DNA of 44,173 bases, taken from positions 1 to 44,173 of the forward strand of contig DAIDBG010000057.1 in NCBI GenBank assembly GCA_027310225.1. The letters run 5' to 3'. The notes beneath the pieces were generated by a model. The model had not been told where the DNA came from. It saw only the letters and a program-made list of their open reading frames with translations, and ran no database searches. Each line of letters opens with the position of its first letter. The stretch's first letter is position 1. The stretch comes from a bacterium (GTDB taxonomy: Bacteria; Pseudomonadota; Gammaproteobacteria; Burkholderiales; SG8-41). Positions 1 to 44,173 of the stretch are shown one piece after another. The position numbers were made by a program, and so were the translations under genes.

Positions 1-1140
1 GCTCGAGCGCGCGCCGTTGGACACCGCTATCTCGTACGCGACCGACTTGCGTCCCTCGTTCAATCCGCGCTTCAACACGGCGAGCTCGTCGAGTTTCTCG
101 CGCGCGAAGGCAAGCCAGCCTTTGATCTCGTGGTCGAGCCGGGTCTCGTCCGCGAGCGAGAGCGGGCAATGCAACAGAGAGCACGAGGGCGCGAGCCATA
201 GCCGATCGCCTAGTCGCGCATGCACCGGCTCCAACCGCTCGAGCGCGTGCTCGAGATCGCAGCGCCATACGTTCCGGCCGTCCACGATACCCGCCGAAAG
301 CACCTTGTCGGCCGGGAAATCGCTCACGAATGCTTCGAGCTGTTGGGGGGCGCGCACAAGATCGAGATGCACCCCGGCAACCGGAAGGCGCTTGATGCGG
401 CCGGCAAACCGCTCGACCCCGCCGAAATAGGTCGCCAGCATGAGCCTGGGCGCGGCGCCGGCGAGCGCGTCGTATGCGCTTTCAAGCTGCTCATGCCACT
501 CAACCGGCAAATCGAGTGCAAGCGCCGGTTCATCGAGCTGCACCCATTCGATACCCGCGCGCTTCAGTTCCTCAAGCAATTCGCGGTACACCGCGAGCAC
601 ATCGGAAAGGAGGGAAAGGCGGGAGAAACCGCGCTCCTTTTCCTTGCCGAGCCAGAGATAGGTGAGTGGACCCAGCACGACCGGCTTCGCCGGAATGCCG
701 AGTGCCTGCGCTTCGCGCACCTCGCCGGTAAGCCACGACGCATCGAGAACGGAGCGCGTGCTCCGATCGAATTCCGGGACCAGGTAGTGGTAGTTCGTAT
801 CGAACCATTTGATCATCTCGAGTGCGGGCGCCCGGTCCGTGCCGCGCGCCATGGCGAAGTATGTGCGCAAATCGACTTCGCCGCGGCCACCGAAGCGCGG
901 GGGCACATGTCGTAGCATGGCGGAGGTGGTGAGCACGTGGTCGTACCACGCGAAATCACCCACCGGGACGAGGCCGATTCCGGCCTCGCGCTGGGTGAGC
1001 CAGTTCCGGCGCCGCAGTTCGGCACCGGTCGCTTGCAGCTCGGTTTCGCCGATCTCGCCGCGCCAGAACGCTTCCAGCGCGCGTTTCAACTCGCGCCGCG
1101 GCCCGATGCGCGGGTAGCCAAGATTGTGGACAAGCGTCAT
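1..1140 (-). CDS. metE: Cobalamin-independent methionine synthase (5-methyltetrahydropteroyltriglutamate--homocysteine S-methyltransferase), N-terminal ~380 codons; the 3' end lies beyond the left edge
   Basis: My translation of the minus strand from ATG at 1138-1140 stays open to position 1. It reads MTLVHNLGYPRIGPRRELKRALEAFWRGEIGETEL...IKWFDTNYHYLVPEF, a canonical MetE N-terminus. It is absent from the ORF track because its stop is outside the window. It is divergent from a MetR-type regulator. Confidence 0.9.
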   Translation of the reverse strand, partial: MTLVHNLGYPRIGPRRELKRALEAFWRGEIGETELQATGAELRRRNWLTQREAGIGLVPVGDFAWYDHVLTTSAMLRHVPPRFGGRGEVDLRTYFAMARGTDRAPALEMIKWFDTNYHYLVPEFDRSTRSVLDASWLTGEVREAQALGIPAKPVVLGPLTYLWLGKEKERGFSRLSLLSDVLAVYRELLEELKRAGIEWVQLDEPALALDLPVEWHEQLESAYDALAGAAPRLMLATYFGGVERFAGRIKRLPVAGVHLDLVRAPQQLEAFVSDFPADKVLSAGIVDGRNVWRCDLEHALERLEPVHARLGDRLWLAPSCSLLHCPLSLADETRLDHEIKGWLAFAREKLDELAVLKRGLNEGRKSVAYEIAVSNGARSS

Positions 1141-1220
1141 GCAGCAATACCTTGAGTCCGGTCGTGAAATGATGAGGCCGCGCGACTCGCAAATCAAACT
1201 CATATTTTTTGACGTGAACA

Positions 1221-1233
1221 TGAATCGGATTCA
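1221..1233. promoter_or_regulatory. Candidate MetR operator (TGAA-N5-TTCA) in the metE-metR divergent intergenic region
   Basis: TGAATCGGATTCA fits the enterobacterial MetR consensus TGAANNNNNTTCA exactly. It lies 10 nt upstream of the metR ATG and about 80 nt upstream of the metE ATG. Confidence 0.5.
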
Positions 1234-1242
1234 TACTGACCC

Positions 1243-2160
1243 ATGCTCGAACTCCGCCACCTGCGCACCCTGATGGCGCTCGCCGAGGCCGGCAACATTT
1301 CGGTCGCGGCGAAGCGCGTGCACCTGACCCAGTCGGCGCTGTCGCACCAGTTGAAGGTGCTCGAAGACCACTACGGCACCCGGCTCTTCGAACGAAAGAG
1401 CAGTCCGCTGCGCCTCTCGCCCGCGGGGCACCGGCTGTTGAGGCTCGCCCGCGACGTCGCCGCACAGATCGCCGGCGCCGACAGCGACATCGCGCGCATC
1501 ATCGGCGGTGAATCAGGCACGCTGCGGATCGCGGTCGAATGCCACACCTGCTTCGACTGGCTGATGCCGTCGATGGACGCGTTCCGCGAGAGCTGGCCGG
1601 AAGTGGAGATGGACCTCGTCTCGGGATTTCATCCCGATCCGGTGGGGCTGCTGGAAGAAGGCCGCGCCGACTTCGTGATCACCTCCGAGACGGCGAAGCG
1701 CAAGCACGTCGTCTACCACCCGCTGTTCCGCTTCGAGATCTTCGCGCTGCTCGCCAAGAACCACCTGCTGATCGACAAGGAGTGGCTGGAACCGGAAGAT
1801 TTCGCGAAGTACACGCTGATCACCTACCCGGTACCCGAGCACATGATCGACGTCATCCGCCAGCGTCTCGAGCCGGCGGGCATCCATCCCGAGCGGCGCA
1901 CGGTGGAGCTTACGATCGCCATTCTTCAGCTCGTCGCCAGCCGCCGCGGACTCGCCGCACTGCCCGGCTGGGCGGTGCACGCCTACATCGAGCGCGGTTA
2001 CGTGATCGCCAAGCGTGTTGGCAAAGGAGGCCTGTGGAGCAAGCTCTACGCTGCGACCACCGACGCGACCGCGACGTTGCCCTACATTCGGGATTTCCTG
2101 GCAACGGTGCGGCGCGTGAGCTTCGCCACGCTGCCGGAGATCGAACCCCTCAGAAAATAG
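1243..2160 (+). CDS. metR: LysR-family transcriptional activator of methionine synthesis (MetR-like)
   Basis: 305-aa ORF starting MLELRHLRTLMALAEAGNISVAAKRVHLTQSALSHQLKVLE, an N-terminal LysR HTH. It is divergent from metE, the classical metE-metR arrangement. Confidence 0.85.
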   Translation: MLELRHLRTLMALAEAGNISVAAKRVHLTQSALSHQLKVLEDHYGTRLFERKSSPLRLSPAGHRLLRLARDVAAQIAGADSDIARIIGGESGTLRIAVECHTCFDWLMPSMDAFRESWPEVEMDLVSGFHPDPVGLLEEGRADFVITSETAKRKHVVYHPLFRFEIFALLAKNHLLIDKEWLEPEDFAKYTLITYPVPEHMIDVIRQRLEPAGIHPERRTVELTIAILQLVASRRGLAALPGWAVHAYIERGYVIAKRVGKGGLWSKLYAATTDATATLPYIRDFLATVRRVSFATLPEIEPLRK

Positions 2161-2175
2161 CTGTGATCTCTGTGG

Positions 2176-3210
2176 CTAACCCAACGTCACGCCGAGCAGC
2201 CTTCCGATCAGATAAGTGAAGCCGCCGGCGGCCGCGCCGAGGGCGAGCATCCTCACGCCGCTGTAGAGTGCGCTCTGGCCGGTGAACAGCGACAGCGTCG
2301 TGCCGACCGCGAGCAGCGCGACGGCAGTCGCCGCGATCGCCGCAGCAAGGCCCCCCGGGCCGGCCACGAACACGAACGGCACGAGCGGCACCGCCGCCCC
2401 GGCCGCGAAGGAGAGGAACGAGAACAACGCCGCGCCCCACGGCGATCCCAGGTCCCCGGGATTCAAGCCCAGCTCCTCGCGCGCGAGCGTGGCAAGCGCC
2501 TTCTCGGGGTCGGCGGTGAGATTTTTCGCCATGCTCACCGCCTCTTCGCGCGAATGGCCGCGCGCCTCGTAAATCAACGCCAGCTCCTCCGCTTCCGCTT
2601 CCGGGTAGTGCTCGAGCTCCTCGCGCTCGAGCGCGATCTGGTACTCGTACATCTCGCGCTGCGAGCGTACGGACACGTACTCCCCCGCCGCCATCGAGAA
2701 CGCCCCCGCGATCAGTCCCGCAATGCCCGAGAGCAGGATGATCTGGCTGTCGGCGGTGGCGCCGGCGATGCCCAGGATGAGGCTCGCGTTGGAAATCAGC
2801 CCGTCATTGACCCCGAACACCGCCGCGCGCAGGTTGCCGCCGCTGCCCACGCCGCGGTGGCGGCGCCCGATCTCGTCCACCGCGTGCGGCAGGGCGTGGC
2901 CGTGCGTGGCGCTGGTGTAAAGCGACATGCCGCGCACCTTCAGGGCCGCCAGCACGCCGCGCAACGGGCGGACCCCGAAACGTCCCACCAGCCGCGCCAC
3001 CAGCCGCGCGCGCAGATCGGGCGTGTAGCGCTCCGGAACGGGGTGTCCCGCGGCGTGCGCGCGGCGTTCCCAGATCACCGCCTGCTTTTCGGCTTCCCGG
3101 GCGAGCTCCGAGAACAGCGCCTGGCGCGCCGTGCCCGCCTCGTGCTCGGCCACGACGCGGTAGAGGTACGCCGAGCGCTTCTCCTCCGACCAGCCTTCCA
3201 GCTCGTGCAT
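2176..3210 (-). CDS. Ferritin-like (erythrin) / VIT1-CCC1 family iron-manganese transporter (MbfA-like)
   Basis: The C-terminal half has VIT1 motifs (FGVNDGLISNASLILG, AGAFSMAAGEYVSV) and TM segments. The N-terminal half is a helical ferritin-like domain. ATG at 3210 (MHELEGW) follows GAAGAGG; the longest ORF starts at GTG 3240. Confidence 0.8.
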   Translation of the reverse strand: MHELEGWSEEKRSAYLYRVVAEHEAGTARQALFSELAREAEKQAVIWERRAHAAGHPVPERYTPDLRARLVARLVGRFGVRPLRGVLAALKVRGMSLYTSATHGHALPHAVDEIGRRHRGVGSGGNLRAAVFGVNDGLISNASLILGIAGATADSQIILLSGIAGLIAGAFSMAAGEYVSVRSQREMYEYQIALEREELEHYPEAEAEELALIYEARGHSREEAVSMAKNLTADPEKALATLAREELGLNPGDLGSPWGAALFSFLSFAAGAAVPLVPFVFVAGPGGLAAAIAATAVALLAVGTTLSLFTGQSALYSGVRMLALGAAAGGFTYLIGRLLGVTLG

Positions 3211-3288
3211 GACGCCTCTTCGCCGATTCGGATCCGACACGAATCATCCACGACATTCAACCGACCGGCAACACGCATCCCCTATGGT

Positions 3289-4485
3289 TCAGGGATTCGC
3301 GGCGCGGCTGCGGTAGAGCACCCAGCACGCCCCGCCCGCCAGCATCATCGCCGCCTGCCCGAGCGCGAGCGTCAACCCGCTGCCCGAGATCAGCGGCGAC
3401 ACCAGCCCCGCGGTGAGCGCCGTGGCGCCGCTCTGCGCGAAGCTCTGCAGGGCCGAGACCATCCCGCGATTCTTTGGGAAGAGATCCAGCGCGAGCAGCG
3501 ACGCGCTGGGCATCACCAGCGCCGGACCGATGGCATAGAGCATAACCGGCAGCACCGACCACGGCAGCGCCGGAGGAAACAGCGCGTTATAGCCGACGTT
3601 GAGCGCCGCGGCGCCGAACATGATCGCGTAACCGAGCGCGACCGTGCGTTGCGCGGAAACGCGCCCCGCCAGGCGCCCCGACAGAAAGGCGCCGAACATG
3701 ATGCCGCCGATGTTCGGCACGAACAGCACGGGAAAATCGTTCTCGCCGAGCCCCAGCAGGTCATAGATGAAGGCCGGCGCCGAGGCGATGTAGAGAAAGG
3801 TGCCGGAGAAGTTGAGCGCCACCGTGAGGCACAGCAGCAGCAGGCTCGCGTTGCCGCCGAGCTTCGCGTAGTTAGCGACCAGCGGGGCGAGCGCGAACGG
3901 CTGGCGCGCCTCGGGCGGATGCGTCTCCGGCAGCCGCAGGCCGCACACGGCGAGCATCATCCCGCCGTAGAGCGCGAGAAAGATGAAGATCGAATGCCAT
4001 CCGAACCAGGTCTGCAGCCAGCCGCCGATGACAGGGGCGAGGGCCGGGGCGAGCCCGAAGATCATGGTCACCAGCGACATCAGGCGCTGCGCGTCGTGAC
4101 CGGCAAACGTGTCGCGGATGATCGCGCGGCCCACGACCCAGCCCACGCCCCCCGACAGGCCCTGCGCGCCGCGGAACAGCAGGAGCTGGCCGAAGCTCTG
4201 CGCCGACGCGGCGCCGACCGACGCGAAGGTGTAGATCGCGAGGCACACGAGGATCACGGGGCGCCGCCCGAACGAGTCGGAGAGCGCGCCCTGGAACAGC
4301 GTCATCACCGCGAAGGTCATGAGATAGACCGACAGCGTCTGCTGCAGCTGGAGGGGCGAGGCCGCGAACTCCTGCCGGATCGCGGGAAACGACGGCAGGT
4401 AGGTATCCACCGAGAACGGGCCCATCATCGCCAGCCCGGCGAGCATGACGGCGAGCAACGGCGCGGAAATCGGTGTGCGAGGCAA
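3289..4485 (-). CDS. MFS transporter, Bcr/CflA drug-resistance subfamily
   Basis: Contains GPFSVDTYLPSFPAI...LSDSFGRRPVIL...FRGAQGLSGG, typical of Bcr/CflA 12-TM pumps. The start is uncertain: TTG at 4485 gives a Bcr-like N-terminal length, while the longest ORF starts at GTG 4542. Confidence 0.8.
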   Translation of the reverse strand: MPRTPISAPLLAVMLAGLAMMGPFSVDTYLPSFPAIRQEFAASPLQLQQTLSVYLMTFAVMTLFQGALSDSFGRRPVILVCLAIYTFASVGAASAQSFGQLLLFRGAQGLSGGVGWVVGRAIIRDTFAGHDAQRLMSLVTMIFGLAPALAPVIGGWLQTWFGWHSIFIFLALYGGMMLAVCGLRLPETHPPEARQPFALAPLVANYAKLGGNASLLLLCLTVALNFSGTFLYIASAPAFIYDLLGLGENDFPVLFVPNIGGIMFGAFLSGRLAGRVSAQRTVALGYAIMFGAAALNVGYNALFPPALPWSVLPVMLYAIGPALVMPSASLLALDLFPKNRGMVSALQSFAQSGATALTAGLVSPLISGSGLTLALGQAAMMLAGGACWVLYRSRAANP

Positions 4486-4634
4486 GGGGTGCTGTCCCGA
4501 TCGTCGAGTGTGGGGCAAGTACGATTCGCAGCCGACCCTCACCTCTTCCCTCTCTCTGGCGTCAGGGCGGGGGGAAAGTACGGTGCGGATATGACGTAAC
4601 GGTCATTTCCGCAGGAATCGGAGGGAGCAGTGTA

Positions 4635-6131
<1,497 letters not shown>

Positions 6132-6242
6132 CGGCCCCCCTCCTCCAGGTTTCTGGCTGATGCCACCATTAACGGATGAGACGGTGCAACGGACTACGGA
6201 CAGCGAGACAGGGGGACCGATCAACGGTCCGATGAAACTCCG

Positions 6243-6500
6243 TTATTCCGCCTTCCGCCCCTTGCCTTCCGCCTTCTGTTCGAGTTCGGCGAGCCTGGCT
6301 TCCAGTTCCTGGAGTTTCGCGCGGGTGCGCACGAGCACCTCGCGCTGCACGTCGAACTCCTCGCGCGTCACCAGATCAAGGCGACTAAAAGCACTCGCCA
6401 GCAGCGCGCGCAGGTTTTTCTCGAGGTCCCTGGCCGGGCTCTGGGCCAGGATTTCCCTCATTTTGCGGTCGAAATCCTCGAACGGATTGGTGGAGGCCAT
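6243..6500 (-). CDS. ubiK: Ubiquinone biosynthesis accessory factor UbiK (YqiC/BMFP family coiled-coil protein)
   Basis: 85-aa ORF MASTNPFEDFDRKMREILAQSPARDLEKNLRALL...LVTREEFDVQREVLVRTRAKLQELEARL, the typical YqiC/UbiK pattern. Confidence 0.75.
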   Translation of the reverse strand: MASTNPFEDFDRKMREILAQSPARDLEKNLRALLASAFSRLDLVTREEFDVQREVLVRTRAKLQELEARLAELEQKAEGKGRKAE

Positions 6501-6606
6501 GATTTCACGTCTGCGTGTTGGAATTCTCTCACATCGGCCTCTCTAAAAACCCAAAAACAAAGCAATCCCGCGCACGGTTGGAACGAGCTGCGCAATGAAA
6601 GTGCCG

Positions 6607-6625
6607 CCGCACAGGCTTAGTGCGG
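6607..6625. promoter_or_regulatory. Candidate NtrC upstream activator site (palindrome CCGCAC-N7-GTGCGG)
   Basis: CCGCACAGGCTTAGTGCGG fits the GCAC-N7-GTGC core of the NtrC consensus TGCACC-N5-GGTGCA. It lies about 100 nt upstream of the sigma54-type promoter. A weaker half-match (GCGCAATGAAAGTGC) lies just upstream at about 6586-6604. Confidence 0.4.
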
Positions 6626-6717
6626 GAAGCCACGCTAACGCTTCAAAACGGTGCGGCCATAAATTTTAATGCTCGGATGCCCAAATACAACCCGATGTTT
6701 TTAAATCGTTACTCATC

Positions 6718-6733
6718 TGGCACGGTCCGTGCT
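6718..6733 (+). promoter_or_regulatory. Sigma54 (-24/-12) type promoter for the porin-glnK-amtB operon
   Basis: TGGCACGGTCCGTGCT matches TGGCAC-N5-TTGCW with correct GG/GC spacing (only T to G at the first -12 position). It lies about 50 nt upstream of the porin ATG. Confidence 0.6.
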
Positions 6734-6781
6734 GAACAAGGCAGCGCAATGTCGCACGTCCTTATCAGAAAGGGAGTCACC

Positions 6782-7967
<1,186 letters not shown>

Positions 7968-7979
7968 GGAGAAAACCAC

Positions 7980-9491
7980 ATGAAACGACTACTCGCTATC
8001 CTCGCGCTGTTCGGCGCAGTGAGCTTCGCCGCCGTGCCGGCCATGGCTCAGGGCAAGCCTGCCGAGAAGCCGGCCGCCGCGGTTCAGGCGCCGGCGCCCG
8101 CGGCTCCCGCCACTGCGCCCGCCGCGGCCCCTGCCGCACCGTCGGCCACGGCGGCGCCGGCACCGACGCCCAACAAGGGCGACGTCGCATGGATGCTCAC
8201 TTCGACCGCCTTTGTGCTGATGATGAGCGTGCCGGCCCTTGCGCTGTTCTATGGCGGGGCGGTGCGCGCCAAGAACATGCTCTCGACGCTGATGCAGGTG
8301 TTCGTCGTCTTCTCGCTGATCGTGGTGCTGTGGGTGGTGTACGGCTACAGCCTGGCGTTCACCGAGGGCAACGCGTTTTTCGGCGGTTTCGGCCGCCTGT
8401 TCCTCGGCGGCACCTTCGACTCGATGAAGGGCGAGTTCGCGATGGCGGCAACCTTCAGCAAGAATACGCCGCTGCCGGAGCTCTTGTTCGTGGCGTACCA
8501 GGCGACCTTCGCCGCGATCACGGTGTGTCTTATCCTGGGCGCGTTCGCCGAGCGGATGAAATTCTCGGCGGTGCTGATCTTCGCGGTGTTGTGGTTCACC
8601 TTTGCCTACGTGCCGATCGCGCACATGGTCTGGTTCTGGCCCGGCCCCGATGCCTACACCGATCCAAAGCTGGTTGACGGCGTGAACGCCAAGGCAGGGT
8701 TGCTCTGGCAGTGGGGCGCGCTCGACTTCGCCGGCGGCACCGTGGTGCACGTCAACTCCGGCGTCGCGGGGCTGGTGGGCGCCTATGTGATCGGCAAGCG
8801 CATCGGCTACGGCAAGGAAACGATAACCCCGCACAACGTGCCGATGACCATGATCGGGGCCTCGCTGCTGTGGATGGGCTGGTTCGGATTCAATGCCGGC
8901 TCCGCGCTGGAAGCGAACAACTCGGCGGCTCTTGCGCTCATGAACACCTTCCTCGCGAGCGCCCTGGCGGTGCTGTCGTGGACTTTCGGTGAATGGTTCT
9001 TCAAGGGCAAGCCCTCGATGCTGGGCGCGGCCTCCGGCGCGGTGGCCGGCCTGGTCGCCATTACGCCGGCCGCCGGCAACGTCGGCATCCCCGGCGCGTT
9101 CGTGATCGGCCTCGCCGCGGGTCTCGTCTGCCTGTGGGGCGTCAACCAGTTGAAGCGCTGGCACGGCGCGGACGATTCTCTCGACGTGTTCGGCGTGCAC
9201 GCCATCGGCGGAACCCTTGGCGCGCTGCTGACCGGTGTCTTCAACTCCCAGAGCCTCGGCGGCCCGGGCCTCGTCACCGACTGGGTGACCGGCAAGGTCG
9301 GCTCCAACCCGATCCTCGACCAGCTGTGGGTACAGGCCCAGGCGGTGGGTGTCACGATCATCTGGACTGCGGTGGTGGCGTTCATCGCCCTCAAGATCGC
9401 GGATCTGATCGTCGGCCTGCGCGTGTCCGAGGAAGAAGAGCGCGAAGGGCTGGACATCAACTCACACGGCGAAACGGCCTATCACACTTAA
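7980..9491 (+). CDS. amtB: Ammonium transporter AmtB with signal peptide and an Ala/Pro-rich linker
   Basis: 503-aa ORF with Amt signatures (DFAGGTVVHVNSGVAGL, GWFGFNAGS, DDSLDVFGVHAIGG). It is paired with glnK. Confidence 0.95.
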   Translation: MKRLLAILALFGAVSFAAVPAMAQGKPAEKPAAAVQAPAPAAPATAPAAAPAAPSATAAPAPTPNKGDVAWMLTSTAFVLMMSVPALALFYGGAVRAKNMLSTLMQVFVVFSLIVVLWVVYGYSLAFTEGNAFFGGFGRLFLGGTFDSMKGEFAMAATFSKNTPLPELLFVAYQATFAAITVCLILGAFAERMKFSAVLIFAVLWFTFAYVPIAHMVWFWPGPDAYTDPKLVDGVNAKAGLLWQWGALDFAGGTVVHVNSGVAGLVGAYVIGKRIGYGKETITPHNVPMTMIGASLLWMGWFGFNAGSALEANNSAALALMNTFLASALAVLSWTFGEWFFKGKPSMLGAASGAVAGLVAITPAAGNVGIPGAFVIGLAAGLVCLWGVNQLKRWHGADDSLDVFGVHAIGGTLGALLTGVFNSQSLGGPGLVTDWVTGKVGSNPILDQLWVQAQAVGVTIIWTAVVAFIALKIADLIVGLRVSEEEEREGLDINSHGETAYHT

Positions 9492-9517
9492 CATTCCTTC
9501 GGGAAGCGTGTGACTGA

Positions 9518-9544
9518 CGGGCGCCTGCGGGCGCCCGTTTTTTT
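9518..9544 (+). terminator. Rho-independent terminator after amtB
   Basis: CGGGCGCC-TGCG-GGCGCCCG perfect 8-bp GC stem followed by TTTTTTT, 27 nt after the amtB stop. Confidence 0.85.
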
Positions 9545-9606
9545 GATGCGGCGAACGGTGACGGGAAAAGGCCGCGAGTCGTACAATGGTCCCCTCCGGG
9601 GAGAAC

Positions 9607-10926
9607 ATGACCGTTCCGAGACTGACCACTGCGCTGACCGGGCCGCTCGCCGAGCTCGAGCGGCGGCTGCTCGGCTCGATGCCGGCGATCGAGCACTGGC
9701 TGCGCGGGGAATGGCAGGACCACACCGCGCCCTTCTACTGCTCGGTGGACCTTCGGAACAGCGGCTTCAAGCTCGCGCCGGTGGACACCAACCTCTTTCC
9801 CGGCGGCTTCAACAATCTCAACCCGGATTTCCGCCCGTTGTGCGTGCAGGCGGCGATGGTGGCGATCGAGAAGGTCTGTCCCGACGCGCGCGGCGTGGTG
9901 CTGATCCCCGAGAGCCACACTCGCAACCAGTTCTTTCTGCAGAACATCGCGGTGCTGCAGACCCTGCTCCGGCAGGCCGGGCTCCACGTCCGCATCGGAA
10001 GCCTGATGCGCGAGGTCACCGGCCCGACGGAGCTCGAGCTGGCGAGCGGCGCAAAACTCGTGCTGGAGCCGATCGAGCGCCGCGGCAACCGCGTGATGGT
10101 GGACGGTTTCGACCCCTGTCTCGTGCTGCTCAACAACGATCTCTCGGGGGGCACGCCGGAGATCCTGATGGGCCTCGAACAGAACGTGCTGCCGCCGCTG
10201 CACGCCGGCTGGACCGTGCGCCGCAAGTCGAACCATTTCGCGGCCTATCGCCAGGTAGCCGAGGCGTTCGCCGGCCTGATCGGCATCGATCCGTGGCTGG
10301 TCAATCCCTACTTCGAGAAGTGCGGCAGGATCAATTTCCGCGAGCGCATGGGCGAGGAGTGCCTCGAAGGCTACGTCGCGGAGATCCTCGACGACATCCG
10401 CGCGAAGTACAAGGAATACGACATCCGTCAGGACCCCTTCGTCATCGTCAAGGCGGACGCCGGCACCTACGGCATGGGCGTGATGACCGTAAAGGACCCG
10501 TCGGAGGTGCTGGAACTCAACCGCAAGCAGCGCAGCAAGATGGCGGTGGTGAAGGAGGGACTCGAAGTGCGCGAGGTGATGGTGCAGGAAGGCATCTACA
10601 CCTTCGAGAGCGTGGACGACGCCGTGGCCGAGCCGGTGGTTTACCTGATTGACCATTTCGTGGTGGGCGGCTTCTACCGGGTGCACACCGAGCGCGGCCA
10701 GGACCAGAACCTGAACGCCCCCGGCATGCATTTCGCGCCGCTCGCCTTCGCCGCGCCGTGCTCCTCGCCCAATCTCGACGATCCGGGCTGCCCGCCCAAC
10801 CGCTTCTACGCCTACGGCGTCATCGCGCGGCTCGCCTTGCTCGCCGCCGCCATCGAGCTCGAAGCGGCGCCCGAAGAAGCGGCGCTCGGCGGCACCGCTG
10901 TTTCGAGCGCCGCTTTAATAAAATAA
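9607..10926 (+). CDS. gshA: Glutamate--cysteine ligase (proteobacterial non-enteric GshA type)
   Basis: TTALTGPLAELERRLL...HWLRGEWQDHTAPFYCSVDLRNSGFKLAPVDTNLFPGGFNNL matches the gshA type found upstream of gshB in beta-proteobacteria. ATG at 9607 follows GGGGAG; the longest ORF starts at 9586. Confidence 0.85.
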   Translation: MTVPRLTTALTGPLAELERRLLGSMPAIEHWLRGEWQDHTAPFYCSVDLRNSGFKLAPVDTNLFPGGFNNLNPDFRPLCVQAAMVAIEKVCPDARGVVLIPESHTRNQFFLQNIAVLQTLLRQAGLHVRIGSLMREVTGPTELELASGAKLVLEPIERRGNRVMVDGFDPCLVLLNNDLSGGTPEILMGLEQNVLPPLHAGWTVRRKSNHFAAYRQVAEAFAGLIGIDPWLVNPYFEKCGRINFRERMGEECLEGYVAEILDDIRAKYKEYDIRQDPFVIVKADAGTYGMGVMTVKDPSEVLELNRKQRSKMAVVKEGLEVREVMVQEGIYTFESVDDAVAEPVVYLIDHFVVGGFYRVHTERGQDQNLNAPGMHFAPLAFAAPCSSPNLDDPGCPPNRFYAYGVIARLALLAAAIELEAAPEEAALGGTAVSSAALIK

Positions 10927-11052
10927 GCCCGGCATTTTTTCGAATATATCTACCCGGAGTAGGCCGGACGGACTCCAGGATTTCCGAGGGCAATCGGAAT
11001 GTCTAATTGAAGCAATTTTCGGCCACGGACCATATAAAACCGAATCGCCCAG

Positions 11053-12033
11053 ATGAAAATTGCCTCGATGAAAATCGCCTTCGTCGCCGATCCGCTCGAC
11101 TCGTTCAAGATCTACAAGGACACCACGTTCGCCATCATGCGCGAGGCTGCCGCGCGCGGTCACGCGCTCTACGCCATGGAGCAGGAGGACCTGCTGTGGC
11201 GCGGGAATACCGCATACGGCGGCGCGCGCAGGCTGCATCTCACCAGCGACAAGACGCGCTGGTACCGCGCCGAGGCGGCCACGGCCACGCCGTTGAAAGC
11301 GTTCGACGCGGTGCTGATGCGCAAGGACCCGCCGTTCGACATCGAGTACATCTATAGTACCTATCTGCTCGAGCTGGCCGAGTCGGAGGGAGCGCGCGTG
11401 TTCAACCGGCCGCGCGCGATCCGCGACTGGAACGAGAAGCTGGGCATCGCACGGTTCGCCCGCTTCGCGCCGCCCTCGGTCGTGACCCGGCGCGAGGCGC
11501 TCATCCGCGAGTTCCTCGGCGAGCACCGGGACATCATCCTGAAGCCGCTCGACGGGATGGGCGGCGCCTCCGTGTTCCGGGTGCGCGACGATGATCCGAA
11601 CGTGAACGTCATCATCGAGACGGTCACCCACTTCGGCCGCCGCACCATCATGGCGCAGCGCTTCATCCCGGAGATCCGGGACGGGGACAAGCGCGTGCTG
11701 CTGATCGCCGGCAAGCCCGTGCCCTATTGCCTCGCGCGCATCCCGAAGCCGGGAGAGACGCGCGGCAATCTCGCCGTCGGCGCCACCGGCGTGACGCGCG
11801 AGCTTACCGCCCGCGACCGCGAGATCGCGGAGGCGCTCGGCCCCGTGCTCGCGAAGGAAGGCCTGCTCCTCGTCGGCCTCGACGTCATCGGCGACTGGCT
11901 CACCGAGGTCAACGTCACCAGCCCCACCTGCTTCCAGGAGATCACCGAGCAGACCGGCTTCAACGTGGCCGGCATGATGCTCGACGCGCTGGAGAAGATC
12001 CTGTCCCAGCCGCTTGAAAACCGCAAACCTTAG
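11053..12033 (+). CDS. gshB: Glutathione synthetase
   Basis: Collinear with E. coli GshB along its length (MRKDPPFD.EYIY.TY.LE, ILKPLDGMGGASVFRV, GDKRVLLIAGKPVPYCLARIP..GETRGNLA, EVNVTSPTC). The start is ATG 11053 or ATG 11068, because the start region is tandemly duplicated. Confidence 0.95.
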   Translation: MKIASMKIAFVADPLDSFKIYKDTTFAIMREAAARGHALYAMEQEDLLWRGNTAYGGARRLHLTSDKTRWYRAEAATATPLKAFDAVLMRKDPPFDIEYIYSTYLLELAESEGARVFNRPRAIRDWNEKLGIARFARFAPPSVVTRREALIREFLGEHRDIILKPLDGMGGASVFRVRDDDPNVNVIIETVTHFGRRTIMAQRFIPEIRDGDKRVLLIAGKPVPYCLARIPKPGETRGNLAVGATGVTRELTARDREIAEALGPVLAKEGLLLVGLDVIGDWLTEVNVTSPTCFQEITEQTGFNVAGMMLDALEKILSQPLENRKP

Positions 12034-12166
12034 CGGCCTTTCGAGGTTGATCTTATCGGGGTCCGCTTGCATCTCCCGGCAGCTTCAGGAAGCGGGCGTT
12101 GCTGCGTGGTGCAGCGCAAAAGCGTAAAATGCTGCAGTTTCGTTACCGGCAGTCGGCGCAAGCTTC

Positions 12167-12583
12167 ATGGTCGGCATCCTGATCATCACCCACGGCACGC
12201 TGGGCGAAGCCCTGATTCATTGCGCGAGCCACGTCCTCAACAGACGCCCGCCGCGGGTAAAGCAGATCGGCATCACCGCCCAGGACGATCCGTTCAACCT
12301 CCTGCCCCAGGGGCGCGCGCTGGTGAAGGAACTCGATGCAGGCGACGGTGTCCTCATCCTCTCCGACATGTACGGCGGCTCGCCGGCCAACATCGCGGCC
12401 AAGCTCATCGTGCCCGGCAAGGTCGAAGGCGTGGCCGGCGTGAACCTGCCCATGCTGATCCGCGTTCTCACTTACCGCGACAAGCCGCTCGCCACCATCG
12501 TTTCCAAGGCGGTGAGCGGCGGATGCGACGGCGTGGTGCGCATCCCGGCGCTCATCGTTAATAATGCTGCAACGGGAAGTTGA
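12167..12583 (+). CDS. PTS EIIA component, mannose/fructose family
   Basis: MVGILIITHGTLGEALIHCASHVL with the phosphorylatable His in the ITHG motif, typical of EIIA-Man. It overlaps ptsH by 20 nt. Confidence 0.85.
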   Translation: MVGILIITHGTLGEALIHCASHVLNRRPPRVKQIGITAQDDPFNLLPQGRALVKELDAGDGVLILSDMYGGSPANIAAKLIVPGKVEGVAGVNLPMLIRVLTYRDKPLATIVSKAVSGGCDGVVRIPALIVNNAATGS

Positions 12584-12833
12584 GATCATCAACAAACTCG
12601 GGTTGCACGCCCGGGCTTCGGCGAAGCTGACGCAGGTTGCCGGCCGGTTCAAGAGCAACATCTCGATCAGCCGCAACGGCCGCCGGGTCAACGCCAAGAG
12701 CATCATGGGGGTCATGATGTTGGCGGCGGCGAAGGGTTCGACGGTGGTGATCGAGGTCGAGGGGCCCGACGAGGAAGAGGCGATGCGGGCGCTCGCTGGC
12801 CTGTTCGCCGGCCGTTTCGAGGAAACCGAGTAA
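12564..12833 (+). CDS. ptsH: Phosphocarrier protein HPr
   Basis: MLQREVEIINKLGLHARASAKL... with the active-site His in GLHARA and the regulatory Ser in NAKSIMGVM. Confidence 0.9.
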   Translation: MLQREVEIINKLGLHARASAKLTQVAGRFKSNISISRNGRRVNAKSIMGVMMLAAAKGSTVVIEVEGPDEEEAMRALAGLFAGRFEETE

Positions 12834-12837
12834 ACTC

Positions 12838-12914
12838 GGGTTCAAGGTTCAGGGTTCAAAGTTCAGGGTTCAAAGTTCAAACCAGAACCCGGAACTTGGA
12901 ACCCGGAACCTGAG
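12838..12914. repeat. Heptad-periodic imperfect palindrome (GTTCARR / GAACYYG units) in the ptsH-ptsI gap
   Basis: The left arm is GGGTTCAAGGTTCAGGGTTCAAAGTTCAGGGTTCAAAGTTC and the right arm is GAACCCGGAACTTGGAACCCGGAACCTG. 12845-12871 pairs with 12885-12911, with A.G mismatches at 12865/12891, 12858/12898 and 12851/12905 (every 7th position). Confidence 0.85.
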
Positions 12915-12934
12915 AGCGGGAACAACGACAGCGC

Positions 12935-14665
12935 ATGAGCTTCACGGTACACGGCATCGGCGTCTCCGGCGGCATCGCCATCGGGCACGCGCACCTGGTG
13001 TCGCACGCCAAGCTCGAGGTCGCGCACTACGTGCTGCCGCCGCACCAGGTGGCGGAGGAATCCGCGCGCTTCGATGACGCGATCCGCAGGGTGCGCGCCG
13101 AGCTGGAAGAGCTGCGCGACAACGTGCCGGCCACGGCCCCGCCGGAGTTCTGCGCGTTCATCAACCTGCACCTGATGATCCTTGGCGATTCGACGCTGTC
13201 GGCCGTGCCGCGCCAGATCATCGAGACGGAGCACTGCAACGCGGAGTGGGCGCTGAAGGTGCAGATGGACGCGCTGCTCGCGCAATTTGACGAGATTGAC
13301 GACGGTTACATGCGAGAGCGCAAGGGCGACGTGATCCAGGTGGTCGAACGGGTCATGAGGGCGCTCTCCGGCCAGCCCGGCTACATTCCCCCACCGCCGT
13401 CGGCGGATTCCGAGCACAACCTGATCCTGATCGCACGCGACCTCTCCCCCGCCGACGTCGTTCAGTTCAAGCAGCACCAGTTCGCGAGCTTCATCACCGA
13501 CCTTGGCGGCACCACCTCGCACACCGCGGTAGTGGCGCGCAGCCTTGCCATCCCCTCGATCGTGGCGCTGCACTCCGCCCGCAAGCTCATCCGCGAAAAC
13601 GAGCTCGTCATCGTGGACGGCACGCAGGGCGTGGTGATGGTGGATCCCGACCAGCAGGTGCTCGCCGAGTACCAGCTGCGCCAGCACCAGTTCGAGCTCG
13701 AACGCCGGAAGCTCAGGCGCCTGAGGGATACCCGCGCCGCCACGCTCGACGGGGTCGTGGTGGACCTCCAGGCCAACATCGAGCTGCCGCGCGACGTCGT
13801 GCAGGCCAGGGAAAACGGCGCGACCGGCATCGGGCTGTTCCGCAGCGAGTTCCTGTTCCTCAACCGGGACGGTCTGCCGGACGAGGACGAGCAGTTCGAG
13901 GCCTATCGCAAGGTCGCCGCGGACATGGACGGCATGCCGGTCACGATCCGGACCTACGATCTCGGCGCGGACAAGCCCGCCAACGGAGGGGAGCCGTGCG
14001 CGACCAACCCCGCGCTGGGGCTGCGCGCGATCCGCCTTTGCCTCACGGAACCGCAGCGCTTCATCACGCAACTGCGCGCCATGCTGCGCGCCTCCCATTA
14101 CGGCAAGATCAACATTCTGATCCCGATGCTCGCAACGGCGGCCGAGGCCGACCAGGCGCTCGCGCTGATCCGTCGCGCCAGGCAGGGCCTCGACGAGGAA
14201 GGCGTGCCCTACGACCGCGGCGTCAAGGTGGGCGGCATGATCGAGGTGCCGGCGGCGGCGCTCGCGCTCGGCATGTTCGTGCGCAAACTCGATTTTCTCT
14301 CGATCGGCACCAACGACCTCATTCAGTACACGCTCGCGATTGACCGCACCGATGACACGGTGGCACACCTCTACGATCCCCTGCACCCGGCCATCCTGAG
14401 CCTCATCGCGGACATCATCAGGACCGCCGACAGGGCCGGGGTGCCGATTGCATTGTGCGGCGAGATGGCGGGGGATGTGTCGCTGACGCGACTGCTGCTC
14501 GCGTTCGGGCTGCGCCAGTACTCGATGCATGCCGCGCACCTGCTCGACGTGAAGCAGGTCATCCTCAAGTCAAACCTCACGCAACTGAAGCCTCTCGCGC
14601 GCAGGATGCTGCGCACCACCGATCGCGAAAAGCTCCACGCGCTGCTCGACAAGCTGAACGCCTGA
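12935..14665 (+). CDS. ptsI: Phosphoenolpyruvate-protein phosphotransferase (PTS enzyme I)
   Basis: 576-aa ORF with EI signatures (GGTTSHTAVVARSLAIPSIV, GIGLFRSEFLF, FLSIGTNDLIQYTLA). Confidence 0.95.
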   Translation: MSFTVHGIGVSGGIAIGHAHLVSHAKLEVAHYVLPPHQVAEESARFDDAIRRVRAELEELRDNVPATAPPEFCAFINLHLMILGDSTLSAVPRQIIETEHCNAEWALKVQMDALLAQFDEIDDGYMRERKGDVIQVVERVMRALSGQPGYIPPPPSADSEHNLILIARDLSPADVVQFKQHQFASFITDLGGTTSHTAVVARSLAIPSIVALHSARKLIRENELVIVDGTQGVVMVDPDQQVLAEYQLRQHQFELERRKLRRLRDTRAATLDGVVVDLQANIELPRDVVQARENGATGIGLFRSEFLFLNRDGLPDEDEQFEAYRKVAADMDGMPVTIRTYDLGADKPANGGEPCATNPALGLRAIRLCLTEPQRFITQLRAMLRASHYGKINILIPMLATAAEADQALALIRRARQGLDEEGVPYDRGVKVGGMIEVPAAALALGMFVRKLDFLSIGTNDLIQYTLAIDRTDDTVAHLYDPLHPAILSLIADIIRTADRAGVPIALCGEMAGDVSLTRLLLAFGLRQYSMHAAHLLDVKQVILKSNLTQLKPLARRMLRTTDREKLHALLDKLNA

Positions 14666-14684
14666 ACCTTGAACTTTGAACCCG
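14663..14684. repeat. Half-copy of the same heptad repeat (TGAACCT TGAACTT TGAACCC), starting at the ptsI stop codon
   Basis: Three tandem TGAACNN units at 7-nt spacing, giving TGA in all three frames. There is no matching opposite arm nearby. Confidence 0.7.
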
Positions 14685-14742
14685 CCCGTCGGGGAATTGA
14701 CAATCTCCCGCCGGGCAGGTAAGGTTTGACCCGCTTCAGGCC

Positions 14743-14795
14743 GCGCCGATTTGATATTCAGCTTGCGGGCGCGTTACAAATCCGGCTAAAGAGAA
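14743..14795 (+). ncRNA. Candidate structured leader (SAM-II-like pseudoknot?) upstream of metX
   Basis: CGCGCC (14743-14748) can pair with GGCGCG (14767-14772). The enclosed GAUUUG can pair with the downstream CAAAUC, which gives H-type pseudoknot topology. The elements CGAUUU, GCUUG and GCUAAAG resemble the metA/metX SAM-II motif as I remember it. This has not been verified with a covariance model. Confidence 0.3.
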
Positions 14796-14815
14796 AACAC
14801 TCCAGTTTTTTCGAA

Positions 14816-14850
14816 CCCGGCCAGCGCAAGCTCGCCGGGTTTTTGTTTTT
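14816..14850 (+). terminator. Intrinsic terminator/attenuator hairpin abutting the metX start codon
   Basis: CCCGGC-cagcgcaagctc-GCCGGG followed by TTTTTGTTTTT, which runs directly into ATG 14851. Confidence 0.65.
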
Positions 14851-16044
14851 ATGGACACGGGAATCGCATCGAAATCGGTGGGCGTCGTCACGCCGCAGAC
14901 CGCGAAATTCACCGAGCCGATCCGGCTCAGGAGCGGCGCGGTGGTGGACGAATACGAGCTCGTTTACGAGACCTACGGCGCGCTCAACGCCGACCGCTCC
15001 AACGCGGTGCTGGTTTGCCATGCGTTGAACGCCGCGCATCACGTCGCCGGCTACTACGCCGACGACCCGGGCAATGTCGGCTGGTGGGACAACATGATCG
15101 GCCCCGGCAAGCCGGTGGACACGGACCGCTTCTTCGTCGTGGGCGTGAACAACCTGGGCGGCTGCCACGGCTCGACCGGCCCCATGAGCATCAATCCGAA
15201 GACCGGCAGGCCGTGGGGCGCGGATTTCCCGGTGGTGACGGTGGAAGACTGGGTCGCGACCCAGGCCCGGCTCGCCGATTATCTCGGCATCCACCGTTTC
15301 GCCGCCGTGATGGGCGGCAGCCTCGGCGCGATGCAGGCGCTCGCCTGGACCTACCACCATCCGCAGCGCGTACGCCATTCGATCGTGATTGCGTGCGCGC
15401 CCAATCTCTCGGCGCAGAACATCGCGTTCAACGAGGTCGCGCGCCAGGCCATCATCACCGATCCGGATTTCCACGGCGGGCACTATTACGAGCACCACAC
15501 GCAGCCGACGCGGGGTCTGCGCGTGGCGCGCATGATCGGTCACATCACCTATCTGTCGGACGACGAGATGGCCGCCAAATTCGGGCGGCAGTTGAGGAAC
15601 GGCAGGCCCAACTACTCGTTCGACACCGAGTTCGAGATCGAGTCGTACCTGCGCCACCAGGGCAGCAAGTTCTCCGAGTACTTCGACGCCAACACGTATC
15701 TGCGCATCACCAAGGTGCTCGACTACTTCGACCCGGCGCTCGATCACGGCGGCAGCCTGGCGAAAGCGCTCGCGCCCGCGCAGGCGAAATTCCTGGTGGT
15801 CTCGTTCACCACCGACTGGCGCTTCTCGCCGGAGCGCTCGCGCGAGATCGTGAAAGCGCTGCTCGACAACCGGCTCGACGTCACCTACGCCGAGATCAAC
15901 GCGCCGCACGGGCACGACGCGTTCCTGCTCGAGGACCCGCGCTACCACCGCCTGATCGCGGCCTATTTCGACCGCATCGGCAGGGAAGCACCGCCGGGCC
16001 CGGGAGCAGGGATCGGTGAAACGCGGAGCAGGGGCCCCGCATGA
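14851..16044 (+). CDS. metX: Homoserine O-acyltransferase (MetX family)
   Basis: [12 protein letters not shown]...[33 protein letters not shown]...[10 protein letters not shown] is the alpha/beta-hydrolase MetX pattern. It is followed by metW. The start is taken from the ORF track and has no visible Shine-Dalgarno. Confidence 0.9.
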
Positions 16045-16126
16045 GGGGGTGTGACCAGGGCGAACGCGGTTGCCGCCGGCACCCAATGGCAGATATTCGG
16101 CGCAGCGCATCGGAGGCGGCAGGGGC

Positions 16127-16732
16127 ATGAGGAACGGCAACGGCACCATTACGCAGCGGCCCGATTTCGCCGCGATTGCCGGCTGGGTGAGCCTGGGCTC
16201 GAGCGTGCTCGACCTGGGCTGCGGCGACGGCAGCCTCCTGCGCTACCTGAGGGAGAGCCGGCGCGTCACCGGCTACGGCGTGGAAATCGACGACGACCGC
16301 GTGGCTGCGTGCGTGAAGAACGGCGTCAACGCGATCCAGACCGACCTCGAGCGCGGGCTCACGGAGTTCGAGAGCCGCTCCTTCGACTACGTGATCCTGT
16401 CGCAGACCCTGCAGGCGGTGAAGAACAGCGAGCGCATCATTCGCGACATGCTGCGCGTGGGGCGCGAGGGCATCGTCACCTTCCCCAACTTCGGCTACTG
16501 GAAGAACCGCTGGCACGTGCTGACCGGGCACATGCCGGTGTCCGAGAACCTGCCCTACGAGTGGTTCGACACGCCCAACGTGCACCTGTGCACGATCGCC
16601 GACTTCGAGCGCTTCTGCGCCGGCCACGGCGTGAAGGTCCTCGAGCGCAAGGTGCTCACGCGCGGGAAACCCGTGAGCGCGCTGCCGAACCTGCTCGGCG
16701 CGCTGGCCGTGTACCGCTTCCAGCGGGCGTAA
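16127..16732 (+). CDS. metW: Methionine biosynthesis protein MetW
   Basis: RPDFAAIAGWVSLGSSVLDLGCGDGSLLRYL...GYGVEID...VILSQTLQAV is the MetW family pattern. ATG at 16127 gives the usual ~200-aa length; the longest ORF starts at 16070. Confidence 0.9.
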   Translation: MRNGNGTITQRPDFAAIAGWVSLGSSVLDLGCGDGSLLRYLRESRRVTGYGVEIDDDRVAACVKNGVNAIQTDLERGLTEFESRSFDYVILSQTLQAVKNSERIIRDMLRVGREGIVTFPNFGYWKNRWHVLTGHMPVSENLPYEWFDTPNVHLCTIADFERFCAGHGVKVLERKVLTRGKPVSALPNLLGALAVYRFQRA

Positions 16733-16735
16733 GAG

Positions 16736-16951
16736 TTAATAGATGATGCTGTGCGGAAACCGGCGCAGGGGGAAGCGGCGCCGGTCTTCCCGCCACGGTG
16801 CACCCAGTTGCGGATGCGCACAGAGGAGCCCGAGAGCACGTTCGAATTCCGCAATGAAAGCAAGCCCGAGTTCGGCGCCGGCTTACCGGGCGTAGTAGAC
16901 AGCTTCCTCGGTCAGCTCCCGGTCTGCCTCGGGACTAACCGATGGGGTCAT
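16736..16951 (-). pseudogene. ParE/RelE-type toxin remnant with an in-frame TAA and a C-terminal truncation
   Basis: My translation is MTPSVSPEADRELTEEAVYYAR*AGAELGLAFIAEFERALGLLCAHPQLGAPWREDRRRFPLRRFPHSIIY*. The premature TAA is at 16883-16885. The reading frame ends at 16736, where about 25 C-terminal residues of the family would still be expected. Its ATG overlaps the antitoxin stop (ATGA). Confidence 0.6.
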
Positions 16952-17168
16952 TTGACCGCGGCGCGCGCGCGGGCGATGGCGTCAGCCGCGGGAACGAGCT
17001 TGGCGCGGCCGCTCTCGATCTCCTTGATGCGCCGCTCGACCTCGATCGCCCACGCTCGATGTCTTTGTCCTCAAAGAGGCTGGCAATCAACCGGTCGGCG
17101 AGCCGCGCCCGCTCTTCCGCGGTGAGCTTGAGCGCCCGTGCTTCTATGACCTCGAGTTCGGTCGGCAT
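16948..17168 (-). pseudogene. Frameshifted 'addiction module component' antitoxin (TIGR02574-like)
   Basis: The N-terminal half MPTELEVIEARALKLTAEERARLADRLIASLFEDKDIE continues in another frame as WAIEVERRIKEIESGRAKLVPAADAIARARAAVK*. A 1-nt loss near 17054 would explain the shift. Confidence 0.7.
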
Positions 17169-17269
17169 AAGTAGCCTCGAAATGCCAATCAGCCCGGTAA
17201 TGATACCTCGCACGGACCCGGTTTTCTATCTGCGTCCTCCGCGTCCTGCGGTGAGAGGTGGTCTTCGCA

Positions 17270-18163
17270 CTAGCCGCCGATCCTGTTGCGCAGCAGCCCG
17301 AGCCCCACGATCTCCGTCTCCAGCACATCCCCCGGCTTCAGGAATTCCGGGGGCGTGCGCGCGTAGCCCACGCCGGAGGGCGTACCGGTCGCGATGATGT
17401 CTCCTGCTTCCAGCGTCAGCCCCAGCGAGAGCTCGGCGATGATGCGCGGCAGCTTGAAATACATGCAGCTCGTATTCGAGTCCTGCTTGACCACGCCATT
17501 GACGCGTGTCGTGAGGCGCAGGTCGCCCGGGTCGGAAATCTCGTCGGCGGTAGCGATCCACGGACCCGTGGGGCACGAGCCATCGAGGCTCTTGCCCTTG
17601 AACCACTGGTTGTGCCGGCGCTGCAGGTCGCGCGCCGAGACGTCATTGATCACGGTGTAGCCGAAGACGTGCTTCATCGCCGCAGCATCGGAAATGTTGC
17701 GCCCCCCCGGCCCGATGATGACGCCGAGCTCGACCTCCCAGTCGATTTTTTCCGAGGCCGTTGCGTCGAACGGGATCGCGTCGTAGGGGCCGGTGACCGC
17801 GGTTGCGGCCTTGGAGAAGAAAGCGGGGTGTTCGGGCAGGTCCACTTTCTGGGTGCGGCTCTTCGCCCCCTCCTCGAAGTGATCGAGGTAGTTCCAGCCG
17901 ACGCAGAACACGTTCTTGCGCGGGCGCGGAATCGGCGCCGCCAGCCGCACGCGCTCGAGCGGAACCGTCTCCTTCGCCTTCGCCGCGACATCGCGCAGCC
18001 ACGCCAGCGCACGGTCACCAGCGGCGATCAGCGAAATCATGTCCGCCGCATCGAACGGCGGCTTGCCGCCGACGGCCGCCAGATCCGCCACCCGGTTGCC
18101 TTCGCGCACGAGCCCGACGCGCGGCGATGCACCGGGTTTTGGAACAAAAGTCACGAGCCGCAC
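17270..18163 (-). CDS. Fumarylacetoacetate hydrolase (FAH) family protein
   Basis: VRLVTF...PRKNVFCVGWNYLDHFEE...IDWEVELGVIIG...GYTVINDVSARDLQ...KGKSLDGSCPTGPW...GDIIATGTPSGVG. GTG at 18163 follows AGGGAGG. The rest of the 543-aa ORF-track entry is antisense to ampG. Confidence 0.85.
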   Translation of the reverse strand: MRLVTFVPKPGASPRVGLVREGNRVADLAAVGGKPPFDAADMISLIAAGDRALAWLRDVAAKAKETVPLERVRLAAPIPRPRKNVFCVGWNYLDHFEEGAKSRTQKVDLPEHPAFFSKAATAVTGPYDAIPFDATASEKIDWEVELGVIIGPGGRNISDAAAMKHVFGYTVINDVSARDLQRRHNQWFKGKSLDGSCPTGPWIATADEISDPGDLRLTTRVNGVVKQDSNTSCMYFKLPRIIAELSLGLTLEAGDIIATGTPSGVGYARTPPEFLKPGDVLETEIVGLGLLRNRIGG

Positions 18164-18225
18164 TTCATCCTCCCTTTCCAGAAAAACAAATCGTTTGCCC
18201 CATTTGCGCTCCTTTCCCGCAACGA

Positions 18226-19485
18226 TCAATAGGCCTGCCCGCCGGCGGGCGCGGGCGCAAGCCGCCCGCGCAGCAGCCACAGCAGCCACAACCCCGGCAG
18301 CGCCGCAATGAAGGTGAGGAAGAAGAAGTTCGCCCACCCGAACGCGCTGACGAGCTCGCCCGCGAGCGGCCCGAACAGCACGCGCCCGAGCGATGCGAGC
18401 GCCGAGAGCAGGGCGTACTGCGTTGCGCTGAACGCCACGTTGCACAGGCTCATGGCGAGCGCGACGAAGGCGGCGGTGCCCATGCCGCTCGCCAGGTTCT
18501 CGAAGCTCACCGCGAACACGAGCCAGGCGTAGCTCTTTCCCGACCAGGCAAGGAACATGAACGAGAGGTTGGAGATCGCCTGCAGCATGCCGAACCACAT
18601 CAGCGCGCGGTAGAGGCTCATGCGCGTGAGCAACGTGCCGCCCACGAGCGCGCCCAGCAGGAGCGAGACGAGGCCGAGGCCCTTGTTGATGACACCGACG
18701 TCGGTGGGCGTGAAACCGACGCCGCGAATCAGGAACGCGGTGATGAGGGTGCCGGCGAGCGCATCGCCGAACTTGTAGAGCATGATGAGCAGCAACAGCT
18801 GCACGGCGCCGGCGCGCGTGAAGAAGTCCCTGAGCGGCTCGATCACGGCGGCGCGCAGCGTGATGGGCGCCGCCGGCGGCATCGCCGGTTCGGGGGCCCA
18901 CAGCGCGGCGCCGACCCCGATCAGCATCAACGCCGCCATCGCGACGTAGGTCGGCCGCCAGCCGATCTGATCGGCGAGGATCAGGGCGAGCCCGCCCGAC
19001 ACCAGGATGGCGATGCGGTATCCCAGCACGCTGACCGCCGCCCCCACCCCGCGCTCCGCCACGAGGAGGATGTCGGTGCGGTAGGCGTCAATCACGATGT
19101 CCTGGGAGGCGGAAACGAAAGCGACCCACAGTGCGAACAGGCCGAGCAGGAGCAGCGAATCGTCGGGCGAGGTCGCCGCCATCCCCAGCATGCCGGCCAC
19201 CAACGCAGCCTGGGTCATCACGATCCAGCCGCGGCGGCGCCCGAGCCACGGCGGGACGAAGCGGTCCATGAGCGGCGACCACAGGAACTTCAGGAGGTAC
19301 GGCACGCCGATCCAGGTAAACCACGCGATCGTCCTGATGTCCACGCCGCTCACGGTGAGCCAGGCTTGCAGCGTGCCGCCCGTCAACGCGAGCGGCAGCC
19401 CGGAGGCGAAGCCGAGCAACAGCACCACCGCCACGCGGCGACTGCGGAAGACTTCGAGGTGCGCCGTGAGCGCTTCGGGCTTCAA
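18226..19485 (-). CDS. ampG: AmpG family muropeptide MFS permease
   Basis: LLLGFASGLPLALTGGTLQAWLTVSGVDIRTI...YLLKFLWSPLMDRFVPPWLGRRRGW is collinear with E. coli AmpG. The TTG start overlaps the xthA stop by 4 nt. Confidence 0.9.
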   Translation of the reverse strand: MKPEALTAHLEVFRSRRVAVVLLLGFASGLPLALTGGTLQAWLTVSGVDIRTIAWFTWIGVPYLLKFLWSPLMDRFVPPWLGRRRGWIVMTQAALVAGMLGMAATSPDDSLLLLGLFALWVAFVSASQDIVIDAYRTDILLVAERGVGAAVSVLGYRIAILVSGGLALILADQIGWRPTYVAMAALMLIGVGAALWAPEPAMPPAAPITLRAAVIEPLRDFFTRAGAVQLLLLIMLYKFGDALAGTLITAFLIRGVGFTPTDVGVINKGLGLVSLLLGALVGGTLLTRMSLYRALMWFGMLQAISNLSFMFLAWSGKSYAWLVFAVSFENLASGMGTAAFVALAMSLCNVAFSATQYALLSALASLGRVLFGPLAGELVSAFGWANFFFLTFIAALPGLWLLWLLRGRLAPAPAGGQAY

Positions 19486-20297
19486 GCGTCCGGCCCACCG
19501 GCCGGCAGCCGCACGGCCCCCTGCGCGTAATCGTATTCGATGGTCAGGGGCGCGTGATCGGAGAACCGCTTCGCCTTGTAGATCGCCACGCGCCTCGCGG
19601 TCGCCGCGAGGCGCGGCGTGGCGATCTGGTAATCAATGCGCCAGCCCACGTTCTTCGACCACGCCTGCCCGCGGTTGCTCCACCACGTATAGGCTCCGCC
19701 CGTCGTGTTCGGATGCAGCCGGCGATAAACGTCCACCCAGCCCAGCTCGCCGAACACGCGGGTGAGCCAGGCGCGCTCCTCGGGCAGGAAGCCCGAGTTC
19801 TTCTGGTTGCCGCGCCAGTTCTTGAGATCAATCTCCTTGTGCGCGATGTTCCAGTCACCGCACAAAAGAATCTCGCGGCTCTCACCCGCGAGGTTCTTCA
19901 AATGGGGAAGGAAAGAATCCATGAACTCGAACTTGGCCTTCTGCCGGTGCGGGCCGCTGGAGCCGGACGGCAGATACACCGAGATCACGGAGAGCGGCCC
20001 GAAATCGGCGCGCAGGTAGCGCCCCTCGCTGTCGATGTCGCGGACGCCGATGCCCTCGACGACCCGGTCGGGCGCGCGCCGGCAGTAAAGGCCGACCCCG
20101 CTGTAGCCCTTCTTCTCCGCGCAGTGGAAGAATCCCCGGTAGCTTCCCGGCCCGCGCATCTCCGGCGACAGGTCGGCGGCCTGCGCTTTCAGCTCCTGCA
20201 CGCACACCACATCGGCCCGGCTTCGCGTCATCCAGGCGAAGAAGCCCTTGCGCGCGGCGGAGCGGATGCCGTTGAGATTCAACGTTATAATTCTCAT
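19482..20297 (-). CDS. xthA: Exodeoxyribonuclease III
   Basis: MRIITLNLNGIRSAARKGFFAWM...ADVVCVQELK...CGDWNIAH...RIDY...FSDHAPL is the EEP-family Xth pattern. Confidence 0.9.
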   Translation of the reverse strand: MRIITLNLNGIRSAARKGFFAWMTRSRADVVCVQELKAQAADLSPEMRGPGSYRGFFHCAEKKGYSGVGLYCRRAPDRVVEGIGVRDIDSEGRYLRADFGPLSVISVYLPSGSSGPHRQKAKFEFMDSFLPHLKNLAGESREILLCGDWNIAHKEIDLKNWRGNQKNSGFLPEERAWLTRVFGELGWVDVYRRLHPNTTGGAYTWWSNRGQAWSKNVGWRIDYQIATPRLAATARRVAIYKAKRFSDHAPLTIEYDYAQGAVRLPAGGPDA

Positions 20298-20407
20298 GGT
20301 TCTAAACGGGCACGACGCATTCCTGGCTCATTCGACCCGGACGCGCCCGAGGGGCGCGCCGGTCAATTCGCCCCATGGAAGACGACGCGACGCATGAGCA
20401 TCACTGC

Positions 20408-21061
20408 ATGACCTCCGATTTCAGGCAAGACTTTATCCGCTTCACGATTCGGCAAAACGTCCTGCGCTTCGGCGAATTCCGGACCAAGGCGGGGCGCCTC
20501 TCGCCGTACTTCTTCGATGCCGGGCTGTTCTACGACGGCGCGGCGCTGAAAGAGCTGGCCCAATTCTACGCGAAAGCCATCCTCGCCGCCGGCATCCGGT
20601 TCGACATGCTGTTCGGCCCCGCCTACAAGGGCATCCCCCTGGTGGCGGCGGTCGCCATGACGCTCGCCGACGCCGGCCGCAACGTGCGCTACAGCTTCAA
20701 CCGCAAGGAGGCGAAGGACCACGGCGAGGGCGGGGCCGTGATCGGGGCGCCGCTCGCGGGAAGCGTCCTGATCGTGGACGACGTCATCTCCGCGGGCACC
20801 TCGGTGCGTGAGTCCGTCAACCTGATCCGCGCCTCGAACGCCGTTCCCTGCGGGGTGGTGATCGCTCTCGACCGGATGGAGCGCGGCGGCGGGGCGCTGT
20901 CGGCGGTGCAGGAAGTGAGGGCAAGTTATAATATTCCGGTGATCAGCATCGCCACCCTCGATGACCTGGTGCAGTACCTGAAGGCCGAGCCGCGGCACGC
21001 GCTGCTTCTCGCCGCGGTCGGCCGCTATCGCGAACAATACGGAGTCACGACCCATGCATAA
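20408..21061 (+). CDS. pyrE: Orotate phosphoribosyltransferase
   Basis: MTSDFRQDFIRFTIRQNVLRFGEFRTKAGRLSPYFFDAGLF...VLIVDDVISAGTS (PRPP-binding motif). Confidence 0.95.
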   Translation: MTSDFRQDFIRFTIRQNVLRFGEFRTKAGRLSPYFFDAGLFYDGAALKELAQFYAKAILAAGIRFDMLFGPAYKGIPLVAAVAMTLADAGRNVRYSFNRKEAKDHGEGGAVIGAPLAGSVLIVDDVISAGTSVRESVNLIRASNAVPCGVVIALDRMERGGGALSAVQEVRASYNIPVISIATLDDLVQYLKAEPRHALLLAAVGRYREQYGVTTHA

Positions 21062-21761
21062 GATCCACTGCGCGTTCCTCTCGGCGGCGCTCGTCGCGGT
21101 GCCGGCGCTCCTGCTGTCCGGCGCGGCCTTCGCCCAGTCCAAGGGCGGCAGCGGCAAGATCGTGTGCTGGAAGGACAAGAACGGGAAGGTCATCGGCTGC
21201 GGCGACCGGGTCCCGCCGGAATACCGGGAGAGCGCGACCAAGGAACTCGACCAGCGCGGCGTGACGCGCAGGACGACCGAATCGGCCGAAGAGGAAGCCA
21301 GGCGCAGGGCGCAGGAAGAAGCGTCCACCCGGCAGAAGGCCGAAGAAAAGAAGAAGCTCGTCGAGCAGCAGCGGCAGGACACGGCGCTGATCAACACCTT
21401 CTCCAACGAGAAGGAGATTGACCTCAAGCGCGACCGCGATCTTCTGGTGGTGGAATCGCAGCTCAAGCAGATGCAGGTTTCGCTCAAGAACGCGACCGAC
21501 CGCTACAACGAGGCCAGGGGCCGGGCGGAGGCCGCCGAGAAAAGCAAGAGACCTCTGTCCGATTCCCTGAAGGAGGATCTGGCGCGCACCGCGAATGAGA
21601 AGCAGAAGATCGAGCAGGACCTCGCCGCCAGGGAAAAGGAAAAGGAGGGGATCCGCAGGCGCTACGCGGAGATGAGGGAGCGCTACCTCATGCTCAAGGG
21701 CGGCGGCACCCAGGCTACGGCGGCGAATCCGGCGCCGTCAGCGGCGCCGGTGAAGAAGTAG
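21054..21761 (+). CDS. Secreted DUF4124-type coiled-coil protein
   Basis: Signal peptide (ALLLSGAAFA), then KIVCWKDKNGKVIGCGDRVPPEY (DUF4124-like) and a long charged coiled-coil region. It overlaps the pyrE stop by 8 nt. Confidence 0.7.
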   Translation: MHKIHCAFLSAALVAVPALLLSGAAFAQSKGGSGKIVCWKDKNGKVIGCGDRVPPEYRESATKELDQRGVTRRTTESAEEEARRRAQEEASTRQKAEEKKKLVEQQRQDTALINTFSNEKEIDLKRDRDLLVVESQLKQMQVSLKNATDRYNEARGRAEAAEKSKRPLSDSLKEDLARTANEKQKIEQDLAAREKEKEGIRRRYAEMRERYLMLKGGGTQATAANPAPSAAPVKK

Positions 21762-21775
21762 CGGTCGGCTTTCCG

Positions 21776-23266
21776 CTAAGGCGCAAGCCTGCGCCTGAGA
21801 ATCTCGCTCACCTGCCGGGGATCGGCCTTGCCCATGGTCATCTTCATCACCTGGCCGACGAGCGAGTTGAACGCCTTTTCTTTCCCGCTCCTGTAGTCCG
21901 CCACCTGCGAAGGATTTGCAGCAATAACATCGCTGCAAATCCTTTCCAGCTCGCCACTATCGGAAATTTGCTTCAATCCGCGCCTCTCGATGATCGCATC
22001 GGCATCCCCACCGCCCTCGCCTTTCCACATCGCCGAAAAAACCTCTTTCGCGGTTCGATTATTCAGCGTTTGATCCAGTTGGCGCGCGAGCAGTTTGGCG
22101 AGTTGCAGCGGTGAAACTGGAGCTTGCTCGATCTCAAGCGCGGATTCGTTTAGCGAGGCCGAAAGGGCACCCAGGATCCAGTTTGAGGTCAGCTTCGCGA
22201 CGCCGGACAGCACGGGCTTCTGACCCTCCATCCCGGTCTGGACACGGGTCATGTCCATGGTGAGTTTGGTTGCCTGCTCAAAATACGTTGCGAATCCTAT
22301 CGTCGTCGTCAGCACTTGTGCGTCGTATTCCGGGAGCTGGTAATCCGTAACAAAGCGGCTTCGCATTGCATCCGGCAGTTCCGGCATTTCCATCTTTATT
22401 TTCCCGACCCACGATTCGGCAACTTCCAGCGGCAAGAGGTCCGGATCGGGAAAATAGCGGTAGTCGTGCGCCTCTTCCTTGGTGCGCATCGAGCGCGTCT
22501 CGTCCCTGTTCGCGTCGTAGAGCCGCGTCTCCTGCAGGATGCTGCCGCCGTCCTCGAGGATCTCGATCTGGCGCCTCGCCTCGAACTCGATCGCGCGCTC
22601 GAGGAAGCGAAAGGAGTTGAGGTTCTTGATCTCGCAGCGCGTGCCGAGCCTGTCCGACCCGGCGGGCCGCACCGAGACGTTGGCGTCGCAGCGAAACGAG
22701 CCCTCCTGCATGTTGCCGTCGCAGATGTCGATCCAGCGCACCAGCGCGTGCAGCGCCCTGGCGTACGCCACGGCTTCCCGCGCCGAGCGCAGGTCGGGCT
22801 CGGAGACGATCTCGAGCAGCGGCGTGCTGGCGCGGTTCAGGTCTATGCCGGTGAAATCATGGAAGCTCTCGTGCAGCGACTTGCCCGCGTCTTCTTCGAG
22901 ATGCGCGCGGGTGAGCCGGATTGTCTTTCCTTCGCCTTCCACATAAATGCCGATCGTACCGCCCTGGACGATCGGCATTTCGTACTGGCTGATCTGGTAG
23001 CCCTTGGGGAGATCGGGATAGAAATAGTTCTTGCGGGCAAAGATCGAGCGGCGGTTGATTCTCGCCCCGACCGCGAGCCCGAAGCGCACCGCCTTGGCCA
23101 CCGCCTCGCGGTTCGCGACCGGCAGCACGCCGGGCAGCGCGATGTCCACCGCGCAGGCCTGGGTGTTGGGCGCGGCGCCGAACGCCGTCGCCGATCCCGA
23201 GAACATCTTCGAGCGCGTGTTGAGCTGCGCGTGCGCCTCGAGCCCGATGACGGTTTCCCACTTCAT
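21776..23266 (-). CDS. gatB: Asp-tRNA(Asn)/Glu-tRNA(Gln) amidotransferase subunit B
   Basis: [24 protein letters not shown]...[15 protein letters not shown]...C-terminal YqeY-like tail; 496 aa. Confidence 0.97.
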
Positions 23267-23279
23267 CGCTGCCGCTCCC

Positions 23280-23379
23280 GTGAGGAGTAAGGAGTGAGGA
23301 GTAAGGAGGCAAACCCTCCAGCGCTCACTGCCAAGTTCTTCTCCTCACACCTCACACCTCACGCCTCACGCCTCACGCG
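23280..23379. repeat. Heptad-periodic palindrome (GTGAGGA/GTAAGGA units versus CCTCAC units) in the gatA-gatB gap
   Basis: 23280-23306 pairs with 23350-23376. There are 6 bp per heptad, and the 7th position is A.G or A.A (23286/23370, 23293/23363, 23300/23356). The gatA stop (23373-23375) lies inside the outermost unit. Confidence 0.85.
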
Positions 23380-24833
23380 TCGCATCCCGGGGGGATGCGA
23401 CGATGCCAGTCGGTCGCGAGCTGGTACTGGTGCGCGAGGCCGAGCATGCGCGCCTCCGCGAAATAATTGCCGACGATCTGCAGCCCGACCGGCAGGCCCG
23501 CCGCGTCGAAGCCGCAGGGTATGGACATGCCGGGCAGGCCGGCCAGATTCGCCGGGATGGTGTAAATGTCGTTGAGATACATCCGCACCGGGTCGTCCAT
23601 CTTCTCGCCGAGCCTGAACGCGGTGGTGGGGCTGGTCGGCCCTGCGATCACGTCGCAGCGCTTGAAGGCTTCCGCGAAGTCGCGCGCGATCAGCCGCCGC
23701 ACCCGCTGCGCCTGGATATAGTAGGCATCGTAGTAGCCGTGCGAGAGCACGTAGGTGCCGATGAGGATACGCCGCTTCACTTCCCACCCGAAACCCTGCG
23801 AGCGCGTCTTCCTGTACAGGTCGGGCAGATCCGCATACTCCGGCGCCCGGAAGCCGTAGCGCACGCCGTCGTAGCGCGCGAGGTTGCTCGAGGCCTCCGC
23901 CGGCGCCAGCACGTAATACACCGGCACCGACAGCCTCATGTTGGGCAGGCTCACGTCCACCGTCTCGCAGCCGAGTTTCCCGAACTCCGCCACCGCCGCT
24001 TCCACCGCCTTCATCACGGCGGGCGCGGCGCCTTCGGCGAAGAACTCCCTCGGCAGGCCGATCTTCAGCCCCCTCGCCTGCCTGCCGATCTCGCGCGCGT
24101 AGTCCTCGCGGCCGCGCTCGAGCGAGGTGGAGTCGCGTGCGTCAAAACCTGCCATCACGTTCATGAGCAGCGCCAGGTCCTCCGCGGTGCGCGCCATCGG
24201 GCCGCCCTGGTCGAGGCTGGAAGCGAATGCGATCATGCCGTAGCGCGACACCACGCCGTAGGTGGGCTTCAGCCCGCAGATGCCGGAGAGCGCCGCCGGC
24301 TGCCGGATCGAGCCGCCAGTATCGGTGCCAATCGCGCCCGGCGCGAGCCGCGCCGCCACGGCCGCGGCCGACCCCCCGGAGCTGCCGCCGGGCACGGTGG
24401 CGACGTCCCATGGATTGCGGACCGGCCCGTAGTAGGAGGTTTCGCTCGACGAGCCCATGGCGAACTCGTCCATGTTGGTCTTGCCGAGGTTGACCGCCCC
24501 CGCCGCGTTGAGGCGCTCGACCACATGGGCGTCGTAGGGAGAGACGAAGTTGGACAGCATCTTCGAGCCGCAAGTGGTGAGCCAGCCCCGGGAACAGAAG
24601 ATGTCCTTCTGCGCGATCGGGATGCCGGTGAGCGCCTGCCCGCGCCCGGTAGCGCGCAGCCGGTCGGCAGCCTCCGCCTGCCCCAGGCTCGCCTCTTCGT
24701 CGAGCGTGATGAAGCAGTTGTATTTCTGGTTTAATGCCTTGATCCGGCTGAGGAAATGCCTGGTGAGCTCAACGCTGGAGAGCTTGCGCGCCGCCAGTCG
24801 GGCAGATAGCTCCTTGATGGTGGCCTTGTGCAT
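23373..24833 (-). CDS. gatA: Asp-tRNA(Asn)/Glu-tRNA(Gln) amidotransferase subunit A
   Basis: Amidase signature [13 protein letters not shown] and [11 protein letters not shown]...TTCGSKML; 486 aa, between gatC and gatB. Confidence 0.97.
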
Positions 24834-24907
24834 TAGGGAATAGGGAAGAGGGAAGAGGGACGGGAATACCGGTTCTCCACCCCGCTCCCCTGTTCCCTAT
24901 TCCCTTA
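24834..24907. repeat. Heptad-periodic palindrome (TAGGGAA/GAGGGAA units) filling the entire gatC-gatA gap
   Basis: 24835-24847 pairs perfectly (13 bp) with 24893-24905, and imperfect pairing continues to a CCGG tip at 24869-24872. The element is bounded by the gatA ATG (24831-24833) and the gatC TAA (24905-24907). Confidence 0.9.
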
Positions 24908-25192
24908 CTCAATGACCTTGGGGACGAGGTAAAGATCGCCCTCGACGTGGGGGGCGACCGACTGGAACAGGGCGTGCTGGTCGCCCTCGGTGACGGCGTC
25001 CTCGCGCAGCCGCTGCGTCACATCCAGCGCGTGCGACATCGGCTCCACTCCGCGGGTGTCCACCGCCTGCATCTCGGCAATGAGCCGGAACACGTCGTTG
25101 ATCTGCGACAGCACGGCCCGCGCCTCGGACTCGTCAATTGCGATCCGGGCGAGCTCGGCGACGCGCTTCACGTCGTCAGCCGTCAATGCCAT
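24905..25192 (-). CDS. gatC: Asp-tRNA(Asn)/Glu-tRNA(Gln) amidotransferase subunit C
   Basis: 95-aa ORF MALTADDVKRVAELARIAIDESEARAVLSQINDVFRLIAEMQAVDT.GVEPM, canonical GatC. Confidence 0.95.
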   Translation of the reverse strand: MALTADDVKRVAELARIAIDESEARAVLSQINDVFRLIAEMQAVDTRGVEPMSHALDVTQRLREDAVTEGDQHALFQSVAPHVEGDLYLVPKVIE

Positions 25193-25194
25193 GA

Positions 25195-26331
<1,137 letters not shown>

Positions 26332-26338
26332 TGGCGGG

Positions 26339-26422
26339 GTTCCGGGCTCAAGGTTCCAAGTTCAAAATCCCGCGTTCCAAGTTTCAGGTTTTGACGTTGA
26401 ACCCTGAACCTTGAACCCGGAA
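26339..26422. repeat. Palindromic element of the GGTTCAA/TTGAACC heptad type in the mreB-mreC gap
   Basis: GTTCCGGGCTCAAGGTTCCAAGTTCAA (26339-26365) pairs with TTGAACCCTGAACCTTGAACCCGGAAC (26396-26422), about 22 of 27 positions. The central 30 nt contain further GTTCCAAGTTTCAGG units. Confidence 0.85.
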
Positions 26423-26433
26423 CGTTGAAGCAG

Positions 26434-27330
26434 ATGGAACATCAGCCTCCTCCATTTTTCAAGACTGGCCCCACCCCGCTCGCCCGCCTGCTGATCTTCA
26501 CCGCGCTGTCCGTAACAGTCCTCGTCGCCGACGCCCGCTTCAACTACCTCCCCACGCTGCGCCAGGTCGTGGCGGTGATGGTGTACCCGCTGCAGCGCAT
26601 CGCGTCCGCCCCCGCGGGCATCGTGCGGCGCGTCGGCGAGTTCTTCGTCACGCAATCGTCGCTTCGCGCCGACAACGCGCGGCTCCGGGAAGAAAGCCTC
26701 GCCAACGCATCGGCGCTGCAGCAAATCCCGGCGCTGCAGGCCGAGAACCGCCAGCTGCGCGATCTGCTCGCCGTGCGCGAGCGCCTCGAGGTCAGGGTGG
26801 TCGCCGCCGAAACGCTCTATGCGGCGCACGACCCGTTCAGCCGCAAGATCGTCGTTGACAAGGGATCGCAGCAAGGGATCAGGGCCGGCCAGCCGGTGAT
26901 TGACCAGAGCGGCGTGATCGGACAGGTAACGCGCGCCTATCCGTGGCTCTCCGAGGTCACGCTGATCACGGACAAGGGCCAGCTCGTGCCGGTGCAGAAC
27001 CTGCGCAACGGGCTGCGTGCGGTGCTTGCGGGCACGGGCAACGACGGCACGCTCGAGTTGCGCTTCGTCCCCCTCAACGCCGATTACCAGAACGGCGACC
27101 GGCTCGTCACCTCCGGCATTGACGGCGTATATCCGCCGGGGCTGCCGGTGGCGCAGGTATCGAACGTCATAAGGAACGCGGCGCAGCCCTTCGCGCGGAT
27201 CGCCGGCACGCCGCTCGCGGGAGTGGCGAGCTACGCGCACGTCCTGATCGTGCAGGGGCAACGCGACCTGCCGCCACGCCCGCCCGACGAGGACCAGCCG
27301 GCCCGGACCAGGAAACCGAGGAAGAACTGA
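26434..27330 (+). CDS. mreC: Rod shape-determining protein MreC
   Basis: N-terminal TM segment, a coiled-coil (LQAENRQLRDLLA) and an MreC beta-domain (GIRAGQPVIDQSGVIGQV). It lies between mreB and mreD. An alternative TTG start is at 26425. Confidence 0.9.
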   Translation: MEHQPPPFFKTGPTPLARLLIFTALSVTVLVADARFNYLPTLRQVVAVMVYPLQRIASAPAGIVRRVGEFFVTQSSLRADNARLREESLANASALQQIPALQAENRQLRDLLAVRERLEVRVVAAETLYAAHDPFSRKIVVDKGSQQGIRAGQPVIDQSGVIGQVTRAYPWLSEVTLITDKGQLVPVQNLRNGLRAVLAGTGNDGTLELRFVPLNADYQNGDRLVTSGIDGVYPPGLPVAQVSNVIRNAAQPFARIAGTPLAGVASYAHVLIVQGQRDLPPRPPDEDQPARTRKPRKN

Positions 27331-27851
27331 TGATCGAAGCACGCGCGCTGCGCCACGAGATCCTGCTCCCGGTCAAGCCCGGCTTCATCGCTTTCACGCT
27401 GATCGCCGCGTTGCTGCTGAACCTTCTGCCATGGTCCGGTGACTGGCTTTGGGTGAAGCCCGACTTCGTCGCGCTCGTCGTGCTCTACTGGTGCGTCGAG
27501 CAGCCGCGCAGGCTCGGCTTCGCCGTGCCGTGGCTGCTCGGCCTGCTGATGGACGTCGCCGACGGCACTCTGTTCGGCCAGCATGCGCTGTCCTACACCA
27601 TCCTCGCTTACGCCGGGATCGTCCTGCACCGGCGCGTGCAGATGTTCAACATGAGGCAGCAAGTGCTGCACGTGGTGCCGCTGCTGCTGCTCGCGCAGGC
27701 CGTGGCGCTGCTGGTGCGCCTGGTGGCGGGCGCCGATTTCCCCGGCCTCGCCTACTTCGCAGCGAGCCTGACCGGTGCTGCGCTGTGGCCGGTGATGGGC
27801 CACGTGCTGAAGCTGCCGCAGCGTCCGCGGCTCGATCCCGACCAGGTGTGA
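27330..27851 (+). CDS. mreD: Rod shape-determining protein MreD
   Basis: 173-aa polytopic membrane protein in the canonical position. Its ATG overlaps the mreC TGA by 1 nt. Confidence 0.9.
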   Translation: MIEARALRHEILLPVKPGFIAFTLIAALLLNLLPWSGDWLWVKPDFVALVVLYWCVEQPRRLGFAVPWLLGLLMDVADGTLFGQHALSYTILAYAGIVLHRRVQMFNMRQQVLHVVPLLLLAQAVALLVRLVAGADFPGLAYFAASLTGAALWPVMGHVLKLPQRPRLDPDQV

Positions 27852-27857
27852 TACCCC

Positions 27858-29768
27858 ATGAGCTCCGAATTATCGATCCATCCCGGAGTCGAGCTGAGGA
27901 ACGCGGAACTCGAGATCCGCCGCTTCCGCGCGCGGCTGGCGATCGCGGGCGGGATCGCGCTCTTCCTGTTCGCGTCGCTCTTCGCCCGCCTCTTCTACCT
28001 GCAGGTCGTCAAGTACGAACAGCTGCAGACGCTCGCGGAAGCGAACCGCATCTCCATCGTACCGGTGGTGCCCAACCGCGGCATCATCGTTGACCGCAAC
28101 GGCATCGTGCTGGCGAACAACTACTCTGCCTACACGCTCGAGATCCAGCCCGCCAGGGTCGAGCGACTCGATGTCCTCCTCGACGAGCTCGCCACGGTGG
28201 TCGAGATCACTGCCCGCGACCGGCGCCGTTTCAAGCGGCTGCTCGAGGAGAGCAAGGGCATCGGCAGCCTCCCGGTCCGCACCCGGCTCTCGGACGAGGA
28301 GATCGCCCGCTTCGCAGCGAACCGCTATCGCTTCCCGGGCGTGGAAGTCAACGCGCGGCTGTTCCGGCGGTATCCGCAGGGCGAGCTGTTCTCGCACGTG
28401 GTCGGCTACATCGGCCGCATCAACCAGCGCGAGGTGGAGCAGCTGGAGGCCGAAGGGATCTTCTCCAACTACCGTGGCACCGACTACATCGGCAAGACCG
28501 GGCTCGAGCAGAGCTACGAGCGGTCTCTTCACGGAACGACCGGCGTCGAGGAAGTGGAAGTGGATTCCGGGGGACGGCCGGTCCGCACGCTGTCGCGCAC
28601 GCCCCCCGTGTTCGGCAACAACCTGGTCCTCAATCTCGACGCACGCCTCCAGGAAGTCGCCTACAACGCGTTCGGTGACCGGCGCGGGGCGCTGGTCGCG
28701 ATCGAACCGTCAACGGGGGGCGTGCTCGCGTTCGTGAGCAAACCCGGGTTCGACGCCAACCTCTTCGTTGACGGCATTGATCCGCAAAACTGGAACGAGT
28801 TGAATACCTCGCCCGACCGGCCGCTGCTCAACCGCGCGCTCGCCGGCACCTACCCGCCCGGCTCCACCTTCAAGCCGTACATGGCGCTTGCGGCGCTCAC
28901 CTACGGCAAGCGTACTCCGCAGCAGACCATCAGCGATCCGGGGTATTTCAACTTTGGCGGTCGCCTGTTCCGCGACAGCAAACCGGGGGGATACGGGATA
29001 GTGGACCTGTACAAGTCCCTCGTCGTGTCCTCCGACACCTATTACTACATGCTCGCCAACGACCTCGGGATTGACGCCATCTCGCGTTTTGTGGCGCTGT
29101 TCGGCTTCGGCAGCCGCACCGGCATTGACATCGAGGGTGAGGCGGCGGGGGTACTGCCCTCGCAGGAGTGGAAAATGCGCCGCTTCAGGCAGAAGTGGTT
29201 CGCGGGCGAGACCATCAGCGTCGGCATCGGGCAGGGCTACAACGCCTACACGCCGTTGCAGCTTGCGACGGCGATTGCCACACTCGCCAACGACGGAGTG
29301 ATGTTGCAGCCGCGCATCGCGAACTACATCGAGGACACCCGCACCCGCGAGCGCACCGCTGTCGCGACCAGTGCGCCGCGTGCGCTCGGGCTCAATCCCG
29401 AGTACCTCGCGGTGGTCAAGCAGGCGCTCGTCGGGGTGAACAAGGAGGGCACGGGCGCACGCGCGTTCGCGGGCGCCGAGTACGTGAGCGGGGGCAAGAC
29501 CGGCACGGCGCAGGTCATCGGCATCAAGCAGGGAGAAAAGGACGCCGAAAGCCGCATGGACGAGCGCCTCCGCGATCATGCCCTGTTCATCGCTTACGCG
29601 CCGGCGGACAAGCCGAAGATTGCGCTCGCCGTGATCGTCGAGAATTCAGGTTTCGGCGCGCGTTACGCCGCGCCGATCGCGCGCAAGGTCCTCGACTACT
29701 ACCTGCTCGGCAAGCTGCCCGCGCCGGAGAGGCGCGGCAAGGACGAAAACTATGCATCCGGCGATTAG
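27858..29768 (+). CDS. mrdA: Penicillin-binding protein 2 (elongasome transpeptidase)
   Basis: 636 aa with the transpeptidase motifs STFKP, SSD and KTGTAQ, in the mreBCD-mrdA-rodA context. Confidence 0.95.
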   Translation: MSSELSIHPGVELRNAELEIRRFRARLAIAGGIALFLFASLFARLFYLQVVKYEQLQTLAEANRISIVPVVPNRGIIVDRNGIVLANNYSAYTLEIQPARVERLDVLLDELATVVEITARDRRRFKRLLEESKGIGSLPVRTRLSDEEIARFAANRYRFPGVEVNARLFRRYPQGELFSHVVGYIGRINQREVEQLEAEGIFSNYRGTDYIGKTGLEQSYERSLHGTTGVEEVEVDSGGRPVRTLSRTPPVFGNNLVLNLDARLQEVAYNAFGDRRGALVAIEPSTGGVLAFVSKPGFDANLFVDGIDPQNWNELNTSPDRPLLNRALAGTYPPGSTFKPYMALAALTYGKRTPQQTISDPGYFNFGGRLFRDSKPGGYGIVDLYKSLVVSSDTYYYMLANDLGIDAISRFVALFGFGSRTGIDIEGEAAGVLPSQEWKMRRFRQKWFAGETISVGIGQGYNAYTPLQLATAIATLANDGVMLQPRIANYIEDTRTRERTAVATSAPRALGLNPEYLAVVKQALVGVNKEGTGARAFAGAEYVSGGKTGTAQVIGIKQGEKDAESRMDERLRDHALFIAYAPADKPKIALAVIVENSGFGARYAAPIARKVLDYYLLGKLPAPERRGKDENYASGD

Positions 29769-30855
29769 GCGCCTGGGCGGCTACGTGACGCGCCGCATTG
29801 ACGACGTGCTGCTCGGCCTCGTGCTCGCCTTGATGGCGGTGGGGCTCGTGGTGCTGTTCAGCGCCTCCAACGAGAGCTTCACGCGCGCGACCACCCAACT
29901 GCTCAGCATGCTGATCGCGCTGGGCGTCATGTGGGTCTTCGCCAACATCCCGCCCCACTATCTGCTGCGGCTCGCGTTCCCGCTCTACGTGCTCGGCGTG
30001 CTGCTGCTCATCGCGGTGATGCTGTTCGGCGACGTGGTGCACGGGGCGCGGCGCTGGCTCGATATCGGCATCACGCGCATCCAGCCCGCGGAACTCATGA
30101 AGATCGCGGTGCCGCTCGCGATGGCGTGGTACTTCGACCGCCACGAGGCGACCCTGAGGCTGCGGAACTACGCGATCGGGACGGTGATGCTGGTCCTGCC
30201 CCTCGCGCTGATCGTGCGCCAGCCCGACCTCGGCACGGCGCTGCTCATCGGCGCATCGGGCTTCTTCGTGCTGTTCCTCGCCGGGCTCTCGTGGCGCATC
30301 ATCGCCGGCCTGGCGGCCGCGGCCGCGGCGGCCATGCCGTTCCTGTGGTCGGCGCTGTACGACTACCAGCGCCAGCGCATCCTCACGCTGTTCGACCCGA
30401 TGCAGGATCCCCTGGGGACGGGCTATAACATCCTCCAGTCCACCATCGCCGTAGGTTCGGGGGGGCTCTTCGGCAAGGGCTGGATGAACGGCACCCAGAC
30501 GCACCTCGACTTCATCCCGGAGCGCATGACGGACTTCATCTTCGCTGTGTATTCCGAGGAGTTCGGCCTGTTCGGCAACCTGGTGCTGCTCGCGCTGTTC
30601 CTGCTCGTGATCTCGCGCGGCATGCTGATCGCCGCGAACGCGCCGACTCTGTTCACACGATTGCTCGCGGGGGCGGTCACGCTCACGTTTTTCACCTACG
30701 CCTTCGTCAACATGGGCATGGTGAGCGGGATTCTGCCGGTGGTGGGCATCCCGCTGCCCCTGATCAGCTTCGGGGGCACTGCGCTGGTCTCGATCAGCAT
30801 CGGTATCGGGATACTGATGAGCATCCACAGCCACAAGAAGCTTGTGCAAACCTAA
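29752..30855 (+). CDS. rodA: Peptidoglycan glycosyltransferase RodA (SEDS family)
   Basis: 367-aa polytopic SEDS protein (QPAELMKIA, DFIFAVYSEEFGL, GILPVVGIPLPLISFGGT). It overlaps mrdA by 17 nt. Confidence 0.95.
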   Translation: MHPAIRRLGGYVTRRIDDVLLGLVLALMAVGLVVLFSASNESFTRATTQLLSMLIALGVMWVFANIPPHYLLRLAFPLYVLGVLLLIAVMLFGDVVHGARRWLDIGITRIQPAELMKIAVPLAMAWYFDRHEATLRLRNYAIGTVMLVLPLALIVRQPDLGTALLIGASGFFVLFLAGLSWRIIAGLAAAAAAAMPFLWSALYDYQRQRILTLFDPMQDPLGTGYNILQSTIAVGSGGLFGKGWMNGTQTHLDFIPERMTDFIFAVYSEEFGLFGNLVLLALFLLVISRGMLIAANAPTLFTRLLAGAVTLTFFTYAFVNMGMVSGILPVVGIPLPLISFGGTALVSISIGIGILMSIHSHKKLVQT

Positions 30856-30988
30856 GGATGAAGGCGGAAGAATGACCTGTAGGCGGATCCCCCCGAAGGA
30901 TGAAGGCGGAAGGCAGAAGTACGGCCTGGTTTTGACACCCGCACCGCGGGGGTCATCGTTCATCCTTTATCCTTCGTCCTTCATCCTT
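30853..30988. repeat. Composite heptad-periodic palindrome (AAGGNNG units; two alternative left arms, one right arm) between rodA and rlpA
   Basis: Left arm A is AAGGATGAAGGCGGAAGAATGACC (30854-30877). Left arm B is AAGGATGAAGGCGGAAGGCAGAAG (30896-30919). The right arm is GGTCATCGTTCATCCTTTATCCTTCGTCCTTCATCCTT (30951-30988). The rodA TAA (30853-30855) is fused to the first unit. Confidence 0.85.
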
Positions 30989-31939
30989 GCCGCGGCGGCG
31001 CTACTCTTTGCCGTGGCGCTGAGCGGCTGCGGCACGGTCGCCAAGCGCGAGCCGGCGGTGAAGGCGCCGGGCGCGCCGGCGCCGCGCGCGGGCGGCTACT
31101 ACCTCGACGACGGGCCGGGAGAGAACCCGCCCGCCGATCTCGATAGCATCCCGGAACCCACGCCCCGGCTCGAGCCGCTGCAGCGGGGCACGGGCCGCCC
31201 GTACGTCGTGATGGGACGCAGCTATACGCCGATGACGTCGTTGCAGCCCTACAAGGCGCGCGGCATCGCCACCTGGTACGGCCGGCGCTATCACGGCCGG
31301 CAAACCTCATCGGGCGAGATCTACGACATGTACGGGATGACCGCCGCTCACCCGATCCTGCCGATCCCGAGCTATGCGCGCGTGACCAACCTCGTGAACG
31401 GAAAGTCGGTGATTGTTCGCATCAACGACCGTGGACCGTTCGTCGAAGGACGCATCATCGATCTTTCCTACACGGCGGCCTACAAGCTCGGCGTGCTGGC
31501 CAGCGGCAGCGCGTGGGTCGAAGTGGAAAGCATCATTCCCGATGCTGCCGGCACTCTTGTCGCCGCGGCACCGGCGCCGCGGCCGGCGCCGGTGCCCGAA
31601 GAAGATCCGGCTGCGGACCCGGGTACGACCATACCGATCGCCGCGGCGCCAGTCATGGCGGAGCCGCCGCCGGCTGCGGCGCCCGATGCAGCGGTGACGG
31701 CCGGCGCCGCCGGCTACTACCTGCAATTCGGCGCATTCGGCTCGAGGGAAAACGCCGAGAGCTATCTGGCGCGGCTGAAAGCGCAGCTCGATTGGCTGTC
31801 CCAGGTGCTGCAGGTCTTTGCGCGCGACGGGCTGTTCCGCGTGCGCGCCGGTCCGTACCCGAGCCAGGCCGAGGCGCAGCGGATCGCCCAGCGCATCGGC
31901 GAGGCGCTGGGCGTCAGACCGATGGTGTTGACGCGGTAA
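30872..31939 (+). CDS. rlpA: Septal ring lytic transglycosylase RlpA-family lipoprotein with C-terminal SPOR domain
   Basis: Lipobox LFAVALSGC, a DPBB domain (GIATWYGRRYHGRQTSSGEIYDMY.MTAAH..LP.PSYARVTN..NGKSVIVRINDRGPF) and a SPOR domain (YYLQFGAFGSRENAESY). The start is uncertain: ATG 30872 or TTG 30931, both inside the repeat element. Confidence 0.85.
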   Translation: MTCRRIPPKDEGGRQKYGLVLTPAPRGSSFILYPSSFILAAAALLFAVALSGCGTVAKREPAVKAPGAPAPRAGGYYLDDGPGENPPADLDSIPEPTPRLEPLQRGTGRPYVVMGRSYTPMTSLQPYKARGIATWYGRRYHGRQTSSGEIYDMYGMTAAHPILPIPSYARVTNLVNGKSVIVRINDRGPFVEGRIIDLSYTAAYKLGVLASGSAWVEVESIIPDAAGTLVAAAPAPRPAPVPEEDPAADPGTTIPIAAAPVMAEPPPAAAPDAAVTAGAAGYYLQFGAFGSRENAESYLARLKAQLDWLSQVLQVFARDGLFRVRAGPYPSQAEAQRIAQRIGEALGVRPMVLTR

Positions 31940-31977
31940 GCGGCGGGCGGTAAAGACTGGGGGCAGGGGGTTGCTGC

Positions 31978-32391
31978 TTACTGCTTTCCTTCCAGCCGCA
32001 GCAGTGCATGAACCATCTCCAGCACCAAGTGTTTGTGGGCATCACTCAGCATCTCGAATTTTTTCGATGGCCAGCCGTGATCGAGGCGGTACGAACCCGC
32101 CTCCTGTCGCGCCGCCGGGGGCTGCCTTTCCTCTTTTTTATCGAGCTCGCCGAAGCGCAGCCAGTGCACCGAAACGTCCAGCCATAATCCCAGGGCACGG
32201 ATTTTGTCCTGCGAAGGCAGGGCTTCCCCCGACAGCCATTTCCGGACCGCCTGGGTGGAAACCGGGTCTCCGTCATAACGCAGGTTGAACTCGCGGGCGA
32301 TGCGGGTGGGACTATCGGGGTTGATCCGCGCCTTGCGCAGTACCTCCTTCAGGCGCCGGCTGAAGCTCTGTTTTTCGTCCGTGAGCGTCAT
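31978..32391 (-). CDS. XRE (Cro/C1-type) helix-turn-helix transcriptional regulator
   Basis: FSRRLKEVLRKARINPDSPTRIAREFNLRYDGDPVSTQAVRKWLSGEALPSQDKIRALGLWLDVSVHWLRFGE is an HTH_XRE pattern. The ATG at 32391 was chosen; the ORF extends to GTG 32412. Confidence 0.7.
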   Translation of the reverse strand: MTLTDEKQSFSRRLKEVLRKARINPDSPTRIAREFNLRYDGDPVSTQAVRKWLSGEALPSQDKIRALGLWLDVSVHWLRFGELDKKEERQPPAARQEAGSYRLDHGWPSKKFEMLSDAHKHLVLEMVHALLRLEGKQ

Positions 32392-32523
32392 GCTTGAAAA
32401 CACTACCACCAAGCACGATGACGCCTGGTTACCAGCGGTTGCTTTTTATGACAACCGAGAGTAGCATGGCACCCTGTTGCGTCACCTTCCCGTCAACTCT
32501 TTTGACGCCGCAGTCCGGTCCGC

Positions 32524-33459
32524 ATGACTTGGCGCGAGCGAGATCTCTCCAGGGTCATCGAGCACATTCCGCTCGGGGTTGCGATCACCCTGCCCGACGG
32601 CACGCTCGATTACGTCAACCCCCATTTCTCCAGGCTGATCGGCGCGCGCGGCAGCGAGCTGGTCGGAACGCCGCTTGCCAGCTGGTTATCAACGGACACC
32701 TCCGCGAGCGGCGGGGCGAAGCAACCGGTAAATGCCGCATCCGAGTGGCACGGGGAAACGCGTGTCCGGCGCAGCAGCGGGGATCTGCTCGACGTTCTGC
32801 TGGCGGTCTATCCGCTGCACGACAAGGCGGGCGTCGTCACCCATCTCGTTCACCTGGTGCAGGACACCAGCACGCAAAAGCAACTGGAACTTCTGTCCGG
32901 GTTGGCCTTTTACGATGGCCTGACCGGACTGCCCAACCGCAATCTGTTGAACGACCGCCTAGCGCGAGCCATTGCTGGCGCGCGGCGCCGTTACGGTGCC
33001 TTCGCTTTGCTCTACATTGACGTTGACCACTTCAAACAAGTCAACGACACGCTGGGACACGACGCCGGAGACGAACTGCTGCGTCAACTCGCCGCGCGCC
33101 TGTCGCGGTCTCTGCGCGCGGCCGATACCGTGGCGCGCTGGGGCGGCGACGAGTTCGTGGCCGTGCTCGATGGCGTGGCAAGCCCGCAGGCTGCCGCACA
33201 CGCCGTCCGCAAGCTGCTCTCAATCTGCGGGGGGCCGTACAATCTGCCCGGCGCCACCCGCTTCGTCACGCTCAGCATCGGTGTGAGTCTCTTCCCGCGT
33301 GACGGGTACGACGCCCCGGCCCTGCTCAAGCGCGCCGACCAGTCAATGTACGAGGTCAAGGCACGCGGCCGCGACGGCTACCACCTGCTCGAAGAGCCCG
33401 GCTTGAGCTATCTGAAAACGGCCCAAAAAGCACCGCGCAAGACCGCTTTCAGAACGTAG
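32524..33459 (+). CDS. PAS-domain diguanylate cyclase (GGDEF)
   Basis: N-terminal PAS (IPLGVAITLPDGTLDYVNPHFSRLIG). The GGDEF domain has an intact active site and I-site (DGLTGLPNR...LRAADTVARWGGDEFVAVL). Confidence 0.85.
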   Translation: MTWRERDLSRVIEHIPLGVAITLPDGTLDYVNPHFSRLIGARGSELVGTPLASWLSTDTSASGGAKQPVNAASEWHGETRVRRSSGDLLDVLLAVYPLHDKAGVVTHLVHLVQDTSTQKQLELLSGLAFYDGLTGLPNRNLLNDRLARAIAGARRRYGAFALLYIDVDHFKQVNDTLGHDAGDELLRQLAARLSRSLRAADTVARWGGDEFVAVLDGVASPQAAAHAVRKLLSICGGPYNLPGATRFVTLSIGVSLFPRDGYDAPALLKRADQSMYEVKARGRDGYHLLEEPGLSYLKTAQKAPRKTAFRT

Positions 33460-33487
33460 CAAAGCAAACGGCCAGCGGCTCACCGCT

Positions 33488-34204
33488 TCACGAAGTGCCC
33501 TCCAAGCGGAACACGATCGGCACCAGCACCCACGATTCGATCGGCTCCGCGCCCCGCCGCGCCGGCGTGAAGCGCCAGGCCTTGACCGCCTCCAGCGCCG
33601 CAGTGTCGAGATAGGGTGAGCCGCTCGATTTCTCGACATCCACGCGCGAGGGCAAGCCCTCGCGCGTCACCAGCACCCGCAGCGTCACCGTGCCCTGCTC
33701 GCCCGCGCGCCGCGCTGCGAGCGGATAGCGCGGCGGCGGATTGCGCAGATAGGCCGCGTCGAGGCCGGGCGGCGCCACGGCAGCGGCCGCCAAGTCGGCG
33801 TTGGGTCCCGTGGGCACGGCGCGTGAGGCTCCTGGCGGCGGTCCGACGGCGGCGTCCGGCACCCGTGGCGGCTCGGGCAAGGGCGGCGTGGCGGCGGCCT
33901 GCGGCGACAGCCCGGGCTTGACCGGGATCCTGGTCGCTGCAGGCTCCGGCTCGCGCCGCGCCTGAGGCGGCGGCGCCTGCGGCGGGGCGACCGGCAGCGG
34001 CTCCGGCTTCAGTATCACCACCTCCAGCGCGCCCGCCTTGGCGGAATCGCGCGCCCTGAACAGGGACGGCGGCAGCGCGGCGAGCAGCGCCGCGTGCAGC
34101 GCCGCGCTGCCGGCGAGGAACACCGCCAGCACGCGCCAGCTGCGCCGCCGCGCCGCCGCGGCACGCCTCACGAAGCCCTCTGCGGTCCCGGCTGAAGCCC
34201 TCAT
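33488..34204 (-). CDS. tonB: Energy transducer TonB-family protein
   Basis: N-terminal TM anchor, a Pro-rich spacer (PEPLPVAPPQAPPPQ...) and a C-terminal TonB domain (YPLAARRAGEQGTVTLRVLVTREG....VDVEKSSGS..LD.AALEAVK.WRF.PA). ATG at 34204; the upstream ORF extension is non-homologous. Confidence 0.85.
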   Translation of the reverse strand: MRASAGTAEGFVRRAAAARRRSWRVLAVFLAGSAALHAALLAALPPSLFRARDSAKAGALEVVILKPEPLPVAPPQAPPPQARREPEPAATRIPVKPGLSPQAAATPPLPEPPRVPDAAVGPPPGASRAVPTGPNADLAAAAVAPPGLDAAYLRNPPPRYPLAARRAGEQGTVTLRVLVTREGLPSRVDVEKSSGSPYLDTAALEAVKAWRFTPARRGAEPIESWVLVPIVFRLEGTS

Positions 34205-34263
34205 GCCTGCGCTCCGACGGCAAATCCCGACAAACTCCCGATGCAAAACCGGCACCGGGAAAA

Positions 34264-35007
34264 TTAAAGCAGCCACTTGAGAGCGCCGGTCGTCCCGAGG
34301 CCGACCGTGATCAACCCGGTCTGCCACAATACATCGCGGACGCGGTTCTGCTGGTGCAGGTAGGGGATCAGGTCCGCGATGGCGAGGTAGATGAAAGACG
34401 CCGCCGCCAGCGCGAGCGCATATTGCAGCAGCGACTGCGCGTATTCCAGGACGAAATATCCGAGAACGGCGCCCGCGACCGACGAAAGGCTGACCGCGAG
34501 GTTCAGCCACAAGGCGCGCGCCCTGCTGTAACCCGCATGCAGCAACACCATGAAGTCACCGACCTCCTGCGGAATCTCGTGCACCATGACCGCGAGCGTC
34601 GTGGTGATGCCGAGCCTGAAGTCCGCGAGGAACGCCGCGGCGATCAGCACGCCATCCACAAAGTTGTGAAACGTGTCGCCCACGGTGATCAGCATCCCCG
34701 AAGCCTTGCGCGACCCGTGGTCGCCGTGCTCGTGGCTGTGACGCCAGAGCGCCGCCTTCTCCAGGAGGAAGAACATCAGCAGGCCTGCCAGCATGATGCC
34801 GAACAGCGTTTCCGCATTCGCGGATTTTTCGAAGGCTTCCGGCAGCACGTCGAGGAACGTCACTCCAAGCAAAATGCCCACGGAATAGCTCACCATGCGC
34901 GGCACCCAACCCGAGAGCAGCGAGTAGGCAACCGTCGCCGCCAACAGCAGGCTCACGGCACCGCCCGCGAGACTGCCGCCGATGATCCAGAGCAGGGTTA
35001 CGTCCAT
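34264..35007 (-). CDS. ZIP-family divalent metal (zinc) transporter
   Basis: LDVLPEAFE, a His-rich loop (HSHEHGDHG), HNFVDGVLIAAAF and VMVHEIPQEVGDF are ZIP/ZupT signatures. Confidence 0.9.
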   Translation of the reverse strand: MDVTLLWIIGGSLAGGAVSLLLAATVAYSLLSGWVPRMVSYSVGILLGVTFLDVLPEAFEKSANAETLFGIMLAGLLMFFLLEKAALWRHSHEHGDHGSRKASGMLITVGDTFHNFVDGVLIAAAFLADFRLGITTTLAVMVHEIPQEVGDFMVLLHAGYSRARALWLNLAVSLSSVAGAVLGYFVLEYAQSLLQYALALAAASFIYLAIADLIPYLHQQNRVRDVLWQTGLITVGLGTTGALKWLL

Positions 35008-35078
35008 GGTGTGTTATCCAGCGCAAATCCGTTGCATCAATGAATCCGCTTGCAGCATCACCGCTTCCGTACCGAGGA

Positions 35079-35549
35079 TCAATGCCGGTGCTGTGCGCGG
35101 ACCCGTGAGCGGCGCCGGGCCGCCGGCCCGCAACCGGCACACAGCCCCTTCACCGTCAGCTCGATCTCCTGGGAGCGGAAACCGGAGGGCACCAGGACGC
35201 TGCGCACCGTCATCGCCTTGTCCAGGCAGGTCACACCGCCGCAGCTGTTGCACTTGAAATGCGCATGACGCCGGCCATGTTCTTTCTTTGCGGCGTTGAA
35301 TCGCCACACGCGATCGTCGTCCGAGATCTTGTGCGCAAGGTCCCGGGCGGTCAGCCACTCCAGCACGCGATAGACCGTCACCCGGTCTATGCCGAGGTTG
35401 CGCTTGATCCGCCGCTCGATCTCATGGTGCGTGAGCGCGCGCTCGGCGGCGAGCAGCGTCGCCAGCACAGCCACGCGGGCGCGGGTCACGCGGGCACGGG
35501 TCCGGCGTACCAGGGTTTCAGCCACCTCGTGAACGGCGCCCGCCATCAT
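35079..35549 (-). CDS. zur: Fur-family metalloregulator, probably Zur
   Basis: Winged-helix region (RVAVLATLL....LTHHEIERRI......DRVTVYRVLEWL) and CxxC pairs (CNSCGG ... CAGCG). It lies directly upstream of the ZIP transporter in the same orientation. The Zur versus other-Fur assignment is contextual. Confidence 0.7.
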   Translation of the reverse strand: MMAGAVHEVAETLVRRTRARVTRARVAVLATLLAAERALTHHEIERRIKRNLGIDRVTVYRVLEWLTARDLAHKISDDDRVWRFNAAKKEHGRRHAHFKCNSCGGVTCLDKAMTVRSVLVPSGFRSQEIELTVKGLCAGCGPAARRRSRVRAQHRH

Positions 35550-35587
35550 CCGCTCCCGGCGGGATTAAAGCACGGCGCGCCGCAAAT

Positions 35588-35602
35588 TGCAACCGAGTTG
35601 CA
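35588..35602. promoter_or_regulatory. Palindrome TGCAAC-CGA-GTTGCA in the zur/yidD divergent region (possible Fur-family operator)
   Basis: 6-bp perfect arms about 40 nt upstream of the zur start. It does not match the GTTAT/ATAAC-type Zur boxes I know, so the function is speculative. Confidence 0.2.
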
Positions 35603-35630
35603 TCAAAAACCGATGCTATACTGAATCCGG

Positions 35631-35846
35631 ATGAAATCCGTGTTGCTGTTCTTGATCGACGGCTACCGGCTGCTGCTCTCGCCCTTCTTCGGCGGCCAGT
35701 GCCGCTTCTACCCCACGTGCTCGAGCTACGCGCGCGAAGCGATCGAGGTGCATGGATCGTTGCGTGGCTCGTGGCTTACGATAAGGCGCATCGTGCGCTG
35801 CGGGCCGTGGCATCCGGGCGGGGTGGACCCCGTCCCGCCTCCGTAA
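35631..35846 (+). CDS. yidD: Membrane protein insertion efficiency factor YidD
   Basis: [62 protein letters not shown] is canonical YidD. Confidence 0.9.
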
Positions 35847-35920
35847 TGATGAATGCAGAATGATGAATGCAGAATGAAATTCCCTATTTTAAAACCTATT
35901 TCTCCAACCCGTTCATCATT
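35844..35920. repeat. AATGNNG heptad tract after yidD with a short inverted partner at the rlmI stop
   Basis: TAATGATG AATGCAG AATGATG AATGCAG AATGAAA lies at 35844-35879, and TTCATCATT at 35912-35920 is the reverse complement of AATGATGAA. The yidD TAA and the rlmI TGA both lie inside these units. Confidence 0.7.
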
Positions 35921-37178
35921 GTCTCGCCACCCGGCAGATGAGTCCCTTGAGATAGTCCCCTTCCGGGAAGTTGAGGGCGGTGGGATGATCCGGGCCGGGG
36001 CCGAGCCGCTCGATGATCTGCGCCGCCACACCGGCATCCAGCGCAGATCCGGCGACGATCTTCTGGAAGAGGTCGGCTGATACCCCGCCGGAGCAGGAAA
36101 ACGTCACCAGCAAGCCCCCGGGCCGCAACAGCTTGAAGGCGAGCAGGTTGATGTCCTTGTAGGCGCGCGCGGCTTTCGGCACGTGTGCAGCGGTGGGCGC
36201 GAATTTGGGCGGGTCCAGCACGATGAGGTCGAACTGACGGCGCCCGTCGCGCAGGTGCCGCAGCATCTGGAAGACGTCGCCGCCGACCCAGTCGACTCCG
36301 GAAAGATCGTTCAGGCGCGCGTTGGCCTGCGCCAGGGCAAGCGCTTCGGCGGAGCTGTCCAGGGCGAGCACCGATCGCGCCCCGCCGACCGCTGCGTTGA
36401 GCGCAAATCCTCCCGTGTAGCAGAAGCCGTCGAGCACGTCGCCCCCGCGCGCGAGCCGGCGCACCCGCAGGCGGTTTTCGCGCTGGTCGAGATAGAAACC
36501 GGTCTTGTGTCCATGTTCCAGGTCGAGCTGGAACATGAGTCCATTTTCGGTAACGATGATTTGCGTTGGCTGCCGGTCACCACGCAGAGGCCCGGTTGCC
36601 GCAGGCAAGCCTTCCAGGTTCCGCACTTCGGCATCCGAGCGCTCCCAGACGCGGGATATGCCCGCCGCCTCGAGCAGCGCGTCGGCGATCTCCTCGCGCC
36701 ACCGATCGGCGCCGGCGCTCGTCAGCTGCAGCACGATCGTGTCGCCGTAGCGGTCGGCCACCACGCCGGGGAGCCCGTCGGATTCCCCATGGATCAACCG
36801 GCACGCTTCGGTAGCGGCCCCGTCGAGCAGCTCCCGGCGCTGCGCCACGGCCCGGGCCACACGCTCCTTGAAGAACGCCCTGTCTATGGCGCGTTCCTCC
36901 CAGGCCCAGACGCGGGCGGTAATTTGCGACTGGGGGCTGTAGGCAGCGACCGCCAGGAACTCGCCGGTCGCGGACCAGACCCCGACGGTCTCACCCGGCC
37001 CCGGCTCGCCCCGCACATTCGCCACCGCGCCGGAGAACACCCAGGGATGGCGGCGCTTGAGCGATTTCTCCCGCCCAGACTTCAGGATCAGCTTCGCTGG
37101 TGAGGGGTGAGGGGTAAGGGGTGAGGCGGGATGCTTCGACCCTTTGCCAGAACGGCGTTTTTTATCCTCACTCCTCAC
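35916..37178 (-). CDS. rlmI: 23S rRNA (cytosine1962-C5)-methyltransferase RlmI
   Basis: KLILKSGREKSLKRRHPWVFSGAV...SPQSQI.ARVW is collinear with the E. coli RlmI N-terminus, followed by the PUA and SAM-MTase domains (VLD.FCYTGGF, DPP). The only canonical start is GTG 37178, which lies inside the repeat element. That leaves the N-terminal 28 aa doubtful. Confidence 0.85.
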   Translation of the reverse strand: MRSEDKKRRSGKGSKHPASPLTPHPSPAKLILKSGREKSLKRRHPWVFSGAVANVRGEPGPGETVGVWSATGEFLAVAAYSPQSQITARVWAWEERAIDRAFFKERVARAVAQRRELLDGAATEACRLIHGESDGLPGVVADRYGDTIVLQLTSAGADRWREEIADALLEAAGISRVWERSDAEVRNLEGLPAATGPLRGDRQPTQIIVTENGLMFQLDLEHGHKTGFYLDQRENRLRVRRLARGGDVLDGFCYTGGFALNAAVGGARSVLALDSSAEALALAQANARLNDLSGVDWVGGDVFQMLRHLRDGRRQFDLIVLDPPKFAPTAAHVPKAARAYKDINLLAFKLLRPGGLLVTFSCSGGVSADLFQKIVAGSALDAGVAAQIIERLGPGPDHPTALNFPEGDYLKGLICRVARQ

Positions 37179-37197
37179 GCCTTACTCACTCCTCACG
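37099..37197. repeat. Heptad-periodic palindrome (GGTGAGG units versus CCTCAC units) between xerC and rlmI
   Basis: GGTGAGGGGTGAGGGGTAAGGGGTGAGG (37099-37126) opposes CCTCACTCCTCACGCCTTACTCACTCCTCACG (37166-37197) across a 39-nt centre. The xerC TGA (37193-37195) lies in the outermost unit. Confidence 0.85.
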
Positions 37198-38089
37198 ATT
37201 TCCTCTTCGCGCGCGGATGTGCCGCGTCGTAGGCCTTCGCGAGGTGCTGGAAATCGAGGTGCGTATAGATCTGCGTCGTCGAGATGCTGGCGTGCCCCAG
37301 CATCTCCTGCACCGCGCGCAGGTCCCCGCTCGATTGCAGCAGGTGCGAGGCAAACGAGTGGCGCAACGCGTGCGGATGGACCTTAGCCGCCAGGCCCAGC
37401 TTCACCGCCCAGTGCTTGAGCCGCGCCTGGACCGCGCGCGCGCTCATACGCCCCCCGTCCTTGCCGACGAACAGGGCCGTCTCCTCCGCCCGCGCGAGGC
37501 CGCTCCGCTGCGGCAGCCAGACCTCGAGCGCAGCGAGCGCATGGCTGCCGACTGGCACGACGCGGGTCTTCGCTCCCTTGCCGGTGACGCGCACCGTCGC
37601 GTCCCGGACATCAACGTCCCCCAGTGCGAGCCCGGTCAGTTCGGAAAGCCGCAGCCCGGAGGAATAAAACAGCTCGAGCATCGCCTTGTCGCGAACCGCG
37701 AGCGCGTGCGTTTCGCCGATCTCCATCAGGCGCACCGTCTCGTCGGGAGACAGCGCCCGCGGCAGCTTTCTGGCGACCTTCGGGGCGCGGATGCCGAGCA
37801 CCGGGTTCTGCGCATGGCCGTGGTCGCGAGCGAGGTAGTTGAAGAAGCCGCGCCACGCCGAAAGCATGCGCGCGAGCGTCCTGCCGTCGAGCCCCCGCGC
37901 GTGCAGTTGCGCCACGCAGCGGCGCACGTGATGCGGTTGCAATTCCCTGAGCGGCGTGGCACCCGCCAGCTCGAGCAGCGCGGAAACGTCACGTGCGTAA
38001 TTCTCGACCGTATGAGGGCTTAGCCGGCGTTCGTGCGACAGATGTTCGAGATAACAGCGCAGCAGCTGCTGTGCAGTTTCGGGTTTCAA
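37193..38089 (-). CDS. xerC: Tyrosine recombinase XerC
   Basis: YLEHLSHERRLSPHTVENYARDV...ELFYSSGLRLSEL...HALRHSFASHLLQSSGDLRAVQEMLGHASISTTQIYTH. It sits in the dapF-DUF484-xerC context. A TTG start is at 38089. Confidence 0.9.
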   Translation of the reverse strand: MKPETAQQLLRCYLEHLSHERRLSPHTVENYARDVSALLELAGATPLRELQPHHVRRCVAQLHARGLDGRTLARMLSAWRGFFNYLARDHGHAQNPVLGIRAPKVARKLPRALSPDETVRLMEIGETHALAVRDKAMLELFYSSGLRLSELTGLALGDVDVRDATVRVTGKGAKTRVVPVGSHALAALEVWLPQRSGLARAEETALFVGKDGGRMSARAVQARLKHWAVKLGLAAKVHPHALRHSFASHLLQSSGDLRAVQEMLGHASISTTQIYTHLDFQHLAKAYDAAHPRAKRKS

Positions 38090-38188
38090 GTTTCAGGTCT
38101 AAAAGTCAGCACCCACTTACCAGTCGCAAGTGGTTGAATCCACGACCGCCAGGACTGGATGCCCCCCTCTCCGCCTCCCGCCTTTGCC

Positions 38189-38836
38189 TTACTTGAGGTG
38201 CCGCGCTATGGCGGCACCAATCAGCTCGCCCAGCCGCTTGAGATAGAGCGTACCCATCTCGGGATAGAAGCGCTGCGGATCCTCGCTCGCCAGCGCGAGC
38301 AACCCGAAGGTCTCGTGGTCGCGCAGCGGCACGTACGAGAATGAGCGCAGGTGGGCGCCCGCCTCGCCGAACAGCCCGGCCGTGTCCGCCATGGCGCGGC
38401 CGCTGCAATAGGGGTGGGTGAGACTCATCACGAACTCGCGCAAGGCGTCGCTCACCGGCCCGAACTCCGGCAGCCCGGTCTGGTCGTTGGCGCGCCACAC
38501 CCGCAGCGTCACGTGCGGCACGGCGAAGTCCTCGCACAAGTTGAGATAGACGGCGTTCAACACGCCCCCGATATCGGCTGCCGCGACGAGTGCGACCGAA
38601 ATGCGGTGTACCTTGTCGCTGATCGCGTCGTTCTCCTCGCCGAACTGGATCACTTCCCGCAGCTTGCCTTCGAGCTGCTTGCTTCTTTCGCGCAGTGTCA
38701 GGATTTGCCGCTCGCTGATCGAAACCGCGCGCCCGCCGTGCGGGTGCGGAATGTAGACTTCCGCCAGCATGTCGGCATAGTGCTCGAAGAATTCCGGGTG
38801 TTCCCTGAGATAGCTTGCGACCTCTTCCGGTTTCAT
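38189..38836 (-). CDS. DUF484 (YigA) family protein
   Basis: MKPEEVASYLREHPEFFEHYADMLAEVYIPHPHGGRAVSISERQILTLRER, and its conserved position between dapF and xerC. Confidence 0.85.
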   Translation of the reverse strand: MKPEEVASYLREHPEFFEHYADMLAEVYIPHPHGGRAVSISERQILTLRERSKQLEGKLREVIQFGEENDAISDKVHRISVALVAAADIGGVLNAVYLNLCEDFAVPHVTLRVWRANDQTGLPEFGPVSDALREFVMSLTHPYCSGRAMADTAGLFGEAGAHLRSFSYVPLRDHETFGLLALASEDPQRFYPEMGTLYLKRLGELIGAAIARHLK

Positions 38837-38848
38837 CGTTCTCCCTTA

Positions 38849-38934
38849 ATGAGTTGGCAGGTGGCGACGGGCGGCGATTCGATACGGTCGCTCCCCTCAC
38901 GCCGAGAACCGCAGCCCGATAGCCGCCAACTCAT
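38849..38934. repeat. Long-range inverted repeat bracketing the dapF-DUF484 gap (not heptad-based)
   Basis: ATGAGTTGGC (38849-38858) is the exact reverse complement of GCCAACTCAT (38925-38934). The latter contains the dapF stop codon, and the former ends 12 nt before the DUF484 ATG, next to AAGGGAG. Confidence 0.6.
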
Positions 38935-39761
38935 AATTCCATCTCTCCTTCGAACACGGTAACGGCGGGGCCCGTCATGATGACCGGCTGTCCCTCGCCC
39001 GCCCATGATATACCGAGGTTGCCGCCGCGCGTGCTTACCGTGAGGCGCCGTTCGAGCAGGCCGCGCGTGATGCCCGCGACCGCCGCGGCGCAGGCGCCGG
39101 TCCCGCAGGCGAGCGTCTCGCCCGCGCCGCGCTCATGGACGCGGAGCCGGATGTGGTCCCGGTTGATGACCTGCGCATAGCCCGCGTTCACCCGTTGCGG
39201 AAAGCGCGGGTGGCGCTCGATCAACGGCCCTTCGGTCTCGACCGGGGCGCGCTCGACGTCGGGCACGAACTGCACCGCGTGCGGGTTGCCCACCGACAGC
39301 GCGCTGATTTCCAGCCGCCTGCCGTTCACCTCGAGCTCGTAGGTCAGCGCCCGCCGCGGGGCGGCGAAGGGTATGCGCGCCGGCTCGAACTCCGGCACGC
39401 CCATGTTCACCGTCACCCGCCCGTCGTCCTCAAGCCGCGGCACGATCACCCCGCCGCGCGTGCCGACCCGGATTTCGGTCTTGGTGGTGAGTCCCCGGTC
39501 CCGCACGTAGCGCACGAAACAGCGCGCCCCATTGCCGCACTGCTCCACCTCGCCTCCGTCGGCATTGAAGATCCGGTAGTAGAAGTCGGTATCGGGCTGG
39601 CGCGACGGCTCGACCTGGAGAATCTGGTCGCAGCCGATCCCGAGATGCCGGTTGGCGATCAGGCGCAGCTGTTCAGGGGTCAGGCTGAGCGGGCGGGCAC
39701 TAGCGTCCAAGACGACGAAGTCGTTGCCTAGACCATGCATTTTAGTGAATTTTAGACGCAT
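38931..39761 (-). CDS. dapF: Diaminopimelate epimerase
   Basis: [19 protein letters not shown]...[17 protein letters not shown]...ACGTGACAAA carries both catalytic Cys motifs. Confidence 0.95.
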
Positions 39762-40187
39762 TTATCTGCAATATCTCCGATAATCCATGTAGATACAGCG
39801 ATCCATGATCACTGTCATCCCTGCCTGCCGGGCCCGCTCCGCAGCCGGTCTGTTGACAATACCCTCTTGAATCCAAATGGCTTTTAGTCCGAGTGCCAGG
39901 CATTCGTCCACTACGCCGTCCAAGTACTCGGCGCGCCGGAAGACGTTCACAAGGTCTATCGGCGCCGGCGCATCCGCCAGCCGCAGGTAAGCCTTCGCTC
40001 CCAGCACTTCCCGGGCTGCCGGGTGTATCGGGATGATGGTATAACCGAATCCCTGCATCGCCTGCGCAACCCCATGGCTGGGACGAGCCGGGTTCGGCGA
40101 GAGACCAACTACGGCGATGCTCTTCACGCGCCTGAGGAGCGCACAGCGTTCCTCGACGCCCGGATTTTCGAACGTTCCGGAACTCAT
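39762..40187 (-). CDS. CoA-binding domain protein (YccU/CoA_binding_2 family)
   Basis: IAVVGLSPNPARPSHGVAQAMQGFGYTIIPIHP....VLG.KAY..L......IDLVNVFRR is the typical family pattern. Its stop codon directly abuts the dapF ATG (TAAATG). Confidence 0.8.
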   Translation of the reverse strand: MSSGTFENPGVEERCALLRRVKSIAVVGLSPNPARPSHGVAQAMQGFGYTIIPIHPAAREVLGAKAYLRLADAPAPIDLVNVFRRAEYLDGVVDECLALGLKAIWIQEGIVNRPAAERARQAGMTVIMDRCIYMDYRRYCR

Positions 40188-40225
40188 CTCAAAATCTCTG
40201 TGGCTAACGTATCCAGGGAATGATT

Positions 40226-40774
40226 TTATCGGCGTTCATCGGTGGTTTCGATTGCTTTCTCCATGAGGTAGTCGTCCATGATAAAACCGCCGCCGATGTC
40301 CTTCACCGCGGCGCCGGCGATGCGGAAACCGTGCTTGAGATAGGCGGCGATGGCCGGCCGGTTCTGCCTGTTGACCGCGAGCGTGAGCCTGCTGCAGCCT
40401 TGCGCGCGAGCCACGCTGGCGGCACGCGCGATCAGCATGCCCCCGCAACCCTGGCGCTGGCGGTGCTGATGCACGTAGAGTTTGTCGAGCTTCATCTCAC
40501 CCGGCACGCCGGTGAGGAAATAGGACGAAAACCCCGCCATCTCCCCGTCCACCAGCAGCTTGTCCCACCAGATGTCGCCGCGCCGCAGCTCTTCACGCAT
40601 GACCGCCGGATCGTAGCGTTGCGCGAGCATGTATTCTATCTGCGCCGCGCTGATGATGCCGGGATAATGCGCGCGCCAGATATCCCCTGCGAGCGCGGCG
40701 AGCCGCTCGACGTCCTCCGAAGCAAGCGGCTCGATACGCACTGGATTCCGGACATTGCTGTGCTTCCCGCTCAT
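40226..40774 (-). CDS. GNAT-family N-acetyltransferase
   Basis: 182 aa with the acetyl-CoA binding motif region LYVHQHRQRQGCGGMLIARAASVARAQGCSRLTLAVN..N..AIAAYLKHGF. Confidence 0.8.
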   Translation of the reverse strand: MSGKHSNVRNPVRIEPLASEDVERLAALAGDIWRAHYPGIISAAQIEYMLAQRYDPAVMREELRRGDIWWDKLLVDGEMAGFSSYFLTGVPGEMKLDKLYVHQHRQRQGCGGMLIARAASVARAQGCSRLTLAVNRQNRPAIAAYLKHGFRIAGAAVKDIGGGFIMDDYLMEKAIETTDERR

Positions 40775-40872
40775 TACCCATCACTCCGCGCCCGCAATAG
40801 TGCGATTTTTCCGGGCAGCCGCGCCGTGAATCGCTTGGGAACCGCAGGCATCGCCGGCGTCTCCAGCACATG

Positions 40873-41982
40873 TTACGCCCGCGTCGCTGGCACCGCAGAG
40901 AGGAGCGCATTGCATACGTGGTGGATTGCTTCTTCCGTGAGCTGCGGATAGATCGGCAACGACAGCACTTCGCGCGCGGCCTGTTCGGCGGCAGGGCACG
41001 AAACGCTCCGGCGCACGCTCGCGTACGCCGGCTGGCGATAGAGCGGCAGGGCATAATAGACCGCGCTCGCCACTCCTTGCGCAGCAAGCCGCTTCCGCAC
41101 GGCGTCGCGCGCGGCCGAGCGAATCGTAAACTGGTGATAGACATGCGCCCCCCGGCCGTGTTCCGCCGGTAATGCGAACGGCCCGCCTGCGAGCAGCCGG
41201 CGGTAGGCCGCCGCATGCCCCCGGCGGCGCTCGTTCCAGCGCGTCACGTGCCGCAGCTTCACGCGCAAAATCGCCGCTTGCAGCTCGTCGAGCCGGCTGT
41301 TATAGCCGACAGTTTCATGCTGGCCAGCCGTACGGCTTCCATGATGGCGCAGCATCCGGATGCGATCGGCCAGAACGGGATCGCCGGTGGTGACCATGCC
41401 GCCATCGCCATAAGCGCCCAGATTCTTGGTGGGGTAAAAGGAAAAACACCCCGCCTCGCCCCAGGCACCTGCGCTTTTGCCCGCGAAATCCGCGCCGAAA
41501 GCCTGGGCGCAGTCCTCGATCATGGCGAGTCCCCGCCTGGCGCAGATGGCGCTGATCAGCTCGAGATTTGCGGTGTGACCGTACAGGTGCACGACGATGA
41601 CCGCGCGCGTTCTCGGGGTAATCGCCGCCTCGAGGCTCGCCGGATCGAGGTTGTAGGTCGCAGGATCAATGTCGGCGAACACGGGGCGCGCGCCAGCGTG
41701 CGAGACGGCTTCAGCGGTCGCGATGAAAGTGAACGCTGGCACCACGACCTCGTCGTCCGCGCCGACGCCGGCAGCGCGCAGCACCAGGTGCAAAGCGTCG
41801 GTTCCGGAGGCGACCGCCACCGCATGGGGAACGCCAATGTATTCGGCCACCTCGCGTTCCAGCGCGGCGACCTGCGGGCCGAGGATGAAATTTCCCGCGG
41901 CAAGCACCTCGCGAATGGCGGCCATGAGCTCTGCTTCCAGCTCCCGATACTCCGCGGCGAGATCCAGCATCAGGATGTTCAC
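40873..41982 (-). CDS. DegT/DnrJ/EryC1/StrS-family PLP-dependent sugar aminotransferase (GnnB/WbpE-like)
   Basis: FILGPQVAALEREVAEYIGVPHAVAVASGTDALHLVL...VVVPAFTFIATAEAV...SFYPTKNLGAYGDGG has the catalytic Lys in YPTKNL. It overlaps the upstream oxidoreductase gene by 4 nt. Confidence 0.85.
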   Translation of the reverse strand: MNILMLDLAAEYRELEAELMAAIREVLAAGNFILGPQVAALEREVAEYIGVPHAVAVASGTDALHLVLRAAGVGADDEVVVPAFTFIATAEAVSHAGARPVFADIDPATYNLDPASLEAAITPRTRAVIVVHLYGHTANLELISAICARRGLAMIEDCAQAFGADFAGKSAGAWGEAGCFSFYPTKNLGAYGDGGMVTTGDPVLADRIRMLRHHGSRTAGQHETVGYNSRLDELQAAILRVKLRHVTRWNERRRGHAAAYRRLLAGGPFALPAEHGRGAHVYHQFTIRSAARDAVRKRLAAQGVASAVYYALPLYRQPAYASVRRSVSCPAAEQAAREVLSLPIYPQLTEEAIHHVCNALLSAVPATRA

Positions 41983-42941
41983 ATCGGCTCCCCGCCGACA
42001 GCCGAGGACATGCTCGCAAGCCTGGCGTCAATCATGCGCCGGATCTTCAGCGCCAGCGCCAGCGCCCGGCGGCCGTCCGCTCCCGATACGTCCGGCGCCC
42101 GCCCCTCGCGCACCGCTTCAATGAACGACCGGATCGAGGCGCCCAGCATGTCCACCCCGGGGAAAGTGCACTCTTCCTCCACCACGGCCGCGCCCGCGGG
42201 TCGCCGCACGATCCGTAACCGCGCGCTGTGCAGATCCGCAGAGACATACAGGTCGTGCCCGAACGCGCGCAACTTCCTGACCGGGGCCTGGCTCACGCGG
42301 CTTGCCGAAAGGTTGGCGACCTGCCCCCCGGCGAACTCGATGCGCGCATTGGCGATGTCCACTGAGTCGGTCAGTACCTTGAAGCCACACCCGGATACCG
42401 AGACGATGTCGTTCGGCACCATCGCAAGCACCAGGTCGATGTCGTGAACCATGAGGTCGAGCACGACATCCACGTCGGCGCCGCGCCCTTGGAAGCCGGC
42501 GAGGCGTTCGGCTTCGACGAAAAGCGGCCGCGCCAGCAGCGCACGGAGTTCAGCAAAGGCCGGATTGAAGCGCTCGAGATGATCCACCGCGAGGCAGATC
42601 CGGCGCGAAGCGGCCTGCGCGACCAGGGAGTCAGCCTCCTCAAGCGTGCGGGCGATCGGCTTCTCGACGAGGACGTGTACACCAGCCGCAAGGCAGTCGC
42701 GCACCACGGCATAATGCGCCTCACTCGGCACGGCGACCGAAACGAGATCGGCAGCGGGAAGCAGTTCGCGGAAGTCCTGCGTGGCCCGGCAGCCGTGCCT
42801 CGCCGCAATTCTGTTGGCGCGCGCCGCGACGACGTCGGCGACGCCGATCAACTTCACGCCGTCGCATGCGGCGTACTTCTCGGCGTGCAGGCTGCCGAGA
42901 TATCCGGCCCCGATGACCGCTGCGTGCAGTTCTTTCATCAC
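41979..42941 (-). CDS. Gfo/Idh/MocA-family NAD-dependent oxidoreductase (GnnA/WbpB-like)
   Basis: N-terminal Rossmann fold MMKELHAAVIGAGYLGSLHAEKY and the EKP motif (VLVEKPIA). It is translationally coupled to the aminotransferase. Confidence 0.8.
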   Translation of the reverse strand: MMKELHAAVIGAGYLGSLHAEKYAACDGVKLIGVADVVAARANRIAARHGCRATQDFRELLPAADLVSVAVPSEAHYAVVRDCLAAGVHVLVEKPIARTLEEADSLVAQAASRRICLAVDHLERFNPAFAELRALLARPLFVEAERLAGFQGRGADVDVVLDLMVHDIDLVLAMVPNDIVSVSGCGFKVLTDSVDIANARIEFAGGQVANLSASRVSQAPVRKLRAFGHDLYVSADLHSARLRIVRRPAGAAVVEEECTFPGVDMLGASIRSFIEAVREGRAPDVSGADGRRALALALKIRRMIDARLASMSSAVGGEPM

Positions 42942-42978
42942 GAGAGGATTTTCCTCCGGCCCGTTCCCTGCGACAAAG

Positions 42979-43848
42979 TCAGTAGAAACGCGCCTCGCCC
43001 GGCGGCCGGGTTTTGAAGCGTTTGTGCAGCCAGAAGTATTGCTCCGGCATCTCCAGAACGCGTTCCTCGATGAATGCGTTCATGCGCCGCGTATCGCGCT
43101 CGACGTCATCGCTCGGAAAATCGCGCCACGCCGGGTGGAAGGTAAGCACATAGCCATTCCTTCCCGGCAGCTGGCGCGTCACCGCCGGCACCACGACGGC
43201 GCCAGCGAGGCGCGCGATACGCGCAAGCCCGGTGACGGTCGCCGCCGGCACCCCGAAGAACGGGACAAAGATCGAGTCACGGGGGCCGAAATCCATGTCC
43301 GGCAGGTAGTAGAACGGCAAGCCGCGCTGCAGCGCCCGTACCACCGGCCGTATGCCCTCCTGCCTCGAGTAGAGCTCGGGGACCACGAAGCGCGTGCGGC
43401 CGCGATAGAGGATTGCGTCAACATCGGGATTCTTCTGATGGCTGTAGACCGACACCAGGGGAAATTCGGTGGTCAGCCGCACCCCGCCCATATCGAGCCC
43501 GATAAAATGGGGCGCGAGCCAGATCACCGGTCGCCCGGCCACAGCCTGCCAGTGCTCCAGTCCCTCGACGCGCACCAGGCGCTGCACCCGTTCCCTGGAG
43601 GACCACCACAGAATGCCGTGCTCGACGAGGCTCCTGCCGAAAGCCTGGAAATGGCGGCGGGCGAGCTGCCTGCGCTCGGCTAAGCTGCTCTGCGGAAAAC
43701 ATAATTTCAGGTTGGTGAGTGCTACCTCGCGACGTTCACGCCCGAGCGCATAGAGCGTGAAACCAAGCGCGCGCCCGAATGGGGCGAGGAGCGCGAGCGG
43801 CAGGAAATGCAGCAGCCAAATGACGGCGAGTGCGAATCGCGTCAGCAT
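42979..43848 (-). CDS. lpxL: Lipid A biosynthesis late (lauroyl/myristoyl) acyltransferase, LpxL/HtrB family
   Basis: NLKLCFPQ...VIWLAPHFIGLDMGG (the HX4D-type motif region)...QYFWLHKRFKTRP. ATG at 43848 (MLTRFALAVIWLLHFLP); the upstream ORF extension to 44151 crosses the preceding gene's 3' end. Confidence 0.85.
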   Translation of the reverse strand: MLTRFALAVIWLLHFLPLALLAPFGRALGFTLYALGRERREVALTNLKLCFPQSSLAERRQLARRHFQAFGRSLVEHGILWWSSRERVQRLVRVEGLEHWQAVAGRPVIWLAPHFIGLDMGGVRLTTEFPLVSVYSHQKNPDVDAILYRGRTRFVVPELYSRQEGIRPVVRALQRGLPFYYLPDMDFGPRDSIFVPFFGVPAATVTGLARIARLAGAVVVPAVTRQLPGRNGYVLTFHPAWRDFPSDDVERDTRRMNAFIEERVLEMPEQYFWLHKRFKTRPPGEARFY

Positions 43849-44008
43849 GGGTAGCCGAATGGCGCACCGATACGCGTGAGCCAGGGATAAAAAATCAAAT
43901 GAGGACTCGCCGTCATAAATTGGCAATCGATTAAACGCCGAAGCGAACTTGCCCCATGATGGGAAATCCGAGCCCTCACTGGTTATTTTGTGACATGGCA
44001 TTATTCCT

Positions 44009-44173
44009 TCAAAATTCCGGCGGCTTCGCCCCCGCCGGAATTTTGTAGCGGTTGTAGCTCCATAGGTACTGCGCGGGGCAGCGCCGGACCTGTGTCTCGA
44101 TGGCGCGATTGAGCGCCGCTTCGTCGAGTCGCGCAGCCGGCAGCTCCTCAAGGTGCAGGCGATAGCCGCGCCC
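44009..44173 (-). CDS. Second LpxL/LpxM-family lipid A acyltransferase, C-terminal 54 codons only (the 5' part lies beyond the right edge)
   Basis: My minus-strand translation from the window edge is GRGYRLHLEELPAARLDEAALNRAIETQVRRCPAQYLWSYNRYKIPAGAKPPEF*. The QYLWSYNRYK motif is typical of this family's C-terminus. Confidence 0.7.
   Translation of the reverse strand, partial: GRGYRLHLEELPAARLDEAALNRAIETQVRRCPAQYLWSYNRYKIPAGAKPPEF
44011..44044 (-). terminator. Hairpin with flanking A/T tracts overlapping the end of the partial lpxL paralog (possible bidirectional terminator)
   Basis: AAAATTCCGGCGG-cttcgccc-CCGCCGGAATTTT is a 13-bp palindromic stem. On the minus strand it is followed by TTTT and the TGA stop. 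Confidence 0.45.

Follow-up and report, generated by a model that had tools for sequence, protein, structure and literature searches.

Hairpin-forming inverted heptanucleotide arrays between stop and start codons in uncultured betaproteobacteria

Related repeat families

The nearest known case to the elements described here is that of the inverted GGGAATC heptamer pairs of Xanthomonas. In X. campestris and X. axonopodis these tandem 7-nt units, with about four units preferred, are intergenic, favour co-oriented ORFs and lie at most 50 bp from a stop codon or overlap it; each genome holds 70-75 convergent inverted pairs with the G-rich arm first, which are capable of forming stem-loops, and between species the type is preserved while the unit number differs (Rehm et al. 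2015, PMC4692102). The existence of such pairs near stop codons rules out that the architecture as such is unprecedented (PMC4692102). The Xanthomonas family consists of one unit sequence and is read as a G-quadruplex former (PMC4692102), whereas here many units, mostly incapable of forming a quadruplex, share one architecture, and the hosts are uncultured betaproteobacteria. One unit in the window, i.e. the whole 44,173-nt stretch of DNA that was analysed, is almost identical to that of Xanthomonas (AGGGAAK). Bridging of stop and start codons, periodic mismatches and arm-wise homogenisation are seen here and are not described for Xanthomonas.

Long heptamer simple sequence repeats (SSRs) are over-represented in several phyla, with Burkholderia among the carriers (Mrazek et al. 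2007, summarised in PMC4679880 and PMC4692102). According to the same summaries, prokaryotic heptamer SSRs are intergenic, lie near start or stop codons and are without established function, and slippage has been proposed as their origin (PMC4679880, PMC4692102). The cyanobacterial STRR/heptamer repeats and the TAACTGA repeats of Beggiatoaceae are grouped with them; as far as these summaries go, all are mostly single direct arrays, whereas here inverted hairpins filling intercistronic gaps are the rule. At Haemophilus influenzae hmw the copy number of a 7-bp SSR in the 5' UTR takes effect via the structure of the mRNA and its cleavage by RNase III (PMC12721329). This is likewise a heptanucleotide SSR, but it stands alone as a direct array ahead of one virulence gene, where it mediates phase variation (PMC12721329), in contrast to the inverted pairs in housekeeping operons found here. 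The window elements are a lineage-wide relative of the little-understood Xanthomonas and cyanobacterial heptamer repeats.

REP, BIME and REPIN elements of enterobacteria and pseudomonads are abundant extragenic palindromes in operons, often no more than 15 nt away from a stop codon, and as mRNA stem-loops REPs stabilise upstream cistrons or affect translation termination. They form a family of conserved sequence, marked by a GTAG-type 5' motif and linked to RAYT transposases, and contain no tandem units. Neither a GTAG-type 5' motif nor a conserved sequence nor a RAYT tie was found for the elements here, and their separation from REP/BIME/ERIC elements in the original prediction is borne out. 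MIRUs, reportedly described by Supply and co-workers in 1997, are said to overlap the upstream stop and the downstream start codon in operons with their ends, suggesting preserved translational coupling. The present elements are similarly intercistronic and end at stop and start codons, but MIRUs are 40-100-bp units with small ORFs while these are hairpins of 7-nt units.

Inverted heptad arrays in the window and in related genomes

All nine sites checked in the window are present:

12838..12914, + strand: S1, ptsH-ptsI spacer; 5' arm of six GGTTCAR units (12838-12881), loop ACCA, 3' arm of four GAACCYG units (12885-12912); ptsH stop TAA 12831-12833, ptsI ATG 12935; RNA fold -41.3 kcal/mol
14663..14684, + strand: S2, C-type arm TGAACCT TGAACTT TGAACCC of the GGTTCAR family; its opening triplet is the ptsI stop
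23279..23384, - strand: S3, gatA-gatB spacer; on the mRNA strand a 5' arm of five GTGAGGY units and a 3' arm of four CCUYACU units; gatA stop UGA 23375-23373 within unit 1, GGGAG preceding gatB ATG 23266
24832..24907, - strand: S4, gatC-gatA spacer; AGGGAAK units; gatC stop UAA 24907-24905 within unit 1, gatA AUG 24833 adjoining the 3' arm; fold -47.6 kcal/mol
26338..26424, + strand: S5, mreB-mreC spacer; GGTTCCR/AGTTCAA against TGAACCY/GGAAC; mreB stop 26329-26331, mreC ATG 26434
30853..30988, + strand: S6, rodA-rlpA junction; 5' arm AAGGATGAAGGCGGAAG present twice (30854, 30896), single 3' arm 30953-30988; rodA stop TAA 30853-30855 overlapping unit 1
35844..35920, no strand given: S7, gap between convergent yidD (+) and rlmI (-); full 5' arm of 4.5 AATGATG/AATGCAG units, 3' arm cut down to GTTCATCATT; both stop codons in the outermost units
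37097..37197, - strand: S8, xerC-rlmI junction; GTGAGGA on the mRNA strand (GGTGAGG on the + strand); 5' arm with the xerC stop UGA 37195-37193 in unit 1 and rlmI's only canonical start, GTG 37178
38081..38188, - strand: S9, DUF484-xerC spacer; G-type heptads GGCAAAG GCGGGAG GCGGAGA GGGG (38188-38162) right behind the DUF484 stop, lone C-type 3-unit arm of the GTTTCAR family (38101-38081) at the xerC start

The original list of sites thus stands in its positions but is not uniform: 14663-14684 and 38081-38097 are lone three-unit arms, and the 3' arm at 35844-35920, between convergent genes, comprises about 1.5 units. No inverted partner was present for S2 (fold z -2.3), and the G-type heptads and the C-type arm of S9 are not complementary to each other.

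With TRF, every site on the list shows an array of period 7. When the window is scanned at lag p, six runs appear at p=7 and one at p=12, against none at p=4-6 and 8-11; apart from the period-7 tandem arrays, the window has no strong short-period repeats. An inverted-repeat finder pairs the arms 23279/23341, 24835/24881, 26339/26397 and 30854 or 30896/30969. The folds of the transcribed strand are clearly more stable than those of shuffled sequences, with RNA z-scores of -5.8 (12838), -5.6 (23280), -5.3 (24834), -4.5 (26339) and -4.9 (37099); at these five strongest sites none of 200 shuffles matches the native fold, while 30853 (z -2.3) and 35844 (z -3.0) are weaker. DNA folds give z-scores of -3.4 to -5.8. 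An assembly artefact is excluded by an independent Logan contig (run SRR5161795), which matches window positions 11311-15105 including both pts sites with 99.97% identity, and by dozens of unrelated MAGs and contigs with the same architecture, which is not confined to the window.

The preference for a 7-nt period extends beyond the window. In 1.39 Mb, comprising the window and 80 mreB loci, 21 arrays of at least 28 nt have period 7 and 13 of these an inverted partner, compared to eight arrays for p=6 (none with partner), nine for p=9 (one), 14 for p=12 (none) and about zero for the remaining periods. Another 0.49 Mb of relatives from metagenomes gives a parallel picture: a partner exists for 20 of 37 period-7 arrays and for 0-1 at other periods.

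Each element consists of 3-13 tandem 7-nt units, mostly G/purine-rich GTGAGGN variants, a short loop and a complementary C-rich run. As predicted, the family is defined by this architecture of inverted heptamer runs and not by one conserved sequence. The units are, however, less arbitrary from site to site than had been proposed, as a degenerate GTGAGGN consensus fits most units in 56 arms from many loci and taxa (A in 91% at position 4, G in 82% at position 3). Within the window GGTTCAR recurs at four sites and GTGAGGN at two. The G/purine-rich arm is 5' and the C-rich arm 3' in 35 of 37 unique elements. Loops are frequently A-rich where the 5' arm ends, and in the arm-end listing about two fifths of the arms pass into a run of A of the GGCGGAAAA kind where arm and loop meet. 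The two arms may differ in length (13 and 5 units in L094, 6 and 4 in S1); in S1, alternating unit variants are mirrored across the arms.

Helices of 6-bp blocks separated by a 1x1 mismatch every 7 nt are real in the ptsH-ptsI (three to four A.G mismatches) and gatA-gatB elements. The purine-purine character assigned to them holds on the window + strand only: the gatA-gatB mismatches had been scored on that strand and are C.U/U.U on the transcribed (-) strand. Nor does a regular defect define the family: mismatches are spaced 7 or 14 nt apart in only six of 37 elements, and five have no mismatch.

Placement between stop and start codons

For the related loci, start codons and transcription strands were inferred from GC3 periodicity and ORFs rather than taken from annotation. 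Among 41 elements, taken from a locus sample that focuses on the gat and mre operons, which biases it to operon junctions, 34 have co-directional flanking genes, one divergent and one convergent ones. Nearly all of the 37 unique elements are placed between co-directional genes, beginning at the upstream stop or closely behind it and ending 0-27 nt ahead of the following start. Relative to the array start, the stop codon is found at -22 to +8 nt in 30 of the 31 co-directional elements, and lag-7 identity rises from background to its plateau between 0 and 7 nt after the stop. In about a third of the cases the register of unit 1 matches the stop-codon context of the gene itself, a context that relatives lacking an array have as well. 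Most elements are followed by the next start codon at -3 to +27 nt past the 3' arm, and space for a Shine-Dalgarno sequence is often absent, as in S4, where the 3' arm abuts the gatA AUG.

Placement from stop to start is the general rule, as originally proposed; S8 contains the rlmI GTG, and the 3' arm of S6 probably lies inside the RlpA signal-peptide coding region and is probably translated. The prevalence in operons of essential genes mostly reflects the content of the window.

Turnover and possible origin

The host is an uncultured soil or water betaproteobacterium. The architecture is common among related uncultured Burkholderiales-like genomes and was not found at the sampled Burkholderia, Herbaspirillum and Massilia loci.

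Comparison of close relatives reveals rapid turnover, with changes in unit number as well as presence and absence. L097 and L098, at 99.4% identity, are set apart by three 9-nt units, and the mreB-mreC spacer measures 7 nt in L085 but holds an 85-nt heptad hairpin in L090 (91.7% identical). Between L101 and L102 (95.7% identical) a GCGACAG variant has spread across the 5' arm alone, changing the MFE from -71.7 to -38.5 kcal/mol. This demonstrates concerted evolution within arms and shows that the 7-nt defect is a by-product of one-arm homogenisation for a variant unit.

On balance we lean towards the view that the elements are hairpin-forming inverted heptanucleotide microsatellites that originate at the DNA level and are tolerated at stop-start junctions, with REP-like effects on the mRNA. 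The heptad DNA between stop and start looks slippage-driven and tolerated, and its hairpins are possibly put to use there. Slipped-strand mispairing inside each arm would add and remove units, so that arrays are constantly remodelled; a variant unit spreading through one arm would generate a mismatch every 7 nt, and complementarity would presumably be restored by an additional step such as template switching. Arrays may persist almost solely where the hairpin is harmless, namely in the observed stop-to-start gaps of co-directional genes. In the folded element the stop and start would meet on opposite sides of the helix base, so that an ancestrally tight, translationally coupled junction could remain coupled. 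Once transcribed, the elements may act as REP/BIME-type intercistronic stem-loops: a terminating ribosome might open the base of the stem and expose the downstream start, while an intact stem might stop 3' exonucleases or be cleaved by RNase III, which would tune the output ratio of neighbouring cistrons. Slippage leaves the near-exclusive 7-nt period unaccounted for and by itself does not produce the matching opposite arm. That GTGAGGN-like units prevail in many loci and taxa might reflect recognition of a sequence or descent from a mobile ancestor in place of local growth.

Alternatively, selection at the mRNA level could keep the intercistronic pairing in processing or stability determinants, attenuators or translational-coupling devices, heptads being a mere mode of construction; this is conceivable, though we regard it as doubtful. 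The mreB-mreC spacer forms a strong hairpin of some kind in most sampled betaproteobacteria whatever its sequence, built from heptads in some lineages only, and a hairpin is wanted or tolerated at such junctions. Element boundaries exactly at stop and start codons, the mirrored unit variants of S1 and the yidD/rlmI element, whose units are alike in the window and in L094 (complete ortholog at 16018-16115) although MreC is only 66% identical, are further consistent with selected pairing. S3, with 7 G.U pairs, strongly prefers the sense strand by 19 kcal/mol (-61 kcal/mol on the transcribed strand versus -42 on the other). However, overall there is no RNA-strand signature in sense versus antisense comparisons, neither in G.U pairs (69 vs 79) and A.C mismatches (31 vs 18) nor in summed MFE (-1403 vs -1480 kcal/mol), the sense strand being more stable in just 11 of 31 elements; function had rightly been treated as inferred. 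The loss of pairing in L102, presence and absence among about 92% identical genomes, the lone arm of S2 and the non-complementary arms of S9 also argue against such selection.

We think it rather unlikely that the elements are non-autonomous mobile DNA of the REPIN/MITE type, spread in trans from a GTGAGGN-type master copy and later diverged by slippage. The prevailing degenerate unit, the recurring unit types of the window, the clean L085/L090 difference, a density close to one element per 5 kb, both in the window and in L094, and the A-runs behind the arms would all fit. Yet conserved termini are not seen, the L085/L090 boundary shows no target-site duplication, loop sequences are unrelated from copy to copy, and the register of first units with native stop-codon contexts shared by array-less relatives speaks against insertion. 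No transposase or RAYT gene was found within the 44-kb window, and viral contigs gave only four matches, the element being nearly absent from them.

It seems improbable that the elements serve as binding-site arrays for a protein reading 7-nt units in single- or double-stranded nucleic acid, e.g. a cold-shock/OB-fold or nucleoid protein, with the hairpin being secondary. Such a reader would impose the strict period, a common degenerate unit and an unvarying arm polarity, and a precedent exists in B. subtilis CspB, which reportedly binds heptamer direct repeats at a ratio of one protein to each heptamer (summarised in PMC4679880). But no candidate protein is known, unit sequences vary widely among sites of one genome, and the second arm is complementary in every case, a feature that a protein binding single strands would not need.

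Least credible, and very improbable in our view, is modulation of expression by a G-quadruplex in the G-rich arm, as proposed for the Xanthomonas/Nostoc GGGNATC heptamers, since the G3+N1-7 rule holds clearly in the window only for S4 (four Xanthomonas-like AGGGAAK units) and partly for S8 (GGGG tracts) while most units (GGTTCAR, GTGAGGC, AATGATG, AAGGATG, GCGAGAG, CAGCTGT) are quadruplex-incapable, and what all elements have in common is the hairpin and the 7-nt period.

Heptad arrays in the window and the anatomy of single sites

Every site named in the original prediction is present, and Tandem Repeats Finder reports a period-7 array at each of them. An element comprises a run of tandem 7-nt units and an inverted run in the gap between two genes, i.e. 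a G/purine-rich arm (G-arm) and a complementary C-rich arm (C-arm). The sites are, in + strand coordinates:

12838-12914, ptsH-ptsI
14663-14684, solitary arm
23279-23384, gatA-gatB
24832-24907, gatC-gatA
26338-26424, mreB-mreC
30853-30988, rodA-rlpA
35844-35920, yidD/rlmI, between convergent genes, with most of the 3' arm lost
37097-37197, xerC-rlmI
38081-38188, DUF484-xerC

The predicted pairing of two arms is found except at 14663-14684 and 38081-38097, which are solitary arms of three units. When the 44 kb of the window are scanned by lag-p autocorrelation, six strong runs appear at p = 7 and none at p = 4-6 or 8-11, while the single run at p = 12 lies within a coding region. The unit type GGTTCAR is common to four sites and GTGAGGN to two, and an inverted-repeat search gives an arm complementarity of 85-88%. 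On the transcribed strand, RNA-fold z-scores relative to dinucleotide shuffles range from -4.5 to -5.8 for ptsH-ptsI, gatA-gatB, gatC-gatA, mreB-mreC and xerC-rlmI, for which, as anticipated, none of 200 shuffled controls was as stable; they are weaker at rodA-rlpA (-2.3) and yidD/rlmI (-3.0). DNA folding of the elements agrees with RNA folding. A separately assembled Logan contig from run SRR5161795, 99.97% identical over 11311-15105, spans and reproduces two elements, so that assembly error is excluded. The window is an ordinary chromosomal stretch, with gshAB, ptsHI, metXW, gatCAB, mreBCD-mrdAB-rlpA, yidD, rlmI, xerC, dapF and others identified by Pfam. The element density is about 1 per 5 kb, both here and in L094, a related 20-kb contig that carries ten arrays.

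The L094 orthologue of the yidD/rlmI element (16018-16115) shares the AATGATG/AATGCAG units and retains a full 3' arm of five units, and the outermost units of both copies contain the stop codons of both convergent genes. At the yidD end (35844-35852, + strand) the repeat units supply the tandem stops TAA TGA TGA, out of frame and in frame, and at the rlmI end (35918-35910, - strand) they supply TGA TGA. In the rodA-rlpA element the 3' arm is probably coding, because it lies upstream of and in frame with the RlpA lipobox (...SSFILYPSSFILAAAALLFAVALSGC). C-rich heptads of the TTCATCC type at the rlpA 5' end (30932-31030, + strand) are in frame with the lipoprotein signal peptide and recur in relatives that have no complementary G-rich arm (L096 11846-11874, L111 6266-6301), suggesting that the coding-side arm of rlpA is able to arise first or stand alone.

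Downstream of the xerC-rlmI element, no ATG, GTG or TTG precedes the conserved RlmI N-terminus (AKLILKSGREKSLKRRHPWV; 37030-37197, - strand), and the sole canonical rlmI start is the GTG at 37178, within the 5' arm. Either the element would be translated into a low-complexity extension of 27 residues (VRSEDKKRRSGKGSKHPASPLTPHPSP), or rlmI would use a non-canonical start; if rlmI starts within the element, a slip of ±7 nt would cause an rlmI frameshift. In the DUF484-xerC spacer (38090-38188, - strand) G-type heptads begin at the DUF484 stop (TAAGGCAAAGGCGGGAGGCGGAGAGGGG). The C-type heptads at the xerC start (CCTGAAACTTGAAACCCGAAAC) are of a different family and do not pair with them, and the spacer may be a decayed or chimeric element. 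Long 'intergenic' gaps and doubtful starts (rlmI, rlpA) in MAG annotations are explained by such elements, which are also likely to concentrate assembly and indel variation.

Occurrence, boundaries and polarity

The genome of the window is absent from the GTDB species representatives, and its best MreB match (93%) is a soil 'Burkholderiales' MAG. The comparison set comprised 80 genomic mreB loci and 63 metagenomic mreC loci; in the metagenomes the nearest JGI MreC is 71% identical to that of the window. The elements are indeed not restricted to the window, as they are found in the loci nearest to it. Carriers include uncultured Burkholderiales-like MAGs, Gallionellaceae, Sulfuricella, Sulfurimicrobium, some Rhodocyclaceae and Uliginosibacterium; the sampled loci of Burkholderia, Paraburkholderia, Herbaspirillum, Massilia and Nitrosomonas have none.

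A period control with array length scaled to the period was dropped, as short periods find partners trivially, and fixed-length controls were used instead.

Arrays by period in the first 1.39 Mb (fixed-length criterion; a partner is an inverted array within 200 nt)
Period 7: 21 arrays, 13 with a partner
Period 6: 8 arrays, 0 with a partner
Period 9: 9 arrays, 1 with a partner
Period 12: 14 arrays, 0 with a partner
Other periods: about 0 arrays

A further 0.49 Mb gave 37 arrays of period 7, 20 of them partnered, and 0-1 partnered arrays at any other period. The heptad hairpins are a real, non-random, lineage-wide repeat class.

Rules of position and composition were drawn from 37 unique elements. 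Flanking genes are co-directional in 34 of the 36 elements with determinable flanks. The predicted bias towards the upstream stop codon is evident in 30 of 31 co-directional elements, where the stop is positioned at -22 to +8 nt relative to the array start. The climb of mean lag-7 identity from background to plateau falls exactly between the first base of the stop codon and +7. In about one case in three the stop itself falls into the register of the units (gagTGAggcGTGAGGC..., gagTAAgggAATAGGG...). A seeding of the unit by the stop codon was set aside: in 9 of 31 elements the triplet 7 nt past the stop is another stop. This is suggestive, but C-poor arms should in any case contain many TGA/TAA triplets, and the count is not independent evidence. 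At the other boundary the start codon usually lies -3 to +27 nt past the 3' arm, and it adjoins this arm without room for a Shine-Dalgarno (SD) sequence at gatA in the window and in L006, L040 and L094. Relatives without an element have junctions of 7-27 nt. The element is in effect the intercistronic spacer.

The G/purine-rich arm is 5' and the C-rich arm 3' in 35 of the 37 elements; this polarity is unchanged whichever strand is read, and so belongs to the element itself. Among solitary arrays, a comparison of G-type near stops with C-type near starts gave a mixed outcome in a small sample. Unit sequence is not arbitrary: 56 rotated arm consensus units yield a degenerate G-T-G-A-G-G-N profile, with A at position 4 in 91% and G at position 3 in 82% of arms, values that rotation inflates somewhat. 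In about 40% of arms the last G-rich unit leads into an A-run followed by a small inner hairpin rich in GC (GGCGGAAAA-CCNGCC...), for example at 37160-37172 (- strand) in the window and at L097 11060-11075, L101 7050-7065 and L026 2640-2660.

Arm turnover and the level of selection

Helices of 6-bp blocks with a 1x1 mismatch at each seventh position had been described for arms paired by hand. They are real in ptsH-ptsI (A.G) and in gatA-gatB, yet the regular 7-nt defect is not a general feature, since mismatches are spaced by 7 or 14 nt in only 6 of the 37 elements and five have no 1x1 mismatch at all. The purine-purine nature ascribed to the mismatch likewise holds for the A.G of ptsH-ptsI and fails for gatA-gatB, where it is pyrimidine-pyrimidine on the strand actually transcribed. 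Read on the window + strand, most stem 1x1 mismatches of ptsH-ptsI, gatA-gatB, gatC-gatA, mreB-mreC, rodA-rlpA and xerC-rlmI are purine-purine (A.G, A.A, G.G) regardless of gene direction, with a few A.C/C.A mismatches in gatA-gatB, gatC-gatA and mreB-mreC. This excess at six sites could be chance or a replication-strand bias.

The sole same-strain sequence (L001) has elements identical to those of the window. Since the window's own sites have no near relative, evolutionary dynamics were taken from other related pairs. In L101 and L102, which are 95.7% identical, a GCGACAG variant occurs once in the 5' arm of the former and in every unit of the 5' arm of the latter, while the 3' arm of L102 retains CTCTCGC-type units. 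This change of the 5' arm alone produces a periodic C.C defect and halves the MFE, from -71.7 to -38.5 kcal/mol. Separate homogenisation of each arm is the simplest explanation for the regular 7-nt defect. The 5' arm of ptsH-ptsI is fixed for TTCA and its 3' arm for GGAA, and the perfectly matching TGAA variant is found in sister arms at 14663 and 26397.

Unit number also changes rapidly. The gatA-gatB repeats of L097 and L098 (99.4% identical) differ by exactly three 9-nt units, (GCGTCCTTY)4 versus a single copy, giving spacers of 155 and 128 nt. In a Hydrogenophilales MAG (L011 6895-7071) the mreB-mreC spacer is an inverted hairpin of 9-nt period with CACAGAGRA units. Nine-nucleotide units behave as heptads do. 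Between L085 and L090 (91.7% identical) a 7-nt mreB-mreC junction is replaced by an 85-nt GTGAGGN hairpin, with no target duplication visible at the presence/absence boundary of this one pair. One arm can grow far past the other, as in L094 14776-14930 (13 GGTGAAC units against a 5-unit partner) and in the very long one-sided array at L003 18913-19052 (11 GGTGAGC units).

We conclude that the elements, with their architecture, period specificity, polarity, boundary rule, rapid turnover of unit number and unit sequence and arm-wise concerted evolution, are hairpin-forming inverted heptanucleotide microsatellites. Slipped-strand mispairing would drive growth and remodelling of the arms, and a further step, for which template switching is the obvious candidate, would build or restore the complementary arm. 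The element may survive by holding the stop and the next start adjacent at the base of the helix, so that coupled translation would be preserved. Once transcribed, the stem-loop would act in a REP/BIME-like manner, forming a barrier to 3' exonucleases, a possible RNase III substrate and a device that occludes and later exposes the next start.

An element selected primarily as RNA is unlikely. If pairing in the mRNA were maintained, sense G.U pairs should accumulate and their mirror image, sense A.C, should be rare. We compared G.U, A.C and MFE on the transcribed and opposite strands of 31 co-directional elements and found 69 G.U and 31 A.C on the sense strand versus 79 G.U and 18 A.C on the antisense strand. 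The summed MFE is -1403 kcal/mol for sense versus -1480 kcal/mol for antisense, with the sense strand more stable in only 11 of the 31; gatA-gatB alone strongly prefers the transcribed strand. As there is no sense bias, the palindrome is on this evidence a DNA-level property, and an RNA-selected structure cannot be claimed. Any RNA role is secondary or weakly selected.

The mreB-mreC spacer contains some strong stem-loop in most betaproteobacteria sampled, made of heptads in some lineages, of the 9-nt unit in L011 and of ordinary GC-rich palindromes in others. Hairpins at these junctions are clearly acceptable and perhaps wanted. The spacer at L040 5514-5607 is a perfect non-heptad palindrome of about 31 bp (-72 kcal/mol), and the 356-nt spacer of a Gallionellaceae locus (L035 5762-6117) forms a very long non-heptad hairpin (-167 kcal/mol) that looks like a different inserted element.

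REP, BIME and REPIN families each have one conserved imperfect palindrome of 20-40 nt with a 5' GTAG-type tetranucleotide, and they go with a genomic RAYT (Y1 transposase) gene that usually has repeats on its flanks. MITEs carry fixed-sequence terminal inverted repeats and a target-site duplication. The elements are distinct from REP/BIME, as originally stated: they share no palindrome, and have varying tandem heptamers, unrelated loops and a core of GTGAG rather than GTAG. A mobile family of REPIN/MITE type, with a GTGAGGN master as its ancestor, would fit the degenerate unit common to the loci and the GGCGGAAAA-type A-run at about two in five arm-loop junctions (read from the arm-end listing), yet it is distinctly improbable, given that the loops are unrelated, the L085/L090 boundary shows no duplication and the first units are in register with native stop-codon contexts. 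No transposase, RAYT included, is among the window genes (Pfam; 44 kb of genome).

Returning to the inverted microsatellite, a specific role as a stop-start bridge is improbable. The spacer of 60-140 nt would be folded out, with the upstream stop and the often SD-less start flanking the helix base, and translation of the second gene would need the ribosome terminating at the first. SD-like GAGG/AGGAG motifs in the 5' arm might help to retain this ribosome, and 7-nt slippage in either arm would provide heritable, reversible retuning of coupling strength in housekeeping operons, among them gatCAB, ptsHI and mreBCD.

Relation to described repeat classes

Among known systems the nearest are the Xanthomonas repeats of the heptamer GGGAATC, with about four units and a position at or across the stop between co-oriented ORFs. 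Each genome contains 70-75 inverted pairs of them in convergent orientation, and the repeats have been read as G-quadruplexes (Rehm 2015, PMC4692102). The elements described here likewise have at least three head-to-tail 7-nt units (TRF, lag scans) in nearby convergent arrays that can form a stem-loop, G-rich arm first (35/37), a polarity equal to the 'convergent' orientation reported for Xanthomonas. They too are intergenic, between co-oriented ORFs and at most 50 bp from or overlapping the stop. In contrast, they lack a single GGGNATC consensus with G3 tracts: tracts of three or more G occur only in gatC-gatA and partly in xerC-rlmI, and the window has the non-G3 units GGTTCAR, GTGAGGN, AAGGATG and AATGATG. 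G-quadruplex formation can thus apply only to gatC-gatA and perhaps to xerC-rlmI, most units being G4-incapable. Heptamer repeats close to start codons in cyanobacteria and Beggiatoaceae are related as well. According to the summary in PMC4679880, heptamers were noted in 2007 to be over-represented among the long SSRs of several bacterial phyla, Burkholderia included.

The literature searched, mostly outside subscription journals, yielded no description of such elements in Betaproteobacteria. New aspects are an architecture that is conserved while the unit varies, with most units G4-incapable, the different lineage and high density, the stop-to-start bridging rule and arm polarity, and the explanation of periodic mismatches by arm-specific homogenisation. 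A fixed architecture (7-nt period, G-arm first, stop-to-start, hairpin) combined with varying sequence separates what is essential, i.e. period, polarity, pairing and position, from what is incidental, i.e. G-quadruplex potential and the exact unit. This yields concrete rules, open to test, both for the growth of such repeats and for their effects on operon expression. Nothing is overturned, and the question 'why heptamers?' gains a rich, rule-bound test bed.

Other classes are rejected, CRISPR on period, coding repeats on intergenic position and a phage link on the only 4 matches to (GTGAGGN)3...(NCCTCAC)2 in viral contigs. Scanning Rfam 15 at E<=1 gave no family match for the elements, only sub-threshold chance matches to miRNA precursors on gatC-gatA and mreB-mreC. 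Intrinsic terminators have a GC-rich hairpin followed directly by a U-tract on the transcribed strand. The heptad hairpins are not of this kind, because no T-run was read 3' of the 3' arm at any window site. A classical terminator-like hairpin with a T-run (GACGGGCGCCTGCGGGCGCCCGTTTTTTT) follows amtB (9517-9545, + strand); ordinary terminators therefore coexist with the heptad hairpins that lack a U-tract.

In the window, the segment 14733-14810 (+ strand) matches the SAM-II riboswitch (SAM_alpha, RF00521) with 35.7 bits against a gathering score of 36 (E 1.5e-4). The match is accompanied by a promoter-like TTGACA...TAAGGT at about 14700-14728 and sits immediately 5' of metX (alpha/beta hydrolase, 14851-16044) and metW (16070-16732). 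It is very likely a true SAM riboswitch that controls methionine biosynthesis.

Follow-up and report, generated by a model that had tools for sequence, protein, structure and literature searches.

A heptamer-armed hairpin of a dispersed class fills the gatC–gatA spacer and probably ties gatA translation to gatC

Introduction

Cyanobacteria and Xanthomonas have for decades been known to carry heptamer repeats beside stop codons, and these repeats have, to our knowledge, neither an accepted origin nor an accepted role. The Xanthomonas GGGAATC, Nostoc GGGGAYT and cyanobacterial STRR heptamers (PMC4692102) have a unit near-identical to that of the element described here, which lies between gatC and gatA (GGGAATC as against GGGAATA). 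In both cases the repeats are ca 90% intergenic, differ in length and sequence between close relatives and have a G-rich strand capable of forming a G-quadruplex (G4), and some paired copies among the published heptamers can form inverted repeats. Indeed, a G4 function has been proposed for the Xanthomonas GGGAATC repeats (PMC4692102). That work, however, treats heptamers as SSR/G4 motifs and not as hairpin elements or replacements of ribosome-binding sites (RBSs), whereas what defines the element here is that the hairpin is complete, a C-rich arm complementing the G-rich one; many unrelated 7-mers share this one design within the genome, and some copies enclose a PF05635 gene.

This last feature invites comparison with the intervening sequences (IVSs) of 23S rRNA with an S23p/IVP ORF, as known from Coxiella burnetii and Leptospira (PMC4990558), whose terminal inverted repeats pair into a long stem (in Coxiella, 28 bp) with tandem heptamers that vary in copy number, and which, when full-length, have a PF05635 ORF in the loop. 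Three PF05635 genes of the present genome share exactly this layout. The gat element, in contrast, is 71 nt long, has no ORF and sits in an mRNA spacer between two protein-coding genes, not in helix 25 or 45 of 23S rRNA. REP, BIME and REPIN sequences with their RAYT transposases (PMC3116915) are also short palindromes of imperfect match, scattered through intergenic regions and frequently placed where the neighbouring genes are convergent or co-directional, but a REP family has one conserved palindrome and flanks a Y1 transposase gene. A REP/REPIN–RAYT assignment is rejected here, the arms being built from many unrelated tandem 7-mers and the only two Y1_Tnp matches (C226 and C230) being weak and without heptamer arrays nearby.

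With respect to translation, other gene pairs are known to be coupled by RNA unfolding (PMC12548453): in phage f1 VII/IX, MS2 coat–lysis and rpmI–rplT the downstream start lies within a hairpin, the other strand of which lies on the path of the upstream ribosome. As in these cases, the downstream gene at the gat junction is without a usable Shine-Dalgarno sequence (SD). Unlike in these cases, the masking strand comprises only the final stop-codon base with the 12 nt that follow it, and any unmasking must therefore depend on how far the footprint of a terminating ribosome reaches; moreover, stop and start are 71 nt apart, well past the range of efficient scanning-type coupling, and it is a repeat element, not a gene-specific structure, that forms the masking helix. 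Ribosome termination structures (RTSs; bioRxiv 10.1101/2020.02.10.941153) are similar to the gat helix in being stable mRNA structures that follow, at a precise position, the stop codon of a gene within an operon. RTSs are reported to insulate, with a lower yield from the downstream gene, but the gat helix also contains the downstream start, and an effect in either direction is possible.

The hairpin at the gatC–gatA junction

Many bacteria need the GatCAB amidotransferase to make Gln- or Asn-tRNA, and gatA encodes one of its subunits. In the window (the whole stretch of 44,173 nt that was analysed), the minus strand between gatC and gatA reads UAA-GGGAAUAGGGAA...UUCCCUAUUCCCU-A-AUG, and the spacer from the gatC stop to the gatA ATG is occupied in its entirety by a hairpin (Table 1). 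Both arms repeat a 7-nt unit in tandem (GGGAATA, with variants), at a lag-7 identity of 0.80, the highest among lags 3 to 11. The outer stem has 13 perfect base pairs (24893–24905 with 24835–24847), beyond which the pairing continues through 7, 7 and 3 bp with three 1 × 1 mismatches up to the loop, giving ca 30 bp in total. The first base of the 5' arm is the final A of the gatC stop, which is to say that the stop-to-stem gap is −1 nt, and the 3' arm stops 1 nt short of the gatA AUG, at the usual location of an SD. This is the geometry that the earlier note had described, and it is confirmed in every particular, including the first base pair formed by the last base of the stop codon and the imperfect pairing up to a CCGG tip.

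Table 1. Coordinates of the gat genes, the heptamer-armed elements and their parts in the window
Feature	Position	Strand	Basis or remark
gatC CDS (95 aa)	24905..25192	−	ORF list; PF02686 GatC called in Logan contig
gatC stop UAA	24907–24905	−	Stop position identical in all relatives
gatA CDS (486 aa)	23373..24833	−	ORF list; ATG start 24833–24831
Heptamer-armed hairpin, 71 nt, entire gatC–gatA spacer	24835..24905	−	Fold, stem score
5' arm, purine-/G-rich, 7-mers AAGGGAA/TAGGGAA/CAGGGGA/GCGGGGT	24873..24905	−	Sequence
Terminal loop CCGGUA, 6 nt	24867–24872	−	MFE structure
3' arm, pyrimidine-rich, TTCCCGT/(CCCTC)/TTCCCTC/TTCCCTA/TTCCCTA	24835..24866	−	Sequence
Promoter-like site TTGGCG-16-TATGAT, 5' of gatC	25238..25265	−	Sole such site on gat strand
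Second element, gatA–gatB spacer, (GYGTGAG)5 ... (CTYACTC)4	23279..23370	−	Sequence, stem score 21
gatB CDS	21776..23266	−	Start retains GGGAG 9 nt upstream, outside hairpin
Third element, mreB–mreC spacer, GGTTCCA/GAACCYT units	26339..26423	+	Stem scan
Fourth element, GGTTCAR x6/GAACCYG	12845..12911	+	Stem scan

Folded with its flanks (91 nt), the hairpin has an MFE of −49.2 kcal/mol against −28.3 ± 3.5 kcal/mol for 200 dinucleotide shuffles (z = −6.0), none of which folded as well (0/200); the element alone gives −46.6 kcal/mol and an ungapped stem score of 21.5, and its sense fold is better than the antisense fold by only 1.7 kcal/mol. The 12-mer GGGAATAGGGAA has three matches with at most one mismatch in the window, where 0.06 are expected, and all three fall within the hairpin. 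At the hairpin itself, Rfam 15 returned no match at gathering score, only generic miRNA-precursor families at 20–34 bits against cut-offs of 60–100, and no intrinsic terminator was called, the tail being AAUGCAC with no U-tract.

The source genome is a fragmented MAG of 386 contigs (88% complete), from which a fold-back chimera introduced on assembly might be suspected. Such an artefact is nonetheless almost inconceivable, in that a Logan contig (SRR5161795), assembled independently, is identical over 200 nt spanning the hairpin, the Logan assembly sequence through the hairpin is seen in two samples, and analogous elements occur at the gatC–gatA junction of independently assembled congeners and of a Rhodocyclaceae MAG. 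The earlier note had allowed that the element might be missing from the true genome sequence; it is present in both assemblies, and the hairpin between the stop of gatC and the start of gatA is confirmed as real.

A genome-wide class of heptamer-armed hairpins

The gat hairpin is a member of a genome-wide class of heptamer-armed hairpins and no device made for gatCAB. The class was delimited with a vectorised ungapped-stem scan (stem score ≥ 16, lag-7 arm identity ≥ 0.6), since a scan for exact-seed inverted repeats misses members rich in G·U pairs. It comprises 119 lag-7 stems in the genome, against 9 at lag 8 and 11 at lag 6, and TRF arrays with a score of at least 50 number 112 at period 7, 90 at period 14 and 5 at period 8. 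Although candidate ORFs cover ca 88% of the genome, 107 of the 119 hairpins (90%) are intergenic. Their stop-to-stem gap has a median of 4 nt and is within ±12 nt in 47 of 73 cases; between co-directional genes, 20 of 73 heptamer hairpins reach from one gene's stop to the start of the following gene, as against 6 of 122 other stems. An SD (GGAG, GAGG or AGGA) is found in none of the 26 starts that hairpins abut, compared with 32% of 335 unambiguous starts. Moreover, the arms are asymmetric, with a purine fraction of 0.60 in the 5' arm and 0.39 in the 3' arm and a GC skew of +0.36 and −0.37, respectively; this is a property that the gat hairpin shares (G/purine-rich 5', C/pyrimidine-rich 3') and that non-heptamer stems do not have. 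GGGAAT-type arrays occur at no fewer than eight other loci of the genome, two of them as hairpins.

Three further members lie in the window. In the gatA–gatB element the gatA TGA stop is within the first unit, and the fold is −58.6 kcal/mol on the sense strand against −40.4 kcal/mol on the antisense strand, while in the mreB–mreC element the relation is reversed (−36.5 on the mreBC sense strand against −45.3 kcal/mol antisense). Across the class there is no bias towards the sense strand in fold stability, RNAfold preferring the sense strand in 29 cases and the antisense strand in 38 (10 and 9 among bridging elements), nor is there any in G·U-aware stem scores. Selection on the mRNA fold is rejected on this basis.

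The junction itself is not conserved. Among 21 congeners the gatC–gatA gap ranges from 21 to 126 nt with unrelated heptamers: six have a spacer of 21–33 nt without a hairpin, and the units in others include GGGRCTA, GTGAGGN and CATCACC. By strict counting a hairpin occupies the junction in 4 of the 21, which against ca 7% genome-wide is a modest enrichment. The best explanation of these comparisons is that turnover between species is fast for these elements, whose place is after a stop codon and ahead of the following gene.

It is against this background that a helix evolved specifically for gatCAB, whether to let the terminating ribosome reinitiate past a helix that stays closed or to fix the ratio of GatC to GatA, must be judged. 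A fold that sets the stop at one end of the basal pair and the start at the other, and in which the U and G of the gatA AUG can pair with the stop codon, would suit such a regulator, as would the occlusion of the gatA start, which is the greatest among 29 relatives, and the requirement for GatCAB subunits 1:1:1. It is nevertheless quite improbable, considering that some 119 sites in the genome share the design with other 7-mers, that congeners have either no hairpin (6/21) or an unrelated one, that the enrichment at the junction is so modest and that sense-strand stability shows no bias. The proposal in the earlier note of a structure setting the GatC:GatA ratio is thus not supported.

Origin of the elements

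An indication of where the class comes from is given by PF05635 (‘23S rRNA intervening-sequence protein’), which has three matches in the genome, two full genes and one remnant. All three are bracketed by inverted heptamer arms (GGTTCCG, GAAGGAT and TGCAGAA) of families that are also present as gene-less hairpins, and in these other families the cargo-bearing and gene-less copies share inner ends. As three heptamer families thus also enclose a PF05635 gene, the gene-less hairpins look like miniature derivatives. PF05635 genes are found in 22 of 26 congeners, with 1–12 in each and mostly with the same flanks, and the four PF05635-free congeners all have short, hairpin-free gat spacers (4/4). 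The density of heptamer arrays is 20–38 per 100 kb in PF05635-rich genomes and 3–21 per 100 kb in PF05635-free genomes, which, with four genomes on each side and overlapping ranges, is a trend only. A search of this 88%-complete genome, and of 30 loci sampled from the genus, found no PF05635 copy with GGGAATA arms. The best explanation of the gat hairpin is that it is a gene-less copy of a dispersed inverted-repeat class, some copies of which enclose a PF05635 gene.

Target-site duplication as a feature of the class is rejected: across the 119 elements, flanking direct repeats number 9, against 4–13 in offset controls. As no such signal exists, we infer mobility solely from dispersal and from presence and absence. 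At the gat junction the GGGAAT...ATTCCC palindrome has TAA at its flanks, and there are relatives with a TAATG junction.

The lack of duplications would suit arms grown in situ by polymerase slippage of a local 7-mer, any function then being exerted through G4 formation. The 5' arm does fit the G-quadruplex expression (G≥3 N1–7)x3 G≥3, and GGGAAUAGGGAACAGGGGAGCGGGG, beginning at the gatC stop, fits the GGGAATC-type heptameric SSR/G4 motif. Also on record are GGGAATC repeats that overlap stop codons or lie close to them and differ in length between species (PMC4692102). Moreover, gatC ends in ...GAR-TAAGGGAA in 58 metagenome contigs, with the gatA ATG 3–17 nt further on, such that the opening heptamer of the hairpin falls on a motif native to the junction, and an ancestral TAAGGGAAT stop-plus-SD may have been the seed; these 58 contigs were, however, chosen by a pattern already containing TAAGGGAA. 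Slippage alone does not make a reverse-complement arm, nor does local growth sit well with GGGAAT arrays at eight or more unrelated loci or with the inner ends shared between cargo-bearing and gene-less copies of other families, and the complementary arm (−46.6 kcal/mol) should out-compete a G4. Growth in situ is accordingly an improbable account of the hairpin.

Initiation at gatA

The 15 nt preceding the gatA AUG, CUUCCCUAUUCCCUA, contain 12 pyrimidines and no GGAG, GAGG or AGGA, which bears out the earlier observation of a pyrimidine-rich leader with no SD. Homology also upholds the choice of start, in that the GatA alignments of 29 relatives begin at ATG 24833–24831 or within two codons of it, and GatA homologues of the genus, at 78–87% identity, align from residue 1, while in a scan that left out near relatives the best named GatA hits are uncultured Betaproteobacteria at no more than 78% identity; in the ORF list there is no alternative in-frame ATG, GTG or TTG near this start. 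The absence of an SD before gatA is clade-wide, and the junctions of relatives among many Beta- and Gammaproteobacteria often overlap (TAATG, ATGA) or are 2–17 nt long and SD-less, much as had been anticipated of related genomes. Judged by these junctions, the helix is not what leaves gatA without an SD. Coupling between gatC and gatA is probably ancestral, because gatA is SD-less across the clade and often overlaps gatC.

On to this arrangement, it is envisaged, an element would have come to take over the entire spacer, burying an already SD-less start at the base of a ca 30-bp helix. The computed cost of opening positions −15 to +12 around the gatA start is 22.5 kcal/mol, and the 20 nt upstream (−20 to −1) have an unpaired probability of 0.11. 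These calculations support a helix that would sequester the start, adding ca 22 kcal/mol of occlusion. With a ribosome held on the gatC stop, the computed cost falls to 7.8 kcal/mol when 9 nt downstream are masked, or to 5.8 kcal/mol with 12 nt. In mechanistic terms, a ribosome arriving or terminating at the gatC UAA would pull the first 9–12 nt of the 5' arm into the mRNA channel, whereupon the outer stem would melt and the pyrimidine-rich 3' arm and gatA AUG would become single-stranded and open to initiation. A ribosome on the gatC stop melts the stem only in part, and this counts against coupling.

A dependence of gatA on gatC translation is plausible in view of these occlusion energetics, of the short or overlapping SD-less junctions of relatives and of the fact that no promoter-like site was found between gatC and gatA. 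In other words, of what the earlier note proposed, the coupling is retained as plausible and the dedicated gat device is not. On the modelled energies, the hairpin probably makes gatA translation dependent on ribosomes coming from gatC, and coupling of the unfolding type is the likeliest mechanism.

The helix might, by contrast, insulate rather than couple, because in an E. coli two-gene library stable structure right after the stop codon lowered downstream expression, the more so the stabler it was (bioRxiv 10.1101/2020.02.10.941153). It would then block reinitiation and lower GatA relative to GatC. Pure insulation of a gene that has neither SD nor promoter of its own would, however, starve the cell of a subunit that gatC and gatB need, and 20 such bridging elements are tolerated genome-wide, which renders an insulator highly improbable.

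A further consideration is cleavage by RNase III, an enzyme that is encoded in this genome. A cut in the ca 30-bp helix, which exceeds two turns, would separate the gatC and gatA messages and leave gatA a short pyrimidine-rich leader, with no need of coupling. Stems of ORF-bearing 23S IVSs (28 bp, heptamer repeats) are cut mid-stem (PMC4990558), and the presence of the class in many operons, essential ones included, and the consistent lack of an SD at abutted starts are in keeping with such processing. After a mid-stem cut, however, the outer 13-bp duplex could still retain the AUG flank, and the three 1 × 1 mismatches may or may not be tolerated. RNase III processing is a serious, if less likely, rival, and one that is compatible with unfolding coupling and does not exclude it.

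More speculatively, the heptamer hairpins could be a general ‘stop-helix-start’ joint, at which the terminating ribosome is passed across the bases of the helix to an SD-less start. If this were true, the 70–170 nt in between would not be scanned, the joint would amount to ribosome shunting in a bacterial form, and both the 20 elements that replace RBSs (that of gatA included) and the 26 abutted starts without an SD would be explained; we hold it to be a long shot. The combined account that we favour, with reasonable but by no means full confidence, is that a gene-less element of the dispersed class sits in the gat spacer and that gatA is translated by RNA-unfolding coupling.

Implications

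Heptamer repeats are seen here as complete hairpins able to occupy a whole intercistronic region of gatCAB, RBS included, and sister heptamer families in the same genome carry a gene for an ‘intervening-sequence protein’. If gatA expression survives by means of coupling or of RNase III processing, such junctions are natural experiments on SD-independent initiation beside very stable helices, for which the 20 bridging junctions of this genome would provide test cases. The elements are carried, moreover, by many uncultured lineages, for which they bear on annotation and on models of operons.

The hairpin and the start of gatA

The gatC–gatA spacer is 71 nt long and reads UAA-GGGAAUAGGGAACAGGGGAGCGGGGUGGAGAACCGGUAUUCCCGUCCCUCUUCCCUCUUCCCUAUUCCCU-A-AUG on the minus strand, from which the plus-strand genes mreB and mreC diverge. 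The earlier note described a perfect 13-bp stem with the gatC stop and gatA start codons at its two ends, and a gatA devoid of a Shine-Dalgarno (SD) sequence, all of which is borne out by sequence and fold. Beyond the 13 bp the helix continues for a further 7 + 7 + 3 bp, interrupted by three single mismatches, and is capped by the loop CCGGUA; when 10 nt of flank are included in the fold, the stop codon can pair through its U and A with the U and G of the AUG. The minimum free energy of the hairpin is −49.2 kcal/mol vs −28.3 ± 3.5 for shuffles (z = −6.0), with 0/200 shuffles as stable. The 15 nt 5′ of the gatA AUG, CUUCCCUAUUCCCUA, form a pyrimidine run and hold no purine-rich site. Both arms are built of tandem 7-mers (5′ AAGGGAA/TAGGGAA/CAGGGGA/GCGGGGT; 3′ TTCCCGT/TTCCCTC/TTCCCTA/TTCCCTA). 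An artefact of assembly is unlikely, since an independent Logan assembly gives the identical sequence for 200 nt across the hairpin.

The gatA start, as first placed, agrees with the GatA homologues of the genus (78–87% identical), whose alignments begin at residue 1, or at most two codons off, at the called ATG, and no other in-frame start lies nearby. A perfect AAGGAG within gatA (24810–24815, minus; codons 7–8, the K-E of a conserved IKEL) is followed by no in-frame start and is probably mere coding sequence. As the gat strand has no promoter-like site other than one 5′ of gatC, and no U-tract follows the hairpin, gatA is read from the gatC message. An Rfam search with the hairpin returned only sub-threshold matches to generic hairpins.

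Table. Features of the gat region, heptamer-class elements of the window and PF05635 matches of the genome
Feature	Sequence	Position	Strand	Detail
gatC	window	24905–25192	minus	
gatA	window	23373–24833	minus	
gatB	window	21776–23266	minus	
gatC–gatA stem	window	24893–24905 with 24835–24847	minus	13 bp, all paired
gatA–gatB hairpin	window	23279–23370	minus	(GYGTGAG)5...(CTYACTC)4; gatA TGA inside first unit (GCGTGAG)
mreB–mreC hairpin	window	26339–26423	plus	heptamer class
Heptamer-class element	window	12845–12911		
PF05635	contig C282	1300–1780		arms GGTTCCG
PF05635	contig C328	1090–1640		arms GAAGGAT
PF05635 remnant	contig C70	2210–2460		arms TGCAGAA

A dispersed class of heptamer hairpins

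The same design, with different 7-mers, recurs at three further sites of the window, namely the gatA–gatB spacer, the mreB–mreC spacer and a third element (Table). The gatA–gatB hairpin contains many G·U pairs, and its mRNA-sense strand folds 18 kcal/mol more stably than the antisense (−58.6 vs −40.4); gatB retains a GGGAG outside the stem. For the mreB–mreC hairpin it is the antisense strand of mreBC that gives the stabler fold (−45.3 vs −36.5 kcal/mol); this element ends 1 nt 5′ of a TTG and 10 nt 5′ of the mreC ATG.

Across the genome, tandem arrays (TRF score ≥ 50) number 112 at period 7 and 90 at period 14, with 5 at period 8. An ungapped, G·U-aware scan yielded 588 stems of score ≥ 16, of which 119 have the lag-7 arm identity of ≥ 0.6 that defines the class, vs 9 at lag 8 and 11 at lag 6. 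Although candidate ORFs cover ~88% of the genome, 107/119 are intergenic, 73 lying between co-directional genes; in 47 of these 73 the stem begins no more than 12 nt to either side of the preceding gene's stop codon, and in 20 it also ends ≤ 9 nt from the next start, vs 6/122 non-heptamer stems. Whichever strand is read, the 5′ arms are G/purine-rich and the 3′ arms C/pyrimidine-rich (GC skew +0.36 vs −0.37), an asymmetry absent from the non-heptamer stems. Stop triplets occur in 71/119 5′ arms vs 49/119 3′ arms, and in all three frames in 26 vs 14. The features singled out by the earlier note, namely stop and start codons at the two ends and the pyrimidine run before the AUG, are therefore properties of the class. 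The stabler strand is the mRNA sense in 29 class stems vs antisense in 38 (10 vs 9 for bridging stems), so that nothing points to selection for an RNA fold.

The hairpin might instead be a simple repeat grown by slippage, or a G-quadruplex. Its GGGAATA unit is close to the GGGAATC of Xanthomonas (PMC4692102), its 5′ arm fits a G-quadruplex motif, and its first unit coincides with the stop-plus-SD motif TAAGGGAA of gatC–gatA junctions elsewhere. Indeed, many Pseudomonas-like and some betaproteobacterial contigs, in a set picked by a pattern already containing TAAGGGAA, carry GGGAA(T/A)AG... after the gatC stop, with the gatA ATG 3–17 nt on, such that the first 7-mer is a native motif there. Slippage, however, would account for neither the complementary arm nor the dispersed copies, GGGAAT arrays being found at ≥ 8 loci besides gat, two of them hairpins.

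Forms carrying PF05635

The genome has three matches to PF05635, the '23S rRNA intervening-sequence protein', every one between inverted heptamer arms, outside rRNA and right behind the stop codon of a host gene. Gene-less GAAGGAT hairpins and the C328 copy have in common the inner ends GGATGACC... and ...GGTCAYCC. PF05635 genes (1–12 each) occur in 22/26 genomes of the genus vs 1/14 control genomes, and most of the sampled loci in the genus have heptamer inverted arms; a copy with GGGAATA arms was not found in this genome or at those loci. Period-7 arrays show a trend only, with overlapping ranges: 3–21 per 100 kb in four PF05635-free congeners vs 11–38 in four rich ones, in samples of 40–100 kb. 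We infer the mode of spread of the heptamer elements; no target-site duplications were detectable around them.

The junction in relatives

Within the genus, the positions of the gatC stop and gatA start are fixed and the spacer between them is hypervariable: six genomes have 21–33 nt and no hairpin, and the remainder 57–126 nt with GGGRCTA, GTGAGGN, CATCACC or decayed units. Short gat spacers (28–33 nt) are seen in all four congeners that lack PF05635. At the gatA–gatB junction the genes overlap by 4 nt at one extreme and lie 205 nt apart at the other. By strict criteria, elements occupy 4/21 gatC–gatA and 4/18 gatA–gatB junctions, co-directional junctions genome-wide being occupied at ~7%. 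On this comparison the hairpin is not a conserved regulator of gat. The suggestion that it is a dedicated device, perhaps setting the GatC:GatA ratio, is thus unsupported on two counts, in that the design is class-wide in the genome and the junction is not conserved in the genus. A GTGAGCG/CGCTCAC heptamer hairpin also occupies the gatC–gatA spacer of a Rhodocyclaceae MAG (CAYYXS010000040.1, ~640–700), a different family of Betaproteobacteria.

Translation behind the helix

Comparison with Beta- and Gammaproteobacteria shows that gatC and gatA are often joined by TAATG, ATGA or an SD-less gap of 2–17 nt, and an SD in the last 15 nt 5′ of gatA is rare within the genus. The coupling of gatA to gatC is therefore probably ancestral, and the helix is not the cause of the missing SD. 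No GGAG, GAGG or AGGA precedes any of 26 hairpin-abutted starts vs 32% of 335 unambiguous ATG starts (positions −18 to −4, crude gene caller), the latter share suggesting low SD use in the lineage. Opening −15 to +12 of gatA is computed to cost 22.5 kcal/mol, the highest among 29 relatives, falling to 7.8 or 5.8 once a ribosome placed on the gatC stop takes up the following 9 or 12 nt in its channel. On these energies, the contribution of the helix is occlusion of the gatA start, which fits the RNA-unfolding model of translational coupling (PMC12548453).

The stop codon and spacer down to the next TAA (24833–24907, minus) are exactly 72 nt, open in the gatC frame and closed by a TAA overlapping the gatA start (UAAUG). 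Were the first UAA read through, the whole helix would be unwound, leaving a classical 1-nt overlap with gatA; the chance of such an arrangement is ~0.15, and it may be coincidence.

Two other fates of the helix can be considered. RNase III could cleave it and free gatA, which is compatible with coupling by unfolding; related intervening-sequence stems are cut mid-stem by this enzyme (PMC4990558), and rnc is present in the genome. Alternatively, it could act as an insulator, a ribosome termination structure (bioRxiv 10.1101/2020.02.10.941153), although this would starve gatA, which has neither SD nor promoter of its own.

Of the original proposal, therefore, coupling remains plausible, from the occlusion energetics and the SD-less relatives, and the dedicated device is unsupported. 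As a gene-less element with heptamer arms, the hairpin belongs to a widespread and poorly described class, and at this site it took over the ribosome-binding region of gatA. Its main interest lies in how SD-less genes directly behind heptamer helices are translated.
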